Source: a virus. Taken from it: a stretch of DNA of 64,000 nt. Shown here piece by piece: positions 1 through 64,000 of the stretch (position 1 is its first letter; each line of letters starts with the position of its first letter). Location of the stretch: the IMG/VR virus record IMGVR_UViG_3300048588_001019, positions 16,486 to 80,485 of that record. One strand, written 5' to 3'. The translations under genes were made by a program, and so were the position numbers. The notes beneath the pieces were generated by a model that made no database searches, had not been told where the DNA came from, and saw nothing but the letters and a program-made list of their open reading frames with translations.

Positions 1-51
1 GTCCTGGGTAAATTTTCCTTAACTATTACTGTCAAAATAGCTTGGATGGAC

Positions 52-107
52 TATTTCATTTGAAACAAACAGCAATTTCGATTCACTCCTTGTTTCAAAT
101 GAAACAA
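52..107. promoter_or_regulatory. Tandem palindromic operator/UAS-like sites TRTTTCA-NN-TGAAACA
   Basis: TATTTCA-TT-TGAAACA at 52-67 and perfect TTGTTTCA-AA-TGAAACAA at 90-107; 54-68 and 90-104 are also a perfect 15-bp inverted repeat. Resembles Fis-type enhancer-binding-protein sites; target promoter not identified. Confidence 0.5.
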
Positions 108-405
108 CTCCTGTTCCTTTTTTTTCGATAGTTTACGGGGCGAATGACCTCATCTGAAAGAAAACCTGATTCATCTGCCGAATCATTTTCCTTTCGTTCT
201 CTGCAAGTCGTTGCCTGCTCTCAATTCGTTGCGTATTCCGACTTCTGAAAATGAACCGAGATGGATAACTTTCAAGGTCAGTCGAGTTTTCTCTCAAAGT
301 CATTCTCGTCCCTGTGTAATGCCACGCGGCTCCCACCACTCGGGCGATTAAATCTTTTGAAGGCGGGCTTCTTTGGAAGCTCCGCCTGATTTCAAATTCT
401 AAGAG

Positions 406-1620
406 ATGTTATTGGAGAGAAATATGAGGAATTTAAGAATGTTTCGAACGCTTTTGGGCGCATGTGCTCTCTTAGCATTTACGTCGGTGACTGGATTTGG
501 TTTCACTCAGCAAACGAGACGAGACGAGCTCTGCGGCGTTGAGCTTTACGAAGAGAGAAGCGATCGTCCGGACGTTTGTGGCAATAGACACGCCGTGAAG
601 GCATCGCCTGCATGCCCTTTTGATAGATTCGAGTCTGGCACCGACCTAGCCTGCCCTGGTGCAGATGCAGGTGGCCGGAAAGTTAAGCCCCAGGCCAGGT
701 TTTTCGGCAATACCGCAGTGACAATCGACTGGGGCAGAGCCCAGGGCGGCTCGATCGTACAAGGCGACGAGAACTTGAGTCAGCTCGTAGGATCCTCCTA
801 CGCTGACTATAAGACCTTTGGCACCCCCGCTAGCGGCGGCGGCGGTTATAGGTGGGTAAAAGAGAGCAGGTATTGGAGCTGCGTGCTGGAAGCTCAGAAA
901 AATCCTCAGTTCAGTTATGTCTCGGTTGAATGCACAGCCAAGCCGTACGCAACGACCTGCGAAGCGGAAAGGTTCGGAAAGATATACAAATCTTGCGAAT
1001 CCACGACTCACGAAATCGTCGGGGCGAAGACCTGCAGAAGCGATCAATTCCGACCTGAGCTTTATAAGAGCTGCAGCTTTTACAAGACGAGAGATGAACT
1101 CAATGTTTACCTCACTGAGGTCAGTTCATCTGCTGATAACTATATCATGATCCTCCCGACTCGACAGGCGGACCTTTATAGCAAACTCCGCGACGAGGCG
1201 TCTTTCAAATGCCTAATTGAAAAATATGACGGGACACCATTCATGGATGAAGTTGTAGTGGATCTGAAGGAAAAATTCTTCCTAATCTTCGGATTGCAGT
1301 ACGACGAGTCCGAGGTGGATTGCAAAAACGTTTCTATCAACGTCAATCCAGAGGTTACGGCAGGCAAATTGAATTGCAAAAATTACACCTACGATAGCTT
1401 GAAAGCTCTCATTCTTCCAGAGGGCATGAGCAAGGGGCTATTCGATAGTTTCGTTAAGAAATGTCAGTCAAAAATAGTATACGACAATCTCTCCAGCTGG
1501 TTTGAGACCAAAAAGGATGAAATCTCACTTCTGGAAGATGACTTAGCGGCTCAAAAGGACACCGGATTGCGTAACAGGCTTCTTGAATTGAAAACCAGGC
1601 TTGATGACGCCACCAAATAA
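406..1620 (+). CDS. Secreted cysteine-rich protein, first gene of putative toxin-delivery operon
   Basis: 404-aa ORF; hydrophobic signal peptide (MFRTLLGACALLAF...); recurring Cys motifs (e.g. C..ERFGKIYKSC, CRSDQFRPELYKSC); helical C-terminus; closely followed by next gene. Confidence 0.75.
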   Translation: MLLERNMRNLRMFRTLLGACALLAFTSVTGFGFTQQTRRDELCGVELYEERSDRPDVCGNRHAVKASPACPFDRFESGTDLACPGADAGGRKVKPQARFFGNTAVTIDWGRAQGGSIVQGDENLSQLVGSSYADYKTFGTPASGGGGYRWVKESRYWSCVLEAQKNPQFSYVSVECTAKPYATTCEAERFGKIYKSCESTTHEIVGAKTCRSDQFRPELYKSCSFYKTRDELNVYLTEVSSSADNYIMILPTRQADLYSKLRDEASFKCLIEKYDGTPFMDEVVVDLKEKFFLIFGLQYDESEVDCKNVSINVNPEVTAGKLNCKNYTYDSLKALILPEGMSKGLFDSFVKKCQSKIVYDNLSSWFETKKDEISLLEDDLAAQKDTGLRNRLLELKTRLDDATK

Positions 1621-2905
1621 CGCGATGAATCGGGAGCGCTGTCCTATGAAAAGCAGGTTCATTTTAGGGGTATTGGCCCTGGTGCTAAGTATGAATGTGC
1701 GTCCGGTTACTGTTTTGGGCCAAGGTATCGAGATACCTTCATGCACGATGAGCTATGGAATGGATGCCTTTCCTTTAGAGAGCCTTCGTGCGACAAAATA
1801 TTATGTTAGCTTTTGCGCCCAAAAACTCCAGAAAGCGAAGCAATGTTTCGAAAAGGCTGAGCGTGTCACTGCTGATCTTCAGCGGATTTCAGAAAGCTTT
1901 GCAAAAAGGCTAGAGCAGGGTGGGGTTGGCACCGGCAACATCTGGAATCGGTATCTTTCTTTGAAACAATCCACTCTCCAGAACCAGGAGAGAATAGGTT
2001 TATTGATAAGAGATTTTAAGGATGTTCCGACCGACGAGGCGCGTATCCTGCAGCAGATGTCGAATCTTCATACGAGGTTTGCGGCTGATATAGAGTCCCT
2101 GAACTCGGTATACAATGCCGAAAGTCAGCTTCTCGGGGCTTTGGACGAACTTCAGGCAGAGCTTGAGTCCGCGGGTCTCTCCGATGGCATGAAACTTCAG
2201 GCAAATGACGGATCTGCATGCGATCAAAAGGAATTCAGTCCGACAGCAACAAAGCTTGAACAGTTGCCTCGTCAGATGTACTCCGACTCCGTTATCATAA
2301 AAGATTCTATCACGAAGACCAGGCAAGCTCGAGAAGCGCTTGTTCAATACGCTTTCTTCTACTTTAAGCTGGCATTGGAGAATGCGTATAAGAACGCAAT
2401 CAACGGCGGTCTGTCCGATCTGGGAGGAAAACTGGATGCAGTACTGCAGGCTAAGACCGTAGGCGCTGAGTTCGAAGCCTGGGTCACCTATACAGCCACG
2501 GAGAATGACCGGAACTATCTTGAGTCGGTCTACCTTCAGTTTACAAAGCCTTTTGCCCTGGCTGTCTTGGATCAGAAAACCGCCCAAAACTTTCTCGACA
2601 GGATGCGTGTCATTAGAGATGCGTACCCTGAGGTAGCGGCACCCTACGTCACCAGAATCGAAAGTATGATCAAGTTTTTTGGTGATAAAGTGGCCCGTAT
2701 CGAGAAAAAAGGCTGGAACGGGTATCTGAGTAGCCAAAAATCCTGGGCTGACAGATACGTAGCAAACCCAGCACAAGTCTCCAAAGAGTGTGTCGCTGCA
2801 ATGAGCGAATATTTGAAATCCTATTCGGCCGTCGAGAGTTTTGACGTATTTCAGCAAGCTGAAGACGCTTACAAAGCTGCCGCCACAATTTGCAGAAGGA
2901 AATAA
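1601..2905 (+). CDS. Secreted alpha-helical/coiled-coil protein (probable start 1646)
   Basis: Signal peptide MKSRFILGVLALVLSM...; amphipathic helical composition with paired Cys; stop lies 2 nt before the probable start of the toxin gene. Confidence 0.75.
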   Translation: MMTPPNNAMNRERCPMKSRFILGVLALVLSMNVRPVTVLGQGIEIPSCTMSYGMDAFPLESLRATKYYVSFCAQKLQKAKQCFEKAERVTADLQRISESFAKRLEQGGVGTGNIWNRYLSLKQSTLQNQERIGLLIRDFKDVPTDEARILQQMSNLHTRFAADIESLNSVYNAESQLLGALDELQAELESAGLSDGMKLQANDGSACDQKEFSPTATKLEQLPRQMYSDSVIIKDSITKTRQAREALVQYAFFYFKLALENAYKNAINGGLSDLGGKLDAVLQAKTVGAEFEAWVTYTATENDRNYLESVYLQFTKPFALAVLDQKTAQNFLDRMRVIRDAYPEVAAPYVTRIESMIKFFGDKVARIEKKGWNGYLSSQKSWADRYVANPAQVSKECVAAMSEYLKSYSAVESFDVFQQAEDAYKAAATICRRK

Positions 2906-4380
2906 GAATGAGATCCCTTTTTATTCTTATCGTATCTATTCTGATTTCAAGCTGCACCCCAGGCGTTCAATCGGTATCGACTCTTAAGGATATTGATTGT
3001 GCGGGATTGGTGATTCAGCCGGGGCAGCCACCTGCGGTCTGTAACGGTTCGATTGTTTATATAGACCCCGAAACAGGACAGCTCAAATTTTCAAACTTGG
3101 TCGCCACCGTCACACAGCAAGCGGCCCAGGACATGACCAAAGACGAAATCGTTTATGCGGCTGTCGCCCCATACCTACCACCCCTGGCCGATGGTCTGTA
3201 CAAGGCAGCTATCAAAAAGAATTACAGGGACGCCTGCGAGAAAGAGCGGGACGAGATCGCGGTGAAAGAGGCAGAGGTTAAAAAACTAACAGCTGACACG
3301 AACGTCCTGCTTGCCACTGCCAACACTGAATTGCCTCGCCTCGAAAATAGTGCGAGCCAAAACGGTTTCGGACTACGAGAGAATCACGCCAGTGAGCTCG
3401 CTTCCTTCGAGCAGGCGTCGAAAGAACAGCTTGCGTCTTTGGCACAACAACTTCCGCCACCGAGCGATATTCCAGACGTAGGCCAAACCCCTGGCCAGCA
3501 ATTCCCTGAGCAGGCGAAGGTCGAAAGAGGACAGGCCCTCATAGATAACGCCGAAGCAAAAATCGGAGCGTTCCGCGGACAAAGCGATTTCGAGACGAGA
3601 AGAGGATTACTTGCTTTGGCCAAGGAGGCCATGGGAGCGGCGCGTTTATCGTACCGAAACGGGCAAGTCGCACAGGGAGACTATCTCTACAACATCGCTG
3701 TTGCGGCAGCCGACATAACTATGTCCATTGCACCGGTATTTGGTTGGGGCAAAGATTTCTACGAGGCACGATACGGCATAAATGCTTTGACTGGTAAGGA
3801 GCTGACCAAATTCGAAAGAACCATGGCCTGGGTGGGGGTAGTAACCGCAGGCATCGGTAGTAAGGTTGTGCTGGCAGTTAAGCTGGGGGCCTTCATAAAA
3901 ATAGGCAAGAATGGTCTTCAGGAGCTAGCGGAAGCGGAGAAGTTCATTAGGGCTGCAGAATCATTAGGTTTAAGAAGCACCAGTGAGATAAAAGCCTTTA
4001 GTGATGTTGCTGATAAGATGGGAAAATCTGCCGAGGAGCTTGCCGACGCCATAAAAACTGGTGTAGGTAAATCAGGCCAAGATTTCGAACAGCACCTGAT
4101 GAAAAAGCTTGGCGGTGAGCCGCCCTTCAAAGTTTCCAATTCTCGCGGTACTAGAGAATTCGACGGTAGGGTGGGAAAAGCTTGGTACGAGGCAAAGACT
4201 GGCTGGGAAGACCTTAACTTGGAAAAGTTCAAGTCAGACATGGGGAAAGGTTTATCTATATCGTCGGACGAAGGGGCTTCTTACCATTTGCTCACCAACT
4301 CAACCATTCCTGTAGATTTACAGGAATGGCTTACGAAAAAAGGTATAACGTTCGTTCATTACACTGAGGTTCCCAAATGA
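2890..4380 (+). CDS. Lipoprotein polymorphic toxin: lipobox, coiled coil, pre-toxin TG (PT-TG) domain, C-terminal restriction-endonuclease-fold toxin (probable start 2908)
   Basis: Lipobox LISSC; PT-TG-like segment DITMSIAPVFGWGKDFYEARYGINALTGKELTKFER; C-terminal PD-(D/E)xK-type motif REFDG...WYEAKTG...WLTKKGI. Confidence 0.8.
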   Translation: MQKEIRMRSLFILIVSILISSCTPGVQSVSTLKDIDCAGLVIQPGQPPAVCNGSIVYIDPETGQLKFSNLVATVTQQAAQDMTKDEIVYAAVAPYLPPLADGLYKAAIKKNYRDACEKERDEIAVKEAEVKKLTADTNVLLATANTELPRLENSASQNGFGLRENHASELASFEQASKEQLASLAQQLPPPSDIPDVGQTPGQQFPEQAKVERGQALIDNAEAKIGAFRGQSDFETRRGLLALAKEAMGAARLSYRNGQVAQGDYLYNIAVAAADITMSIAPVFGWGKDFYEARYGINALTGKELTKFERTMAWVGVVTAGIGSKVVLAVKLGAFIKIGKNGLQELAEAEKFIRAAESLGLRSTSEIKAFSDVADKMGKSAEELADAIKTGVGKSGQDFEQHLMKKLGGEPPFKVSNSRGTREFDGRVGKAWYEAKTGWEDLNLEKFKSDMGKGLSISSDEGASYHLLTNSTIPVDLQEWLTKKGITFVHYTEVPK

Positions 4381-4841
4381 ATTCTTCTATGAGTGTCACG
4401 CAACTCAAGAGTGGCATGGACTTTGTTGAACTGCTGAAGTGCTTTCTTTCAGCCTCCTGGGCGTTGGAGTATCAAGGCAAGGTCAACTTTACTCCAGTTG
4501 GGGGAGATTTTGGTGATTGGGTGTCGGAACCTTTTGTTTCTAACGAAAAGGTTTTCGAAATCATCGCAAAGAAATTATCACTCAAAGAAGACATTGCAGT
4601 TACAATCTTTTATAACGGATCTACCCACGGCGCCGATTTGCTTTTTAATCCTGCAAAAAATCAATTGACCATTAGCTGGGATGTTGATCGGGTCTTGGAT
4701 AAAGCAGGCAATTTGGATTTTCCTTGGTATATAGAAAAAGTTAAGGTCGCATTATCGGGCAGATTCGCAGGATTGGTGTTACGCTCGGAAGAGCATGATT
4801 CTGGAGGTCGCTCTTTACAAGCCAGAGAAGACGTTCTTTAA
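4377..4841 (+). CDS. Cognate immunity protein of the REase toxin
   Basis: ATGA overlap with toxin stop; 154 aa, no signal peptide; pattern (W...GKVNFTPVG..DW...DFPWYIEK) like immunity proteins found after this toxin class. Confidence 0.7.
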   Translation: MNSSMSVTQLKSGMDFVELLKCFLSASWALEYQGKVNFTPVGGDFGDWVSEPFVSNEKVFEIIAKKLSLKEDIAVTIFYNGSTHGADLLFNPAKNQLTISWDVDRVLDKAGNLDFPWYIEKVKVALSGRFAGLVLRSEEHDSGGRSLQAREDVL

Positions 4842-4852
4842 GAGTGGAAAAT

Positions 4853-5210
4853 ATGAGCGTCGGATTCATTCTTGGTAAACATGACGAAAAAAGAACGACT
4901 ATCTTGGTCGCACCTTTCAATTAATTCCAAGCAGGAAATCCTGCATAGCCCTGTAGGTCGCGCCCTTGTAACAGGTTACGTGCTCGATAACACTGGAGAT
5001 TCGATCGTTTTCGTGCCTGAACTAGTTGAATTAGGTTGGCCTGAAGGCCTCGACAACAAAACGTTACGGTCGTTCAGCGATGTCACCGAAGCCCAGCTGG
5101 AAAAATTAGAAAAGCAGGGACTTTTAACCGGCCGTCGGAAGCGCATAATAGACGAAGAACAAAATGCTTATGTTTGGGATTTTGATCAGGATTCGGGAGC
5201 CCTGCGATGA
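4853..5210 (+). pseudogene. Possible frameshifted orphan immunity-like gene
   Basis: ATG at 4853 gives MSVGFILGKHDEKRTTILVAPFN* while the long frame 4872-5210 continues; position downstream of a toxin/immunity pair. Confidence 0.35.
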
Positions 5211-5556
5211 CGTTCGTTGCCGCAAGGAATTGAAATAAATTTTCTTTGAGCGTTACCCACCTCAAGAATGGAAGAGTGATTCTTTAGGTCGCTCATTGCA
5301 GTCCAGGAAAGACGTTGTTAAGACATTCCGCGGATCAGACAGCACACGGCTGAAAGAGTTCGAACTCGATGGCTTCGAAATAAACCTTAGAAATCTGCAA
5401 TTTGGATACAAGGCTTCCCTGCGGTCTCATACATAGTCACGACGGATTGAGAATTCTGGTGAAGCTTGAGTCTCCATATACCACAGCCATTGTGCCATCT
5501 TCATACAGCAAAAGCGATCCCATCCAAAACAAAGAATTCGCCAGGGGAAGGGCACT

Positions 5557-5805
5557 GTGAAATATCTGGACAAAATGTTGTTTATAATGTGCCTAGCGTT
5601 TTATGCCTGGGGAATGATCGACGGCCGCGCTAAGTTTTGGGGAATGATCGGTGGAAATTCCACCTTCATATTTTATATTTTACTGTTGCGCAAACGGAAG
5701 GGGCAACGCCTCGTTGATGTGAGTGTTATGGTATTGATCGTATGCGTAGTCCTCCTTCTAGGCTTGCAGATCCTCGACTATATGAGAGATTTGCAGAAGG
5801 CCTGA
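5557..5805 (+). CDS. Small membrane protein (about 3 TM)
   Basis: 82 aa with three hydrophobic stretches; purine-rich RBS-like sequence upstream. Confidence 0.55.
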   Translation: MKYLDKMLFIMCLAFYAWGMIDGRAKFWGMIGGNSTFIFYILLLRKRKGQRLVDVSVMVLIVCVVLLLGLQILDYMRDLQKA

Positions 5806-5931
5806 ACGTTGACTATTCTGCGACTCCGTATTTTTGTTAAAGACCTTTTTCAGGGGAGAAGCTGAGGCATGCTGAGTTGTCATGCCTTCTGCTTATGAGA
5901 GCCTGTTGACGTTTGTCATGCTTTCGTGGAC

Positions 5932-7100
5932 TTACTGAAACAGAGTTTGAATCATTCGTATTGTCTCTCTCTGATTCTCGATTTCAATCTGGCGCTGCTC
6001 CATTTCAAGCCGCCCTTTTTGTATATCGATCTGAGCCTCGGCACCCTTGCGATGCAGCTCGACCTGCTCTTCTTGAAGGGCAAGATATTCTTCTTCGGCT
6101 TTGGCTTTGCGTTCTTCCTGCATTTTCTTTGCCTTTTCTTCCTCGTCTTTGGCACTATTTGCTGCGACCATTGGAGCCAATTTAAGGCGAACTAATCTGC
6201 AAAATTTTGGGGTGCTTAGGCAGTCCTCACTCGCATCTGCAAGCCTTTTGCATGAAATCTGGATTTGGGAGTTACATTCCTCGGCGAGAAGGGCTACCCC
6301 CTTCTCATAGAGCTGAGAGGAAAGACGGCCATTTTTTACCTTAATGCGAAGGGTGTCGGCGCTTTTTGCAGCTTCCACACATGCAGCGCCGTCAAGCGTC
6401 CCCATGCAAAGTATTCCTGCTGCTAAAAGCTCGTTTCTGGTGTCCTGGTTTGGCTGGCCACACTAAGCGCTTCACTACAGTTCTTCTTAATTGCAGCGAT
6501 TCCCTGATCCTTTTGTGCTGCAATACAGAGACCAATACGAGCCCTGGTTCTAAAGGAGTTCGCCCCTGGTCCAGAGTATGTTTCAAGAATCTTGAGTGCG
6601 TTTGAACAGTGGTCAGCATATTCGCTTTTCTGCGGCACCATACGACACTTTTGTGACAGCTCTGTCAGAAGTTTTTCTTCTTCCAGAACCTTGGCGTTGT
6701 CCGTGACACCATTCTTGCTTGGAGACAAAGGGGAGCTGATTGCGGCTTGATAAGCTTCGTATGATGGCTCAATACACTGAATTACGAGCTTGGCTTGAAC
6801 CCAACGATTGAAGGTATTAGGGTCAATTTTTCGCTCAGTAACTACTGAGTCAAAGAGCTTGGATCCTTTTGGGCAGATTGCGTCGATTTTCGGCTTTAGC
6901 GATGCCTGCGCGGATGCAAGAATCTGTTCTTTATTGAACTCAGTATGAAGATTCTGGATAGTGGTTTCGACCTCATAACGCCGCGGCTTTACAACTTCGG
7001 GAGGCAGCGACTCATGCCAGCTAATCTCAGAAATACTGTCAGTCGCGCAAGAGAGCTGAGTGAAAGCAGTCAATAAAAATAGGTGCTGTAAACACTTCAT
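5932..7100 (-). pseudogene. Cys-rich lipoprotein with C-terminal coiled coil, split by a frameshift near 6445
   Basis: ORF 6423-7100 has a lipobox (QLSC); the frame of ORF 5932-6405 stays open upstream (DTRNELLAAGILC-MGTLD...) and overlaps its end, so one indel fuses them. Confidence 0.6.
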
Positions 7101-7169
7101 GAATGAGTCTCATCAGGATTGTTCGCCTCGCCCGATGTGAAGCGAGCTTCAATAGTAGTTGCAAGGTAA

Positions 7170-7454
7170 TCAGCTGGCTTTTGCCATCCCCGTCTTTGCA
7201 GTAGCTTGATTCCTAGCCTTTTTCTTTAACTTTTTTGCTTCCGATGTTTCTAAATTTTTCTGAATGACGCTTAAACCGCCTCCGCACTTTGCGCTTAATT
7301 GAGTGCCGTCGCAGCATTGATTGGAGCAGACGCCTCCTTGGTGAGAACAGCATCCTCGTCGACCTTCCGCGACTTGCGATATCGGAAGTAAGACTGCGGT
7401 GGCGAATATGAATCTCTTCAACAGCTTCATAAGTAACCTCAAATTTTTGAGCAA
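7170..7454 (-). CDS. Small secreted Cys-rich protein (GCCSHQGGVC motif)
   Basis: Signal peptide followed by RRGCCSHQGGVCSNQCCDGTQLSAKC and a basic tail. Confidence 0.65.
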   Translation of the reverse strand: MLKNLRLLMKLLKRFIFATAVLLPISQVAEGRRGCCSHQGGVCSNQCCDGTQLSAKCGGGLSVIQKNLETSEAKKLKKKARNQATAKTGMAKAS

Positions 7455-7699
7455 CCTATCACTTCCACCAGACCTGTAAAGACCATTCTCTACGAAAATC
7501 GAATGTTCGGCGAGTTGGGCATTTATCCGAACAATAAATGAGCAATAGTAGCAAGAAAATGTCCATCATGCCTTGGCGATATCCTGCAAATGACGGAATT
7601 TATGTAACTTTGAAAGTTAAGAGGTGCTTGGACGCCGGGACCTTAAGCGCGGAACTATCAAGTTTTCTATTATGCCTTAGGGGCTAGGCCACCAAATGG

Positions 7700-7980
7700 C
7701 CTTATAGGAGAAGCATCGTGAAAGCATTTCCTCTGACAATGCTAATCCGACGAAGACTGATTTGCTGGTTGAGATGGTAGGGCAGTAAAGAAATCTTAAC
7801 CTTTGGATGCCATCGAGGTGATGCTTCAAGTGTGCGCAGCCACTTCCTATATCATGGGTCAGTGGTTTGTGATTGACCATCGCAATGAGGGCAGCGGTCA
7901 ATAGATCCCCAGATAGCCAAGGATAGTGTTCCGCACTCTGAACACGCAGCGGCAATTTCCATTTGTTCCAGGATAGTAAA
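7700..7980. repeat. Scaffold repeat R1 copy A (upstream gene end + 16-bp motif + Zn-finger gene)
   Basis: Aligns with 12700-13000 (agcatcgtg...ctgacaa...aatccga...aagact; gaccatcgcaatg; ccccagat.gcca) and with 13160-13310. Confidence 0.85.
7785..7800 (+). repeat. 16-bp motif copy 1 (GTAAAGAAATCTTAAC)
   Basis: One of six same-orientation matches to GTAAAGRAWTCTTAAC. Confidence 0.9.
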
Positions 7981-8040
7981 AACCAGTGCTTCAAATTCGG
8001 GTTTCGATGATTTCCTTTTGGCGAAGGTTAATGGTGACAC
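7852..8040 (-). CDS. Small CxxC-x13-CxxC zinc-finger protein, copy A
   Basis: CSECGTLSLAIWGSIDRCPHCDG; paralog at 12858-13055 conserves the Cys residues and LSLAIWG. Confidence 0.7.
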   Translation of the reverse strand: MSPLTFAKRKSSKPEFEALVFTILEQMEIAAACSECGTLSLAIWGSIDRCPHCDGQSQTTDP

Positions 8041-8294
8041 TCCTAATCAATCATCTTCAGAAGTGTTGAGCTAGGGAGGTGGATCATTACAGTATGTCAG
8101 ACCCAAAGGGTAGGAAATTGATTTCATCCGCGGAATTGTGAGTTGCTTACCAAAGAAGTATCCAGGCAACGTCTTGTATTTCGCTCAGCACAGAACATAG
8201 CCCCTACAGAGTATTTATTAAACAATCGAAAGTATTGACAATATTCAGCTGATGAAGGGGCGTGGTACCCAGGAAATATCTCAGTCGGAATTGC

Positions 8295-8321
8295 TAAAGC
8301 TTTCATCCGCTTCACCGATCC
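8295..8321 (+). promoter_or_regulatory. Putative sigma28 (FliA-type) promoter
   Basis: TAAA-N15-ACCGATCC, 37 nt upstream of the 8359 start; consensus TAAA-N15-GCCGATAA. Confidence 0.5.
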
Positions 8322-8358
8322 TTCTCTCAGATGGGTTTGCGCAAACGAGGCTTAAAAG

Positions 8359-10674
8359 ATGAAGAGTCTTCTGATATTCCTGATAGCGACCGTGATAACT
8401 TCATGCGGAGTGGACAAAAAGTCCAGTAGCGAAACGAGCGATGGATTGTCGTGCCCATCAGCGATAGTCAGTCCCGCTGTCCCGGCAGCCGCAGGTCAAT
8501 TGGTTTTCACTCTTCCCGAAACTATTGATAGCTGTTCAGTGGAAGGTTATGTCGTTGGCTATGAAGGTACTCTTAAAGTTGAGAGAACTAATGAAGGTTT
8601 TTTTGTTCTAAACAATATTCCCGCAGGCCAGCTCGACATTATTATCACAGGTAACGACGTTGGAGCAGGTTTATGGCTCGACAAGAAGGAAAAAGAGCGT
8701 GGCAAGAGGATCAAGAAAACCAAAATCCTAAATGGTGTTAAAACAGACGGCGGTGAAATCGATCTTCCTAGAATGGGCATAATTGTAGGCAAAGCAGTAC
8801 TTAATGGCCAAACAGATCATGCCGGTATTGATGTTTATGTTCCTGGTACTGAATACACTGCAAAGACAGATACTGAGGGAAAATTCTCGTTCACTGCAGT
8901 TCCAGTAGGTGAACATAACCTTTATTTTGAAAAAGATGGGTATCACCGTGGCCAGATTGAAGGGATTAAAGTTGCAGAGTCGATCGAGACGAAGCTCGAT
9001 GATTTGACATTGGTTTTGTCGACTGGAGCTGAAGGTTTCATTATTATTGAAAACGGTGCAGCTTTAGTGAATTCCAGAACTGTAAACCTCAATATTGGTG
9101 CTACGGAAGATGCTGTGCTGATGAAAATATCTGAATCAAACGTGTTCGAAGGCGTTTCTTGGAAACCAGTGAAAAGCTCCCTGCAATATGTTTTTGATAG
9201 CCAAGGTGAAAAAAAGCTATATGTAAAATTTGCAAATGCCAATGGTCTTGAAAGTTCCCCGTTCACAGATGAAGTAATTGTAGATATTTTTTCGAATGGC
9301 AGCGCGATATTTGCACCATCATATTCAGTGTCGTCTGTTGTTCCTCCCTCTAGTACCTTTACTCTTTCAAATATCGCATTGCCTGGAAATGCAACTGAAA
9401 TGATGGTTTCTACATCATCGACTTTTTCGGGAGCATCATGGGAAACGCCGACAACGAACAAACAGATTGTTTTTCCGGCAAACTATTCCAGTTGTGGCAC
9501 CAAAAAGTTCTACCTGAAATTTAAGGATTCGGATGGTTACGAGAGTCCTACTACAAGCAAAAGTGCTGATTTATTGTGCTGGGAAAGTATGTCATCGTCC
9601 GGTGCGCCAATTGTCAGTAGCGGTATTAATGGAGCGAACGGGTATCAACCCAATCCTTTACCGTGGACGGGTTCTGAGGTTTTGTTGGTTGGTTACAACT
9701 CTGGAATGTTGGGGGGGAATACCATTGGTGCAGGAGCATATAACCCTGAAACTGATACGTGGCGAAGCTTGTCTACAACCGGACACACGGGTACTTTGTT
9801 CGGCTATGTTTCGGTGCTCACTAACACTGGAAAGCTAATAACATGGGGCGGCAGTGATCTTGATGGAACGCCTCTTCATAGCGATGGAGCAATATTTTCC
9901 ATTGGCAGTAATTCTTGGACTCCAATGTCAAATATCAATTCGCCCTCTGCTAGATACAACCTGTCCGGTATTTGGACTGGTGAAACAGGTAATGCTATTA
10001 CAAGCAATCGCCTAATTTTGTGGGGTGGACAATCATATTCTTATCCAACAGATGGCTTCATATATCGAGCTGATAATGATAGTTGGTCGTCAATCAATTC
10101 TACAAATGCTCCTCAAGCAAGGTCATCAGCGAATATTACCTGGGCCAGTAATAACATGATCGTTTGGGGTGGGTATAGCACGTGTCCTGGTTGTCAACCA
10201 ATTAACGATGGGGGTCTGTATGATCCGTCAAATGACACCTGGACAGCGACTGCTATCGGGCCGACAGCAAGATACGGTCATGCATTTGTGAAGACTTCCG
10301 ATGATGAAATATTTGTGTGGGGTGGATTCGCGCCAAATGGCCTCTCAGTTTTTGCCGATGGAATGATCTTTACGCCATCTACAAATTCTTGGAGATCAAT
10401 TTCAAGTACTGGGGCACCTTTGCCAAGAGGTAATGTTGCAGCAGTCGCATTGGACAATGGGAGAGTTTTCGTGTTCGGTGGTCAAGATGCTGCCAGCGGT
10501 TGCTTCAATACGACTGGTGCAATTTATGATTCAAGAGCCAACACATGGACTTCGGTCACCTACGGAGACACAGCACTCGATAGATCGGGGTGTGCGCAGT
10601 ATTACTTATCTTGGACCGGGTCAAAGGTGGTGATTTGGGCATTGGATCGTGGGGTTATTTTTAGTCCTTTTTGA
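8359..10674 (+). CDS. Surface lipoprotein with carboxypeptidase-regulatory-like/Ig-like domains and a Kelch-type beta-propeller
   Basis: Lipobox VITSC; TDTEGKFSFTAVPVGEHNLYFEKDGY; repeated WGG...DG..Y.P...W blades. Confidence 0.85.
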   Translation: MKSLLIFLIATVITSCGVDKKSSSETSDGLSCPSAIVSPAVPAAAGQLVFTLPETIDSCSVEGYVVGYEGTLKVERTNEGFFVLNNIPAGQLDIIITGNDVGAGLWLDKKEKERGKRIKKTKILNGVKTDGGEIDLPRMGIIVGKAVLNGQTDHAGIDVYVPGTEYTAKTDTEGKFSFTAVPVGEHNLYFEKDGYHRGQIEGIKVAESIETKLDDLTLVLSTGAEGFIIIENGAALVNSRTVNLNIGATEDAVLMKISESNVFEGVSWKPVKSSLQYVFDSQGEKKLYVKFANANGLESSPFTDEVIVDIFSNGSAIFAPSYSVSSVVPPSSTFTLSNIALPGNATEMMVSTSSTFSGASWETPTTNKQIVFPANYSSCGTKKFYLKFKDSDGYESPTTSKSADLLCWESMSSSGAPIVSSGINGANGYQPNPLPWTGSEVLLVGYNSGMLGGNTIGAGAYNPETDTWRSLSTTGHTGTLFGYVSVLTNTGKLITWGGSDLDGTPLHSDGAIFSIGSNSWTPMSNINSPSARYNLSGIWTGETGNAITSNRLILWGGQSYSYPTDGFIYRADNDSWSSINSTNAPQARSSANITWASNNMIVWGGYSTCPGCQPINDGGLYDPSNDTWTATAIGPTARYGHAFVKTSDDEIFVWGGFAPNGLSVFADGMIFTPSTNSWRSISSTGAPLPRGNVAAVALDNGRVFVFGGQDAASGCFNTTGAIYDSRANTWTSVTYGDTALDRSGCAQYYLSWTGSKVVIWALDRGVIFSPF

Positions 10675-11015
10675 TACTCAACGGGATTACGTGCGAGCTG
10701 ATAAACTCAGAAAAAATGCGCGAAATCAAATCCATTGTATGCCTTGATAAGAAATGTTGTGTGGGCTTTAGTGATCTGTATGTATTGTCGTATTTTCTAT
10801 CTGATGGTTGAATAGCGTGTATCGCCTTCATATCTGCGACTACAATATATTAATAGAAATATCTAAACTGCACAATAACCGGGCATCGTATGGGTAACAA
10901 CCCTATTTGGGTCCTTCATGGCAGGGGGGCCTCACTAGCTGGCTGATTCCTTTTCTTTGCGGAAGAAAATCAGGGGTATGTTCGGTGGCATTAAGAGGAT
11001 TTGTCGAACCACAGC

Positions 11016-12344
11016 TTAGCCGGCAGAATCAAGATCCCAATGTTCTGCAAGAAAGGCATCTCTGACTTTTTCTCGCTCTCGCTCGTATGCTCTGAACTTT
11101 TCAACATCCTCCAAGACACTGCGCATTCCGTGAGCCCGTATAGAAACGAGCAACGATCTGCCCCAGAACAATATCTGCATAGCAAACCCAATCCCAAAAG
11201 AACCCAAAAGGCAGACGCTTGTGTATTGTTTTAGCCCAAGATTAGGCAAGTTCAATGCAATTATCGAGCCTGCTGTGAAGGCTGCTGTTGAAGCCATGCT
11301 GCCAAGCCAGACAGCCCAAGGGAATCGTTTGTCAGAGTCGACGATCCATGCCGACAAATGAGCATGCGCAAATCCAAGTCCGCGAGTAAGGATATCGTCC
11401 TTGGTTGTCAAATTGAATGCACTTCCACAAAGGGCATAGGAGTATGCTACACCGGGTGCAGAGTTGAATCCCAACGATACACACCTTTCTGCGATCGATG
11501 CTGAAACCATTGAAATTCCGCCGCCAAGGCTATGTCCGACAGTAAGAATAAATTCCGCCGCCTCAGAATCACATTTTTTTAGGATTTCCCTCGTTGCAAC
11601 TTCATAACGATGATGACGCGTTACCAAAGAAGGAAATCTGAAAGCCAATTCATTCCAAAAAAGATGAAATACGTACGTCACGGCTATCATCCAGAGGAGT
11701 ATGAAGAAAGTCTTCTTAAAATCGGAGACTGAATAACTTGAATAGTATAGACCAGTTGCCAGGATAAAACTCGACACCACAAGAAGAGTAGTGCACATCA
11801 AGATCGGGAGGACAGGTATCAAGCGCATAGCATTGGTGAACGAAATCTCGCCCCGGAGCAGCATCAAATTTTGCCTCCAATTTGAAATAGAAGGCACGGT
11901 GCCTCGGACTACCACAATCCTATGTCTGCCCCCATTGGCTTTAAAAACCCACGCTTTCAACTTCTTCTCTGGAATGTAGCATCGCGAAAAACTTTCGGGA
12001 ATTTTTTCAATCAGTTCCTTATCGAGTTCATCATAGTATACGGCATCAGACAGCAATGCACAGCGTTCAACGACATCCAGATTCTCTCGTTTGAATTTGT
12101 TGACAATCCATCTCAACTCTTCTCTTCGCTCTGCAAAGGAGAGTTTAGTTAAACGCTCTTGTTGTGGTTTCTCCGTTCTCAAAGCGTTTCTACTAAGCAC
12201 TTCCTCGATTGTTCGGAAATGCCCGACTATGTCGTCGGCTATGTACGGCATGTTCTCTCCAGGCGAGAAATTGAATGTAAGAGATAATTGTAAGCCACCT
12301 AGCCAAAGTCGGTAGTAAAGATTTTCGGTTTTCAAACTCTGCAT
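11016..12344 (-). CDS. Class 3 lipase-like alpha/beta hydrolase with transmembrane insertions (probable start 12251)
   Basis: VVVRGT oxyanion motif, GHSLGGG nucleophile elbow, FNSAPG, DD and a C-terminal His (AHGM); two pairs of hydrophobic helices. Confidence 0.8.
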   Translation of the reverse strand: MQSLKTENLYYRLWLGGLQLSLTFNFSPGENMPYIADDIVGHFRTIEEVLSRNALRTEKPQQERLTKLSFAERREELRWIVNKFKRENLDVVERCALLSDAVYYDELDKELIEKIPESFSRCYIPEKKLKAWVFKANGGRHRIVVVRGTVPSISNWRQNLMLLRGEISFTNAMRLIPVLPILMCTTLLVVSSFILATGLYYSSYSVSDFKKTFFILLWMIAVTYVFHLFWNELAFRFPSLVTRHHRYEVATREILKKCDSEAAEFILTVGHSLGGGISMVSASIAERCVSLGFNSAPGVAYSYALCGSAFNLTTKDDILTRGLGFAHAHLSAWIVDSDKRFPWAVWLGSMASTAAFTAGSIIALNLPNLGLKQYTSVCLLGSFGIGFAMQILFWGRSLLVSIRAHGMRSVLEDVEKFRAYEREREKVRDAFLAEHWDLDSAG

Positions 12345-12699
12345 TCATATAATTAACCATACCCCAGTATATTGGCTTTCCAGGCACCTGCATTCTTACA
12401 GACCAGAGGATTGTGATGGGATGAAGTTTTCGAGTTGATGAGCGTTTGATCACCACGTGTGCGACAACTACTGAACCAAGACTCAACTCCGATAGGATCC
12501 CTTAGCTCAGACGGCACCGGATGACAGCTGCGGCCCGACAGTCTAAATGGGTAGCAAAAAATGCGGGTCTTAACACACTGATTCTATGAATAAAAAAAAC
12601 TTCTCTGTGACGGTAGTCGGGTGGATTTAGTGAGGGCGCTTTTCCTAAGTGTTCTGTGAATCCTAGTGAATGTGGGCTTCAGGATAGTTTGTTGAGAAG

Positions 12700-13000
12700 G
12701 CCTTTTGGGATGAGCATCGTGGTGCATATCCCCCTGACAACACGAATCCGAGCAAGACTCATTTTGTTAAGCAGCAGGCAGGGTTATGGCGGTAAAGGAT
12801 TCTTAACCTGCGAAAGGATGTCGGAGCCACGCCTCAAGCTTCCACAGGTTGTCTTCATCACGGGTTTGTTGATTGCGACTGACCATCGCAATGTGGACAA
12901 GGTCCTGTTGCTCCCCAGATTGCCAGTGATAGCTTCCCGCAGTCGGGGCACGCTGCATCGAATTGCATTTGTTCGAGGAGCGATGTTACTTGCTTTTCAT
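12700..13000. repeat. Scaffold repeat R1 copy B
   Basis: Diverged direct repeat of 7700-7980; contains motif copy 2 at 12792-12807. Confidence 0.85.
12792..12807 (+). repeat. 16-bp motif copy 2 (GTAAAGGATTCTTAAC)
   Basis: Followed by second box gcctcaagcttcc. Confidence 0.9.
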
Positions 13001-13055
13001 GGTCGATCATCATTTTATTTCCTTTGAAAGGGTTATCGTTGACCCATTCAATCAA
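12858..13055 (-). CDS. Small zinc-finger protein, copy B
   Basis: CPDCGKLSLAIWGATGPCPHCDG. Confidence 0.7.
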   Translation of the reverse strand: MIEWVNDNPFKGNKMMIDHEKQVTSLLEQMQFDAACPDCGKLSLAIWGATGPCPHCDGQSQSTNP

Positions 13056-13159
13056 TCATTTTCCGCCTCGGTCTTCCACGGAGATGAACTGGCAATAAAA
13101 TGTCTCTTGCTAAGTGACTTTCAACAAAACCCACTCTGCCTTTGAGTGTGGAATGCAGC

Positions 13160-13310
13160 CTGGCCGTAAAGAAATCTTAACCGTGCATTAGGGCCATCGA
13201 GGCGATGCTTCAAGCTTCCGCATGGCCTTGCCTCTACCGCCTATATCATGGGTTTGCAGTTTGTGATTGACCATCACAATATGGGCAATGGCCTGTGGAT
13301 CCCCAGGCAT
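13160..13310. repeat. Scaffold repeat R1 copy C (motif copy 3 at 13166-13181 + 3' half of Zn-finger gene)
   Basis: GTAAAGAAATCTTAAC...gcttcaagcttccgc; minus strand reads AWGSTGHCPYCDGQSQTANP*, with the N-terminal half missing. Confidence 0.85.
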
Positions 13311-13485
13311 GTTGGCCTTACTGCTAAGTTGATAGGGATTGACCGAGGTGCTTACTTCAGATCGGGGCAACTCAATCAGGCATGGAGGACGACGTTGCAA
13401 GAAAACTATATTAGATAAGGGATATGGTAGCGATAAATCGCTAGTCCAAAATTCCGATCTATTATAGCGTAATCTCGCTTTTTCC

Positions 13486-13812
13486 TTAGATTTCCGACGG
13501 ATTGTTTCCAGGATAGTTGGGATTGACTCGCATAAGCCCTTCCGCATCCACATAAACCATGTTCCTGTCTTCCATCGAGCTGATTGCGCTACGCAAATTG
13601 GAGATTGCTTTGTCTTCCTTCATAACTTGCAGAATATAATTCATAAATATTACCTCCTCTTCTATGCTCATAGCTTCAATAATGTCACGCTTGTAATAAG
13701 GTGAAGGATAATAGTCAGTATAACTGCCCTGGATAGAGTCGGACATCTTGCGCTTAAATTGTTCTTTGAAAAGTTTGCACTTATGACTATAAGAAGCATT
13801 TCCTCTATTCAT
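13486..13812 (-). CDS. Hypothetical protein, possible winged-helix C-terminus
   Basis: 108 aa; third gene of a co-oriented low-GC trio; ends ...SMEDRNMVYVDAEGLMRVNP. Confidence 0.55.
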   Translation of the reverse strand: MNRGNASYSHKCKLFKEQFKRKMSDSIQGSYTDYYPSPYYKRDIIEAMSIEEEVIFMNYILQVMKEDKAISNLRSAISSMEDRNMVYVDAEGLMRVNPNYPGNNPSEI

Positions 13813-13846
13813 ATTTTTGCCTCACAATTCGGATTGATTTTTAGTG

Positions 13847-15127
13847 CTATTCTCTCGAATGTCTAGCATATTCCCAATCCAGAGTTGTCTCGCCTTTTGA
13901 CCACCAGAATGTTCTGAAAGCACGTTCAGTAAGGTTCTTAATTGTTGCGCTCCTGCTGCTTTGAATATTGTCGAGCTCTCTGTAGTAAGATTCCAACTGA
14001 AAAACATCCTCGCCTGCCTTGATTAGGTCTATTATCTTTCTAATTGACTTTGTTATGAGTTGGTTGTCGCCTTTTTTTTCCACATAGCTTCCTAGAGATG
14101 CCATCATAGGAATCAAAAACGTACTGGTGCTGTTTGGCAGGATGTTCATGTACTTTGGTTCTTCAGTGTCTTCATAGAATCGATGAATGACCGGGTGAAG
14201 CTCATTTGTAATCATGGCGACTGCTTTGCAAACTTCGTCAAGCTTCTCGTCGACTATATCCTCTTCTTCCTTTATGCTCCAAAATAAAGAATCCGTCGAA
14301 GTGCTCTTAGAAAGCATATGATTTCTTTCCAAGAACGCTTGAATAGCCATAATAAGCTCAGCACCTACAAATTGATTTCTCTTCGATCCTGTATGCGAGT
14401 CTTTCAAGAAAGTTGCACCATGGCTCTTCTCGAGGTTCTGAAGTATGTTATGCTGCATTATTTCAAGTTGGTGGTTGAGAGACATGCGCTTTTGCGCGGT
14501 GTTGAAAATTATCATATATTTCAATAAATCTTTGATTTCTAGGTTATAATATACTTCCAATCTGATGTGCGCATTCAATACACGGTCTAAGACGCCTTTG
14601 TCCAAATGGGGCTGAAACTCTTCGAACTCAACGGGTTTCAAAATACCTTGCTCAATTATCTTTTCTTTGTGAATAGCAAGATAGAAAGCTATCAAAAAGC
14701 ACGCATATCTTTGCAAACCGTCAATGATGGATACTTTGTAATCACCACGTGCAAAAGCCTGAATATCAAATTTAGATAGCTTAGCGGAATCCTTGAGAAC
14801 GGCTACTCGTAATTCTGGTATTAGATGTCCATCGAGAATTGAGATTACAAGCTTTTTGTAGATCTTATCCGTCAAATGGTTTTGGAGCTTGCGTTGAAAG
14901 AAATTTTCCTTCAAGCTGGCAATTGGAATGAGTGCATGTAGATAAGTATGAACATGGGTTACAATGGCCCCAGTTCTTATATCCCTGAGATTTCTGTCTG
15001 TGCTGATCTCCCAAAAATCAACTGTATTCCGCGATCTCTTGGACGGCGAAGGTACGTTCTGGGTAGTTTGCTCAATCAACGAAAATAATGCTCTTTGCTT
15101 TTCATCAGATGTAAGATTTTTTTTCAT
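13847..15127 (-). CDS. ParB/Srx-like (DUF262/DndB-related) DGxQR-motif protein
   Basis: FFQRKL...IPEL...IIDGLQR...IFNTAQK motif order typical of ParB-like NTPase domains. Confidence 0.7.
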   Translation of the reverse strand: MKKNLTSDEKQRALFSLIEQTTQNVPSPSKRSRNTVDFWEISTDRNLRDIRTGAIVTHVHTYLHALIPIASLKENFFQRKLQNHLTDKIYKKLVISILDGHLIPELRVAVLKDSAKLSKFDIQAFARGDYKVSIIDGLQRYACFLIAFYLAIHKEKIIEQGILKPVEFEEFQPHLDKGVLDRVLNAHIRLEVYYNLEIKDLLKYMIIFNTAQKRMSLNHQLEIMQHNILQNLEKSHGATFLKDSHTGSKRNQFVGAELIMAIQAFLERNHMLSKSTSTDSLFWSIKEEEDIVDEKLDEVCKAVAMITNELHPVIHRFYEDTEEPKYMNILPNSTSTFLIPMMASLGSYVEKKGDNQLITKSIRKIIDLIKAGEDVFQLESYYRELDNIQSSRSATIKNLTERAFRTFWWSKGETTLDWEYARHSRE

Positions 15128-15138
15128 TGCTAAACCTT

Positions 15139-15540
15139 TTAAAGAAATTTCCTGTTATTAAATTCCTCTACTAACGAGCCGATGATATCGAGGCTTTTCC
15201 GGATAGCATTAATATCAATACCGCCTGCGCTAACAAAATACTGGTTCTTGATCCATTTTACAGGAGTCCGTTGATATCCATCCACAATGCAATACCACGG
15301 AGCATTTATTAGACGAGCATACAATTGGGGTTGAAATATCGACGATGATCGATTTATTTTTAGTTCTACTACAGCGGCTGTAACTATTTTGCGTCCTATA
15401 AGTGCTTCTATTTCAAGATCGGGAAATAGATATCCAGAGCAATAACGAATTCTGTGACCCTTGACTAGCCACATGTTCAGGCAATTAGGAATTGTTATGC
15501 TATTTAACAAAGCCTCGCAGTAGTCTACCTCTCGCATCAA
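15139..15540 (-). CDS. Standalone HsdR N-terminal-like PD-(D/E)xK nuclease
   Basis: PD...VVELK...QPQLYA...WYCIVDG matches the type I REase N-domain pattern (ExK, QxxxY). Confidence 0.6.
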   Translation of the reverse strand: MMREVDYCEALLNSITIPNCLNMWLVKGHRIRYCSGYLFPDLEIEALIGRKIVTAAVVELKINRSSSIFQPQLYARLINAPWYCIVDGYQRTPVKWIKNQYFVSAGGIDINAIRKSLDIIGSLVEEFNNRKFL

Positions 15541-16164
15541 AACATCTCCATGAAAACCCTAGCTGGCAATAGATATGAGGTTTAACTAATGCTGTCAATG
15601 ATAAGTTGTGCTATGTAAATTGATAGCATGAAGTTTTCTAATAGCCAGCCAGAGGTCCAATTATCAAGGGTTTCATGAACCTGGTTAGGATCATAAAAAC
15701 GTCTTTTGATATTCGGTAGATAGAAAATAGTTGCGCGAGATATGCAGGTGACTGCCTCTTGAGTTACAGCCATGGACGAAAATCACAAGGAGTTCGGAGG
15801 CAGCGGCAGTATTCCTGGTCGAGTTAAACGTTGCGGAACAACAGCCGGAATATCAAGTCCTGAGGCTATAAGGAGATGGCCAAGAAGAAGCCAACTTCGA
15901 CTCAGGGAACTTTCCCTAATTCGAAGGTGGCAGATTTCAAGAACAGCTAGAAATCCTCGAGATGCTAATGACTTCCACGGTCAAGGGTGCAGAAGTGCAT
16001 CGAAAGCCCTGGGCCATTACCTCACGAGCCATGCGTTTGCATGGTATTGCGAGGTATGGCTTTGGTCAAGCAACAGGGTGGAGGTCCATGTGCGGCTGAT
16101 TGGCGTTAGGCGTAGGAATCAAAACGCCAAGTAGAAAATCACTAGCAAATGCCCTTGTGTCGAT

Positions 16165-16330
16165 TCTTGCCTCAATATCGTCGTGTCTTCAGGGTCCTCG
16201 TCGTGCATTGTCAAAGCCAAGGAGGACCTTATGGAAGACACGAAGACCCAACAGCCCCCCAGAAAAGAAGCAATTGCAACCTCTCCAGGTAATTCACTGT
16301 ACCGATGCTTACGCCTGCCTGCGGTTCTGA
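16165..16330 (+). repeat. Scaffold repeat R2 copy A (small MEDTKTQ gene, frameshifted)
   Basis: ccaaggaggaccttatggaagacac.aagacccaac and upstream sequence shared with 34865-35084. Confidence 0.8.
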
Positions 16331-16661
16331 TCGATGACGGCCTTATGAGCTGACGTTTTTGTTTTGGAAGAACGTAGAACATGGACGCTTAACGGCGAAA
16401 TCGAATAAGAGCAGGAGAGCATTGTTGGTTAGAAGTCGAAATAGATTCCAGCTCTCCAACTCGCACACAGAAGAAGCCTTTCGCCGAAAAGAGGAGTTAT
16501 CTGAAATCTTGATCTGATAAAGGAGTGCTTGTTAGAAGCAACTTTACTATTCCGAAATAATTGTCTTGATTAGTCGTAATCAGACGAAAACATTAATAGT
16601 AGGAGAGGTTTGTGACTTGTATTAAAGATACTATTTTAGCTCGTTGATCTAGTTCCGATAG

Positions 16662-18731
16662 TTGCACTGCGTTAAAAATATCCAAGGAATTGCCATGCAC
16701 AACGATCTTCGAACTTCCTTAACCCGTAGCGCCATTGAGAAAGCATTGAGCTACATCGATGGTGGTGGAACGTCTCGATTAGACCGGACAAGTGATTATG
16801 TGCTGCAGTCGCGACATAATTCATACCAGCTTACCCAAGTCATAGGCATTGCTTCGAAATGGGCCATAGGAGAATACCTTCAGGATGAGGATTTGCCAGA
16901 AGACCTAGATAAATGGTGTGTTAGCACGTTACGCATGCTGGGCTATTCGATTAGGAAGACCTCAGGAACAGATAATCAAAAAATATGGATAGAAAATGTA
17001 TTGGATTGCCACGAGCAACTATCCCCGTTCTGGAGAATAGGGGAGCGGCTCATTGCCCCAATTAATCTCGAATCCAATTCAGCTAACCTTATTAAGAATA
17101 TAAAATCCGGAGACCTTGTATTGCATTGCCAAGGTGGAGAATTTGTCGGGCTTTCTGAAGTTGCGCTAGAGTGCCTGCCTGTTATTTGCTCAGCGCCACA
17201 AAAAGGCCAATGGAAAGGATGTCGAGCATTTTTCGAGGTTACTTTGAGGGATTTTCGAAGGTTTTCAAAGCCAGTTCCAAATCCAGGTGGTGAAGCGAAT
17301 GATTATATATGCGTGAGTAGCTTAGATGCCTTAGATCATGTTTCGAGTGCTGCATGGTCACGTGAATCGGATGAGATCAGTGATTCAATGAACGTGTGGT
17401 TGGTTTCGATAGGAAGAAATAGAAAAGCGTGGCATGAATTTTCGGAGAAGTCCATCGTCGCGTTAGCAGCAGATCATCTTGGAGACCTTAGTCACTACCC
17501 CAGTGCTTCGAGTATAGAGGAATCCCTTGTGGCAGAGGGTATCTGTGACAGTCGTGACTTGAAAAAGCTCACAGATGCTTACTTCAGTTTTCGTTCAGGG
17601 ATGGTTGTCGGTTCGTGGATCGCTCTAAGGACGGGTGGCAATGAAATTGTGGGCCTAGGCAGGGTTACGTCGGACTACTTTTTCGATTCGACTGAACGTA
17701 GGCATGTACGTTCGGTTGAGTGGCTATCGTCAGAAAAAAGAGTAATACCCAACTTTGAGTTAAGCGAAGATGATTCTGTACAGAAAGTTGAACTAAATAG
17801 GTACCTGCATCCTGGCATTAGGAATGTTCTTAATGCAAGTGGATTGGAGTTTAGTCCAAACATTGTTACAAAGAGTCAGTGCATTTCGAATATCTTCATT
17901 CCTAAGGGGTCTTTTGATGAAATAGTTGCGTCGTTGGAAATGAAGAAAAACATCATTCTTCAAGGGCCTCCAGGAGTCGGGAAGACCTTTGTTGCAAGAG
18001 TGATCGCAAATTGTCTGATGGGTGTAGATGATAATGGAAAAGTTGAATTGGTCCAGTTTCACCAATCTTATGCTTACGAAGATTTCATTCAAGGATGGAA
18101 GCCCAACAAAAATGGTGGATTTGAAATTAGGAACGGAATTTTTTATGAATTCTGCAATAGGGCGAGGTTGCAGCCGAAGAAGCGGCATGTCTTCATAATT
18201 GACGAGATTAATCGAGGGAACCTTAGTAGGATTTTTGGAGAATTGTTACTTCTCATCGAGGCAGATAAGCGTGGCTATAAGCATGCGATACCTCTAACTT
18301 ATGCGCCATCGGAAGTCTTCTGCGTACCTCCCAATGTTTTCATAATTGGATTGATGAATACCGCAGATAAATCTGTATCATCATTTGACTACGCTTTAAG
18401 AAGGCGGTTTACGTTTTTTACAGTAGACCCCTGTTTCAGCTCACCTGAAGGAGCTGAAAAATTTAAGAGCTACCTCATATCTAAGAATGTGACGGAAACA
18501 TGCGTCGAAAAAATTATTCGAGTCATGACAGATCTCAATCAACATATTGCTAGTAAAAAGTACGCGAAGAGACTTGGGAAAGGTTTTCAGATAGGGCACA
18601 GCTACTTTTGTCCTTCGGATGATCGTAGCAAGGACGACACTTGGTTTGAGCAAATATGGCAGCATGAAATCATCCCAATTCTGCAGGACTATGGTATCGA
18701 TGATGACGAAATTAAGAAAGTAGCTGGATGA
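16662..18731 (+). CDS. mcrB: McrB-family AAA+ GTPase with multi-domain N-terminal DNA-recognition region
   Basis: GPPGVGKT Walker A, QFHQSYAYEDF, IDEINRGNLSRIFGE, MNTADKS, ALRRRF, IGHSYF; N-terminus has two EVE/PUA-like segments (IKSGDLVL...; GLGRVTSDY). Confidence 0.93.
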   Translation: MHCVKNIQGIAMHNDLRTSLTRSAIEKALSYIDGGGTSRLDRTSDYVLQSRHNSYQLTQVIGIASKWAIGEYLQDEDLPEDLDKWCVSTLRMLGYSIRKTSGTDNQKIWIENVLDCHEQLSPFWRIGERLIAPINLESNSANLIKNIKSGDLVLHCQGGEFVGLSEVALECLPVICSAPQKGQWKGCRAFFEVTLRDFRRFSKPVPNPGGEANDYICVSSLDALDHVSSAAWSRESDEISDSMNVWLVSIGRNRKAWHEFSEKSIVALAADHLGDLSHYPSASSIEESLVAEGICDSRDLKKLTDAYFSFRSGMVVGSWIALRTGGNEIVGLGRVTSDYFFDSTERRHVRSVEWLSSEKRVIPNFELSEDDSVQKVELNRYLHPGIRNVLNASGLEFSPNIVTKSQCISNIFIPKGSFDEIVASLEMKKNIILQGPPGVGKTFVARVIANCLMGVDDNGKVELVQFHQSYAYEDFIQGWKPNKNGGFEIRNGIFYEFCNRARLQPKKRHVFIIDEINRGNLSRIFGELLLLIEADKRGYKHAIPLTYAPSEVFCVPPNVFIIGLMNTADKSVSSFDYALRRRFTFFTVDPCFSSPEGAEKFKSYLISKNVTETCVEKIIRVMTDLNQHIASKKYAKRLGKGFQIGHSYFCPSDDRSKDDTWFEQIWQHEIIPILQDYGIDDDEIKKVAG

Positions 18732-19795
18732 AGCTGCCTCTAAAAACTCTTTTCTACATGTTATCTTATGCTGGCAACATGCTCGATGAAGCTGATGCGA
18801 TTGATCTTGAGCTGTCCGACGACTGTGGTGCAAACGATTTGCTCGCAGATATACTTTGTGGCGGAATAGAGCTGCTGATCCGACGTGGAATGAGTCAATC
18901 CTATCTCGAATACTTGGAGAAAACAGCAACACCAAGAGGGAAGATTGACTTTTCTGCAACGATAAATTCCTCGGCGCTTCAAGTTGGGCAACTCATTTGT
19001 GCAGTGGAATGTTTGTCTTTGAATTCAATCAAACACCAAATTTTGAAAGAGTCACTATATCTCTTATGCGCTAAGGGCCTGCTTTCTAGCAAAATTAGGA
19101 AACGGGTTGAGCATGTTTTGCATGCGTTGAGTGAAGTCGATCGCATAATGCTGAGTGAGCAGATTTGTCTTGATGCTCTAAGGGAGCCTGCACAGCCAAT
19201 TTATCGCTTCCTACTAGAAATTTCATTCCTGATATTTGTGTCGTCAAAAGTGGGTGATGCAGGATCAGAAGTAAAACTTGTTGATTTTACCCAAAATGAT
19301 CGTCTGATGCGAAGAGTTTATGAAGCATTTGTCAGAAATTTCTTTAGATATGAAACCGACTTCCTAATCCAGGGGCGCCAGACTCCATGGCAGAACCTAC
19401 TTGCTAGGGGGTCTAAGGCCGATCTGAAGCTCTTTCCAAAGCTTGAGGCTGACATTAGATTGGCTAGTAAGGATGGTGCACGCAGAATCATTATTGAAAC
19501 AAAGTATATGTGGAGGCATTTTCAGATATACAAAGAAAAGAAATCGTTTATATCAGCTCATTTAAATCAGCTCTTTGCTTATTTAGCAAATTTCCAAATT
19601 CAAGATCCCGGTCCGATGTATGAGGGAATTCTTCTGTACCCTACAAACGGAGAAGTGAGCTTTAACCACTCGTATAATCTTCATGGATTCACGCTAAGAA
19701 TCGCTACAGTAAACTTGTTTCAATCGCCTATGGAAATTGAAGAAGAACTTCTTGGTATAGCGAATTGTGAAAAATCAATACGCAGGGTTTCATAA
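18728..19795 (+). CDS. mcrC: McrC-family nuclease subunit
   Basis: Overlaps mcrB; LFYMLSYA, RGKID, YEAFV, ADI...IIIETKY, QLFAY, GILLYP motifs. Confidence 0.92.
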   Translation: MKLPLKTLFYMLSYAGNMLDEADAIDLELSDDCGANDLLADILCGGIELLIRRGMSQSYLEYLEKTATPRGKIDFSATINSSALQVGQLICAVECLSLNSIKHQILKESLYLLCAKGLLSSKIRKRVEHVLHALSEVDRIMLSEQICLDALREPAQPIYRFLLEISFLIFVSSKVGDAGSEVKLVDFTQNDRLMRRVYEAFVRNFFRYETDFLIQGRQTPWQNLLARGSKADLKLFPKLEADIRLASKDGARRIIIETKYMWRHFQIYKEKKSFISAHLNQLFAYLANFQIQDPGPMYEGILLYPTNGEVSFNHSYNLHGFTLRIATVNLFQSPMEIEEELLGIANCEKSIRRVS

Positions 19796-19802
19796 TTGCA
19801 GG

Positions 19803-20621
19803 CTAAGCAGAAATCTGGTGTTTGCCTTTTACCATTGAATTCGAAAGATTTCTCATATTTGCATAAATTCTAATGCCATCGTTGCTCTGAGCGAGGTATC
19901 CAGAGGAAAGGGCCGATTTAAGTGTCAAGTCTAATGGTTCATTTGAAAGGAAGAGCGATACAGCTGTGTTGGTCCACTTTAGGTCATTAAGCGAATATTC
20001 GAAAGTTGTATCCACTGTTGAGCTGAATTGGCTATCACCCAAGCATAGTCCATACGCTAGTGCCTGGGGGGCAATTTCACCATGGCGACGCATCTCGACC
20101 ACAACTGTTGATTCGTTTGCTTTTATCGTAGCTAGGTCAGATCCAAGGCGAGCTTCCTTTAGCCATCTCGCTAACGGCCCTCGGGATGTATTATCGACGC
20201 CTTTTGAAATCCATGCAAAAAACATGCTTTCAAACCTTGGACCGAAAACTACGAGTTCACCTTGTGACCGTGTTACTTCGCGATAGAGCCCGCGTATTGC
20301 TTCGAGAGCTTTAGCAGTGCCGAATACATAATCAATCCACAAACATTGCCTGAGAGCAAGTGAGTCTTTGCCTGCTAGTAATGCGATTGGATATACTTCA
20401 CGATCTGCCTTTGGTAATGACAGCCATAAAAAAAAGCGGCGTACAAAAGCGTCCCTGGAGCGCGAATCGCCCAAGTCTTCTGGATGGTCTTTAAGTAAAG
20501 CGATTGAAGTGCGTAAGTCAATCCCCTCATTTATTTCCTCATGTTGCCAGATAGTTTTCCAGTGCTCTAGAAGATGGAAAACTGAAGAATAATGAGTTTT
20601 TTTTCCAAACGAGTCAGCCAT
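19803..20621 (-). CDS. Hypothetical protein with BrxA/DUF1819-like features
   Basis: 272 aa co-transcribed after the methylase; C-terminal pattern APQALAYGL...SLFLS...L..ALSSGYL recalls BrxA-type winged-helix proteins (by eye). Confidence 0.4.
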   Translation of the reverse strand: MADSFGKKTHYSSVFHLLEHWKTIWQHEEINEGIDLRTSIALLKDHPEDLGDSRSRDAFVRRFFLWLSLPKADREVYPIALLAGKDSLALRQCLWIDYVFGTAKALEAIRGLYREVTRSQGELVVFGPRFESMFFAWISKGVDNTSRGPLARWLKEARLGSDLATIKANESTVVVEMRRHGEIAPQALAYGLCLGDSQFSSTVDTTFEYSLNDLKWTNTAVSLFLSNEPLDLTLKSALSSGYLAQSNDGIRIYANMRNLSNSMVKGKHQISA

Positions 20622-20636
20622 TCATCGGCTCCCGGA

Positions 20637-21812
20637 TCAAATTGACCGCTTTAGTGACATTCTTTTGGAATCCAGTCCTTGAAGAAACTCTAGAAGACTT
20701 CTTGCGTATGCCTCAGCTAATCGCACTGGCACTGCGTTACCAACTAAGCGATGTTGTGTTGAAATGCTTCCTCGGAAAATAAAATTATCGGGGAAACTTT
20801 GCAGTCTCGCAGCTTCTCTGGGTGTCACTCGCCTAGCGGGAACTGGAGATGTGTAAACATCTTTTTTTGTATACTTTTCGCTTTCAATGGGTGATGCGCC
20901 TTGATCGGTATAGCGAAGGTCAGGTGCAAGTACTCCACCTAGCGAGGGGTTGGTATCTGCGGGTATAGTTTGAGATGGTAAATAAGGGTCTGGTTTTGGA
21001 AATAGTCTAGGGCTTCTATACTTTGCAGGATTATCTAATATTCTTTGGAGGCGTTCTGGAAGTGTATCTCTGGGAGCATCTCTGAAACAGCCGCCATTGG
21101 GTACATGACGCATAAATGCTTGTACGCTCAGAGGAAGAGACTTGTAGATATGTGCGTTAATTATAGGAGTAATGTCAAGGGAGCCCTCAGGATCTTGCTT
21201 TACTGGGGGAGGAAGATTTCCAATGGCGTCCAGAATCGATTTATCTGACTTTTTGACTTTGCATGCTTTTGCTGATGAGATGTCGTAGTCAACTGTTATA
21301 TCGTTGCGAACTCCAACAATGATTAAGCGCTCACGACGTTGCGCGACACCAAAATCGACGGCATTTGCGATACTCACATTAATCCGATATCCTGCAGAAG
21401 TAAATGCTGCCTTTACTTCATCTAGAGCCATTGCCTGCATTCCACGGACATTTTCCATCAAGAACATTCGAGGTTGTTTGCGTTTAACAATTTGTACAAA
21501 ATTAAGATACAGTTTATTTCTCGGATCATCTAGAAACTGTCGGCCGGCAAAGGAGAAGCCTTGACAAGGGGGGCCGCCTACTATTACTTCGCTCCAAGGA
21601 AGATCATCAATTGCCAATTCGCGGTCAGCTAAGTCAAGACTTTTATTAAGTATATCACTGCCGCCAAACAGTTTGGCGTTGGCCTTGTATGTTTCAACAG
21701 CAGGTTTCCAATTGTCAATCGCGGACACAATATGAAATCCTGCCTGTACGAAACCAAGATCCATACCGCCGCAGCCGCTGAACAAGGATAGTACTGAGCG
21801 ACGCATAGACAT
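20637..21812 (-). CDS. DNA (cytosine-5)-methyltransferase
   Basis: LFSGCGG (motif I), GPPCQGFS (IV), ENV (VI), QRRER (VIII), REAARLQSFPD, GNAVP (X). Confidence 0.95.
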   Translation of the reverse strand: MSMRRSVLSLFSGCGGMDLGFVQAGFHIVSAIDNWKPAVETYKANAKLFGGSDILNKSLDLADRELAIDDLPWSEVIVGGPPCQGFSFAGRQFLDDPRNKLYLNFVQIVKRKQPRMFLMENVRGMQAMALDEVKAAFTSAGYRINVSIANAVDFGVAQRRERLIIVGVRNDITVDYDISSAKACKVKKSDKSILDAIGNLPPPVKQDPEGSLDITPIINAHIYKSLPLSVQAFMRHVPNGGCFRDAPRDTLPERLQRILDNPAKYRSPRLFPKPDPYLPSQTIPADTNPSLGGVLAPDLRYTDQGASPIESEKYTKKDVYTSPVPARRVTPREAARLQSFPDNFIFRGSISTQHRLVGNAVPVRLAEAYARSLLEFLQGLDSKRMSLKRSI

Positions 21813-22165
21813 CGTTTTCTTCCTGTCAAGAATTCTGAAAGTAGCTTTGCTATTTCATTCTATCATCAACGGAATGCTAAGAAAGGAAGTGGGCATTTTA
21901 TTCCTACTGTTTATGCTTGGCTTTGTGTGGTGCGTTAGAAGGAATTGATTGTTTCGATTCCGTAATTGACTGAAAGGAAAAGCAAAATTTAAAGGCAGCC
22001 TTAAACGTTTCACGCATATAGTCGTGGAGCTCAAGGACACGATGAATTAGCCCTCTTCCTGTGCGCTACGCTGAACTTCGCCCGAGAATAAGCCATTTGC
22101 TGGATGCCTGTTTTTTAAAGAATGTTTTGGATTTGGCGATGATGGTGCAAGAGAATAAGTATTAA

Positions 22166-22317
22166 GGGTCCTTCCTTGGGCTATATTTGCAAGGTTGACG
22201 ATCAACCGCCCGCTCCCGCTTGGTTTCAAAAAAAATTTGCGTCACCGGCACCACTTGCCTTCGTGAACGTCTTCAGCTGAAAGACTTCCAGATTAATTCC
22301 TGGTAAATTTGTGGACA
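22166..22317 (+). repeat. Second copy of the prophage cos-like packaging region
   Basis: GGGTCCT at 22166, dyad GGTTGA-CGA-TCAACC at 22193, then about 125 bp nearly identical to 43810-43933. Confidence 0.85.
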
Positions 22318-22429
22318 CTGCGTCTACCTGCTGGATGCTTTGAGTGGACAGAGAATGCTCGGTTGAGCCAAACACCGGGACGTCAAAAGCAATCGGCCTG
22401 ATAGCCATGGCGCTGCTACGAAGGCTAGT

Positions 22430-22603
22430 GATAAGCGCAGAGGAGGTCCTGCAGTGTTGCAGTTGAATACGATGATTCAACAGAGGCTCTGATTATCCGC
22501 AACACCTGGAGGTGAGGATTGGGGCGAATACGGCTATGGATACCTGCACTATGCCTTCATCGAGCATCCGAAGCGGTCCGGAGATTTCTGGACCATCCGT
22601 TAA
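22430..22603 (+). pseudogene. Degenerate C1 (papain-like) cysteine peptidase 3' remnant
   Basis: Frameshifted translation GGPAV..AVEYDDSTEALIIRNTW/GEDWGEYGYGYLHYAFIEHPKRSGDFWTIR* matches GGHAV.AVGYDD...IRNSWG..WG..GY...DFWTIR. Confidence 0.7.
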
Positions 22604-23064
22604 ATCTGTCGAGGCCTGTATGCTGATAATCGTTGTGATTGACGACAATCGTACTGACAACTGGTCAGTGGCTGAGATGATCGAGGAGATCAATCGTCTC
22701 AGGCAGGCTTTGAATCAAACGACTCAGCAGGCAACCAAATCCCTCAAGGCAGACATGCAATCCCGTTTCACCCTGCGCAAAAACTGGGCTCAAAAAGGGA
22801 TTCGATTCGATCGGGCAAATCAGGATAGTCTTCAGTCCCGGGTCTTCTCAATAGATCCCTGGCTTGTGAAACAGGAGGAGGGCGAGACGTATAAGCCCTC
22901 TGGCCATGTTGCGATCCCGAAAGCGGCCCGTCTGTCAGATAAGTCCCTTATTCCGAGCTCCATGTTTCCAAATGCTTTGCGCGGCCGTAAGGATGTCTTC
23001 GCATTCGACTTCTCGAAGAACTTATCCTGGAAGCCTTGGAGTTGCCCCCGGCAAAACATACACA

Positions 23065-23817
23065 TCAATCAGCTGATATAGTTCGGCGATATTCTCGCGG
23101 TGACATCATCTTTAGGCCCTTGTGCGGGGCGTTTTCGTTGTAATCTTCAAACCATGCCGGCAGTTGACAGAGGATATCCTCTTCAGACTTCAGGTCACTA
23201 AGATAGGCGTAATCGCGCTTGAAAGTCTTGACGAACGCTTCGGCCATTCCATTGCTTTCAGGGCTATAAGGGGCTGTTGTGCAGACTTCAAAGCCAAGTC
23301 GCCTGCCGAATTCAACCGTGTCCCTGGCAACGTAACAAGGCCCATTGTCGCTGAGCCACTGCAGGGCGCGAGGAACTCTGGTCAGGCCTTGAAATCTCTT
23401 CTCAAGCGCTTCAGTCATGAGATCCCGGATCATTTCACCGGAGATGCCCTTCGTTGATGCGATCCAGGTTATGACTTCGCGATCGTGGCAGTCAAGTACA
23501 AACGCGATTTGAACGAGATCTCCGTTCCAGCAGCGCAGCCCGAAGGTATCTGAACACCATCGCAGATTGCTTTTCAGAGTAATGATTTTGCCATCATGAG
23601 TGCGGGTTGGTCTTGTTCCGTGCCTAGCCAATAGCATCCCGCTGGCCTTCATTATTCGATAAACCCGCTTGTGATTGACGGACTGGAATCCTGACGACTG
23701 AAGCTCCTTGGAGAGAAGTCGGGTTACGCGTCGATAACCATAGGACGATTTACGGGAGACAATTTCCTTGATCAAAGGCAATAGGCGAGCATCGTCAGCT
23801 CTTTGAACTGGCTTCAT
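23065..23817 (-). CDS. IS3-family transposase OrfB (DDE)
   Basis: YGYRR, NHKRVYR, WCSD, SDNG, NGMAEAFVKTFK. Confidence 0.95.
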   Translation of the reverse strand: MKPVQRADDARLLPLIKEIVSRKSSYGYRRVTRLLSKELQSSGFQSVNHKRVYRIMKASGMLLARHGTRPTRTHDGKIITLKSNLRWCSDTFGLRCWNGDLVQIAFVLDCHDREVITWIASTKGISGEMIRDLMTEALEKRFQGLTRVPRALQWLSDNGPCYVARDTVEFGRRLGFEVCTTAPYSPESNGMAEAFVKTFKRDYAYLSDLKSEEDILCQLPAWFEDYNENAPHKGLKMMSPREYRRTISAD

Positions 23818-23888
23818 AGCGGTCTCTTCCTGATTGAGACGATGGATTAAGTTTGAACGGGATACTTCGAGAGTGTCAGAGATTCGCT

Positions 23889-24278
23889 TTACTCGAAATC
23901 GTCCACCCCTTGCAATGGCATGCGCGAGATCAGTTTTTTTTCACGACCGATTCGGACGGCTTCCTTAAGAATCTCAACCTCTTCAGTCTTGCGTCCAAGA
24001 AGGCGTTCAAGCCGCTTGACGCGGTCCTCGAGCTTCTTCATTTCGCTCTCTGGAATCACACGCTCCTCGGATCCCACACCTGTCAAAGCTCCATTTTCCA
24101 TCGCTCGCCTCCAACTGAAGAGCTGGTTGGGAGCTATACCATGCTTGCGGGCAACCAAGGAAACCGACATTGCGGGTTGGTAAGTCTCATCCACGATTGC
24201 CTTTTTCTCTTCGGGGGACCAGCGACGACGACGTTGGGGACTGGTCAGAACTTCAACCCGGGACTTGGTGTTAGTCAT
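23889..24278 (-). CDS. IS2-like transposase OrfA (HTH)
   Basis: RRRRWSPEEK...SVSLVARKHGIAPNQLFSWRR. Confidence 0.93.
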   Translation of the reverse strand: MTNTKSRVEVLTSPQRRRRWSPEEKKAIVDETYQPAMSVSLVARKHGIAPNQLFSWRRAMENGALTGVGSEERVIPESEMKKLEDRVKRLERLLGRKTEEVEILKEAVRIGREKKLISRMPLQGVDDFE

Positions 24279-24679
24279 AGTGTTGGTCTTACTCCTAGTT
24301 GTTAGGAGCTGACCGAAGTGTATGGTCTAAACAGGGGCTACTACAAGCCTTATCATCATAATGGAATTTTTCAGCGGCTGAGGGGCAGCAAACATTTGCG
24401 GTTTCTCTATCTGCTCAAAGACAAAAAGACGACGTTAGCACGCTGGCAATTCAGCGAGCAGGTAGAGGGCGTGGTCGATGAATACTTCGAAAAATACTCT
24501 GCAATGGAAGTGGAATTAGTCGCGGACCGCAAAGCTTATTCTAAATGGGAGAGGATATAAACGACGGTAGTTCTAACTGAGAAACGAAAGGTTAATCAAG
24601 AAGATTAGGCCACACATCTAACCCTGGAATGTAAGACGTGTGGCACTCTGAATTCAAATTTCCGAACTTAGAATGACTT

Positions 24680-24871
24680 CTAGTCGATTTTATCGACAGA
24701 ATTCATTGATTCGGGACGCATCGGAGTAGATGAATTGATTCGCATATTAGTGTGTGGACGTTCAGGATCAGTTTTTCCAATTCCTTTAGGGGCGCGAAAA
24801 TACCATATAATAAAGAGTACAACGCTTAGAATCACACCCAATCCAATTAATATCTGATAAATATCTGACAT
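24680..24871 (-). CDS. Small single-TM protein, candidate immunity for the Rhs C-terminus
   Basis: 63 aa, 29 nt downstream of the Rhs stop, GGGAG RBS, one N-terminal TM helix. Confidence 0.55.
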   Translation of the reverse strand: MSDIYQILIGLGVILSVVLFIIWYFRAPKGIGKTDPERPHTNMRINSSTPMRPESMNSVDKID

Positions 24872-27800
24872 ACTCTTAGCTCCCTAACAGATCTTTGAAG
24901 TTAAGTATTCGGAACAGGCCCTGGTATGGGAATTCTTGGCGTGGAGGGCGGTACAACGCTTGGACTCGGAATTAAAATCGGCCCTCTCGGATAACCATAA
25001 TATTTTTCGTCTACAGGTTCGCCTGGATTTGTCAAAACGGGTACTTTAGGGCCATATGTAGGCTGTGCGTTGCGAATATTTTCAATGGCTTGATCCAGTT
25101 CAGTTTTAGTCTTGATTTGTTTCATAACGTCTTTGACGGCTTCCCCCATGGGTCCATAATTGGGCGAATATCGAGGAACAGGGGGTAATGGACGTGCAGA
25201 CGGCACCATCGGAATACATTGCATCCCATCCGGATCTATTTTGTTAATTGGGTCATTGTCCGCATACACATAAAAATTGGAGCCTGCATCAAACCGAAGT
25301 GGGTCTTTGTTCAACCATCTTCCTATTGAAGGGTCGTAGTCTCGTGCTCCGAACTTGATTAGACCAGTTTCTCCGTCATAAATTCCACCTGCAAATCCAA
25401 ACGGTTGAAAACCGGGGTTGGAGTCACTCAAAACGTTACCCCACATATCATAAACAATCTTTTGAACAATCTCACCATTTTCTGAATTGATTACATATAT
25501 AGGACTGCCGACATGATCATGTATGATACGATAAGTTACATTATTTTTTATGATCAAGTCTGGACTATTGGTTTTTGTTCCGTAAACAAAGGTCGCGCTA
25601 ACTGAACCGTCTTCTGCAAGTTGAGCCACTGGCCTAAGAGCATCTTGGTAGAGAAATGCATATGTGAAGATTCCATTGACTTTACGACTCAGCCTGTGAT
25701 TTTCCGTGTCCGTATCATATGCTACCGTACTCCCAGAGGAGTCAGTTACTGAAAGCAAATTTCCCACAGCATCGTAATTGTAGGAGATCTTTCTTCCACT
25801 TGGGTCAGTCTTTTCTTCGAGATTTCCATTCAAGTTGTATTTATAGACCCATTCGCTTGAGGATACTAAGCGATCGTGGCTGTCATATTGCTCTCCTTTC
25901 CCTTTTTGAAAGCGATTTCCGTTCGCGTCGTAACTGTAGGATGCAATTAGAGTTCCGTTAGATCTTTCAGATATCAACTGGCCAATAGCGTCGTATCCAA
26001 ACTTCTTGAGTTCAACTCCATTTGGATCCGAGCTCTCTCTTGAGACTATATTTCCAAGAAGGTTGCGTGTATAGACCTGTTTATTTAGCTGAATGCCATT
26101 CGAGCTAGTCTCTTGAGAAATGAGCTCTCCGAAATTATTATAGGTCATAGCTGTTGTAACAACTCCAACCGAGCTGGAACTGATAAGGCCATTAATTTCG
26201 GATCTATTGATAGTCAAAGTATTTGCGCTAACAATTTCGTTTTCTGTATTGTAGGTATAGCTAACCGCTGGTTGCCCATTTACTGAGATCGAAGACAGAG
26301 TATAGTAAGGAGTCCACGACAGGTTTACTTTTCCTTTCACGGGGCCATTCCACTCTCTTCCAGTAATTAGACTGCCGTCGTATTCATAACTCAAAAATTG
26401 TTCACCGGATTGAGCATAAATCAATCTATCGGTGGCGATGTCATACTGAAAGGTTTGAGCGACTGACTTACCTTGCACTGAGTATAATTTCCCGACTGTT
26501 TGATCATATCCCATTACAATGGCAGTGCCATCAGGTTGATTAATTCTGATAGGTTCATCGTCCAGCGAGTATTCCCAACTCCATGTAGGTCTGTCACTAC
26601 CGAGCCGGGGCTCGAGAGATTGACTGAGGAGATTTTTCTGATCGAATGTAAAATCATAGGTCTTATCGATAGGGACAGAAACTTGGGTTCTATTACCGTT
26701 GTTATCGAATTGCATCTTCACAACTTGACCATTCGCTAGAGTTTGCGAAGTGAGGCGACGATTAGCATCATATGCAAATTGTGTGGTTTGGCCCAAAGGG
26801 TTACTTAGAGATGTCAATAGGCCTGTACTATCGTAGGTTAATGTATAGGTCCGGGGTCCACGTGTAATCGATGTTAGTTGACCTCTCTCGTTATAGGTAT
26901 TCAAAGTTGCTGCTAGCCCGCCTGAAGTTATTTTTGTTGGATCGCCTTTATTATTAAGTGCAATGGTTGTTTTTCTGCCACTTGGGCTGACAATCGTATA
27001 CTGCATGTTTGCCTTCGAGAATCTCGTCCTGGTGATTCCAAGGCCCAGTTTGTTGAAAGTTTTATTGAAAACGATGAGGCTAAGAGGGTTTGTAGCATCC
27101 TCATAATTAGCTGCCTCAGAAATGGTTGTTTGCGCTGTCAGGCCTGAAGGAAGTCTTTCTATGATGTTACTTAAAAAAACTCTTTGGGGGAAAAGTGGAC
27201 TGGATTTGTAATCCATGCTTGTCTCTGTCCCATCCCTTGTTCTGGATATCTTTTGTTTGCCATTGATAGATGACCTTAGAATATTGCCGCGATCATTTTC
27301 GTGATTTCGCACGATAGTGTCTGTTGTTCCATCGTGATTACTGACAGTTTGGAAGTAACGATTGCGGTTCAGTGGAGAGGTGACTCGTATTTCTTCCATA
27401 TACGGGCTGGTATTGCTGAATGTTCTACTTGAAGTGCTTTCAACGAATTTTCTGATTAGTCCTTTCGCATCGGTAGTCTGGCTTAAAAGCCCCTGGCTGT
27501 CATAGGTATATACTTTGGTCGAATTGTTGGGGTATGTGTAGGTTAGCATCAGGCCCAGGCTTGGTCCTTCGCCATATGTAAACTTAGTGATGTTTCCGAC
27601 AGGATCCTGTAGATCATAGATATAGCCGTTCTCATTTATGTTGACTTTTGTTAGCTCACCGTGAGGACTTAGAATACCTGTCAGTTGCCCAGTCGCTGAT
27701 CGCTGCAGAGTCGTAGTGTTGCCATATTTGTCTGTGATGCTAATAAGTCTGTTTAAATCGTCGTGTTCAAAGATTGTTGTAGCGATGTTGGATATTGCAT

Positions 27801-28879
27801 CAAATGTCTTGAGGTGGAGCCCTCTTGGTGAGAACAAATAGATTTCAGTGGCGTCACTGGACGGAATGTAGATATTGCCTTCAGCGTCAGTTTTCCAAAC
27901 TGGAGTTGTGTTGAGGTTTAGAAGCGGCATCCTTTGTCCAAAGCCCGTAAACACAAGGTTGCTTGCGCTGTCAAAGCTGTGATAGTGACTTATTGACCAC
28001 CCTCCTAAATTGAAGCGGTCAGAGTAGGTACTATTGTTCATTACAAATCTAAATAGCTTGGCGATGGTTCCATTTCCGTCACCGCCAGGATTGAATTCCG
28101 TTTTTATTACAATCCGAGTTGTTCCTTGAACGGAGCCTTTCACAAGCTGACCTGCAGCATCAAGGCCGTCCCAAACGACCCTTTGTGAGACTGAGTCGCT
28201 CTCTTGTATGTAAGTCCTGTTTATCGGTATGCTTTTGGAATAGGTTCGGTCGCCAATTTTTGTAATAAAATTAACTTTCAGAATCTTGCCATAGTGGGGC
28301 TGCGGATAGAACTGTCTAATTGATTTTGTGACGATTCGGTCGGCATAGGAACCGCCGATTGTATTTCGTGAGGAGTAGGTGAGCGAGTACGGAGTACCGA
28401 CGATTTCATAGCTCTGACTCACACTTCTATCTCTACATTCTATCTTTGATCCAGACACACTTGTGGGTAAGTCTGAGGTCCCGTCGCACGAGCCTCCTTT
28501 AGGCATTGGATCGCCTGGGCCAGAGCCACCACCCGAGCCGGAGTCATCGTCGCCGCTATCACCAACAGCTGGAGTATCTTCAAAACAGACGGGATCTGTT
28601 GGATGTTGCGGGCAATAGTCTGTTCTAACTTGAGCTCTAAACTCTTCAAGAGGTGTACTCTCGTTGCCATCAGAGTAGCAGCTCTCCGATCCGCCGCCAG
28701 AAAATTTGCAGTACTGAAACCTATAGGTCGATCCGCACTCAAATGGCACCGATGATCGCGAATCATAGTTCTTAGACGCATCTGTTGCGCATGACCAAGT
28801 AGACCAAGTTGGGATACCTGTTCCGGATTCTTTGTATGTCCCGAGCATACCCCTGTTTTTCTTCCAGAAAGAAATTGAA

Positions 28880-29659
28880 TCAGCCTGCTAGACGTAATCC
28901 CTTTGTCTCTGCAAATTTGCTTGGCGTCATTCCTCCCAGAGAGGTGTGAGGCCTTCTTTCGTTGTAATCGATCCGCCAGTCTTCGATGATGCCTCGGGCA
29001 TCTTTCAGATTCGAAAACCAGTACATGTTCAGGCATTCATCCCGAAGGCGTCCATTAAAGCTCTCGATAAACGCGTTCTCGTTTTTCTCTCCAGGGCTTG
29101 CGAAGTGAAGCCTAACTCCGTTGTCCAAAGCCCATTTTGTGAGAGCTTTGCTGATGAATTCCGGGCCCTGGTCAACGCCGATTTCCTCCGGCAATCCCCG
29201 TTCGGCTTTCAACTTCTCCAGGACGCGAACAACGCGATGCCCGGAAAGGGATGTATCAATTTCCATCGCTGGACACTCGCGCGACCATTCGTCGATGATC
29301 GTGAGAATCCTGAACGACCGACCGCTTGCAAGATTGTCGTGCACGAAGTCCATCGACCAACGGGAATTGGCTTTGGTAAGCGGCGGCAGCGGGTTCTCGG
29401 GCTTATAAACCCGACGCTTTGGCTTTCGCTTCTTGAGCTGCAACCCGTTTCCATAATATATGCGCTCGGTGCGCTTATGATTTTTGACAAGGCCTTCACT
29501 TCGCAGTACGAGGTGTACGCGGGGGCATCCGAATCGCGGACGCTCTTCGAGCAGATTCTTCATCCTATCAAGGATTTGGTGGTCCTCGGCCGGCTTTTTC
29601 TCATATCGAACGGTGGAACGGTCTGCGCCCACTATCTTACAGGCCCGACGCTGGCTCAT
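28880..29659 (-). CDS. IS407-group transposase OrfB
   Basis: WSMDF, DQGPEF, NAFIESFNGRLRDECLN. Confidence 0.95.
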   Translation of the reverse strand: MSQRRACKIVGADRSTVRYEKKPAEDHQILDRMKNLLEERPRFGCPRVHLVLRSEGLVKNHKRTERIYYGNGLQLKKRKPKRRVYKPENPLPPLTKANSRWSMDFVHDNLASGRSFRILTIIDEWSRECPAMEIDTSLSGHRVVRVLEKLKAERGLPEEIGVDQGPEFISKALTKWALDNGVRLHFASPGEKNENAFIESFNGRLRDECLNMYWFSNLKDARGIIEDWRIDYNERRPHTSLGGMTPSKFAETKGLRLAG

Positions 29660-29709
29660 GCCGAAGGCTTCCTGGACAAGCTCAACGGCTTTGCGCTCCT
29701 CGTCAGGCC

Positions 29710-29976
29710 CTAGAACTTTTTTTCGAGGAGAAACTTGATGGCTTGGATGTCAAGTGCCTGATCCGCCACGATTTGCTTCAATCGACGGTTTTCATCTTCC
29801 AGTGCCTTAAGCTTCTGGGCTTCTGAGACTTCCAGGCCTCCGTATTTGGCCTTCCACTTGTAAAAAGCCTGCTGGCTGATACCAAGGTCGCGGCAGATGT
29901 CCTGAACCTTCTCGCCCGCTTCCTGGCGCTTCAGAGCTTTGATAATTTGTTCTTCCGTGAAACGACTCTTCTTCAT
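29710..29976 (-). CDS. IS407-group transposase OrfA
   Basis: MKKSRFTEEQII...WKAKYGG...LEDENRRLK. Confidence 0.95.
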   Translation of the reverse strand: MKKSRFTEEQIIKALKRQEAGEKVQDICRDLGISQQAFYKWKAKYGGLEVSEAQKLKALEDENRRLKQIVADQALDIQAIKFLLEKKF

Positions 29977-30423
29977 ACGAATCTCCCTGCTGTGCTCAGT
30001 GACACAGGAGATTCAACTTATCAATGGAGGAATTTGACGGGGTACCCTCGGTCCGGCATGCACATCCTATACTCGGTAAAATGGTCTCCACCCAAATGTA
30101 TTCAGGAGAAGTCAGGCGCAGGGGGGTGCTGAGTGATTCACTGTCGGAGTTAAGTGAATATTTTTCGTTGTCGGAATTCGTGCTTTCTGTGCGATTGAAG
30201 CAGCTAAAGTGGAGAATCACAAAGAATCCTGGAAACCAAAACTTTTTAATAAACATATTGCCGCCTTTAAACCGTATATGAGGACGGTTCGGGCGAGAGT
30301 CTTTTCTGATAAACTTACAATTTCGTATTTATAAGGGGTACTGGGGAGTCCACTAAACAGGATGGCCTAAAGTCGGGTAATCATGAAATATTGGTTTTGT
30401 TCAGATCATAGCAACCCTTGTCG

Positions 30424-30439
30424 GTAAAGGAATCTTAAC
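30424..30439 (+). repeat. 16-bp motif copy 4 (GTAAAGGAATCTTAAC)
   Basis: Followed by gcctcaggcctccgc and then by a 5'-truncated gene duplicate. Confidence 0.9.
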
Positions 30440-30490
30440 TGCGAAATCCCAGCGTGGCGATGCCTCAGGCCTCCGCAGGAACTTCCCCAC

Positions 30491-30776
30491 CGATAAGTCT
30501 CTCATTCCCCGGTCGATGTTTCCAAATGCGTTGCGCGGCCGTAAGGATGTCTTCGCGTTAGACTTCTCGAAGAGCTCATGCTGGAAGTCTTATCCTCACA
30601 ATGGGATCTTTCAGCGCGTGAGGGGCGGGCAGCAAGTTAGGATTCTTTTTCTGCTCAAGGATAAAAAGACGACGCCGACTCGCTGGCAATTCAGCGAGCG
30701 GGTGGAGAAGGTGGTCGATGAATACTTTGATCGCTACTACGATGACGATGAACTCGATAGTCCATTAAGGCCGTGA
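30491..30776 (+). pseudogene. Diverged duplicate of the 3' half of the gpZ-like gene (scaffold repeat R3)
   Basis: DKSLIP.SMFPNALRGRKDVFA.DFSK...HNGIFQR.RG...LLKDKKTT..RWQFSE matches 22938-23036 + 24351-24500. Confidence 0.85.
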
Positions 30777-30807
30777 GAGCTAGGCGACCAATCTCAGATA
30801 GCAGTCC

Positions 30808-31050
30808 ATAAAAAAGGGCCCGCATCAAAAGCCGATTAAGCTATACACTCGGCCGATTCTGAGCCACAGGGATGTTGGCGACGTCGTTTATGATCCTTTC
30901 GCGGGATCCGGAGTGATCTTTAGAGCTGCGTAGGTGACCGGACGGATTGCGCTGGGTTTCGAGATCGAGCCGCACTTTTGCGGAAGGATCATTGAGCGCC
31001 TGAAAGTGCAGTACAGCCTTAGAGCAAAAATTGTTGGAAGCGTGTTTGAC
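30808..31050 (+). pseudogene. N4/N6 DNA methyltransferase C-terminal remnant
   Basis: HQKPIKL...GDVVYDPFAGSG.IFRAA*VTGRIALGFEIEPHFC, with an internal stop. Confidence 0.8.
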
Positions 31051-31072
31051 TGCAAAAGCCTGCCTAGGGCCG

Positions 31073-31088
31073 GTAAAGAATTCTTAAC
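31073..31088 (+). repeat. 16-bp motif copy 5 (GTAAAGAATTCTTAAC)
   Basis: Followed by gcctcaagcttccgg. Confidence 0.9.
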
Positions 31089-31553
31089 CAACGAAAGGTC
31101 GTCGGGGCAGTGCCTCAAGCTTCCGGTAAGTTGAATTCAGGAGAGTGTCTCCTATGCGGTCTATCGTTAATCTCCAAAGTCACCCATCTGACTGGTCACG
31201 TTTATCTCGAAATTTTTCTTAACCCAAGGCATTAAATTGACCGTATACTGATACAATGGAAGTATTTCTGGAAGATAACATGCGCTTCGCCTGTTTAAGC
31301 AATTCTTGGCAGATGCAGATGCAGGTACAGCCGAAATCAAAACGGACTTCAGGTACGCACTTTGGGCCCGATCTGTTGTATTTAACAACTTCAGGAGGTT
31401 CGCAATCCTGTCGGTTAATGCTAGCTGCTTTTTCCGCCATACATTCGGTGAAAAATACGCGGATATCTACCTCCCGAGCATATCAGAAAGCCGAACCGTT
31501 CAGGTGACATTTGTTTGTTAGATAAACTCCGCGACTGAACTGAAACCTATTGA

Positions 31554-33446
31554 GTGGATGATGTGATGAGCAAAGTATTTCTTCGCAATTTGCGCTTCTT
31601 CTTAATTCTAATTTGTGCAGTCAAGCCCTCACTGGGGTCTGCCTTCGCTGAGGCTCAGCCAATTCGTAACTTTCATATGGCAGAGATCAAAGATGAATCA
31701 CTTTCTATCGAAGCCATTATAAGGGAAAAGGACTCCCTGTCCTGGAACAAAGTCAGTGATACGGCTGCGAATTTTTATAGAGGGGACACACGAAATGTCG
31801 TCAGATTTAAGTTACAACAACTCGAGTATGATGAGATTGTAATAAGGGTTTTTTATGCCCATATTCAAAACACTCAAGCTTTCGCGGTTGATGGAGATAA
31901 TGCTCGAGAACTTAAAGCTCTCCCTGATAGATATGCAGCCTTTCTAGTTCCTCGGGAATACATAGGTAAGGACATTTTTGTTATTCAGAAATTTTCAGGG
32001 TTTTCCATGTTTGGGCCTAGGCCTATCTTTTTTATGGATCGATATGCGTACCAAATCGACGCTGAGATGGATCGAATGTATATAGGCATAGTGTTCGGTA
32101 TTATCTTCATCATGATCGTGTACAATATAGGAATGTTCCTATTATTTCGAAAAGTCTACTTGTTACTTTACATTCTCTACTGTTTATCGGCAGCGTTTCA
32201 GTTTTCGTTCACAAGTGGTTTGACGTTAAGAGGCTCTCTTGAGGTGGGTCTGTTTTATTACATAGCATCATTTTCAAGCGGATCTTTCGCTGTATTGTTC
32301 TCGATGCATGTCTTGAACATCAAGCGAGAATCAATCTCGCTGTACCGGATTGGACTTTTTGTTCTCACGATCTCTTTTATAAGCCTGATTGGTTCCCTAT
32401 TGGGTCATCATTTTTTCGTCAAGTACTTCGTATCCCTCGCGTTTCCTGTTTTAGGATATTCCACTTTTCTTGCCGTTCGCGCAGCGTACAACGGCTATAG
32501 ACCAGCATATGCCATGCTTCTGGGTTGGTCCGGCCTTTGGCTGTCATTTGTTTTGGTCGCTATGCAGTTCTTAATATCAGGATTTCCAAATATGGGGTGG
32601 GGGCCACCTATCGCGATTTCATTTGAAATCGCTACATTTTCTTTTGCAATGGGCCAGAAGCTGAGGATGAGCGAACTCAAATTCATGAAGGAAAATCAGC
32701 ACGCTTTCGCAGAAATGGCAAAGATGGTGTACTCACATCAACTGTCGGATATCAGGCTTGGAAAGCCTTTAGAAGAAACCATGCCGACCACCACATCTCA
32801 GGCTTGTGTTCTATCTTTTGATATTATTGGATCAAGCAAAATCCAGCACGTAAACGCCAAGATATTTTTCAGAAACACGTTTACTAAGTGCAATGAAATC
32901 ATTTCTGAGGGCTACGATGGCAAGAACCTAAGAGCCAATGCTTATCGCATTAAAGAAATGGGTGACGGTTTCTTGTGCTCTATTGGGTACCCTTTTCAAG
33001 CCATGAGCAATAATCTGGCCCATGATGCAGTTGATTTGGCTAAGAGATTCGCAAAGGTCCTCCATGAAGAGCAAAAAATGCTTCATACCGAAATTCCCAC
33101 TACATGCGGGATTGGTATTGCACTGGACACAATCACGGGTTTTTATCCAGAAGCAGGAACCAAAGAATATGACCTTTATGGTCAGGCCATTGTCCTCGCT
33201 ACTCGTTACGAAGGAATGAGAAAGACGCTTTTTGAAGCGGATAAAGGTCGTTCGGTTCTTATTATTCAAGAAAAGGTTTTTCTAAGCCTGGATCCTTCGC
33301 ATAGATGTGGATTTGCTTCAATTGATCTGAAAGAACTCGGAGTCGTCGTCAGAGACGATCCCGCAGCCACTAAGCTCTACTATCAATATCTGGATCAGGA
33401 TTCGGTTGGCGAAGAGCGACCAGGAGGTCATTTAAAGGTTGTGTGA
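31554..33446 (+). CDS. 7TM-DISM receptor class III adenylate/guanylate cyclase
   Basis: Signal peptide, extracellular domain, 7 TM (GIIFIMIVYNIGMF...), cyclase motifs FDIIGSS, KEMGDG, YDLYG, LATRYE. Confidence 0.88.
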   Translation: MDDVMSKVFLRNLRFFLILICAVKPSLGSAFAEAQPIRNFHMAEIKDESLSIEAIIREKDSLSWNKVSDTAANFYRGDTRNVVRFKLQQLEYDEIVIRVFYAHIQNTQAFAVDGDNARELKALPDRYAAFLVPREYIGKDIFVIQKFSGFSMFGPRPIFFMDRYAYQIDAEMDRMYIGIVFGIIFIMIVYNIGMFLLFRKVYLLLYILYCLSAAFQFSFTSGLTLRGSLEVGLFYYIASFSSGSFAVLFSMHVLNIKRESISLYRIGLFVLTISFISLIGSLLGHHFFVKYFVSLAFPVLGYSTFLAVRAAYNGYRPAYAMLLGWSGLWLSFVLVAMQFLISGFPNMGWGPPIAISFEIATFSFAMGQKLRMSELKFMKENQHAFAEMAKMVYSHQLSDIRLGKPLEETMPTTTSQACVLSFDIIGSSKIQHVNAKIFFRNTFTKCNEIISEGYDGKNLRANAYRIKEMGDGFLCSIGYPFQAMSNNLAHDAVDLAKRFAKVLHEEQKMLHTEIPTTCGIGIALDTITGFYPEAGTKEYDLYGQAIVLATRYEGMRKTLFEADKGRSVLIIQEKVFLSLDPSHRCGFASIDLKELGVVVRDDPAATKLYYQYLDQDSVGEERPGGHLKVV

Positions 33447-33597
33447 TTATTACTTTGGCAATCCTCTGAGCGAGTAAGAGCCGAGTCACAGAGAAGATTA
33501 GCTGTTATCTGACGTCTAGTTCTGTTTCCGCAATTCTATCAACTATCTTTGTCTCTCAATATCGCGGGCTAGAGATCTCCGTAGTTAGAATGCGAGG

Positions 33598-33649
33598 AGT
33601 TGAAGGTCGGCGAATTAATCGAACTAGGTGGATCAGGGAGGTCCTATAA
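33598..33649 (+). pseudogene. Toxin C-terminal remnant (TNT/DUF4237-like ending)
   Basis: With one indel reads LKVGELIELGWIREVL*; stop overlaps the next ATG (TAATG). Confidence 0.35.
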
Positions 33650-33888
33650 TGAAACTAAACGAACTAAGGGCCAAGCTTGAAGCGGAGAATTTTCCTAACG
33701 ATACTTTCAATCTCGACGGTAACACACCGAAAAATAATGATGGAGTTTACGTTCTATCCAAAGTAGAGGATATATGGATCATACTGCTGATCGATAGGGG
33801 GAATCGCATAGAGAGATTTTCAAGCTTTTCCGAGGAGGAGGCTTGTTCGGAGTTCTATAGGCTAATGAAGAGAGACATTGGCTTCTAA
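33628..33888 (+). CDS. Orphan immunity-like protein (probable start 33649)
   Basis: MKLNELRAKLE...F.L.G...YVL....W......RG......SEEEACSEF is a typical small immunity-protein pattern. Confidence 0.6.
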   Translation: MDQGGPIMKLNELRAKLEAENFPNDTFNLDGNTPKNNDGVYVLSKVEDIWIILLIDRGNRIERFSSFSEEEACSEFYRLMKRDIGF

Positions 33889-34287
33889 CCTGCAGCCTCC
33901 GGAGGTCGACGGTATATTTCCCGCGGCAAACCCTGAACTGTTGGCGGAAATTTTGTCGCGGCATGGGTTTATCTTAGCCGTGCAAACTGAAAGGATTAAC
34001 AAGCGAGGGCGTGAGTTCTGAGAGGGATCGGTGGTTGATCGGATAATCCTCTGAGTCGATCGAAACCGAAATCCAGCCGAAAATATTTTGTCGATTGAAA
34101 TCCTCATAGCATATAATCCGGCCAAACTCGGATCGATAGTGCGGATGACCCTGGCCTTGGTCCACACGCGGTACCGACGTACTTCCATAAAATGTGCAGT
34201 CAGGTCGATTAACAAAGCCCATTTCCTCCGTTGCTGGGACGAAAGAGCGAGGAAAACATTGCATCGAAGTCCTGAATTAGATCACGC

Positions 34288-34674
34288 TCATAGTTTTAAC
34301 CGGATCAGCTTGCCGTTCTTCATCTGATACCCGTCCTTTGCCAAGTACTCGTCCAGCTTTCTTGGGATATGCAGCATGGTGTTGGGAATCTTGCTGTGTA
34401 CGAATTCCAGGGTTGGAATAATCGGGAGTATTGAATGGCGGTCGGTCCAGTTGATAGTGGCATAGGAGCGGCATAAGGCTTCATCGAGTGTTGAGATACC
34501 CGCAAGATCACACATGACTTTGTATTTCACCCAGTCGTCAGTTACGAGGCGCGCGCCAAGCGCGAACAGATCGCGAGTTTCCTTGCTTAGCAACTCCCTT
34601 TTTGACGCATTTTCCATTCCCTGCCCCATTAACCATTCATTTGTATGGTATGTGACGCGGTAGTGATTGGTCAA
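34288..34674 (-). CDS. Hypothetical protein
   Basis: 128-aa ORF with protein-like composition; no recognised motif. Confidence 0.45.
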   Translation of the reverse strand: MTNHYRVTYHTNEWLMGQGMENASKRELLSKETRDLFALGARLVTDDWVKYKVMCDLAGISTLDEALCRSYATINWTDRHSILPIIPTLEFVHSKIPNTMLHIPRKLDEYLAKDGYQMKNGKLIRLKL

Positions 34675-34864
34675 GTGGTCGATTAAACGCGTTAAAGTGG
34701 TGTGGCAAAATGGAAAGGTCTTGAAGTGTCTCGCTCATTTTCAAAACTTGCTTCAGGTGAGCGTGGTCCTTCGCTGCGAAGAAGATTCTGCGGGTGCCAA
34801 GTCAGGTGTTCAGCCTCGCGCCCTGAACTCCGAACAGAAAAACAGTCGTCAGAGCCTTTTTGTT

Positions 34865-35084
34865 GTTCTTAGGCTCAATATTCTCGGGTCTTCCGACTCC
34901 TGCTCAGGCATTGTCTCGATCCAAGGAGGACCTTATGGAAGACACAAAGACCCAACCAGTCGCAAATGAGAAGCAGGAGCAGCCTACCCAAGTTATCCAT
35001 GCTTCCGATGGATGGATTGCCGTTTTCAGAAAGAGCATTCAAGTTGGCTCTGGAGAGTTTCCTTGGAAGGTAAAGGAATCTTAA
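34865..35084 (+). repeat. Scaffold repeat R2 copy B; small ORF MEDTKTQ... (34935-35084) ending inside motif copy 6
   Basis: AAGGAGG RBS; homologous to 16165-16330. Confidence 0.8.
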
Positions 35085-35085
35085 C
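35070..35085 (+). repeat. 16-bp motif copy 6 (GTAAAGGAATCTTAAC)
   Basis: About 40 bp before the truncation point of an IS fragment. Confidence 0.9.
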
Positions 35086-35126
35086 CCCAAGCTGAGCCCC
35101 TAAGGCTTTGAAAGGTCCCAAGCCTG

Positions 35127-35559
35127 ATCGTCCACCCCTTGCAATGGCATGCGCGAGATCAGTTTTTTTCACGACCGATTCGAACGGCTTCCTTCAGAAT
35201 CTCGACCTCTACAGTCTTGCGTTCAACGCACTTGATGCGATCCACAAGCTTCTTCATCTCGCTTTCTGGAACCCCACGCGCTCCTCGGATCATGCACCTG
35301 TCAAAGGTCCATTTTCCATAGCTCGCCTCCAACTGAATAGACGGTCGGGAGCCATACTATTGTGGGTAACCAGAGAAACCGACATTGCGTGCTGGTAAGT
35401 CTCGTCCACGATTGCCTTTTTCTCTTTAGGTGTCCATCGACGGCGACATTGGGGGCTGGTCAGAACCTCAACCCGGGATTTGTGTTAGCCATGCTGTTGG
35501 TTCTAATCCTGGTTGTTAGGAGCTGACCGAGTTATATGGGCTAAACGGAGGCTACTACA
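35127..35559 (-). mobile_element. Truncated, degenerate IS2-group fragment (IRL + orfA)
   Basis: Diverged copy of 23898-24345 ending GGCTACTACA; orfB absent. Confidence 0.9.
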
Positions 35560-35638
35560 ACAAATAGCAAAGAAAATTCTACAATACATAGACACTGGCA
35601 GTGGGATTTATTTGAACGAACGTACCTGAATGCCTGCC

Positions 35639-36958
35639 TTATACCGCTGACAGAGTATTTATCTGAATTTTTGAGGAAGGAGCTGTTTTTTGCCAGACAG
35701 TACATTGTATGCCAGCAACGTCTTTTGTATCAGCAGTCAAAACCTCAGAATGCCCTGTCTTATAGCAGTCCATGTTAGAGGCCAGCATAGACAACTCTTG
35801 GTCTAAAACCACTATTGGAAACGTGTATTCGTCTTTATCTTGCCCATATCCGGTAATTCTAAGGGCTTTTGCTTGCATTTCGAGCCTCTTCGCCACTCCG
35901 GCCATTTCTCCGGAAATCGTTGTTTTCATTCGTTTTTGAGGCCCTTGAAGACCAATAAATCCGATCCCAGCTGACATTCCAATGTCAAAGTTTAAGGAGA
36001 TATTCAATTTCGATTGAATTTCTTCATGGATTTTTGTGGCTAAGGCATTCGCGAACTCTAGGGCATGTAAAACGACTTCTCCCCTGCTTTCACCTTCTTC
36101 GAAAAAAATCACGAACAGTTCATCGGCCCACCAATCGGCGTAGTAGCAACCGGACGGTACATTACGGTCCAGTTGCTCCCAGACAATGTCATAATATATT
36201 CTGAAAAGTTCGGATATTTGGGCGGGTGTATGAGTCTTGGCAAGGGACTGATACCCTCGCCAGTCCGAAGACAGGCAAACTGCAAAGCGATCTTTGGCCT
36301 CAAAGACCTTTCTCAAATCACGGCTCTTCTCTTGCATCAGGGCTAAATGCCAAGCAAGTTTTGGCGGAACTAGAGCCCGAAAGTTTTCATAGCGAACCTG
36401 TATTCCACTGAAAAATTCCCGTCGCAAATAAAACATTATTCCGTAGCTAAACAAGTGGCAGAGAATATAATGTAGGATTTCATTTTGTTGAGTCGATTGT
36501 GATAAATAGTTTGTTAGTAAAGCTCCTGCTGTTGATAATGCGAGAAGTATGGTGTTGGCCTGTCCGAAGCGATGGGTGATAAATGACGAAAAGAATGCAA
36601 TTAGGAGTGAGCCAGTGGACACGGTTTGAATATAATCTTTTCCCGTGATTTGTAAAAACACCATAAACAGCCAGTTAATACCGACTACTGGCACTACTAG
36701 CAAAACGAGGTCTCTTAATCGACTCTTGGGGAGTAGTTTTTCGCCTATAAGAACTCCGGCACAAAAGAGTAAAAAGGCCACCCGCCAGGGAAGATAAGGC
36801 GCTGCGCCGCCTTGCTTGAAAGTAACGTGGTCTAGCGGAATCTGAATAGCCATATTAATCAGACCTATCCAGCCGATGACCTTGATGTAGCGAGGAGCAT
36901 GTAAATCGGCCCATTCCCGAGCCAGCGATTTCGCTCCCAATCTAGACAAAATAGACAT
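35639..36958 (-). CDS. Membrane-bound divergent class III nucleotide cyclase
   Basis: About 6 TM; SSDWRGYQ, WWADELF, IGMSAG, SGEMAGVAKRLE correspond to the cyclase motifs. Confidence 0.75.
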   Translation of the reverse strand: MSILSRLGAKSLAREWADLHAPRYIKVIGWIGLINMAIQIPLDHVTFKQGGAAPYLPWRVAFLLFCAGVLIGEKLLPKSRLRDLVLLVVPVVGINWLFMVFLQITGKDYIQTVSTGSLLIAFFSSFITHRFGQANTILLALSTAGALLTNYLSQSTQQNEILHYILCHLFSYGIMFYLRREFFSGIQVRYENFRALVPPKLAWHLALMQEKSRDLRKVFEAKDRFAVCLSSDWRGYQSLAKTHTPAQISELFRIYYDIVWEQLDRNVPSGCYYADWWADELFVIFFEEGESRGEVVLHALEFANALATKIHEEIQSKLNISLNFDIGMSAGIGFIGLQGPQKRMKTTISGEMAGVAKRLEMQAKALRITGYGQDKDEYTFPIVVLDQELSMLASNMDCYKTGHSEVLTADTKDVAGIQCTVWQKTAPSSKIQINTLSAV

Positions 36959-36991
36959 CCACCATGCTCCTAATAAATAATCGGGTTTAGG

Positions 36992-37330
36992 TTAAAATAA
37001 CCCGACTTCTTTGCAGGTCCACATCAACCCGCACTTTCTTGGCTGTTCGCACTCAACAATCATCTGACTTGGTATCCTCTGAGGATAGGGGAGTCTGAGG
37101 CCTTCCTGGCAATCACACTTCCAGCTATAAAAAGCAAGAATTGCTTCGCACTGTTCAAGTGCAGACTTATAGGTTGACCCATAGAACGATATCGAATCGT
37201 ACTCTTTTTTGCCAGAATCCTTCCATGTGTAATATAGGTCGACTCGTTTTTGGCAGCCGCCGAAAAATATAGCCAATAAAAATAGCACTGAGATTGAACG
37301 AAAGCTCTGGATATCGAGATGGATTCGCAA
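36992..37330 (-). CDS. Small Cys-rich lipoprotein
   Basis: Lipobox FGGC; lies between two cyclase genes with 30-33 nt gaps. Confidence 0.6.
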   Translation of the reverse strand: MRIHLDIQSFRSISVLFLLAIFFGGCQKRVDLYYTWKDSGKKEYDSISFYGSTYKSALEQCEAILAFYSWKCDCQEGLRLPYPQRIPSQMIVECEQPRKCGLMWTCKEVGLF

Positions 37331-37360
37331 AGAATGTTCCTCTAGGTTGGTGAGTGTTGT

Positions 37361-38704
37361 TTAACCAGCTTTTGATTTGGCAGCCAAAGCTTCTGCCCAG
37401 TAGTAAACAGAAGAAGCTGAGGGTGCATCTCTTACCTTTTCTGAGGTAAGGCTAAAGCTGTTATAGTCAGTCTTGTGCGATGCCGAAAGATTGCTAAAAA
37501 ATTCTTCAGAAACAATTATTATATTTCCTTCTGCCCCCAAAAGCGGAAGGAGGGTCTTTCTAAACGACTCATAACGAGTTGCCAAAACAATTCCATTTCC
37601 AAATAAGTCGTATTCTTGAGCTCCAGTGGCTGGAAATCCACCAATTACTGTGTCATAGACTATGCCGATGCCGCAGTATATATTCCCATTTTTACTCGTA
37701 AAATATCGCTCGACTTCACTATTAAATACCTGCACAAAACTCATAGCTAAAGAATGAGCTTCGTCAAACATGGAAGCTCCACTTACTTTGAAAGGGAATC
37801 CGACTGAGCAAAGAAAGCCGTCGCCCATCTCTTTTATTCTGAAGGCCGAGGCGAACACATCCGTGCCCTCGAATCTATATCCCGTCATCATAAGCTTGTG
37901 GCATCGCTTCATAACATTTTCAAAGAAGAGGTGGTTCTCTTTGTGACCGATTTTTGAGGAATTTTGAATATCAAATGAAATAATGCAGCATTTTGATTCG
38001 CCGCTAGGCATGGTTGATTGAAGTTTAACCCCGTCTTCAATCATGTTGACTTGGTGTTTGTAGAGGATTTTTGATATTTCCTCGTAAGCGTGAACTTTCG
38101 CGTCATTTGCTAATCCAGATACATAGAACTTGTATCGCATTAAAATAGCCGCGAACACTGAAAGAGCCAATGCCATGGAAAGATATGCAATTGTCTCGAT
38201 GGAATTTTTTAGCAGAGCTTCGATATTAAAAATAATGAAAATAAGAGAATTAAGGAATATACATATCGTTTGGCGAATAAAAAGGTTTTTAAGCCAAGGA
38301 TGAAATGCGAAGGCCACAGTGAAGAATATGTTCATGCCAAGATAATTGTGGTTAAGGAAGTCCTCGTGTCTCAGTGCAGAATAGACGGAAACAATCCAGG
38401 CGGTTTCGATAATAAAAACGGAGCAAATTATTTCCCAGAATATCCAAGGCCTTTCTTGAATGAGTTTGAAATGCTTGGCGAATAAAGAGTATGAGAAAAA
38501 CAGTAACGCTGTTGTAAAGTGACTGAGGCATAGTACTGGTGTTTTGGTTTCAATTCCGCATATTACACCAACAATCAAAATCGCTGCGCCACCAAACCGA
38601 TAGGGCATTGCCGCAGCGTAGTATTGATGATAGTCACGAGCGAAAGCTTTAAGATATCGCTGCTTGTGGTTTTTGCAATACTTGGTGACTTCAAGTCTGT
38701 CCAT
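37361..38704 (-). CDS. Membrane-bound class III adenylate/guanylate cyclase
   Basis: About 6 TM; FDIQNSS, KEMGDGFLCSVGFPF, YDLFG, LATRYE; paralog of the 31554 cyclase domain. Confidence 0.88.
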   Translation of the reverse strand: MDRLEVTKYCKNHKQRYLKAFARDYHQYYAAAMPYRFGGAAILIVGVICGIETKTPVLCLSHFTTALLFFSYSLFAKHFKLIQERPWIFWEIICSVFIIETAWIVSVYSALRHEDFLNHNYLGMNIFFTVAFAFHPWLKNLFIRQTICIFLNSLIFIIFNIEALLKNSIETIAYLSMALALSVFAAILMRYKFYVSGLANDAKVHAYEEISKILYKHQVNMIEDGVKLQSTMPSGESKCCIISFDIQNSSKIGHKENHLFFENVMKRCHKLMMTGYRFEGTDVFASAFRIKEMGDGFLCSVGFPFKVSGASMFDEAHSLAMSFVQVFNSEVERYFTSKNGNIYCGIGIVYDTVIGGFPATGAQEYDLFGNGIVLATRYESFRKTLLPLLGAEGNIIIVSEEFFSNLSASHKTDYNSFSLTSEKVRDAPSASSVYYWAEALAAKSKAG

Positions 38705-38906
38705 TTTAGATTTTCCAATATGTCTGGATATTTGCTCTTATTATAACGGCAAGGTTAAGGGATTCACAATGTAGTGAACCGAGCGAGAGGTGAGAAATTA
38801 AGCAGTAGGCGGGGTTCCACTTTATTGTGAATCAAAATGAGGTCTGAAAGAGTGGTTGTGGGGTCCGCGATGGGGACTATGAGCCGCGGCAGGTTATTAT
38901 CTATAT

Positions 38907-39461
38907 TTGCTCTCAACCGACCAAGCAGAGTGTTTTGATGATGGGGGATTGTTCGCTTTTCGGATGGCTGGTATACAAAGGGGCTGGTTTTCTCACCGAT
39001 CCAGCGGACCGGCCAAAGGGAGGCGAATGCGGACTTATCCATGGGCAAAGGTTAAAGAGCTGATTGATAAGGGTCTCGTGACCATCCCTGGTTCCTGTCA
39101 AGCTCGGTATATGCTCGACCGCGGCATCTTAAATTCCGCGTCTGGCAGAGTGCAAGCTAAGCAAGAGATGAAAGCTGGAATCCGGCTCCTTGAAAACGAA
39201 CTTTTTAGCCACGTCTTCTCACCAGAACCTACTAAAAAATTCGATGTCTATGGTCTACCAAATTATCTTAGTTGGGATTGGTATGTTAAAGTTACAATAA
39301 TGGATTTCGATGATGGCCAGGGCGACATTGTTGTTAATGCTTCGTTTCATCTCCCTGAACGCGATCTGCATAACGAGGCTAAAACAAAAATAATCTGTAT
39401 GTGCGAGGATAAGCAGAGGCAGCGCAAGGTCGAGTTAGGCGAAATTGATGGTGATTTATAG
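38907..39461 (+). CDS. MqsR-like toxin (probable start 39027)
   Basis: GGGAGG RBS before 39027; DVY...WYVK...ASFH pattern; upstream of an MqsA-like gene. Confidence 0.65.
   Translation: MLSTDQAECFDDGGLFAFRMAGIQRGWFSHRSSGPAKGRRMRTYPWAKVKELIDKGLVTIPGSCQARYMLDRGILNSASGRVQAKQEMKAGIRLLENELFSHVFSPEPTKKFDVYGLPNYLSWDWYVKVTIMDFDDGQGDIVVNASFHLPERDLHNEAKTKIICMCEDKQRQRKVELGEIDGDL
38976..39002 (+). promoter_or_regulatory. Putative sigma28 promoter of the toxin gene
   Basis: CAAA(G)-N15-ACCGATCC, 24 nt before ATG 39027. Confidence 0.45.
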
Positions 39462-39490
39462 AGCTAGTCATTTCAGTGTATTAATGACAT

Positions 39491-39530
39491 ACTTGACATT
39501 ATGTCAAGTTTTTCCTGGAAATGCCGATAG
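39491..39530 (+). promoter_or_regulatory. Palindromic operator overlapping a sigma28-type promoter of the antitoxin
   Basis: ACTTGACAT-T-ATGTCAAGT (39491-39509); TCAA(G)-N15-GCCGATAG (39504-39530). Confidence 0.65.
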
Positions 39531-39560
39531 AATCTGTGTTATGAGGACCTCGGAGGATCT

Positions 39561-40271
39561 ATGGCTATCTCTTGCACAAATTGCGATGGTAATATCCTGA
39601 AACGACAGGCAAAAGGAGAATTCTTCTCTTTTGGTGAATTTGGCAAGGTTAGACTTACTCAAGATCTCGAAATTCGATTTTGCGACAAATGTCATGAAAC
39701 TTACCTACTTATGGATGATTCTAGTCTTGACGACGCGTTAGAAGCATCCTTATCTGAAAATGTCCGTGAAGTGTTGGAAGAAATAAAGTCACGACATTCT
39801 ATCAAAGCAAAAGAAATTGCGAATTTCTGCGGAATCACACCTGAAACGCTTTCCCGCTTTAAACAAAGTGGAGAAAATGGAAGGCTTGTTCCTTCTGAAA
39901 TATTCCTGATTCTAAAAAGAATTGCAATTGAAGGTCGGTCCTTTATAGACAAAGCCCTCAATGAAACATGGGAACGGAAAGAAAATCCTCGCGCTGTTCG
40001 GCCTTATGCTGATAATCCACAGAATTCAAGGTTCGATCTTGATCTTGTTGTCTATAGTAGACATGGGCATATAGTGGCTTTTGAAGCAAAAAATGCCGGC
40101 TGGAGCCAGGGGACCAATCAAACCCGCACTTCTATCAACCGAATGAAATATGTTTTCGATAATGAACGCGAATCGTTGTGGCATGCTTCTCGGTTTTCTA
40201 CTTTTAATAATAGTGAACTATTGCCTGTCAGCCGTCTAGAATGTAAATCCCGGAATCAACGCGCTAAGTGA
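39561..40271 (+). CDS. MqsA-like antitoxin (Zn ribbon + HTH) with C-terminal extension
   Basis: CTNC...CDKCHETY, HTH AKEIANFCGITPETLSRF; extension DLDLVV...VAFEAK. Confidence 0.72.
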   Translation: MAISCTNCDGNILKRQAKGEFFSFGEFGKVRLTQDLEIRFCDKCHETYLLMDDSSLDDALEASLSENVREVLEEIKSRHSIKAKEIANFCGITPETLSRFKQSGENGRLVPSEIFLILKRIAIEGRSFIDKALNETWERKENPRAVRPYADNPQNSRFDLDLVVYSRHGHIVAFEAKNAGWSQGTNQTRTSINRMKYVFDNERESLWHASRFSTFNNSELLPVSRLECKSRNQRAK

Positions 40272-40300
40272 TTCCCATTCAACGCTCCTAATCACCCATC

Positions 40301-40747
40301 CTAATTTTTGTATTGCGTGTCCGAATCTTCTGCTGGACTGAATGCAAGCGTGTCCATTAGCTCGTCCACACTCATGACTTCGCTAATATCTTTGAGGCAC
40401 TCTAAATCTAAAGTAAATGGATCGTCTAAAAGGCAGTTCATTTTGCTGAATAGGACCGTAGTTCTCTTTCATGCTGATACCCAATATCTTTTACGAATCC
40501 CAGCTCTTGATCGCTGATATGGACCTTGGTCCCTTTAAGTGGTCTGTAGTCCACAAGCCTTGCTTCAATATCGATTCCAAATGATTGGGCTGCCCGCTTT
40601 GGTCTGACATTGAACTGGGTCCAACCAAACATAAGGCTTTTCGTGCCTTCCGAAACTATTCATTCTTTTTGAAATACTTAGTGTGCTAACAAACTGGGCA
40701 ATATTTTCATCAGTCATGGGCTCGCTGCCCCAAAAGGCGATATTCAA
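40301..40747 (-). pseudogene. Multiply frameshifted gene, DUF2971-like motif
   Basis: Fragments 40565-40747 and 40438-40632 (VDY...FVKDIGYQHERELR) plus a third frame to the stop at 40301; starts overlapping the AbiTii-like stop. Confidence 0.45.
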
Positions 40748-41802
40748 GTTGGTATGACTTCTACCCCAGGTCCTGGAACTTCTAGCGAACGGATTGGTGG
40801 AGTATTTGGCAACGAGAGAATCTCTCCTAAATATGTTAGCGTTTGAATGAATAACGCTTGTGCTTCAGACCCGGTCACATCACTATGCACGCCTGTCGAT
40901 ACCCTTTCATATAGATTCGAAAGTGCCTGCCGGAATTTTTTCCTCCTAGAATCACTCGTTACTCTCGCCCGAATATACGCATTGAGCCGATTTAAGTGAT
41001 TGGACGGACCTAACTTGACCTCATTGTCATCCATCTCCATTGTTTCTGCTTGCGGGGGGAAGATTGCGTCAGAGAAGGAATCAATAATTCTTCGGCAGGA
41101 AGATAAAGCTTGGCTTATAGCTTCCGCATCGCCATCCGCAAGCCTTTCGTATACTGCAGGAATTTTTTTGAGAACGTCAGCAGAGATTGATGCTAGCCTC
41201 TTATCAAGCTCAATCTTGTATCTTTCAAATATGCTCTCTGCGACAGCACTAAATTTCCGTTCATAATAGATCCTTGAAGTAAAATCATGAATCAACCCAA
41301 TTACTTTAGATCGAATGCCGGCAGCCTTTACAATATAGTCTCCCAACCCACGCCTTTCCAGGGCTTGGGAACTCAAATGGCTTTGAATTTGGGCAAAACC
41401 GTCGGTAACTCGTTCATGTGGATTCGCACTGGTTGGAGCCCAATTGATGCTTAAGGTGCTGATAGTGTTTAGCCGTGTTTGACTGGTTTCCATCGACGCA
41501 AGTATTTCAGATAGCGAACCCCAGTAACCAGTATTCTTGGAAGCATCAATCCATCTGCCTGTGAATCCCATGTATCGCTTACCGGTTTCGTCTGCTCGGA
41601 AGCCCATCACTTCATATTGCAACCATGTTAGAGTTTCAGACGTGTCGGTGATACGGGCAAGGCGGGTTGCTTTAAGAACGATTTGGGTAGGAGTAATACG
41701 GCTAAGTTCTATGTCGTCTAAGATTTCTTGGGCTAATGAGATTACGTGCTGACCTTTGTTCTCGATAGCTTTGTCGCTCATATTGGAATCACCATAATGC
41801 AA
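40744..41802 (-). CDS. AbiTii-like domain protein (putative defence)
   Basis: LKATRLA...WLQYEVMGF N-terminal pattern; C-terminal helical domain (SCRRII...STGVH). Confidence 0.65.
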   Translation of the reverse strand: MHYGDSNMSDKAIENKGQHVISLAQEILDDIELSRITPTQIVLKATRLARITDTSETLTWLQYEVMGFRADETGKRYMGFTGRWIDASKNTGYWGSLSEILASMETSQTRLNTISTLSINWAPTSANPHERVTDGFAQIQSHLSSQALERRGLGDYIVKAAGIRSKVIGLIHDFTSRIYYERKFSAVAESIFERYKIELDKRLASISADVLKKIPAVYERLADGDAEAISQALSSCRRIIDSFSDAIFPPQAETMEMDDNEVKLGPSNHLNRLNAYIRARVTSDSRRKKFRQALSNLYERVSTGVHSDVTGSEAQALFIQTLTYLGEILSLPNTPPIRSLEVPGPGVEVIPT

Positions 41803-42002
41803 GGATTAGTGAGTTTTAGAAGTATAGTAGCGATTTTTTTGCTTACTATGCTGAATTTCAACTAATGTCGTGGCACGGAGCTCTTAACCAACATTCATAT
41901 CAAAAATTTGCCTCGGAAATCAATAAAATGCGCGACGCATTCTCGATTTTTAGGAGAATATAGAATTTGAAGTGCGAAACCAGCGCCGCATTCACTTTCT
42001 TA

Positions 42003-42240
42003 AAAAGGCAGGTTATAGTGGCGTCTGAATTGAAGGAAGGCTATATGCGACGCGTATTTGCAGACATCGAAGATTGAGAGATAGACAGCTTGGGCTTTCA
42101 TTGCCTGTACTGCAAAAGTCCACCTGATTGAAGAAAAGCCTACGGCGAGTTCCATTGGTGCTCTCCGTGCTGACTGCGACGCAGGATTTTTGTTACGCTT
42201 TTAGAAAATGAACGGAATCATATCGCAATGTGAATTCAGA
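42003..42240. repeat. Scaffold repeat R4 copy A
   Basis: Diverged direct repeat of 43508-43745; encodes gene end IVASELKEGYMRRVFADIED*. Confidence 0.8.
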
Positions 42241-42305
42241 GGGATTTCATGTGAGATAAAATGCCTGAAGTCTTCTTTGATATTTTGTCAGTTTTTCTCG
42301 TCAGC

Positions 42306-43349
42306 CTATCGCTTTGCGATGTATGTGGTCATAGATTGAATGCCGGTAAGTACACTCTGAAGTAATGTCTGCTGAAATGCTTTTGCATAGTCTGGTAGTT
42401 CATGCATACAGAATGTGCCCTTGAGAATCCAGCTGCACGATGAGGCTGCTAAATCTGCACCCTGAATTCCTTTGGACTTATTTGAACTCAGGAAATCAAC
42501 TTGACCATTAAAGAATGGACCCACTGTTATTCCACGACTTGGGTCATCGTCATACGGATTTGAAATGTGTTTGCTTTTCTCTCCATTTACAGCTTTAGCC
42601 ACCCAAGAGAATGATTTTTGATACTGAAGTTGCTCATCGAAATACAGCTTTCCATGCGAAAAATCTTCTCTAACGAATAATCTTGATAGACATTGAATCA
42701 TCATCGAAAAGGCATGGAAATTTGGACTGCAATGCTCGATAAATGGATGCTCGATCCCTCCAGGATCGGGGGGTATAGTACACTCAAGGAACTCTTCTTC
42801 ACGCAACCTAAGAATCCAGGAAAACACTTCTTCTTTCAATTTTGAGTCAATGATGTATCTATCAATGTCCATCTTGGCTTTCAAAAGTTTATCTTTGTTT
42901 GAGGCTGCTAGCGCATGAATAAAATTTTGACGCAATGTGATAGGTATTTTTTCGCAAATCGTAGCAGTTAAGCTCTGCTTTATGTCAGGAGTAAAGAATG
43001 TTTCATACGGCACATTTTCATTGTAGGCCGAATCGAGTAAGTATTCTGTACACATTATACCGCCGAAGAAGTCCTTCTCAATAATGCTATAGCAGAGTTC
43101 AATACTATTCCTTTTGAGTTCGGACATCAGAAGCTCAAATGTTGGAAAGTTTCGTCTTCTCTTTAAGGAACCAAATTTAAGCTCTTCGAGACCATTTCTT
43201 GCGTTTAAAATCATGTGTTCGATTAAATCGACTTTCGATTCTCTGAATGCAAAAGCCGCGATCACAAAATATGGCTGTTCTTGATCAAGGATGTTTGATC
43301 CTGTATTGCCTGACTCGTCCATGAATATTACTAGGTCGTCATTATTCAA
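42306..43349 (-). CDS. DUF3800-family (RNase H-like fold) protein
   Basis: IFMDESGNTG...QPYFV, ELKF, FDEQ, IQGADLAA. Confidence 0.85.
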   Translation of the reverse strand: MNNDDLVIFMDESGNTGSNILDQEQPYFVIAAFAFRESKVDLIEHMILNARNGLEELKFGSLKRRRNFPTFELLMSELKRNSIELCYSIIEKDFFGGIMCTEYLLDSAYNENVPYETFFTPDIKQSLTATICEKIPITLRQNFIHALAASNKDKLLKAKMDIDRYIIDSKLKEEVFSWILRLREEEFLECTIPPDPGGIEHPFIEHCSPNFHAFSMMIQCLSRLFVREDFSHGKLYFDEQLQYQKSFSWVAKAVNGEKSKHISNPYDDDPSRGITVGPFFNGQVDFLSSNKSKGIQGADLAASSCSWILKGTFCMHELPDYAKAFQQTLLQSVLTGIQSMTTYIAKR

Positions 43350-43507
43350 TTTCTAAGCTCCGGCTTGGATGGCTTGTCTAAATAGCTGACCAAAAAGATC
43401 TGATCGAAGCAAGTTAATTTTTTATGTCACATTGTTTGAACGCAAAGACTTCCCTCATTCCGCGGCAGGCACTTCACGTGCGGAAGTTGTCCCGCATTAC
43501 CTTTCGA

Positions 43508-43745
43508 AAAAAGCTGGTTTATAGTCGCTTCTGAACTGAAGGAAAGACTTATGCAACGTGTATTTGCCGACATCGAAGATAGATAATCAGATAGCCGGGG
43601 CTGCCATTGTCCCTAGTGTAAAGTTTACTTGACTGAAGATAAGTCAACGAGAGTTCCATTGATACCCGATGCAGAGATTGCGATGCAGATTTTCTTGTTA
43701 CCTTTTTTGACGAGAAAGGGAACGATGCCGCATGTGATTTCTTGC
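43508..43745. repeat. Scaffold repeat R4 copy B
   Basis: IVASELKERLMQRVFADIEDR* plus about 170 bp of downstream similarity to copy A. Confidence 0.8.
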
Positions 43746-43783
43746 AAATTAGTTGCGCACGAATTCAAGATCTTTCGCCGCAC

Positions 43784-43933
43784 GGGTCCTTTCCCCAATA
43801 AAAACGCGAGGGTGACGATCAACCGCCCCCTCCCGCTTGGTTTCAAAAAAAATTTGCGTCACCGGCACCACTTGCCTTCGTGAACGCCTTTAGCTGAAAG
43901 ACTTCCAGATTAGGTCCTGGTAAATTTGTGGAC
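43784..43933 (+). other. Putative cos packaging site
   Basis: GGGTCCTTTCC (lambda cosQ is GGGTCCT) followed 26 bp later by dyad GGGTGA-CGA-TCAACC, just upstream of terS and a GpA-type terL. Confidence 0.7.
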
Positions 43934-43993
43934 ATTACGATGCCCCTGCCCACCGGATGAAGCCGGACCGTCAAGGGATTTATGCATTCCCTG

Positions 43994-44013
43994 CGTCCGC
44001 AAATTTGCGGACA
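43994..44013. promoter_or_regulatory. 20-bp palindrome upstream of terS
   Basis: CGTCCGCAAATTTGCGGACA; related copy at 48429-48448. Confidence 0.7.
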
Positions 44014-44046
44014 CTCACAAACTTTCTGGTGGATCAGATATGAGTT

Positions 44047-44697
44047 ATGAATCGATTCTGCCGGATAAGCCGGCTCAGGAGTCATGCTTTGGATTTGCCA
44101 ACAGCTTCGATCAGAGAATTTGCCCGGATAGTTGGGGTCAACCATTCGGCTGTGCTGAGGGCGATCAAGAATGGGACAAGGCTTGAGGGAGCGGTCATTC
44201 AGGATAAGGATGGCACTCGAATCATAATTTCGCTTGGGTGCCACGCCTGGATTCAGAACAAGGATCATAGAAAGGACAATCGGCCGGCGGATACAGCATC
44301 TGACTGGTCCCATGATGAAATGAGCGTGACCGAGGCCAACCGGGTCAAGCGACACTATGAAGCCCTGCTGGAGAAACTGACCTTTGAGCGGGAGGCCGGG
44401 AGGCTGACAAGCATTGATAAGTTCCGTACCGAGGCATTTACCGTCGCCCGTGGCGCGAGGGACAGCCTCCTCAATATCCCCAATGAAAGTGAAAATGAGT
44501 TGAAGCGACTTATCGTGGAATTTCTCCGAAAAAGGCATGGGGACGATTCGGTGACAGTTCATGCGAAGGATCTTGATGAGATGGGACTCGCATTCCGCAC
44601 CTTTCAAAAGGCCACGATCAAAAAAGCACTAAGAGATATGCTCCACGAACGCTTTGGTGCTGCGGTGCTCTCATCGGAGAAGTCCGTTGAAGCGTGA
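44047..44697 (+). CDS. Terminase small subunit (Nu1-like)
   Basis: SIREFARIVGVNHSAVLRAIKNG HTH; coiled coil EREAGRL...ARDSLLNIP; position. Confidence 0.85.
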   Translation: MNRFCRISRLRSHALDLPTASIREFARIVGVNHSAVLRAIKNGTRLEGAVIQDKDGTRIIISLGCHAWIQNKDHRKDNRPADTASDWSHDEMSVTEANRVKRHYEALLEKLTFEREAGRLTSIDKFRTEAFTVARGARDSLLNIPNESENELKRLIVEFLRKRHGDDSVTVHAKDLDEMGLAFRTFQKATIKKALRDMLHERFGAAVLSSEKSVEA

Positions 44698-46540
44698 CCT
44701 GATCACTTCAAACCTCGGATCGGTGGTTCCCGACTTTTATTACGGTTTGATGCCAAACCCTGACATCAGTATTGCTGAATATGCCGAAAAAAACCTTTAT
44801 CTCGTATCCGGCAAAAACCCCTTCCCGGGCCTCGTCGATTTTTCTCGAACTCCCTATCTCTGCGAGCTCATGGAAGCACTTATGCCCGATAACGGCATCG
44901 AGCGTGTTGTTCTGATGAAAGGCTGGCAGACAGGAGGAACACTCACAATCCTCGCCTGGATGCTTTGGGTGATGGGGGTGGCGCCAGCTCCCATGATCAT
45001 CGTGCAGCCGACCGATGAGCTTCGTGAAAAGTTTTCCAAGCAGAGGATCAATCCCATTATTGCAAACTGCAAGGATCTTCGTGAAAAGGTCGCAGAGCAT
45101 CAAAAACAGGTGCCCGATAGCAAAAGAGAAAAGGACACCTTGATCTCAAAGCAATTTCCAGGCGGACATATCAACCTTGCAACATCCACCTCGGAACCAT
45201 CCCTGCGCTCGGAGTCGGCCCAATACTTGGCGTTCGATGAGGTTTCTGCTTACGACGAGGACTGCCAGGGGCATGGGGATCCCTGTGGGCTTGCTCTTGG
45301 CCGCACGTCGGCCTATGACGGCCGCAAAAAGATTTTCTATAACTCCACGCCTACCATTCGGGACCACTGCCGGATAGAGCGGGAATACCTGACCACCGAT
45401 CAGCGAAAGCTCTTTGTGCCTTGCCTCAGCTGCAGTGAAATGCAGGTTTTGGTGTGGGCGAATTTTGATCTTTCTACGGATGATCCCGCCTATCCTTGCA
45501 TCCTCTGTGGCTATCGGCATTTCGAGCAGGACAAAACCCGGATGCTGGCCCGCGCGGAGTGGCGCCCTACTGCCACTTCGGTGGATGGGGGTCGAGGCTA
45601 TCACTTGCCGGCCCTCTATGCTCCGCCGGGCATGTGGTCATGGAAAAGCAGCCTCCAGCAGTTTCGCAAGGGGCTGGCAAATCCCGTCGAAATGAAGGTC
45701 TTTGTCAATAATTGCCTGGGCGAACCCTACGAGGATGACACAATTACAAGCTGCGATCCGAACGACCTGATGCAGCTGCGTGAAAATTATTGGCCAGCAG
45801 CGAGGCTTCCGGATGGGATAGGCGTAATTACTGCTGGGGTCGATACCCACCCGACTCATGTTGATATCGTGGTCGTGGGCTGGGGACGCGGCAATGAAAG
45901 CTGGGTGCTCGATTACTGGATTGAACCGGGGGATTCGAACGCTCCAGAGCTCTGGGCCCGGGTTCACAGAAGGCTGAAGGCCTCCTATCCGCACAGCAAC
46001 GGCATATCAAGGCTTCGTATTGCAACAACGTGCGTCGATACCGGTGGTCACAACACCGGAGCGGTTTATGACTTCTGCAGCCGGCACATCAAGCAAAGGA
46101 TCCTGCCGATCAAAGGCGCCAAAGGCCCGGCCGCTCCCTATATCGATCATCCCACAGTGAAAAAGGAGGCCAAGGTCTTCCTTTTCCCGGTTGGAAAGCT
46201 TGCGACCCATGGCCGCCTTTTTTCGTCCCTGGAGCGCTCGATGGAGAGAATGAAGGAGTATCGGGAGGCCCTCAGCACCAATCCAAAGGCCAGGTATCGT
46301 GATGCGGAGATCATCCACTTTCATAAAAACCTTCCCGATTCCTTTTTCAAGGAGCTTGCGGCTCCCAAGAAAATCTGGCGAAAGGTCGAAGGGAAGTTTC
46401 AGATGGTCTATGAAACCGTTGCGGGTGTTGCGGATCATGCTCATGACTGCCTGAGATACGCGCATGCAGCACGCGAAAACATGGATGGAATTGATATCGA
46501 TCTGGTCTGTGACAACTTTGAGAAAAAGGCGAGGATATGA
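44654..46540 (+). CDS. Terminase large subunit, lambda GpA family
   Basis: RTPYL.E.M, MKGWQTGGT, FDEV, STPT, CxxC pairs, TAGVD, CVDTGG, HAHDCLRYA. Confidence 0.96.
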   Translation: MVLRCSHRRSPLKRDLITSNLGSVVPDFYYGLMPNPDISIAEYAEKNLYLVSGKNPFPGLVDFSRTPYLCELMEALMPDNGIERVVLMKGWQTGGTLTILAWMLWVMGVAPAPMIIVQPTDELREKFSKQRINPIIANCKDLREKVAEHQKQVPDSKREKDTLISKQFPGGHINLATSTSEPSLRSESAQYLAFDEVSAYDEDCQGHGDPCGLALGRTSAYDGRKKIFYNSTPTIRDHCRIEREYLTTDQRKLFVPCLSCSEMQVLVWANFDLSTDDPAYPCILCGYRHFEQDKTRMLARAEWRPTATSVDGGRGYHLPALYAPPGMWSWKSSLQQFRKGLANPVEMKVFVNNCLGEPYEDDTITSCDPNDLMQLRENYWPAARLPDGIGVITAGVDTHPTHVDIVVVGWGRGNESWVLDYWIEPGDSNAPELWARVHRRLKASYPHSNGISRLRIATTCVDTGGHNTGAVYDFCSRHIKQRILPIKGAKGPAAPYIDHPTVKKEAKVFLFPVGKLATHGRLFSSLERSMERMKEYREALSTNPKARYRDAEIIHFHKNLPDSFFKELAAPKKIWRKVEGKFQMVYETVAGVADHAHDCLRYAHAARENMDGIDIDLVCDNFEKKARI

Positions 46541-46743
46541 CACTTGAAGAACAATTGAAATCTGTGCAGCAGGCGATCGCCAGGATCGAGGAGAACGGTC
46601 AGGAGACCGACATTGAAGTCAATCAGAATCGCCGAAGGGTTTCAAGGGCGGATCTTCAGGACCTCTATCGTCGGGAAGCCCAACTGAAACTGGCGATTAC
46701 ACGCCGGATGGGTGGAGGCGCGGTTGATGCGATACCCCGATAA
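46537..46743 (+). CDS. Head-tail joining protein gpW-like
   Basis: 68 aa between terL and portal; EQL..VQ.AI...Q...RADL..L. Confidence 0.8.
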   Translation: MTLEEQLKSVQQAIARIEENGQETDIEVNQNRRRVSRADLQDLYRREAQLKLAITRRMGGGAVDAIPR

Positions 46744-48256
46744 GGCCCGAAAGCTATCATTTGCAGCCCGGCTCAAGGGATTTTTTACCGGGGAATCCTC
46801 CTGGTCCAAGGCGATGGCCGATGCTCCGTATCGATCAACTTCCCGGCGCAGTATGGCGTCTTCCGAGTGGTTCCCTGCCTCTGCAAGCGCTGATGAGGCG
46901 CTGATTGGAGCCATACCCACTCTTCGTGATCAGTCGCGCGATCTTGATCGGAACGAGGGCATCGCCCGGGGTGCCGTGGAAAATTTTGTTACCAACGTAG
47001 TGTCTGATGGTATCAGGCCTCAGGCCAGGATTGACCATGAGCTGATCGGGATTCCTGAGTCCAAAGCGCGGGAGTTTGAGCGGCGGGCTGAGAAAATTTT
47101 TGAGCTGCATATGAAATCGGATACGGCCGACTTTCATGGAAAGGCCAGCTTCCCGATGATGCAGGCTCAGGTGCTGCGAGCGGCCTTTCTTGATGGGGAT
47201 TGCGTGGCCATCCGAAGGCATGCGATGCGCCCAGGCGCCATACTATCGACCACAGTTCAGCTGATCGATGGCGCAAGACTTCAGAATCCCGACCGCTGCA
47301 CTGATCCGAATATTGATATACGCGAAGGAGTGGAGCTGAGGGATGGCTTTCCGGTCGCCTATCACATCGTAAAGGCCGGTCCTGATCGTTTTGTAGGCAG
47401 GGAAACTGTTCGTGTGCCGCGCTTTGATGATGCAGGAATGCCTCTGGTTCTTCACGTCTATCATCAAAGGCTCCTCGGGCAGAGTCGTGGCGAGCCGGCC
47501 CTGGCTCCGATAATTGAGAAGTTTAAGCAGATTTCAAGGTATTCCGACGCCGAGATCGCGGCGGCTGTAATCAATGCCTATTTCTCAATGTTTGTCACAT
47601 CAGAATCCGACATTTTTGGCAATGATATCGATGCCATTGAGGATCGGGATTCTCCTCCTTCAGGGCAGCAGGAGCCGAAGCGACAGATGGTCAAATTCGG
47701 TCCAGGAAAGCTGGTTCGGCTCTTGCCTAACGAGAAGGTCAGTACCACCGCTCCCGGCCGCCCTAATTCCAACTATGACCCTTTTGTTCAGGCCGTCATC
47801 AAGCAAATAGGGATTGGACTGAGCATTCCCTATGAAGTGCTGACACAACACTTTCAATCGTCCTACTCTGCCGCGAGAGGCGCAATACTGGAGGCCTGGA
47901 AGGCATTCAAAACGCGAAGGGCCTGGCTGGTTTCCGAATTCTGTCAGCCGGTGTGGGAATGGGTTATTACTGATGCGATTCGCTCAGGCATGCTCGAAGC
48001 TCCGGAGTTCTTCAAGGACCCACTTAAACGCCGTGCGTACCTCTGCACCCAGTGGTGCGGAAGCGAGATGGAGTCAATTGATCCTTTGAAGGAGGCCAGG
48101 GCAAATGAAGTGGACATTGAAAATGGTGTCAAATCCCGGCGTACGATTGTCGAGAACCAGGGACGCGACTTTGACAAGCATATTCGCGAGTATGAAGAGG
48201 AGCAGAGAATTTTTAAGACTGGACCAGACATAAGAAACACAATGAGCGGCATGTAA
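46712..48256 (+). CDS. Portal protein, lambda family (probable start 46727)
   Basis: SRDLDRN, Q.RGEP, IPYEVLT.....SYSAARG, IDPLKE. Confidence 0.96.
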   Translation: MEARLMRYPDKARKLSFAARLKGFFTGESSWSKAMADAPYRSTSRRSMASSEWFPASASADEALIGAIPTLRDQSRDLDRNEGIARGAVENFVTNVVSDGIRPQARIDHELIGIPESKAREFERRAEKIFELHMKSDTADFHGKASFPMMQAQVLRAAFLDGDCVAIRRHAMRPGAILSTTVQLIDGARLQNPDRCTDPNIDIREGVELRDGFPVAYHIVKAGPDRFVGRETVRVPRFDDAGMPLVLHVYHQRLLGQSRGEPALAPIIEKFKQISRYSDAEIAAAVINAYFSMFVTSESDIFGNDIDAIEDRDSPPSGQQEPKRQMVKFGPGKLVRLLPNEKVSTTAPGRPNSNYDPFVQAVIKQIGIGLSIPYEVLTQHFQSSYSAARGAILEAWKAFKTRRAWLVSEFCQPVWEWVITDAIRSGMLEAPEFFKDPLKRRAYLCTQWCGSEMESIDPLKEARANEVDIENGVKSRRTIVENQGRDFDKHIREYEEEQRIFKTGPDIRNTMSGM

Positions 48257-48407
48257 TTTCTTGGGTAAAAGATCAGAATCCGGAAAATTTTGGCCTATTG
48301 ATAGGAGGCCTCAAACCATTCAATCGTTTTTTTGCTGCTAGCTATCTCATTCATCAAAGCAGAGAGTTGAACTGGAAAGAACCGAATTCGGTAAATAACG
48401 CCTGTCA

Positions 48408-49736
48408 ATGCTTTTACGTGTTCGTAAATGTCCGCAAACTAGCGGACACTCGAAAGCTTCACAATTATCTGCGAGCGTTCTATCTTCTCCTCGTGTCAAC
48501 GCGAGGTGCCTTTTGTCCTACGCTCTTAACTATCTAATGAAAACCAACTGGGCCATGACTGATGAGGCTTTGCTAAATCTGATCTCGGTGGTCAGGACTC
48601 ACAAAAGGGAAAGAGCACTTGAAAGGTTTCCTGGCGAATCGGTGAAGAATGCCCACAGGGCTTACAATCGGGGCGGGGTGGGCATCATCCCGGTCCGTGA
48701 CTCACTCTTCATGCGCGCAAATCTCATGACCAGGCACTGCGGAGCCACCGCCTACGAAACGCTAATGCACGATTTCCATAGACTGATAGAGGACGCTTCG
48801 ATTCAAAGCATTCTATTTGAAATCGACAGTCCCGGCGGTGAAGCCGGAGGCTGCTCAGAGCTTTCAGACGCTATTTTTGAGGCCCGCGGCCGAAAACCGA
48901 TTTTCGCTTATATCTCAGACTATGGCGCGTCCGCTGCATACTGGATTGCAAGCGCCTGTGACAGGATTTATGCCTCGGATTCCGCCATCGTCGGAAGCAT
49001 TGGCGTTCAAATAGTGGCTCACTCCGAAACATCAGATAGTGAAATCCGCATCGTCGCCAGCCAATCACCAAACAAAAATATCGATCCAGGAACAGAGGCA
49101 GGAGAAAAGGCTCTTCAGGAGCGTGCCGACGCTCTGGCTGAGATTTTTATACAAAAAGTGGCCAGAAATCGCGGCATAAGCCGTGAGACTGTCCTGGAAA
49201 CGTACGGCCAGGGCGGGGTCCTGGTGGGTGAAAACGCCCGTAAGGAGGGACTTGTCGATGAAATTTCAACTTTTGAAAAAATCATATCATTTCTCGGGGA
49301 GAAGACTGTGAAACCAGAAGAAATTACGACGGCATATATCGCCGAAGAACACCCGGATATTGCCAGGTATTTCATGGCGGAAGGCGAAAAGGCGACTCTT
49401 GCCCGCATTGCTGCTGAGGATGAGCGCAAATCCCGAATCCGGGCACTCGGAAAGGGCCAGGTGTCGGATGGGTTTTTGAGCATACTGATCGATCGCGGCG
49501 TTTCAGTTCAGGATGCCGCGATGCAAATTCTTGAGGAAGCGCAAAAAAATCCGCTCCGAACCATTTCGAATGCCGTTCAGAAGGAACACGATGCACAGCT
49601 GGCTGAACTCAACACACCTCCAGTGTCAGAGGCTGCCAGGACCGGGGACGAAAAAGCGATACTTGATCGGCAACTTGAGGCAGCTCTCCATCTATCGCAA
49701 AAAATCGATGAGTTTAAAATCAGGGGGGTCAAATGA
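48408..49736 (+). CDS. S49 capsid maturation protease/scaffold (probable start TTG 48513)
   Basis: IDSPGGE, ASAAYWIASA, VGSIGV; GAGGTG RBS before 48513. Confidence 0.93.
   Translation: MLLRVRKCPQTSGHSKASQLSASVLSSPRVNARCLLSYALNYLMKTNWAMTDEALLNLISVVRTHKRERALERFPGESVKNAHRAYNRGGVGIIPVRDSLFMRANLMTRHCGATAYETLMHDFHRLIEDASIQSILFEIDSPGGEAGGCSELSDAIFEARGRKPIFAYISDYGASAAYWIASACDRIYASDSAIVGSIGVQIVAHSETSDSEIRIVASQSPNKNIDPGTEAGEKALQERADALAEIFIQKVARNRGISRETVLETYGQGGVLVGENARKEGLVDEISTFEKIISFLGEKTVKPEEITTAYIAEEHPDIARYFMAEGEKATLARIAAEDERKSRIRALGKGQVSDGFLSILIDRGVSVQDAAMQILEEAQKNPLRTISNAVQKEHDAQLAELNTPPVSEAARTGDEKAILDRQLEAALHLSQKIDEFKIRGVK
48429..48448. promoter_or_regulatory. 20-bp palindrome upstream of the capsid genes
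   Basis: TGTCCGCAAACTAGCGGACA, related to 43994-44013. Confidence 0.7.
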
Positions 49737-50131
49737 GTTACGACTATCAGCCTTCGTGGCGAACAGCCGGTGAATATAGACCGGCTTTTATTCATAGAGG
49801 CAATTTTCCGGCTCGCCGTGATTCGGTGACGATTGAAAAAGGCCAAAGGCTCACAGCCGGCGCCATTCTCGGGCGGAAAACAGCCTCCGGAAAATACGTT
49901 TTGTGCTCAAAAACGGCAAAGGACGGAACAGCCATCGCGGACGGAAGTGAAAAACCGGTCTGCATTCTCCAGCATGACGCCGACGCCACTGATGCCGACA
50001 GGAAAGCTCTGATTTTCAGAACAGGTGCCTTTCTGGGTCTTGATCTTAATGTGGGGAGCGGCCACACGGTTTTGGGTGTGGAGGAGGACCTGATCCTTCG
50101 CTGCATTTTTATCGACAAGGGTGAGGACTGA
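49733..50131 (+). CDS. Head decoration protein (lambda gpD-like)
   Basis: GQRLTAGAILG...DGSEKPVCIL..DADA; position before the major capsid gene. Confidence 0.9.
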   Translation: MSYDYQPSWRTAGEYRPAFIHRGNFPARRDSVTIEKGQRLTAGAILGRKTASGKYVLCSKTAKDGTAIADGSEKPVCILQHDADATDADRKALIFRTGAFLGLDLNVGSGHTVLGVEEDLILRCIFIDKGED

Positions 50132-50134
50132 TTC

Positions 50135-51163
50135 ATGAATACGCTGCCCATTTACAGCACCTACTATCTGAACCGTCTTGTCGAGCGTCTTGTGCCGCGC
50201 CCGATGTTTTTTGCGGATAGATTCTTCCCGACAGTGGTCCAGTCGCTGCGGGAGGAGGTTTACTTTGATGAGGCTCCTGGCGTCAAAGCCGGTATTGCCC
50301 CTTTCGTTCACCCGCTCAACGAAGCCCCGATGATCAGAAGCCAGGGCTATCGGACGAAGTCCTTCAAGCCTGCCTACATCAAGGAAAAAACGGATCTGAC
50401 GCCCGACCGTGGATTCACCCGCCTCGCAGGCGAAGGTTTTGGCGGGGAGTTGACCCCAATGCAGCGTCTTGAAGTCCTTCTGACACGGGACATCAAGCGC
50501 CTTCAGGATAGATGGATGAACAGGATCGAACTCATGGCGGCCGAGGTGGTCAAAACAGGAATGCTTACCATCAAAGGCGATGGCCTTGATGCTGTGCTCG
50601 ACTTCGAGCGCGACAAATCACTGGGCACCAAACTCACGGGTGACAAGTCCTGGGCCAACAAGGCTTTTCCGATGCGCTCCTGGATTCAGAAAAGACAGGC
50701 GAACATGGCCCGTCTAAACCTGAGACAAAGGCGGCCAGGGATGATGATCATGCACGAGAGCGCCTATGACCTTTTTCTTGCCTGCGATGAAGTGCAAAGA
50801 ATGCTGCCTGACTATATTCGTGGCGCGGAGCTTCGGCTCCTGCAAACACCCGGTGCCCAGTCTTTTGATAGCCTCGTCTACAAAGGAAATTTTGGAAACG
50901 TTGATATCTACGTGTACGACGCCGTTTCCGATGACGGAAAGGCCTATATCGATGAAAATCAGGTGCTTTTATGCTGCGATGGGGTGGACGGCATCCGATT
51001 CTTTGGGGCAATTCATGATCTTGATGCCAATCTGGTTCCACAAAAAACCTTCCTGAAGTCATGGACCATTGAGGATCCAAGCCAGCGGCTGGTCATGCTG
51101 CAATCGGCGCCGCTCCTTGCGACCTTTGACCCCAACACTGCAGAACTTATTACGGTGGCCTGA
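50135..51163 (+). CDS. Major capsid protein (lambda gpE family)
   Basis: FADRFF, IAPFV.P, FKPAYIKEK, DPS...VMLQSAPL. Confidence 0.95.
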   Translation: MNTLPIYSTYYLNRLVERLVPRPMFFADRFFPTVVQSLREEVYFDEAPGVKAGIAPFVHPLNEAPMIRSQGYRTKSFKPAYIKEKTDLTPDRGFTRLAGEGFGGELTPMQRLEVLLTRDIKRLQDRWMNRIELMAAEVVKTGMLTIKGDGLDAVLDFERDKSLGTKLTGDKSWANKAFPMRSWIQKRQANMARLNLRQRRPGMMIMHESAYDLFLACDEVQRMLPDYIRGAELRLLQTPGAQSFDSLVYKGNFGNVDIYVYDAVSDDGKAYIDENQVLLCCDGVDGIRFFGAIHDLDANLVPQKTFLKSWTIEDPSQRLVMLQSAPLLATFDPNTAELITVA

Positions 51164-51453
51164 TGCCGGCTACTGAATTTTCCGAAAGCTTCGAGATTAA
51201 CAGGTATGTATTTCAGGCAATTTTCACAGAGTTTGATGAAAAAGCGGAAGGATTCGAGCCTGGCCGCCTTGCGCGGGTGATCCGGATCCTGGTTTTTGAT
51301 GAGGATGCGGCGCTGATGGAGAGCGGCGATGTTATCAGGCGTCTCAGGACCGGTCAGACGTATTCGCTCAAACCCAAAAAAATGTCCGGCGTAGGCCTCG
51401 TGGAGATTGATCTTCACCCGGTCGATGGACGAAGCGTGGAAAGAACATTCTGA
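51163..51453 (+). CDS. Putative head-tail adaptor
   Basis: 96 aa, beta-rich, directly after the capsid gene. Confidence 0.6.
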   Translation: MPATEFSESFEINRYVFQAIFTEFDEKAEGFEPGRLARVIRILVFDEDAALMESGDVIRRLRTGQTYSLKPKKMSGVGLVEIDLHPVDGRSVERTF

Positions 51454-51924
51454 ATGCTAATGGATATCCGAACCGAACTTGAACGTGCGCTGGGAAAAGC
51501 CCTTCCTGAATGGAAACGCTTTTCCGCCAGGGTGCAAAGGATATCCGAGGGGGATCTGCCATGCGTGAATATGTTCCTTCACAGGGATAGGCTGATCGAG
51601 GAAGGCAATGGTCTTGAGCGGCGGCAGGTCATGATCGAAATCGAAGCCGGCTTTATAGTCAAGGCCGATGCCGAAGAGGAATTATCCGATCTGCGCGCCC
51701 GTATTGAGCATGGGGTTGAATCGAGCGAGACTCTGGCGCGGAAGGCTTTAAAATTTCTTTTTATGAATGTGGAATTTTCACACGACATGGCGGGAAGCCA
51801 GCGGGTGGGAGTGCTCACAATGTCAGCACGGATCGATTACGAGCGGCCGTACCCACGTCCGGCAGAGCAAATCATAAGTCCGGTCCTCAGGCCCACCATC
51901 AACGGGGAGAAGGCTGATGGATAA
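51454..51924 (+). CDS. Putative tail terminator/completion protein
   Basis: R...ISEGDLPCVN pattern; position before the baseplate spike gene. Confidence 0.65.
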   Translation: MLMDIRTELERALGKALPEWKRFSARVQRISEGDLPCVNMFLHRDRLIEEGNGLERRQVMIEIEAGFIVKADAEEELSDLRARIEHGVESSETLARKALKFLFMNVEFSHDMAGSQRVGVLTMSARIDYERPYPRPAEQIISPVLRPTINGEKADG

Positions 51925-52513
51925 TGAGCTGGCGGTCCAGGATCTCTCGCGGCGCATGGATAACCTCCTAAGGCCAGGGAAGATCCTGGCTGTGGATTAT
52001 GAAAGGGCCAGGGCCACGGTAAGGCTCGCTGAGAATCTCGTCACGACCTGGCTTCCCTATTTTGCCCGTCGCGCCGGAAATACAATCGACTGGGATCCGC
52101 CTGAACCTGGCGAGCAGTGTCTTGTCCTTGCCCCGGGCGGAGAGCTGGCGGGAGGCTTTATCCTGACCGGGCTTTATTCCGCGGCCCATCCGGCTCCGGC
52201 AAAGGAAAAAAACTTCACACTTAGAAAATATCCGGACGGCCTTGAGCTTTCCTATGACCATGTCGCCCACACGCTTACCATCGCGCGGCAGGATGATCTC
52301 AGCGTGATTGTGAAAGGCTCGCGGATGGAATTCTGGGCGGACAAATTCGAGGTGTTCAGCAGGGCGAAGGTTGGGCTTATGAAGACGATCTCCGACGCCT
52401 TGAAGTCGATCAGTAAGTCCAGCACTTCAACCATGATGGGACCTCAGCCCCTCTTGCCCTCCGCCACGGAGCTGCCAGAGCTGATTGAAAAAATTGATTT
52501 CTTTGGAGGATGA
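51917..52513 (+). CDS. Baseplate spike protein V
   Basis: NLLRPG...TTWLP...RAG....W.PP.PGEQC.VL.PGGE. Confidence 0.93.
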   Translation: MDNELAVQDLSRRMDNLLRPGKILAVDYERARATVRLAENLVTTWLPYFARRAGNTIDWDPPEPGEQCLVLAPGGELAGGFILTGLYSAAHPAPAKEKNFTLRKYPDGLELSYDHVAHTLTIARQDDLSVIVKGSRMEFWADKFEVFSRAKVGLMKTISDALKSISKSSTSTMMGPQPLLPSATELPELIEKIDFFGG

Positions 52514-52703
52514 AGTGCCGCTTCAGGGTTCTGAACAAAGCCTCGCAGACGCGCTCACGTCGGCAGCGAAATCCACGGATGGGGATGCGGACAGGGCCTG
52601 GGAAAAGGTCGCTGACACGATTATCCGCCATATTACGGAGAACGCTGTGATCACAGGTACAACGCCCAATGGCGGACCAATCATGGAGGGAAAAATCACA
52701 TGA
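52485..52703 (+). CDS. Small baseplate-associated protein
   Basis: Coupled between V and W; ends ...GPIMEGKIT. Confidence 0.55.
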   Translation: MKKLISLEDEVPLQGSEQSLADALTSAAKSTDGDADRAWEKVADTIIRHITENAVITGTTPNGGPIMEGKIT

Positions 52704-53011
52704 TTGGAATGGACGAGATAACAGGAAAACTTATCAGTGGCGAAGCCTGGATTCGTCAGGCGGTGAGGCGGGCCATAAAAACCCGGAAAGGCTCGCGGCC
52801 GATGCTCCGCTGGTACGGGGTCAATCATCTGAAATACCTCGACCGCCAGATTACAGCCGGCTCGGTTCTGGATCTCACAGCGGACCTTTCTGACAGCATC
52901 GAGGCCACGATTCCCGGAGCAAGGCTCCAAACGGTCATCGGCCAGGAAAACGGCGAGCGGATCAAAGTCTCGCTTGAACTAGAAACAAACAACATCGAAG
53001 TGGAAGCATAG
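52700..53011 (+). CDS. Baseplate wedge protein W (gp25-like)
   Basis: MIGMD..TGK...I.Q.....T.KGSR.M...YG. Confidence 0.92.
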   Translation: MIGMDEITGKLISGEAWIRQAVRRAIKTRKGSRPMLRWYGVNHLKYLDRQITAGSVLDLTADLSDSIEATIPGARLQTVIGQENGERIKVSLELETNNIEVEA

Positions 53012-53012
53012 G

Positions 53013-53852
53013 ATGCAGCTACCCAAAATTATCGAAACACCCGACTTTCAAAAAAGCCTTGAGGACAACCTCGATCGCTTTACGGCTCTCGCTCGGGAGA
53101 AAATCCCAGGTTTCACAAGGCCGACTGCTGCGGACCCTGCGTACCATCTTCTGGTCGAGATCACCCTCCTTCGGGTCATAATCACGGAGAAGACAAACGC
53201 CGCAGCTTATGCGCAGCTTATAAAGCTGTCGAATGATCTCGAATTCATCTTCAAGGGCAAACTCCGTTCGGGCGAGGACTATGAAGCCTTTCGGGCGAGA
53301 ATGCGCGGAACCAGGTATCTCGCTTCGTCAGCAGGGACGGTGGCCATGTATAAGGCCCTGTCGTTTCTTTATGGCGAGGCCACCCTTGGCACAGGAAGGG
53401 ATGCACGATCAGCTTCAGTCAAGGATGCCCATGTTCAGGTTTCAGGCGGGGCCATTCTTGTTCATGTGCTCGTGAGCAGCGAGGCGGCTGATATGAAGGC
53501 GGCTGTGGTTTCCGCCCTGACCGAAGCCTTCAAGCAGGAAGGGGTCAAACCTGCACTGGATTCGGTGACATTCCGTGCGGCTCTCACAACGCCGTTTCCG
53601 ATTGCAGCGACGATTTCCCTCATGCCGGGATTTGGTCAGGATCATAAGGCCACGATTGAGAAGAATTTCCGGGAAAGGTTTGAGTCTGAGAAGCGCCTCG
53701 GCTGGGTTCCGACCGTAAGCTGGATCATCAAGGAGCTGCACCAGACGGGTGTCCGGTCCGTGGCGCTGCGCTCGCCTATGAGTAATATCCCAGTTCAGCC
53801 TGAGCGCTATGCTGTGATCTCCACACTCGATCTTACGATGGAGATGGCATGA
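53013..53852 (+). CDS. Baseplate protein J
   Basis: LPKIIE..DF, DP, SAG...Y, KPALDSV, GVRSV. Confidence 0.88.
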   Translation: MQLPKIIETPDFQKSLEDNLDRFTALAREKIPGFTRPTAADPAYHLLVEITLLRVIITEKTNAAAYAQLIKLSNDLEFIFKGKLRSGEDYEAFRARMRGTRYLASSAGTVAMYKALSFLYGEATLGTGRDARSASVKDAHVQVSGGAILVHVLVSSEAADMKAAVVSALTEAFKQEGVKPALDSVTFRAALTTPFPIAATISLMPGFGQDHKATIEKNFRERFESEKRLGWVPTVSWIIKELHQTGVRSVALRSPMSNIPVQPERYAVISTLDLTMEMA

Positions 53853-54253
53853 TTGAGCCCATCTTCCGAAAGCTATACCCGGCATTCGACCCGGAGCCGA
53901 TTGAAAACATCCGGCTTCGCGCGAACCCCGAGATCAGGGAGGCCATCCTCTGGGAATACAGCCTTGAGCCGCTCCTTCCGTATGCCGTCGACCCCCAAAT
54001 GCTCGATGAGGAAGTCCAGGATTTCATGCGGCTTCATGGGACGCTTTTTGCGATCCGTACAGCCATGCGCTGGGTGGGATTTGAAAGCATAAGGTTCATC
54101 CCGCTTTCCTACTTTGAATATGAAGTCGATCCCGGTCGCATCCCATCGGAGCGGGAAATTGAGGCCATTCGCGCCGCTCTATATGTATCAGTTCAGGCCC
54201 GCGGCAAGCTTAAACGAATCTTTCATGGATCATTCGAGGTCAAATATGAGTGA
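53849..54253 (+). CDS. Baseplate/tail protein I-like (short)
   Basis: WEYSL...GT..AI..A..W.G; follows J. Confidence 0.75.
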   Translation: MIEPIFRKLYPAFDPEPIENIRLRANPEIREAILWEYSLEPLLPYAVDPQMLDEEVQDFMRLHGTLFAIRTAMRWVGFESIRFIPLSYFEYEVDPGRIPSEREIEAIRAALYVSVQARGKLKRIFHGSFEVKYE

Positions 54254-54743
54254 CGCACTCTACGTGCATGGAATCATCATCAGTCAGGCGACTGGCGAAG
54301 CCCAGGAGATACGCTCGCCATCGACGAGTGTTGTGGGAATTGTGGGGACAGCACCCGCCAGCAAGGATCTAACTGTCAATTTTCCTCGGGATTTCCTCGG
54401 GAAAAAGGCTGCACTTGACATTATTTATCCTGAGGGGGCAACGGGCGACAAGGGAACGCTTTATGATGCCGTGATCGGTGTTCAGGAGCAGGGCCTTGCC
54501 CGTATGGTCCTTGTGAAGTCCGCATCGGGATCTCAGTCTGATATTTTAAAAGCCATTGATGCTTTGCCAATGGCCAAATCGGTGACGGGTCATAAGCCCA
54601 AGATTCTGATTGTGCCCGGCTTTGGCAGTGAGATCACGCAGGCCACGGTGAATCCTGCACCGACACCAAACCCGACGCCTTCGCCCAATCCGATGCCTTC
54701 GCCGGAACCCGAAAACAATCGAAACAGACCCCGGGGGACCTGA
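54246..54743 (+). CDS. Tail sheath protein, N-terminal part
   Basis: HGI...TSVVGIVGTAP...GTL...PKILIVPGF then a Pro-rich tail; TGA at 54741. Confidence 0.85.
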   Translation: MSDALYVHGIIISQATGEAQEIRSPSTSVVGIVGTAPASKDLTVNFPRDFLGKKAALDIIYPEGATGDKGTLYDAVIGVQEQGLARMVLVKSASGSQSDILKAIDALPMAKSVTGHKPKILIVPGFGSEITQATVNPAPTPNPTPSPNPMPSPEPENNRNRPRGT

Positions 54744-54746
54744 TCC

Positions 54747-55505
54747 ATGGCTGACACCGCAAATCCAATTGTGACAAAACTCGTGTCCGTAGCGCGGCGC
54801 CTAAAGGCCATTGCAGTTGTCGATGGCCCGGAGGATGAAAAGCAGCTGAAAAAGTTCCGTGACCTTAATGGCAACACCCGCCTTTACATCGTTTCGCCAA
54901 AGGTCAAGGTCGCGGCTGACGACAAAACAATTTCCGCTCCCGCGAGTTCGTATGTGGCTGGTGTATTTTCAAGAATCAACTTCTGGCAGTCGCCATCGAA
55001 TCAGCCACTTTATGGAATTCTTGGAACAAGCGTTGGGATCTCGTTTGAGATGGATGATCCCGAGTCCACGGCCCAGCAGTATAACGCCATGCAAATTGCG
55101 ACTCTTATCCGTGAGGATGGGGGCTTCAGAGTCTGGGGAGCAAAGGGTACAGGAAGTCCTTCGGACTCAAAAACGAGTCAGATTCAAAAGGTCCGAATCG
55201 CCGATGCCATCGAGGAAGCCATTGCCGCTTCAACACGCTGGGCGGTGGCGGCAGGGATCAATCGCGACTTCATAGGAGCGGTCGAAAGAAAGGTGAATAA
55301 CTTTTTTTCAGATCTGATCCGTGAAGGGGCCATTGTCGGCGGCGAATGTAAGGGTGATGCGGAGCGCAATACAGCCGACGCTCTGGCCCGCGGCGATGTC
55401 TATTGGAAGTATAGCTTCACGCCAGCCGCCGTGGCCGAGACGCTTCACTTTGAAGGATTCAACACCAATAAATACTACGAAAATTTTGGAGAAGGAGCCC
55501 AATGA
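54747..55505 (+). CDS. Tail sheath protein, C-terminal part
   Basis: NPIV..L...ARRLKAIAVVDGP, FWQSPSN, GFRVWG, GAIVGG, FTP...E; same frame as the N-terminal part. Confidence 0.9.
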   Translation: MADTANPIVTKLVSVARRLKAIAVVDGPEDEKQLKKFRDLNGNTRLYIVSPKVKVAADDKTISAPASSYVAGVFSRINFWQSPSNQPLYGILGTSVGISFEMDDPESTAQQYNAMQIATLIREDGGFRVWGAKGTGSPSDSKTSQIQKVRIADAIEEAIAASTRWAVAAGINRDFIGAVERKVNNFFSDLIREGAIVGGECKGDAERNTADALARGDVYWKYSFTPAAVAETLHFEGFNTNKYYENFGEGAQ

Positions 55506-56716
55506 ATTCATTTCGTCTGATTTTATTCGCAGCCATTTTATGTTTAGGCTTTGCCGCTTTCGCCCAGCAAACAGCGCCGCTTTTTTCCGATAATGAAAGT
55601 CCCACGTTTGAAAGCACATATCTTATCGACAACATAGGGACAAACAGCAAGGGAGGGGACCTCACGCTCAGGATCCACAAGACCGCCCCATTCGGTGAGT
55701 GCAAGGACAGGGTCAACTGCCCTGCATCGGTGATTGTTTCCGGGGCCACGGGAAATGTGAACATGCCTGTTGACGTGAATGTCCGCTCACTTCATGTCGG
55801 AAAGAATCCGGTGATTGATGCCGGAGGAAAATGGGTTGGTCCTTCCACAGGACTCATCGGTCCCAAGGGTGACAAAGGCGATCCCGGCATCCCGGGTCCC
55901 AAAGGGGACAGGGGTGAACCGGGGCCTCTTGGTCCGCGCGGTGAACGTGGCTTTGATGGTGCCCTGGGACCAGCCGGCCCCAAAGGTGACAAGGGCGATC
56001 CCGGCATTCAAGGCCCTTCAGGGGAAAAAGGCGAAGCGGGACCTCCCGGACTTCGTGGTGAGCGCGGCCCTGAAGGCCTTCAGGGACTCATCGGTCCCAA
56101 AGGTGACAAGGGTGATCCCGGAAAGCCCGGCGACGGCTGCTGGTACGACGATCAAACGCAAAGAATCAGATGCGGGGAGACCTGGATTGAAATCGCGAAT
56201 CTCAAAGGTCCGAAAGGTGATTCCGGATCTGCAGGACCGAAGGGTGATAGAGGCGACAAGGGCGAGAAGGGCGAGAAGGGCGACAAGGGTGATCGGGGAA
56301 TTCCAGGTGAAAGCTGCTGGTATGACGACCAGGCGCAAAGGATCAACTGTGCGGGAGGCACCTGGATTCCGATTGCTCTTCTGAAAGGACCGCAGGGTGA
56401 AAGAGGACCGATGGGGCTGACAGGGCCAATGGGCAGCGCCGGACCCATGGGTCCTCAAGGGCCAAAAGGAACTGTAGGCAGCTGCAGGAAGGTCCTATCT
56501 GAAACAACTCTTCTCAACATTGCAGAGGTATCCGCCTCCTGCGATGAGGGTGAAATTCTGACTGGTGGAGGCTGCTACATCTCAAACGGAATAGGGCATC
56601 AACTGCAGTCCTCTGTTCCCATCCTTGAGGAAGGCACATGGTATTGCGAGTGGATCTGGAAGTCAGGCGTGAGCCCACAGGCCAAAGGTCAGGCCTTTGC
56701 CACCTGCTGCAAATGA
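55502..56716 (+). CDS. Collagen-like protein with Sec signal peptide and Cys-rich C-terminal domain
   Basis: MNSFRLILFAAILCLGFAAFA/QQ; three Gly-X-Y blocks separated by two CWYDDQ.QRI.C..TWI repeats; C-terminus SC..GE.LTGGGC...WYC...ATCC. Confidence 0.9.
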   Translation: MNSFRLILFAAILCLGFAAFAQQTAPLFSDNESPTFESTYLIDNIGTNSKGGDLTLRIHKTAPFGECKDRVNCPASVIVSGATGNVNMPVDVNVRSLHVGKNPVIDAGGKWVGPSTGLIGPKGDKGDPGIPGPKGDRGEPGPLGPRGERGFDGALGPAGPKGDKGDPGIQGPSGEKGEAGPPGLRGERGPEGLQGLIGPKGDKGDPGKPGDGCWYDDQTQRIRCGETWIEIANLKGPKGDSGSAGPKGDRGDKGEKGEKGDKGDRGIPGESCWYDDQAQRINCAGGTWIPIALLKGPQGERGPMGLTGPMGSAGPMGPQGPKGTVGSCRKVLSETTLLNIAEVSASCDEGEILTGGGCYISNGIGHQLQSSVPILEEGTWYCEWIWKSGVSPQAKGQAFATCCK

Positions 56717-56726
56717 GGAGCCGTGA

Positions 56727-57248
56727 ATGTCCGTTAAATTTCCTTTGTACCTCAAAAATTTCAATCTGATCCTCGGTCCAACCGATTATGCCGGCGTTGC
56801 TGAAGAGGTCACGTTCCCAAAGATCGCCTACAAAACCGAGGAGGTGTTGAACGCCGGCATGGCGATGCCCATCAAGATGCCGACCGTGCTTGAGGCAATG
56901 GATGTGACCTTCAAGTTGAGCGAGCAGACCTTTGAAGGATTTGTTCTGGCGGGCGCTCCGACCGCAGGGCTGGTTGATGCCGTGGTTTATGGGCACATGC
57001 AAAATGCACTCGGTGCAACCTCCGAGCTGATTTACGCGATGCGCGGGACCATCCTCAAGATTGACCCAGGATCTGCAAAGAATGGGGATCTCAAGGCGGG
57101 CGTGCAAACGCTGGAGATGAATCTCATGTCGCTCGTTGTCACGCGCGACAGCATTCCAATTTTCGCTGTCGATGCTCAGAACGGAGTCATCAAACACGGT
57201 CCCCTTGATCACTTCGAGTCGGCGCGAAAGAATTTGAAGCTTGGTTAA
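56727..57248 (+). CDS. Major tail tube protein (P2 FII-like)
   Basis: LKNFNL...Y.G.AEEVT.PK...K.E...AGM. Confidence 0.92.
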   Translation: MSVKFPLYLKNFNLILGPTDYAGVAEEVTFPKIAYKTEEVLNAGMAMPIKMPTVLEAMDVTFKLSEQTFEGFVLAGAPTAGLVDAVVYGHMQNALGATSELIYAMRGTILKIDPGSAKNGDLKAGVQTLEMNLMSLVVTRDSIPIFAVDAQNGVIKHGPLDHFESARKNLKLG

Positions 57249-57284
57249 TAGCATGAAAAAGGTTTTAAGAAGGGAAAATTTCAG

Positions 57285-57680
57285 ATGATCCATAGGCTTA
57301 TTCACCCCTTTGAGCACGAGGGAACGACCTATACCACTATTGAATTGCCCGATGCCGCAAGGCTCAGGCATCAGGTCGCATCGCTTCGTGTGGCAAGAGA
57401 TGCCGCGGAGAAAAGTGCCGGGCTTAAGGTGGACCTTTCCCTCTCTGATGATGCTCTATTAAACCCGGATCTAGTCCGCATGCTGGAGATCAACCTTGAA
57501 AGTGATCGGGCCATGATCGAAGCCTTCTGTGAGGATCTTCCGGCTGATGCGCTTGATGAACTTTCGATCGAGGACATGGAAGTGATCAACGCCCATATCA
57601 GGCGGCTCATGCACCGTGAGGCCAAAGCGGGCGAGGCGGAGCCTGGAAAAAAGCCGACCCGTCCCGGTCACTCCGCATGA
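57285..57680 (+). CDS. Tail assembly chaperone (gpE-like)
   Basis: L.HP...G, LDELSIEDM; between tube and tape measure. Confidence 0.8.
   Translation: MIHRLIHPFEHEGTTYTTIELPDAARLRHQVASLRVARDAAEKSAGLKVDLSLSDDALLNPDLVRMLEINLESDRAMIEAFCEDLPADALDELSIEDMEVINAHIRRLMHREAKAGEAEPGKKPTRPGHSA
57647..57653 (+). other. Programmed -1 frameshift site (A AAA AAG) of the tail chaperone
   Basis: In-frame heptamer; the -1 frame continues ADPSRSLR into ORF 57677-57898. Confidence 0.8.
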
Positions 57681-57898
57681 TCATGCGGGCCGTCGCTGTC
57701 ATGCGGGAGCGCTATGGTTTCACGGCCTTTGAATGCATGGAGATGACCATGGACGAATTTGAGGAATGGCTCGGGGCGCTGGATGATTCGAAAGACGATC
57801 CGAATGAGGGAGAGGTGGCGGTATATGTCGAGACAGGTCAGCGTGTTGATCCGCGCAGTATTAGACAGCGCGTTCAAGAGCACTTTTCAAACGGCTGA
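57677..57898 (+). CDS. Tail chaperone frameshift extension (gpE'-like)
   Basis: YGFT..E..EMT.DEF.EW pattern. Confidence 0.7.
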   Translation: MIMRAVAVMRERYGFTAFECMEMTMDEFEEWLGALDDSKDDPNEGEVAVYVETGQRVDPRSIRQRVQEHFSNG

Positions 57899-60800
57899 TG
57901 AAAGGCTCCGCGGGGTAAACTCTGCGCTAAAGGAAATGAAGCGGACCGCATCTGAAATGCGTGTGCTGGAGCGGACAAGAGATGACATCGCCGGGCTGAC
58001 CGGGAAGCTCGAAGTCCAGAAAAAAGCCCTTTCAGATGTTCAGGTGGAGCTTGAGCAGCAGAAGGGAGCCTATGCCGTACTTGATCCGAGGATTGACTTG
58101 GCTCGCGAAAAAGTGAAACAGGCAACCGAGGCTTATGCACGGCACCGCGAGGAACTCGGCAGGGAGCGGGCCGCGATTGAAGCTTTGCGGCGTCCCACAG
58201 AGGAGCAGATTGCGAGGCTTGAAAGGCTTGGAAATGCCCTGAAGGAGGCCAGGGATGCGAAAGTATCCGCTGACCGCATGCTTCGCGGTGCCGAGGGAAC
58301 GCTCAAAGGCAAACAGCAGTTTCTAGCCGTTACGCATTCGAGAATTGGAACCCTTAAGGCGGCCCGCAGTGCAGCAATCGAAGGAGGTGCTCCGGACGCG
58401 GAAATCCAACGGATCACCCAGGCACTGGAGAAGGAAAGGCTCAAGGCCCAGGAGCTTTCCGATGCCATGCACATTTATGAAGCTGAAGTCCAGAGAGCCA
58501 CAGCTGCGTCTGCTGACGCTAGTGTCAGGCTTGATGAAATGAATCGTCAGCTCTCAGAGCAGAAAAAGCTCATGTCAGGCATGCCTACTGCAGAGGAAAC
58601 GGCCCGCCTTCAGGCTTTGGAGAAACAGGTTCAAGATTCCGGAAAGGCCATGTCTGAGGCCAAAAAGGAGGAAAAGGACGCCACCGACGCCCATCGTGCA
58701 CATGCCAAAGCCGCCTCCCAAGCCGGGGAAAGTCTGGAGCAGCTTGAAAAGAAGGAGCGCGACCATGCGGCATCCGTGGCAGGGACTGAGCATCAAATTG
58801 AAAAGGCGAGGGAGGCATCCGATCGCTACTCTTCATCCCTTCAAAAGCAGGGGCACAATGTCGAGGATCTGACCGAGGCTCAAAGACGGCATAATCAGTC
58901 GATTGAGCGTCAGCAGTATCTGGCCCGTCGCCAGGAGGAACTGAATCAGCTTCGTGATCGCGCCCAGGATCTAAGGTCACAGGCCATGAGTCATCTTTAT
59001 TTCACGCTTGGAAGTGGCTATCTCTTTACCACTCCGCTCAGGCATGCCCTCGAATTTGAAAAGGCGATGGTCAGGGTCAAGGCCATGTCGGGTGCAAATT
59101 CTGAGGAATACAGGCGCCTCAAGGATGAAGCGAGGAGGCTTGGCTCGGAGACCATATTTTCCGCCAGGGAGGTGGCTGAAGCCTATAACGAGCTGGCCAC
59201 CGCGGGTTATCGCACAAATGATATGATCGCGATCATGCCCAGCATGCTGGCCCTTTCGGAAAGCTCGATGACCTCCCTGGCTCGCACGGCTGAGATCACA
59301 AGCGAGGTGCTGCAGGGCTTTCGGATTGACGTTTCGGAGATGGCCAGGGTTGGTGATGCCCTGACGGCCGCATACTCTTCATCGGCATCCAGCCTTGAAT
59401 CACTCGGGGAAATGCTGAAATACGCTGCGGCGCCGGCCGTGGATGTAGGCTCATCCCTTGAGCAGACCCTCGCCGCTTCATCCATTCTTCATAATACCGG
59501 CATCAAAGGGTCCATGGCAGGAACGAGCATGCGGGCTATATTCCTTCGCATGGCCAAGCCTCCCAAGGAGCTGAAAAAGATTCTTGATGACATGGATATT
59601 AGCACCGTGGACAAGGACAACAATGTCAGAAACTGGATGGATGTTCTTTCGGATATCAATCTGAGGCTCAAGGGTGCCGGCAGCGCGAAACGGGCCGGCT
59701 TCTCCAAGGCCCTTGGCGGCGAGGATCACGCACCGGCCGCCTCGAATCTTCTGGCTGCCGTCGACAGTGGTGCGCTTCGATTCATGGAGAAAACGCTCAG
59801 GCTCGCCAGCCCATTCAACCTTATGGCCAAAAGGCTTCTTTCCATGCCAGATCAGGATCTGAAAATGGCTTCTGACAGTCTAGGAGTCAAACTCACCAAG
59901 GCCATGAGCGGAGGCGGAATGGCTCTGGCTTTCGCTGAGTCCCTCAAAGGTCTCAAAGGCAAGGCATTTGAGCAGCGGATGCAGGCCATTTTCAGCGAGC
60001 TGAAGCTGACGCCGAAGCTGGAGGATATCAGGCCCGATGAGTTTATGGGCACCGGAAAACACATCGATGACGCTTTAAAGATCCTTCAAATCAGCCGCAA
60101 GAAACCTCTTGGGGGAACGAAGACCAGCGAGGAACTGACATCTGAGATCAAAACACGCATTCAGATGCTGCCCAAGTCCGAGCAGCTGAAATTCATCGAA
60201 ATATTTTTCTCACGCACGCGAAGCGGGGCAAAAGAGCTTTTCACCGAGTTTCAAAAGGGCGGAAAGAATGCGGACCAGCTACTGAAGGGACTTGATGAAG
60301 TGCTTAACATGGAAAAGGCAAAGAAGGGGCTTAGTGAATCGACCATCAATGATCTTAAAAAGCTGGAAAGTGCCTGGGATGACATCAAAATCTCGCTCGG
60401 AAACTCCCTGATACCCATGCTTAAGGACCTTCTTGTCTCAATTCAGCCCATCGTCGATGGCCTGGGCAAATGGCTGAGGGAGAACCAGACGATGGCCAAA
60501 AACATCATGCTCGGCGTCGGATCTCTCTTCGCATTCAGCGCGGCGATGGCCGCAGCGAAATTTGCGCTTTCAGGCTTTGTTGACCTTTGGCGCGTGGGGA
60601 AATGGGGCTCAGGACTTTTCGAGTCTGGCACCCGCGGCCGCAGAGGTCTTGGATTGCTGCGAACAGGCCTTGGCATTGGTAAAAATTTTCTTGTGGGAGG
60701 GCTCGTCAAATCAGGCTCCCTTGCACGCTCATCGCTTGGTTTGATTATAAACGTCGCCCGCGCAGCAGGTGCCGCTCTCCTCGCGATCGGGCCTGCGGGC

Positions 60801-61400
60801 TGGGCTGTGGCCGCAGCCGTTGTAGCTGTCGCAGCAGCCGGGATTTATCTCTGGCGAAACTGGGATGAGATCGGACCGAAATTGAAAAAAACCTGGGCCG
60901 GAATCAAAGTGTGGTTTCAGAATCTTTGGGGATCGATTGCCAATACCGCGGGCGCCTTCTGGGGCTGGATTCTCGAAAGAATCGGCATGGATCCTCTGAT
61001 CTGGGTAAAGGAAAAGTGGGAGCGTTTCCTGCAGTTTTTCAAGGGGATTTACGAACGAATCAGGCCCTATATCTCAGGGATTTTCCCATGGGTGCAGAAT
61101 GCCGGATCCGATATCAAAGGCTTTTTATCAGATGCCGCTTCCACAGGGAAGGATGTGATTGGAGGCATGTTTGATTTTTCCGGATTCAAATACGTGGCGC
61201 CACCATCCGAGGCGATTGAGAAGGCTGTGGAAAGGGCAACAGTCACGCATCGCAATGTGATCACGGTAAACGCCACGATTCATGTGGAGGCAGGACCAGC
61301 AGCACCGCTGCAGGTGGCCAGCCGAATCAAAGGTGAAATCCAGTCTGCATTCCGAAGCGTTCCCTCCTTTTCATTTCTTGATCCGGTTGTGGTGAGCTGA
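57759..61400 (+). CDS. Tail tape measure protein (probable start 57825)
   Basis: Long helical ORF with TP901-type core (FEKAM..V.A, T.FSA.EVA, GIKGSMAGT). Confidence 0.95.
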   Translation: MRNGSGRWMIRKTIRMRERWRYMSRQVSVLIRAVLDSAFKSTFQTADERLRGVNSALKEMKRTASEMRVLERTRDDIAGLTGKLEVQKKALSDVQVELEQQKGAYAVLDPRIDLAREKVKQATEAYARHREELGRERAAIEALRRPTEEQIARLERLGNALKEARDAKVSADRMLRGAEGTLKGKQQFLAVTHSRIGTLKAARSAAIEGGAPDAEIQRITQALEKERLKAQELSDAMHIYEAEVQRATAASADASVRLDEMNRQLSEQKKLMSGMPTAEETARLQALEKQVQDSGKAMSEAKKEEKDATDAHRAHAKAASQAGESLEQLEKKERDHAASVAGTEHQIEKAREASDRYSSSLQKQGHNVEDLTEAQRRHNQSIERQQYLARRQEELNQLRDRAQDLRSQAMSHLYFTLGSGYLFTTPLRHALEFEKAMVRVKAMSGANSEEYRRLKDEARRLGSETIFSAREVAEAYNELATAGYRTNDMIAIMPSMLALSESSMTSLARTAEITSEVLQGFRIDVSEMARVGDALTAAYSSSASSLESLGEMLKYAAAPAVDVGSSLEQTLAASSILHNTGIKGSMAGTSMRAIFLRMAKPPKELKKILDDMDISTVDKDNNVRNWMDVLSDINLRLKGAGSAKRAGFSKALGGEDHAPAASNLLAAVDSGALRFMEKTLRLASPFNLMAKRLLSMPDQDLKMASDSLGVKLTKAMSGGGMALAFAESLKGLKGKAFEQRMQAIFSELKLTPKLEDIRPDEFMGTGKHIDDALKILQISRKKPLGGTKTSEELTSEIKTRIQMLPKSEQLKFIEIFFSRTRSGAKELFTEFQKGGKNADQLLKGLDEVLNMEKAKKGLSESTINDLKKLESAWDDIKISLGNSLIPMLKDLLVSIQPIVDGLGKWLRENQTMAKNIMLGVGSLFAFSAAMAAAKFALSGFVDLWRVGKWGSGLFESGTRGRRGLGLLRTGLGIGKNFLVGGLVKSGSLARSSLGLIINVARAAGAALLAIGPAGWAVAAAVVAVAAAGIYLWRNWDEIGPKLKKTWAGIKVWFQNLWGSIANTAGAFWGWILERIGMDPLIWVKEKWERFLQFFKGIYERIRPYISGIFPWVQNAGSDIKGFLSDAASTGKDVIGGMFDFSGFKYVAPPSEAIEKAVERATVTHRNVITVNATIHVEAGPAAPLQVASRIKGEIQSAFRSVPSFSFLDPVVVS

Positions 61401-61403
61401 AAG

Positions 61404-61844
61404 ATGGCATTTGATCCCATTCCGCTTTTCAAAAAAGAGGTTTTTGCAAGGCTCGGGGATTTCAGTTTCGAGCTTCTGACGCTTTCCCCGGAGAAAGTCG
61501 AGCGTGAAACAGGCTATAGGTGGGTGAAGCTGGAGCCGATCGGCGCGCCTGCCATTCACCAGTACATCGGGCCCATGGGAAAAATTGCGGCACCTTCCGA
61601 GGATAAACTGATCATTGCCGGTGTTCTGCACCCGGAGTTTTCGGGGCGGATTGATCACTTGAAAAAGCTGCGGGACATGGCTGCTACGGGAAAGCCACAG
61701 CGGCTCATCTATGCCGACACCCAAATCGGGCAGAACATGGGCCTATGGATCGTTCAGAAGATCAAGGAATCACGCTCGATCTTTTATGGCGACGGCATTC
61801 CACGACGCATTGAATTCAGCCTGGAGCTTGATTTTTATGGCTGA
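61404..61844 (+). CDS. Tail protein U (P2 gpU-like)
   Basis: LGDFSF...YRW...QYIGP...G.W...PRRIEFSLEL. Confidence 0.92.
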   Translation: MAFDPIPLFKKEVFARLGDFSFELLTLSPEKVERETGYRWVKLEPIGAPAIHQYIGPMGKIAAPSEDKLIIAGVLHPEFSGRIDHLKKLRDMAATGKPQRLIYADTQIGQNMGLWIVQKIKESRSIFYGDGIPRRIEFSLELDFYG

Positions 61845-62064
61845 ATGGCAGCTCAGGGATGGCGACGAACTCGACCGCATTTGCTGGAAGCATTATGGAG
61901 ATCTTCCCGGCGCACTCGAAGCTGTACTGAGAGCCAACTGGGAAAGGCTTCATCTTTTCGATGATCTTGGAACGGTGAAGGAATTGTCAAAAGTGGCATT
62001 CATCATCCTTCCCGATTTGAAACGACCAACCAATATTTCAAACAGCATAAGGCTATTCGAATGA
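61837..62064 (+). CDS. Tail protein X
   Basis: GDELDRICWKHYG....EAVL.AN...I.LPD. Confidence 0.9.
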   Translation: MAEWQLRDGDELDRICWKHYGDLPGALEAVLRANWERLHLFDDLGTVKELSKVAFIILPDLKRPTNISNSIRLFE

Positions 62065-63083
62065 TCCCAAACTTCCGTATCGAAACCAATGGCAAGGATC
62101 TGACCGAGGCGATCCGCTCGCGGCTTTTAAGGCTGACGGTCAAGGACGAGGCTGCCTGGAAATCCGATGCAATGACCCTGGAGCTGATCGACGATGGCAT
62201 CGAATGGCCAAAGGCCGGCCAGGAATTTTCCATAGCACTTGGCTATGACAATGTCCTAACCAGCGTCGGGCGCTTTGCCACAAAGCATGTCGGAGTAACA
62301 ATGGACGGAAAGCGTGTCCTCAAGATCGAGGCCGCGGCCATGGAGCAAAGCTCATCCCTTAAGAGTCAGCGGGAGCAGTCCTGGGACGGGACCACGCTTG
62401 GCGCCTTCGCGGAGGAAATCGCACGAAGAAATGGGCTCAAACCGGCTATCTTTGATGAGCTGAAATCCATTGTGATTGAACACGAGGACCAGACCGAGTC
62501 AGATCTGGCCTTTCTTTGCCGGCTTGGACGACGTCATGACCTTACGATCAAGGTCAGCGGCCGCTATTTGATGCTGACTCCTGCTGATAAAAGCGGAGCT
62601 GATCCGGATGGCACCATCCCCGTCATCCGCATCGAAAAGCCAATCCGATTTGAATACTCAGGTGACCAAACGAGCCGCTATACCGGGGTCCGTGCCTTCT
62701 GGTACGACAATGACGCCGGGGAGAAGCGTCATGTCATGTACGGCAAAGAAGGAGTTGTGCTTGAACTTGAGTACAACAAGATCACGGAAGCAGGCGCGCG
62801 CAAGGCAGCTGAGACAAAATTCCGTGAAGTGGTACGCAAAGGGAAGACCCTCACACTCACAGTCCCCGGCAACGTGCAGCTGGCTGCCGAACGGAAAATT
62901 GATGTCCAAGGCTTCGGGGCCGGCATTGATGGGGAATGGGTGATCAAGTCGGTGGAGCATGCGATCGATGGGTCGGGTTGGGTGACTGGAATTGAGTGCA
63001 GTGTCGATGGGTACAAAGAGGCTCATGAAACTAATGAAGAATATGACAATGGTAATTCGGAATCATTATTCAACAGGGAATGA
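62061..63083 (+). CDS. Late control/baseplate hub protein D
   Basis: P.FRI...G.DLT, DQTESDLAFL.RL, GVRA.W, IDGEW.I..V.H. Confidence 0.93.
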   Translation: MIPNFRIETNGKDLTEAIRSRLLRLTVKDEAAWKSDAMTLELIDDGIEWPKAGQEFSIALGYDNVLTSVGRFATKHVGVTMDGKRVLKIEAAAMEQSSSLKSQREQSWDGTTLGAFAEEIARRNGLKPAIFDELKSIVIEHEDQTESDLAFLCRLGRRHDLTIKVSGRYLMLTPADKSGADPDGTIPVIRIEKPIRFEYSGDQTSRYTGVRAFWYDNDAGEKRHVMYGKEGVVLELEYNKITEAGARKAAETKFREVVRKGKTLTLTVPGNVQLAAERKIDVQGFGAGIDGEWVIKSVEHAIDGSGWVTGIECSVDGYKEAHETNEEYDNGNSESLFNRE

Positions 63084-63113
63084 ACCATCATTGGATGTGG
63101 AGATTGTAACAGA

Positions 63114-63368
63114 ATGGTAGTCAAAAAAAATCTCAAGCGGATGTCTTCCCACAAAGCAAAGTTAAATGTATCCTCTGGGAACTTTGCAAAAGATGAGCTC
63201 TTTGAAAATTGGATAACGAAAAAACTGCTCGCCTCGCATATCGGAATGTCCATTAGTTTCGTGAATAAATACATGAAGGAAGGACTGCCGTATAGGCGGC
63301 GAGGCCGTTCAGTGAGATTTCGAGTGTTTGAAGTTGAAGATTGGCTTCAACGGAGATTCACTCAATGA
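63114..63368 (+). CDS. Excisionase-like HTH protein
   Basis: WITKKLLA..IGMS...V......GLP..R.GRSVRF...EV..WL; overlaps the integrase start. Confidence 0.8.
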   Translation: MVVKKNLKRMSSHKAKLNVSSGNFAKDELFENWITKKLLASHIGMSISFVNKYMKEGLPYRRRGRSVRFRVFEVEDWLQRRFTQ

Positions 63369-64000
63369 AAAAATTTAATCCGAAAGTTTTTCAAGATAAA
63401 GATCGTGTTTATCCTCCTGTTGCTGGGGCACCAAATATCAGAAAAATCTATATTTGGGACGAAGCCAGGAAGGAGTATAGACCGCCATCTAGGGGTAAGA
63501 TCTATGTCGCTCGTCGATATGAGATCAATGCAGGCGGCAAAAAAAAGAGAATGTCGGGGTACTTTGAGAGTCTCGAAGATGCTCGTAATTGGCAATCTTT
63601 TATAGATAATTCTGCATCCCAATCACAGCCAAATGTTTCCTCACCAATGCTCAAAAGCTGTCCTACATTCCAACAGATTATGCTTGAGTGGAGGGTGCGA
63701 AAATTCCCAACTTTACGGAAAGCTACCAGGATACAATACCAAGCTCTGTCAGATAGGCATTTCCAGATGTTGTCTGAATTCCCGATCAACGCGATTACTT
63801 CGAAGGACATTGATGCATGGCTGGCAGATAGGAAAGCGAATTTGGGCGATCATCCACAAGCCAAGAGGCGCCTGAGCTTTGACCGAGAACTGATGATTCT
63901 CAGCCTCATACTGGAATATTACGGAGAATATTATGAAGAAGATACTAGCTTCCGACTTCCAGTTAAAAAGCGACATTGGAGAGATTCGAAGCTGAATGTT
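63365..64000 (+). CDS. Tyrosine integrase, N-terminal part (runs off window; absent from the ORF track)
   Basis: Open frame from ATG 63365 to the window end: MKKFNPKVFQ...FESLEDARNW...PTFQQIMLEW...ATRIQY...PINAITSKDIDAWL, typical arm- and core-binding regions; catalytic domain not visible. Confidence 0.8.
   Translation, partial: MKKFNPKVFQDKDRVYPPVAGAPNIRKIYIWDEARKEYRPPSRGKIYVARRYEINAGGKKKRMSGYFESLEDARNWQSFIDNSASQSQPNVSSPMLKSCPTFQQIMLEWRVRKFPTLRKATRIQYQALSDRHFQMLSEFPINAITSKDIDAWLADRKANLGDHPQAKRRLSFDRELMILSLILEYYGEYYEEDTSFRLPVKKRHWRDSKLNV

Follow-up and report, generated by a model that had tools for sequence, protein, structure and literature searches.

Lipoprotein polymorphic toxins that work with an exported accessory protein have so far been known experimentally only in myxobacteria, where their delivery depends on TraAB. 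The SitA toxins of the sitBAI systems are delivered by TraAB outer-membrane exchange (PMC5562445, PMC8546572) and fall into six families of N-terminal escort domains, for which HMMER searches gave the authors of that work no homologues outside the Myxococcales, and SitB is an accessory that raises the efficiency of SitA transfer (PMC5562445). Polymorphic toxin systems sensu Zhang et al. 2012 combine a conserved N-terminal trafficking part with recombining C-terminal toxins and with downstream immunity genes that vary with the toxin tip (PMC3482391). Pre-toxin TG (PT-TG) domains usually stand before such tips in effectors of the T7SS/LXG type and related ones. A 2026 survey of PT-TG proteins left open how those of diderm bacteria are secreted (PMC13483458).

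The cassette described here comprises four genes (g1 to g4) of IMG/VR virus record IMGVR_UViG_3300048588_001019; the window analyzed is the whole stretch of 64,000 nucleotides at positions 16,486 to 80,485 of that record. An original prediction, made from the letters of the window, had put the system forward as a candidate new one, and this judgment is sustained by the comparisons: neither g1 nor g2 matched any family in Pfam or NCBIfam, named homologues of both carry the annotation 'hypothetical' throughout, and literature searches found no published description of the cassette. Judged from sequence, no described system appears to match it, and the closest one, the myxobacterial sitBAI, compared here through its published description, may be regarded as a close functional analogue. 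In both systems, a lipoprotein toxin combines an N-terminal region of some 300-400 aa that defines its family with a modular nuclease at the C-terminus (PMC5562445). A cytoplasmic immunity gene (SUKH and others) follows directly 3', and the toxin gene is overlapped or abutted on its upstream side by the gene of an accessory protein with a type I signal. Both systems also have several copies per genome and prophage-like carriers. They differ in the number of accessory proteins (two in the cassette versus one in sitBAI) and in the predicted fold of the one next to the toxin: g2, with its type I-like signal and its gene abutting g3, is modeled as all-alpha, and the only prediction for SitB, from I-TASSER, is an outer-membrane beta-barrel. 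The PT-TG domain is present in the cassette toxins and unmentioned for SitA, and the cassette occurs in Oligoflexia, while SitA homologues are reported only in Myxococcales carrying traAB.

Other described systems resemble individual parts of the cassette. The LXG/WXG toxins of T7SSb that carry PT-TG domains, together with their Lap helpers, also have PT-TG before an exchangeable tip, an immunity gene 3', and alpha-helical partners encoded upstream (PMC13483458); however, these proteins have no Sec signals, the helpers are small and helical, and the hosts are monoderms with T7SSb, whereas the cassette products have Sec or lipoprotein signals and g1 and g2 are 400-430 aa long. The tip of g3 appears to resemble CdiA-CT of EC869, CdiA-CT of Y. 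pseudotuberculosis, and the T6SS effector TseT (Z 6.2 over 97 aa, 5.8 over 89 aa, and 5.7 over 102 aa) in its predicted PD-(D/E)xK core and catalytic E/D/ExK residues, but there is no detectable sequence similarity to any of them, and theirs is T5SS and T6SS delivery, whereas the cassette's toxin is a predicted lipoprotein. The absence of T5, T6, and T7 delivery hallmarks, as originally predicted, stands for T6 and T7. WXG100 was absent in 5/5 records (this record and four cassette-bearing genomes) in searches whose controls responded, Hcp (PF05638) was absent in the same 5/5 records with a responding control, and Pfam searches found no Hcp, VgrG, or PAAR domains in g1 to g4 and no LXG/WXG domain in g3. 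For T5, the same Pfam search found no FHA or TPS domain in g3, and a ShlB (T5SS) search gave no match, though its controls stayed silent too.

Gene layout and locus context

The cassette consists of four tightly spaced genes, all on the + strand: g1 (406-1620), g2 (1601-2905), g3 (2890-4380), and g4 (4377-4841), with the start of g4 overlapping the stop of g3 in an ATGA. The first gene encodes a predicted secreted, Cys-rich accessory protein of 404 aa, with a likely start at ATG 424, after GGAGAG. The second encodes a predicted secreted, elongated, all-alpha accessory protein of 434 aa that serves as the marker gene of the system. The g3 open reading frame would yield a lipoprotein polymorphic toxin of 496 aa from TTG 2890, but the start is probably ATG 2908 (490 aa), because a GAAGGA Shine-Dalgarno sequence precedes this ATG, which lies 2 nt past the g2 stop. 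The last gene encodes a predicted cytoplasmic immunity protein of 154 aa.

A prophage-like element carries the cassette in its accessory region, flanked on one side by a phage replication module and on the other by a lambda-like module of packaging and structural genes, a setting that the original prediction had missed. No conserved gene was found upstream of g1, conservation of the downstream g5 (4872-5210) with the cassette was not found, and the window contains no orphan tip or immunity remnants at positions 4800-8400. Promoter and terminator scans of the locus did no better than shuffled sequences. Contigs from RNA libraries among the public runs (X19) cover g2 and g3, which does not prove transcription.

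The putative exported proteins, toxin tip and immunity gene

The signal peptides of g1 to g3 were called from sequence features and conservation. The g1 protein has a hydrophobic N-terminal signal, and 13 cysteines are invariant among five homologues (42-81% identity); its N-terminal half has variable Cys-bounded repeats, and conservation is seen in the helical C-terminal half (about residues 184-404). The Atlas model of g1 is poor (pLDDT 0.35) and unusable, and no structural neighbours were found. The g2 protein also has a signal peptide, probably starting with MKSRF at nt 1646, and its AF2 model is confident and all-alpha (pLDDT 85.6), with helices of up to 88 residues. At least 90% of 35 homologues keep four cysteines (C82, C207, C397, and C431), a GW motif is conserved as well, and the family amounts to 197 clusters (about 200 at 50% identity) among 1.84 billion representatives. 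Comparison of g2 with the PDB gave no specific relative: Foldseek returned zero rows at E<=0.001, and VIA retrieved nothing more specific than spectrin-like or designed helical bundles. A pore former of the ClyA/AhlB type was considered for g2 but finds no support, as the scores for ClyA (Z 9.2) and AhlB (Z 8.8) both lie inside the helical noise range; the polar loop formed by residues 191-212 does not resemble the beta-tongue of the ClyA family.

The toxin gene g3 is modular. A predicted type II signal peptide with the lipobox LISS-C (2908-2955, with the Cys22 codon at 2953-2955) is followed by an N-terminal 'escort-like' region (2956-3705) that co-diverges with g1 and g2 and for which no structural neighbour was found in the Atlas. 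The lipobox cysteine is kept in at least 90% of 31 homologues, and a clear lipobox is present in 25/31 toxins and lacking in about 6/31. The PT-TG domain (3706-3882, residues 273-331) matches PF14449 at E 3e-9 (37.2 bits versus a cut-off of 23.5); its motif is conserved in 31/31 toxins, with a profile match at E<=0.001 in 25/31. A helical linker (3883-4065) joins PT-TG to the tip and contains a tip-exchange recombination junction. This linker is common to a second toxin, L062, whose tip differs, and in public runs near-identical backbones part just ahead of the tip, at 3969 or 4040, and come together again at 4849, just behind g4. The public-run evidence consists only of contigs that continue into unlike sequence at 3969 and 4849 (X2) and a weak 4040-to-4849 joint (X1, side 26); a gap in contig cover across the tip and g4 does not count as evidence by itself.

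The tip (4066-4377, residues 393-496) is probably a PD-(D/E)xK-type nuclease with a nucleic-acid target, as we infer from its motif and predicted structure. Residues E400, D425, E434, and K436 are invariant in five sequences down to 49% identity, and in an AF2 model of moderate confidence (pLDDT 71.5) with the topology a-b-b-b-a-b-a-b they occupy the canonical places, in helix 1, at the start of beta2, and in beta3. In VIA, PD-(D/E)xK nucleases fill eight of the top ten rows, with Z 5.8-7.0 over 87-97 aligned residues, Z < 8 being the tool's common range. The tip matched no Pfam family at E<=1, Tox-REase families included, and nothing in the PDB by sequence or profile, and Foldseek gave no row at E<=0.001.

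The g4 protein (4377-4841) has no signal peptide, no match in Pfam, and no recognised immunity family; it shares 37% identity with its O. tunisiensis orthologue. In L081, L082, and L083, the same tip has a homologue of g4 directly 3' (for L083, 35% identity, E 4e-21), and the pair recurs in three unrelated carrier contexts. By position and recurrence, g4 behaves as the putative cognate immunity gene of the tip. The two together may represent a new PD-(D/E)xK toxin/immunity pair common to unrelated low-GC delivery systems.

Most features that the original prediction had read from the window are borne out by these results. The four packed, co-oriented genes and a g4 that overlaps the g3 stop and lacks a signal peptide agree with the open reading frame coordinates and the sequence; the signal peptides on a Cys-rich g1 and a helical g2 agree with sequence features, conservation, and the g2 model; and the lipobox, PT-TG segment, and PD-(D/E)xK-type tip of g3 find support in the conserved cysteine, the PF14449 match, and the invariant motif with its modeled topology. 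The role of g4 in immunity, likewise anticipated, gains from its place behind the tip in three unrelated carriers, and the profile and structure searches that had been proposed yielded neither a family nor a specific structural relative for g1 and g2. In the parts that computation can address, the original interpretation is supported; the physical three-protein delivery complex that it envisaged is still hypothetical.

Conservation and shuffling across Oligoflexia

The g2 family occurs in 27/131 genomes from the phylum of Oligoflexus tunisiensis, and the cassette has about 40 occurrences in Oligoflexia, with many different tips; the named carriers are Oligoflexus and Pseudobacteriovorax (class Oligoflexia, Bdellovibrionota). 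Among the 36 open reading frames examined downstream of g2, 33 have a PT-TG core and the remaining three are cut by contig ends, so that a PT-TG toxin, mostly a predicted lipoprotein, directly follows g2 in 33/33 informative loci. A g1-family gene lies upstream of g2 in 29/31 loci, and the gene junctions overlap or abut throughout. The linkage of g2 to the toxin persists at only about 15-25% identity and with several copies per genome. It had been predicted that g1 and g2 would be linked to lipoproteins with conserved N-termini and swapped tips, and the 33/33 informative loci with their at least 19 tips agree with this. In O. tunisiensis, the order g1-g2-g3-g4 is identical (L003 7750-11962), in a chromosomal, non-phage context. 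Searching viral contigs with the toxin alignment gave no relatives.

The 31 full-length toxins fall into at least 19 tip clusters, 18 N-terminal clusters, and 26 immunity clusters, and a single N-terminal type carries six tip types. According to Pfam, the tips include LHH, WHH, EndoU, TNT, Col-Pyo_DNase, ART, CdiA_C, C39, Cytotoxic, and others, and the open reading frames downstream include SUKH/SMI1, Imm45, Imm40, Imm35, Barstar, WapI-like, and ADP-ribosylglycohydrolase types. In Mantel tests, divergence of the g3 N-terminal region correlates with that of g2 (r=0.51) and of g1 (r=0.30), and tip and immunity are correlated as well (r=0.28, p=0.001); the g1/g2/g3-N backbone co-diverges, and tip and immunity gene shuffle together. 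With its diverse recombining tips and tip-linked immunity genes, the cassette is a polymorphic toxin system. The co-divergence of the backbone could stem from inheritance as a unit alone.

The boundaries of the accessory families are illustrated by O. tunisiensis Shr3, which carries two cassettes of the g1-g2 type and a third PT-TG locus (locus B, L006) with unrelated upstream genes. The two secreted proteins encoded upstream of the L006 toxin showed no homology to g1 or g2 by profile-profile comparison or with a broadened HMM, and the g1 and g2 families are therefore not obligatory for PT-TG toxins. One protein, C_g1, did not match the small g1 profile and is placed in the g1 family only through BLAST single linkage; its match to the broadened g1 profile is circular, the protein having been used to train that profile.

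Possible roles of the accessory proteins

The reading of the locus that we consider probable is that of a Sec- and lipoprotein-pathway polymorphic toxin system of Oligoflexia, carried as cargo of a prophage-like element, in which g1 and g2 aid the transfer of g3. Going by its lipobox, g3 would pass through Sec, acquire a lipid at Cys22, and remain anchored in the envelope, where its N-terminal region and PT-TG domain would carry the exchangeable C-terminal PD-(D/E)xK nuclease, and g4 would remain in the cytoplasm of the producer and neutralise this nuclease. The products of g1 and g2, made from one tightly coupled operon, would be disulfide-bonded periplasmic or surface accessories. We infer that they attach to the N-terminal part of g3 and help to present it, release it, or pass it on to neighbouring cells, as SitB boosts the transfer of SitA. 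In the target cell, the tip would have to enter the cytoplasm, where it would cut nucleic acid in the absence of g4. A stronger version of this proposal, which is possible but somewhat doubtful, is that the N-terminal part of g3 forms, with g1 and g2, a self-contained cell-to-cell route, not recognised before, for Sec/Lol-exported lipoprotein toxins between diderms, independent of T5, T6, and T7 systems and of TraAB.

Several features of g1 and g2 can also be read differently. Both proteins are predicted to be exported by Sec and are rich in conserved cysteines, and they could protect or process the toxin instead, keeping it inactive or stable in the producer periplasm or blocking its re-entry, with the toxin itself traveling by vesicles, lysis, or diffusion. 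Co-divergence with the N-terminal region of the toxin and not with the tip would suit such a chaperone equally, and SitB is likewise a mere efficiency-raising accessory. This explanation, which is computationally indistinguishable from one of delivery, seems unlikely, because cytoplasm-acting tips already have cytoplasmic immunity genes and there is no obvious need for a second, periplasmic layer that takes two large conserved proteins. The placement between phage replication and lambda-like packaging/structural modules invites another explanation, in which the three exported proteins make up a released colicin-like or multi-component bacteriocin, with g1 and g2 providing receptor binding and translocation in trans; given the prophage-like element around the cassette, release by lysis would be plausible. 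With its long helical rod, g2 is reminiscent of the coiled-coil domains of colicins, and it has weak matches to the pore formers ClyA and AhlB (Z about 9). However, these helical matches are within the noise range of the tool, the polar residues 191-212 of g2 do not resemble a beta-tongue, the conserved cassette includes no lysis or release gene, and the O. tunisiensis orthologue (one locus) has non-phage flanks, all of which makes a bacteriocin improbable. Least plausible by far is that g1 and g2 are operon hitch-hikers, linked to the toxin by shared ancestry and without a role in its action. Locus B, a PT-TG toxin without g1 or g2 homologues, would fit hitch-hiking, but the linkage holds in all 33 informative loci of 27 genomes at about 15-25% identity, despite replaced tips and immunity genes, and always through overlapping or abutting gene junctions.

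The cassette defines a probable second system of the kind known from myxobacteria, in another phylum, with two conserved accessory families, an operon of clear grammar, and many kinds of tip and immunity gene. If g1 and g2 do aid transfer of the lipoprotein toxin, it would offer one concrete, testable answer to the question of how diderm PT-TG toxins are secreted, and genetic work is feasible because the cultured strain O. tunisiensis Shr3 carries cassettes. The self-contained route, if true, would explain the 'orphan' diderm PT-TG toxins that were left without a secretion system by the 2026 survey. In being carried on a prophage-like element, the cassette resembles Mx-alpha and sitBAI, and this analogy suggests that phages may spread kin-discrimination weapons of this type.

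Gene layout and carrier element

The four co-oriented open reading frames of the original prediction are present at 406-4841 as claimed, comprising a gene for a Cys-rich secreted protein (g1, 406-1620), a gene for a helical secreted protein (g2, 1601-2905), a lipoprotein toxin gene (g3, 2890-4380), and a putative immunity gene (g4, 4377-4841) whose start does overlap the g3 stop, as ATGA. Since a ribosome-binding site (GAAGGA) lies ahead of the ATG at 2908, 2 nt past the g2 stop, g3 most likely starts there, with the N-terminus MRSLFILIVSILISS-C. The PT-TG segment expected in g3 was recognized by Pfam above the cut-off (PF14449, E 3e-9, residues 273-331) and was the sole family matched; g1, g2, and g4 matched none, and an NCBIfam search of g1-g4 gave no match. 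Contigs from other runs depart from the window at 357/358, and a GC-rich inverted repeat (AGGCGGGC...GCTCCGCCT) lies at 363-392, immediately 5' of g1; these features may mark the left boundary of the cassette. The gene following g4 (g5, 112 aa, 4872-5210) is conserved in no related locus. Further on, a 247-nt contig from an RNA library is 100% identical to positions 5471-5717, where small ORFs have no assigned function.

The IMG/VR record spans 80.5 kb, with the window as its bases 16486-80485. A phage replication and recombination module (DnaD-like, DUF3799 exonuclease, AAA_24, SSB, and methylase) lies upstream of the cassette, and a lambda-like terminase, portal, S49 protease, capsid E, and tape-measure protein lie at 44-64 kb of the window. 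Between the replication module and the terminase are ~44 kb of accessory genes (1-44000), an unusual length, including the toxin cassette, a Kelch lipoprotein (8359-10674), McrBC (16662-19795) convergent with a C5 methylase (20637-21812), an RHS/YD-shell protein (24901-28848, minus strand), two class III cyclase-like proteins, AbiTii (40744-41802), and DUF3800 (42306-43349). Throughout the record, the accessory modules are separated by short dispersed direct repeats of 100-570 bp and 73-95% identity (e.g., window 22189-22317 versus 43806-43934, 95%; window 23898-24346 versus 35127-35560, 84%; record 11648-12215 versus window 22467-23035, 79%), at which cargo might be exchanged by recombination; the toxin cassette is not among the repeats. 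The exact g1 and g2 proteins, as well as a 490-aa form of g3 in the 90% cluster of protein P0001, are recorded from eight contigs, the longest of 1.16 Mb, so the prophage-like carrier element is integrated in a bacterial genome.

Conservation and polymorphism of the cassette

Direct homologues of the cassette proteins are few, and include those of Oligoflexus tunisiensis Shr3, where the four genes occur in identical order in a chromosomal setting without phage genes (37% identity for g4). Two further PT-TG loci are found in this bacterium. Locus C contains a g1-family gene, a g2 paralogue, a lipoprotein with a Peptidase_C39 tip, and an Imm35 gene. Locus B (L006; G001:C1:6622000-6641900, 8055-14462, minus strand) encodes a PT-TG toxin with the N-terminus of protein P0003 and a different tip, followed by a pentapeptide-repeat ORF; its upstream secreted proteins (633 aa, Cys-rich; 568 aa, helical) have no detectable homology to g1 or g2. 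Beyond the pentapeptide-repeat ORF, a 202-aa ORF repeats the 'YKCNFMR' piece of the toxin N-terminus, and may be an orphan module.

Profile searches found the g2 family in 27 of 131 genomes of the O. tunisiensis phylum, often in several copies, and an exhaustive search of 1.84 billion representatives returned 197 g2 clusters. All named members are annotated as 'hypothetical protein' and come from the Oligoflexia genera Oligoflexus and Pseudobacteriovorax. When the flanks of 39 g2 matches were analyzed with custom HMMs, the predicted linkage to toxin genes was borne out: 33 of 36 downstream ORFs were PT-TG-core proteins of 510-870 aa, the other three being cut by contig ends, and 29 of 31 upstream ORFs belonged to one BLAST-linked family including g1. 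Junctions between cassette genes in the fetched loci mostly overlap or abut, and no further conserved gene was found upstream of g1 across loci. In two loci (L071, 7793-9217; L078, 4351-5346), a g1-family gene directly 3' of the immunity gene suggests tandem cassettes.

The 31 full-length toxins form 18 N-terminal clusters and at least 19 tip clusters, with 26 clusters of downstream ORFs, and one N-terminal type is found with six tip types, as anticipated for swapped tips behind conserved N-termini. Pfam recognized PT-TG in 25 of these toxins and tips including LHH, WHH, EndoU, TNT, colicin or pyocin DNase, ART, CdiA_C, Cytotoxic, C39, and trypsin; downstream ORFs include SUKH/SMI1, Imm45, Imm40, Imm35, Barstar, a WapI-like protein, and ADP-ribosylglycohydrolase. 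The lipobox extends to the family, with the Cys conserved in at least 90% of toxins and a clear lipobox in 25/31. In E. coli, Asp at +2 after the lipobox Cys retains lipoproteins in the inner membrane. The toxins of L012, L062, and L052 carry Asp at this position (CDSS, CDSK, and CDPD), and membrane location may thus be non-uniform in the family, or the Oligoflexia sorting rule may differ from that of E. coli.

Among 21 complete loci, g1, g2, and the toxin N-terminal part co-diverge (r 0.3-0.5), a pattern compatible with interaction and short of proof; the tip co-diverges with the immunity gene (r 0.28, p 0.001) and shows no significant correlation with the toxin N-terminus (r 0.14).

The predicted nuclease tip and its putative immunity gene

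Motif and model agree with the original prediction of a PD-(D/E)xK-type tip. Residues E400, D425, E434, and K436 are invariant, and an AF2 model (pLDDT 71.5) places them in canonical positions on an alpha-beta-beta-beta-alpha-beta core. In an exhaustive structural comparison, the top neighbours were PD-(D/E)xK nucleases (Z 5.7-7.0), the list including VC1899, AF1548, Card1, Cdn1, NucS, CdiA-CT EC869, Can2, CdiA-CT of Y. pseudotuberculosis, and TseT. At such middling Z values, the predicted nuclease fold rests jointly on motif, topology, and the coherent match list.

A metagenome scan found this tip in four more loci: two near-identical cassettes (L080 and L081), another carrier protein (L082), and a low-GC locus (L083, 1216-6760) with a DUF4280/PAAR-like protein and a 794-aa effector, in which an orphan 204-aa module repeats the pre-toxin stretch of the effector and ends in the tip. 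A g4 homologue lies directly 3' of the tip in the three loci inspected (L081, L082, and L083), and with L083 the tip and immunity pair is thus common to very different delivery systems. The L062 toxin has the post-PT-TG linker of the window's toxin, a different tip, and a downstream ORF unrelated to g4.

In three public DNA runs, contigs match the window at 95-99% identity from about nt 1 as far as 3969 or 4040. In run X2, one contig leaves the window at 3969 into 144 unlike letters, and in another, 197 unlike letters precede the return to the window at 4849; in run X1, a contig with weak support (side 26) joins 4040 to 4849. These breakpoints, on the linker before the tip and at the end of g4 (4841), are as expected if a module of tip plus immunity gene had been replaced. 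Contigs of 151 nt on g2 and g3 in a soil RNA library give only a hint of their transcription.

Accessory proteins and relation to known systems

The confident g2 model (pLDDT 85.6) is elongated and all-alpha, its helices reaching 88 residues, and structure searches found no specific relative; no usable model was obtained for g1. Both proteins have conserved cysteines, which fit an oxidizing extracytoplasmic location, and a role in delivery is our main inference for the pair. Sec and lipoprotein signals are unexpected on T6SS or T7SS substrates. As predicted, searches in which controls responded found neither of two markers of these systems, Hcp and WXG100, in the record or in four genomes with the cassette.

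Judged by published descriptions, the closest system would be sitBAI of Myxococcus, in which the lipoprotein toxin SitA has an escort domain of ~375 aa and a modular nuclease. The locus also comprises an immunity gene of the SUKH type and, overlapping on the upstream side, an accessory gene whose product has a type I signal, and its carrier is prophage-like (PMC5562445, PMC8546572). The present cassette differs in having two accessory proteins rather than one, an all-alpha g2, a PT-TG domain in the toxin, and a different phylum of origin; in the SitA study, the search for homologues yielded none beyond Myxococcales (PMC5562445). A 2026 survey of PT-TG proteins describes diderm 'singleton' and 'toxin' architectures without a known secretion route, and mentions neither lipoproteins nor Oligoflexia (PMC13483458). 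Our literature search found no description of the cassette, in agreement with its being called undescribed. The cassette is a real, conserved polymorphic toxin system, which we rate as a new variant within the known lipoprotein-toxin kind.

What the first reader, a model, noticed from the sequence alone, without database searches (positions are those of the whole stretch)
7785..35085. Six same-orientation copies of a 16-bp motif (GTAAAGRAWTCTTAAC) at cargo-module junctions
Seen: copies at 7785, 12792, 13166, 30424, 31073 and 35070, all on the + strand; I saw none in the 20-kb structural operon. Five are followed about 20-25 bp later by a second box GCYTCARGYNTSC, making a ~55-bp element. A weaker copy (GTAAATTTTCCTTAAC) lies at 8-23. 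The core is a quasi-palindrome and also reads as an 11-bp-spaced direct repeat (GTAA-N7-TTAA). Several copies sit just before abruptly truncated sequences (gene 3' half at 30491, IS fragment at 35127). Inference: a recombination or cassette site through which the prophage exchanges cargo, or the binding site of a regulator controlling cargo genes.
Basis: partly seen in the sequence, partly recalled or inferred. Interest (0 to 1): 0.8.

Follow-up and report, generated by a model that had tools for sequence, protein, structure and literature searches.

The report
Conserved junction repeat in prophage cargo
A short non-coding DNA element with an almost unchanging 18-base near-palindrome occurs six times, always in the same direction, at the seams between accessory-gene blocks of one prophage. 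It is most likely a protein-binding site at which gene blocks get joined, but its function is untested.

Summary
GTAAAGRAWTCTTAAC occurs six times on the + strand, where none is expected by chance. Five copies carry the second box 22-25 bp downstream.

The window is part of an 80.5-kb IMG/VR prophage record. An earlier, unchecked note places the host in Oligoflexia. This record is the only multi-copy holder in IMG/VR. One related phage (L109) has one true copy. The closest relative (G001) has two decayed copies.

The element (E) is non-coding and about 60-75 bp long. Rfam, folding and covariation give no sign of a structured RNA. It is not attC-like and not a simple MITE insertion.

Its ancestral setting is the spacer between a small ORF and a convergent 62-65-aa zinc-ribbon gene, at the boundary between the late operon and the cargo region. 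The core is far better conserved than its flanks. Breakpoints lie close to E's edges: at most 8 bp on the left of two copies, and +41 to +68 bp on the right of three.

Best reading (about 0.4): E is a protein-binding junction element that is retained, and probably used, when cargo modules are joined. This resembles the PeSL cassettes of T4-type phages.

No recombinase is linked to E. The low-depth public reads show no excision joint.

The parts
7777..7845 (+). Element copy c1: core 7785-7800, box 2 7823-7835. A homologous left flank (7698-7784) is shared with c2.
7852..8040 (-). Zinc-ribbon gene Zn1 (62 aa, CxxC-N13-CxxC). Its stop lies about 45 bp from box 2 of c1, and the gene converges on the element.
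12784..12850 (+). Element copy c2: core 12792-12807, box 2 12831-12843. Left flank 12699-12791 is homologous to that of c1.
12858..13055 (-). Zinc-ribbon gene Zn2 (65 aa, TTG start), 54-60% identical to Zn1. Only three database relatives were found.
13158..13226 (+). Element copy c3: core 13166-13181, box 2 13207-13219. Homology to c1 starts 4 bp left of the core.
13249..13305 (-). Remnant of a third zinc-ribbon gene. Only the C-terminal 19 codons survive (WGSTGHCPYCDGQSQTANP).
30416..30491 (+). Solo element copy c4: core 30424-30439, box 2 30462-30474. Its left flank is unrelated to the other copies. Its right edge abuts the tail-completion gene relic.
   Evidence: An X2 contig bridges it unchanged.
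30492..31065 (+). A 0.57-kb backbone relic bracketed by c4 and c5. It holds the 3' part of tail-completion gene X (30492-30821) joined to the 3' part of an N6/N4 methylase pseudogene (30825-31065).
31065..31124 (+). Solo element copy c5: core 31073-31088, box 2 31112-31124. It lies directly after the methylase relic. Homology to c2 is confined to 31071-31124.
34935..35084 (+). Small ORF (49 aa, strong RBS) whose last codons ...VKES-stop lie inside the core of c6. Its 3' half is conserved in phage L109, and relics of it form the left flanks of c1-c3 and of the G001 copies.
35062..35126 (+). Element copy c6: core 35070-35085, degenerate box 2 35114-35126.
35127..35560 (+). Internally truncated IS3 fragment abutting c6. 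It is 84% identical to 23898-24346 of the intact IS.
8..23 (+). It is probably unrelated, being part of a promoter-proximal stretch upstream of the HTH regulator gene.

Best explanation
E is a discrete non-coding junction element of about 60-75 bp. It consists of an 18-bp quasi-palindrome (GGTAAAG-N4-CTTAACC) and a second box (GCYTCAAGCTTCCGCAG). The quasi-palindrome is read here as the binding site of a dimeric or two-subunit DNA-binding protein. E originally filled the spacer between a small ORF and a convergent zinc-ribbon gene, at the point where this phage lineage's late operon ends and its cargo region begins. As cargo blocks and backbone relics were stacked between the lysis/tail-completion genes and the terminase, E was the piece that was always kept, and rearrangements ended at its edges. 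E therefore works as the seam or linker at which modules are joined. Joining would occur by short-homology or protein-assisted recombination, for which the phage carries a Sak4-like ATPase and a PD-(D/E)XK nuclease. This parallels the PeSL cassettes of T4-type phages rather than an integron-type system. What is shown: the copies, their discrete edges, the conserved core and their position at seams. What is inferred: protein binding, the identity of the binder (the co-located zinc-ribbon protein is the leading candidate) and the role in recombination.
For: 1. Core conservation. Fourteen of 16 core positions are invariant in six copies. E as a whole averages 78% column identity and the 216-bp surroundings 55%. 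The variable positions are the central 4 bp between two half-sites whose centres lie 11 bp apart.
2. Discrete edges. Right-flank homology among c1-c5 runs 36-58 bp, to the end of box 2. The left flanks of c4 and c5 lose all homology within 8 bp of the core. The right breaks are at +41 (c6), +50 (c5) and +68 (c4). The null extension score never exceeded 9.
3. Varied contexts. At least three left contexts (small ORF, methylase end, unrelated sequence) and four right contexts (zinc-ribbon gene, tail-gene relic, cyclase upstream region, IS3 fragment) surround an intact E.
4. Between phages. L109 shares the left flank and core with c6 over 87 bp at 80% identity, then diverges within about 25 bp to the right. 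There it carries different cargo upstream of its terminase.
5. Orientation. All six copies, both G001 copies and the L109 copy have the same orientation relative to the collinear backbone.
6. Co-decay. G001 has no intact zinc-ribbon gene and both its cores have 2 mismatches. G000 has two intact zinc-ribbon genes and six perfect cores.
7. Recombination genes. A PD-(D/E)XK nuclease (DUF3799) and an AAA_24 (Sak4-type) ATPase lie in the same record. Relaxed recombination by phage recombinases, and PeSL-mediated shuffling, are documented (PMC3945230, PMC2839356).
Against: There is no experimental or read-level evidence of recombination at E. The arrangement is identical in contigs of three independent public runs, and no joints were seen, though depth was only 1-3x. 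The recurring relics of the tail-completion and methylase genes show that unequal exchange in backbone homology could have multiplied E passively. Sixteen to 18 bp of identity is short for homologous recombination. The right-hand breakpoints are not at one fixed nucleotide. The sample is small: three phages and nine copies. The proposed binder is untested, and the zinc-ribbon protein has no informative homologue or confident model.
Confidence: 0.4

Rival explanations
1. E is purely an operator or roadblock site. The 18-mer binds a regulator, such as the zinc-ribbon protein, that silences or insulates cargo transcription. The copies multiplied passively with duplicated backbone segments, and E plays no part in recombination.
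For: The palindromic half-sites lie one helical turn apart around a variable centre. The core and the zinc-ribbon gene decay together in G001. Backbone relics recur next to E. Dispersed palindromic sites for one global regulator are known on plasmids such as RK2 (KorB/KorA); this comparison is from my own knowledge.
Against: The sites are not at a consistent distance from any gene start: 111 to about 570 bp, on either strand. They overlap no sigma-70-like promoter. An operator does not explain the uniform orientation, the co-conserved box 2, or why breakpoints lie close to the element's edges.
Confidence: 0.25
2. E is a dedicated site-specific recombination site, att-like or cassette-type. A recombinase (the phage tyrosine integrase with the Xis-like protein, or an unknown enzyme guided by the zinc-ribbon protein) integrates and excises cargo cassettes at E.
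For: Direct repeats bound the modules. Two short intervals, 374 bp (c2-c3) and 649 bp (c4-c5), look like cassettes. Homology breaks occur on either side of the core (c1/c3 on the left, c6/L109 on the right). An integrase N-terminus and an excisionase-like gene lie at 63114-64000.
Against: No recombinase lies beside the array, and the record has no resolvase. The central 4 bp differ among copies (AAAT, GATT, GAAT, AATT), which would block strand exchange between most pairs if crossover is central. The flanks are 25-45% diverged, so the events are old. No joints appear in public reads. attC features are absent. The composite element is absent from genome, viral and metagenome collections apart from this lineage.
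Confidence: 0.15
3. E is a miniature non-autonomous mobile element, MITE-like or REP-like, that inserts near gene 3' ends.
For: E has discrete ends of about 65 bp. The solo copies c4 and c5 have unrelated flanks on both sides. c5 and c6 sit at or on stop codons. The ends show a weak 7-8-bp inverted match (GCGGTAAAG / CTTCCGC), seen by eye.
Against: No target duplication is visible. At c4 and c6 the truncated right neighbour has no complementary half on the left, so these are not simple insertions. There is no cognate transposase. Only nine copies exist in three phages, and no other record carries the element. The right ends vary by 27 bp.
Confidence: 0.08
4. E acts as RNA: a 3'-UTR element, small RNA or terminator of the zinc-ribbon or small-ORF transcripts.
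For: E lies 3' of convergent genes. The core can form a 6-7-bp hairpin, and a 5-bp hairpin with a 3-nt loop can form in front of box 2.
Against: Rfam gives nothing at gathering or permissive thresholds. Folding energies are no better than shuffles (z from -1.6 to +1.4). No pair changes on both sides, and the covariation score is below the shuffled mean. No terminator-like site overlaps E. The hairpins are AT-rich and weak.
Confidence: 0.07

Closest known systems
PeSL (promoter-early stem-loop) mobile regulatory cassettes of T4-type phages (PMC2839356, PMC4122927)
   Same: Both are short (about 50-70 bp) conserved composite motifs repeated in the hyperplastic, accessory-gene regions of a phage. 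They flank novel ORFs, and insertions, deletions and replacements between relatives end at them. No dedicated recombinase is known for either.
   Different: PeSLs are a strong sigma-70-type promoter plus a terminator hairpin, and their mini-circles have been demonstrated. E has no promoter-like or terminator-like signal. It has a protein-site-like quasi-palindrome instead, sits in a temperate prophage and bounds modules of up to 17 kb. No circles have been observed.
Integron attC sites and gene cassettes
   Same: Both are same-orientation short sites at the 3' ends of ORFs, separating promoterless or heterologous modules. The core ends in TCTTAAC, one base off RYYYAAC.
   Different: There is no paired GTTRRRY core at 50-130 bp in 4 of 6 copies. 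Neither strand folds better than shuffles. There is no intI-type integrase. Module sizes range from 0.4 to 17 kb.
Conserved boundary or linker sequences of lambdoid phages, and relaxed recombination by phage Rad52/Sak4-type recombinases (PMC3945230)
   Same: Both are islands of conserved sequence between otherwise diverged modules that serve as crossover points. The record encodes a Sak4-type ATPase and a PD-(D/E)XK nuclease.
   Different: Those linkers are usually gene ends or regulatory sites present once per genome. Here one phage holds six copies, with a core conserved well beyond what crossover alone requires.
Dispersed palindromic sites of plasmid or phage global DNA-binding proteins (RK2 KorB/KorA operators, N15 dispersed centromere repeats). 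This comparison is from my own knowledge and was not checked in a paper here.
   Same: Both show several copies of a 13-18-bp palindrome scattered over a mobile genome and bound by one element-encoded protein.
   Different: Those sites are symmetric and orientation-free, and lie in promoters or act in partition. E has a fixed asymmetry, a co-oriented second box and a position at seams. No ParB/KorB-type gene was seen.

Membership tests
Integron attC | Inverse core RYYYAAC and core GTTRRRY lie 50-130 bp apart and form an imperfect hairpin in one strand. | tested here: not met
   GTTRRRY occurs downstream in only 2 of 6 copies, at unrelated distances. Single-strand folds are no better than shuffles.
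Integron attC | An intI tyrosine recombinase with attI and Pc lies beside the array. | tested here: not met
   PF00589 finds nothing in the record. Only the N-terminus of a phage integrase is present, at the far end (63341-64000).
T4-type PeSL | A sigma-70-like early promoter joined to a terminator stem-loop. | tested here: not met
   No promoter-like or terminator-like site overlaps any copy.
T4-type PeSL | Indels and replacements between close relatives end at the motif, and circles form between neighbouring motifs. | tested here: inconclusive
   Breakpoints lie close to E within the record and against L109. No joints were found, but the reads were short 1-3x Logan contigs.
MITE / REP-type miniature mobile element | Terminal inverted repeats, target-site duplication, and many copies in the host genome. 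| tested here: not met
   Only a weak 7-8-bp end match exists and there is no duplication. c4 and c6 are not simple insertions. The composite pattern is absent from 185,579 species genomes apart from one chance hit. The host genome itself could not be searched.
Xer/dif-type site (IMEX, pdif modules) | Two 11-bp arms around a 6-8-bp centre, with a conserved XerD arm. | tested here: not met
   The core is 7-4-7 and shows no resemblance to the dif arms as I recall them. This was a comparison by eye of the sequences, and the dif consensus comes from memory.
Known RNA family (Rfam 15) | A match to a covariance model. | tested here: not met
   There are no hits at gathering score and only chance-level hits at E up to 5.
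Operator of the neighbouring HTH (immunity-type) regulator | The site lies in the regulator's promoter and changes together with the regulator among relatives. | tested here: not met
   The regulator has its own paired palindromes: TGTTTCA-N2-TGAAACA in G000 and TGATTCA-N2-4-TGAATCA in G001.

The most novel reading that the evidence does not exclude
E is the recombination site of a so far undescribed cargo-exchange system of temperate phages. A small zinc-ribbon protein, alone or with the phage integrase and Xis, recognises the asymmetric 18-mer and directs capture and excision of defence and toxin modules at the boundary between the late operon and the cargo region.
Probability: 0.12. Interest if true: 0.8.

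Novelty: new variant of a known kind. Interest (0 to 1): 0.45.

Why it matters
The cargo between the copies includes McrBC, a Dcm methylase, an Rhs toxin, a lipoprotein toxin operon, nucleotide cyclases and Abi-type genes. How temperate phages collect and swap such defence and toxin modules is still mostly inferred from mosaic patterns. A short, well-defined sequence that marks the seams, possibly together with a cognate small protein, would give a handle that can be tested by binding assays, inverse PCR and mutation of the 18-mer. It would do so in a poorly studied host group. If E is only a passively duplicated regulatory site, it is still a useful marker for tracing how this prophage was assembled, but it has limited general interest.

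Tried and rejected
- Coding. The spacing between core and box 2 varies (22, 23 or 25 bp), and stops occur in all + frames of c1 and c3, so E is non-coding. Only c6 overlaps a real ORF end.
- Structured RNA. Rfam, RNA and DNA folds and covariation were all negative.
- Promoter or terminator. No promoter-like or terminator-like site overlaps any copy.
- attC features are absent.
- Resolvase or integrase next to the array: none.
- HTH regulator as the binder: rejected, because it has its own operators.
- Half-sites elsewhere occur only at chance level.
- An analogous dispersed motif in relatives G001-G004: none.
- Function of the zinc-ribbon protein. Pfam gave only sub-threshold zinc-ribbon hits and PHROGs gave none. 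The protein atlas was uninformative. The AlphaFold model had pLDDT 54 and was not used for a fold search.
- Public reads. No RNA holder is listed. DNA holders are short low-depth contigs without joints.
- Host genome. No Oligoflexia host genome could be scanned.
- Resemblance of box 2 (TTCCGCAG) to the 33-bp repeat flanking the zinc-ribbon gene in G002. The orientation is opposite and only 8 bp match, so I treat it as chance.


Full report
**The observation**

The pattern GTAAAGRAWTCTTAAC has six exact matches, all on the + strand, at the stated coordinates. None occurred in 100 shuffles. Relaxing to three mismatches adds only the reverse reading of the same sites and two chance-level hits.

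The window is bases 16486-80485 of an 80,485-bp IMG/VR virus record, estimated 97% complete. The whole record adds one variant, a perfect palindrome GGTTAAGATTTCTTAACC at G000:14861.

Five copies carry GCYTCARGYNTSC 22-25 bp downstream. The sixth has a degenerate version.

The spacing differs by 1-3 bp between copies, and c1 and c3 have stops in the + frames. The element, called E below, is therefore non-coding. The exception is c6, where the last codons of a 49-aa ORF (...VKES-stop) lie inside the core.

**The setting**

The record is a temperate phage.
- The left part holds replication and recombination genes, among them a PD-(D/E)XK nuclease and an AAA_24/Sak4-type ATPase. It also holds a papain-type peptidase, a tail-completion gene (X, phrog_1924) and an N6/N4 methylase.
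- On the right, the small and large terminase subunits start at 44047 and 44654. The structural genes follow, then an excisionase-like gene and an integrase N-terminus cut off by the record end.
- In between lie about 44 kb of cargo: a PT-TG lipoprotein toxin operon, a Kelch lipoprotein, McrBC, a Dcm methylase, an Rhs toxin, two IS3 elements, nucleotide cyclases, and AbiTii, DUF3800 and NERD proteins.
I did not test that.

**What E is attached to**

Copies c1 and c2 lie about 45 bp beyond the stop of paralogous 62-65-aa zinc-ribbon genes on the minus strand. c3 lies beside a 19-codon remnant of a third such gene.

A self-comparison of the record and anchored extensions from the core (null maximum 9) give two groups of flanks.
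- Right-flank homology links c1-c5. It reaches 36-58 bp, to the end of box 2, and in c1-c3 continues into the zinc-ribbon gene.
- Left-flank homology of 47-132 bp links c1 with c2, and links c3, c6, the two G001 copies and L109.

The left flank is the 3' end of the small ORF that is intact only at c6. The ancestral unit was therefore: small ORF, then E, then a convergent zinc-ribbon gene.

In relative G002 the backbone order is tail-completion gene, Dcm methylase, zinc-ribbon gene, cargo, HTH regulator. This places the unit at the boundary between late operon and cargo.

c5 lies directly after a methylase relic. c4 and c5 bracket a 0.57-kb relic made of the 3' ends of X and the methylase.

**Discrete edges**

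c4 and c5 are solo copies. Their left flanks lose all similarity within 8 bp of the core.

The right breaks of c6, c5 and c4 are at +41, +50 and +68. At c4 the next base belongs to the interior of gene X. At c6 it belongs to the interior of an IS3. Contigs from other public runs continue past exactly these two points with the missing parts.

Left and right neighbours do not complement each other, so these are not simple insertions of E into X or into the IS.

Fourteen of 16 core positions are invariant. E averages 78% column identity and the wider surroundings 55%. The variable positions are the central four bases between the half-sites GGTAAAG and CTTAACC, whose centres are 11 bp apart. This is the usual look of a site bound by a protein dimer. 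It argues against strand exchange in the centre, because the centres differ between most copies.

**Distribution**

- The composite pattern is absent from 185,579 species genomes apart from one chance hit in a Streptococcus. It is also absent from IMG/VR and from the JGI metagenome contigs.
- The 16-mer followed by a pyrimidine occurs once in each of 109 IMG/VR stretches. Among the 151 fetched stretches none holds two copies. Only one, L109, shows similarity beyond the core.
- L109 is a related phage with 64-68% DNA identity in the structural genes. Its copy has the same orientation relative to the backbone. It shares 87 bp (small-ORF end plus core) with c6, then diverges into different cargo, a restriction-modification system, about 6 kb upstream of its terminase.
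- The closest relative is G001, with 84-90% identity over the structural half. It has two copies in its own cargo region, in the same orientation. Their cores have 2 mismatches, and it has no intact zinc-ribbon gene.
- Relatives G002-G005 have no copy and no analogous dispersed motif.

**What E is not**

- Not a known RNA family.
- Not more stable than shuffles as RNA or as single-stranded DNA.
- Not supported by covariation: no pair changes on both sides.
- Not overlapped by promoter-like or terminator-like signals.
- Not attC-like.
- Not next to any recombinase.
- Not the operator of the neighbouring HTH regulator. That regulator has its own paired palindromes, which differ between G000 and G001.

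**Reads**

Three public metagenome runs from different studies hold this phage at 1-3x as short contigs identical to the window. Contigs from X2 bridge c4 and c5 unchanged. No joints were reported. This shows that the arrangement is stable. At this depth it says nothing about rare excision.

**Interpretation**

The best-supported statements are these.
- The core is a selected protein-binding site.
- E is a discrete unit that survives while everything around it is replaced.
- Rearrangements end at its edges far more often than a bystander sequence would predict.

I therefore read E as a junction element at which modules are joined. The nearest functional analogue is the PeSL of T4-type phages (PMC2839356). 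Phage-encoded relaxed recombination (PMC3945230) is a plausible engine.

The zinc-ribbon protein is the leading candidate binder. It is co-located with E in three copies, and gene and core decay together in G001. This is inference only. The protein has just three database relatives and no informative family or model.

Passive multiplication through unequal exchange in the X and methylase homology is a serious alternative for part of the copy number. A pure operator reading cannot be excluded either.

Noticed in passing
window about 52-105 (G000:16537-16590): Two parS-like palindromes, TGTTTCATTTGAAACA and TGTTTCAAATGAAATA, lie upstream of the HTH regulator gene (G000:15708-16403, minus strand). 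G001 has a different pair, TGATTCA-N2-4-TGAATCA, at the same place. They look like immunity operators whose specificity has diverged between the lineages.
   Followed up: partly
L003:9892-9924 and 10189-10221 (phage G002): The zinc-ribbon gene of G002 is flanked by a 33-bp direct repeat (88% identical). The first copy is the 3' end of the Dcm gene. The gene therefore looks like a 297-bp insertion that duplicated or replaced the methylase 3' end.
   Followed up: partly
window 63114-64000: An excisionase-like HTH gene (63114-63368) is followed by the N-terminal 220 codons of an integrase that runs off the record. G001 has a full tyrosine integrase at the same end. The att site is therefore outside the record.
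   Followed up: partly
window 23037-24346 and 22146-24490: A second copy of the peptidase-end and tail-completion segment is split by an IS3 insertion. An 84%-identical piece of the same IS abuts c6.
   Followed up: partly
window 44654-46540 (terminase), internal zinc knuckle: The first zinc knuckle of the small zinc-ribbon proteins (C..CG.LSLAIW) weakly resembles a knuckle inside the GpA-type large terminases of this phage group (CLSCGEMQVLVW). tblastn E-values are 0.04-0.1, so this may be a generic zinc-ribbon pattern.
   Followed up: no
window 44047-44697: The + strand ORF upstream of the large terminase is the small terminase subunit (phrog_57, E 1e-14). The longer overlapping minus-strand ORF 43843-44607 is probably spurious.
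   Followed up: partly
G000:13864-14066 and 15005-15132 (left of the window): A further pair of relics, the 3' ends of gene X and of the methylase, brackets one cargo gene and the palindromic variant site at G000:14861. The same two backbone ends recur three times in the record.
   Followed up: partly
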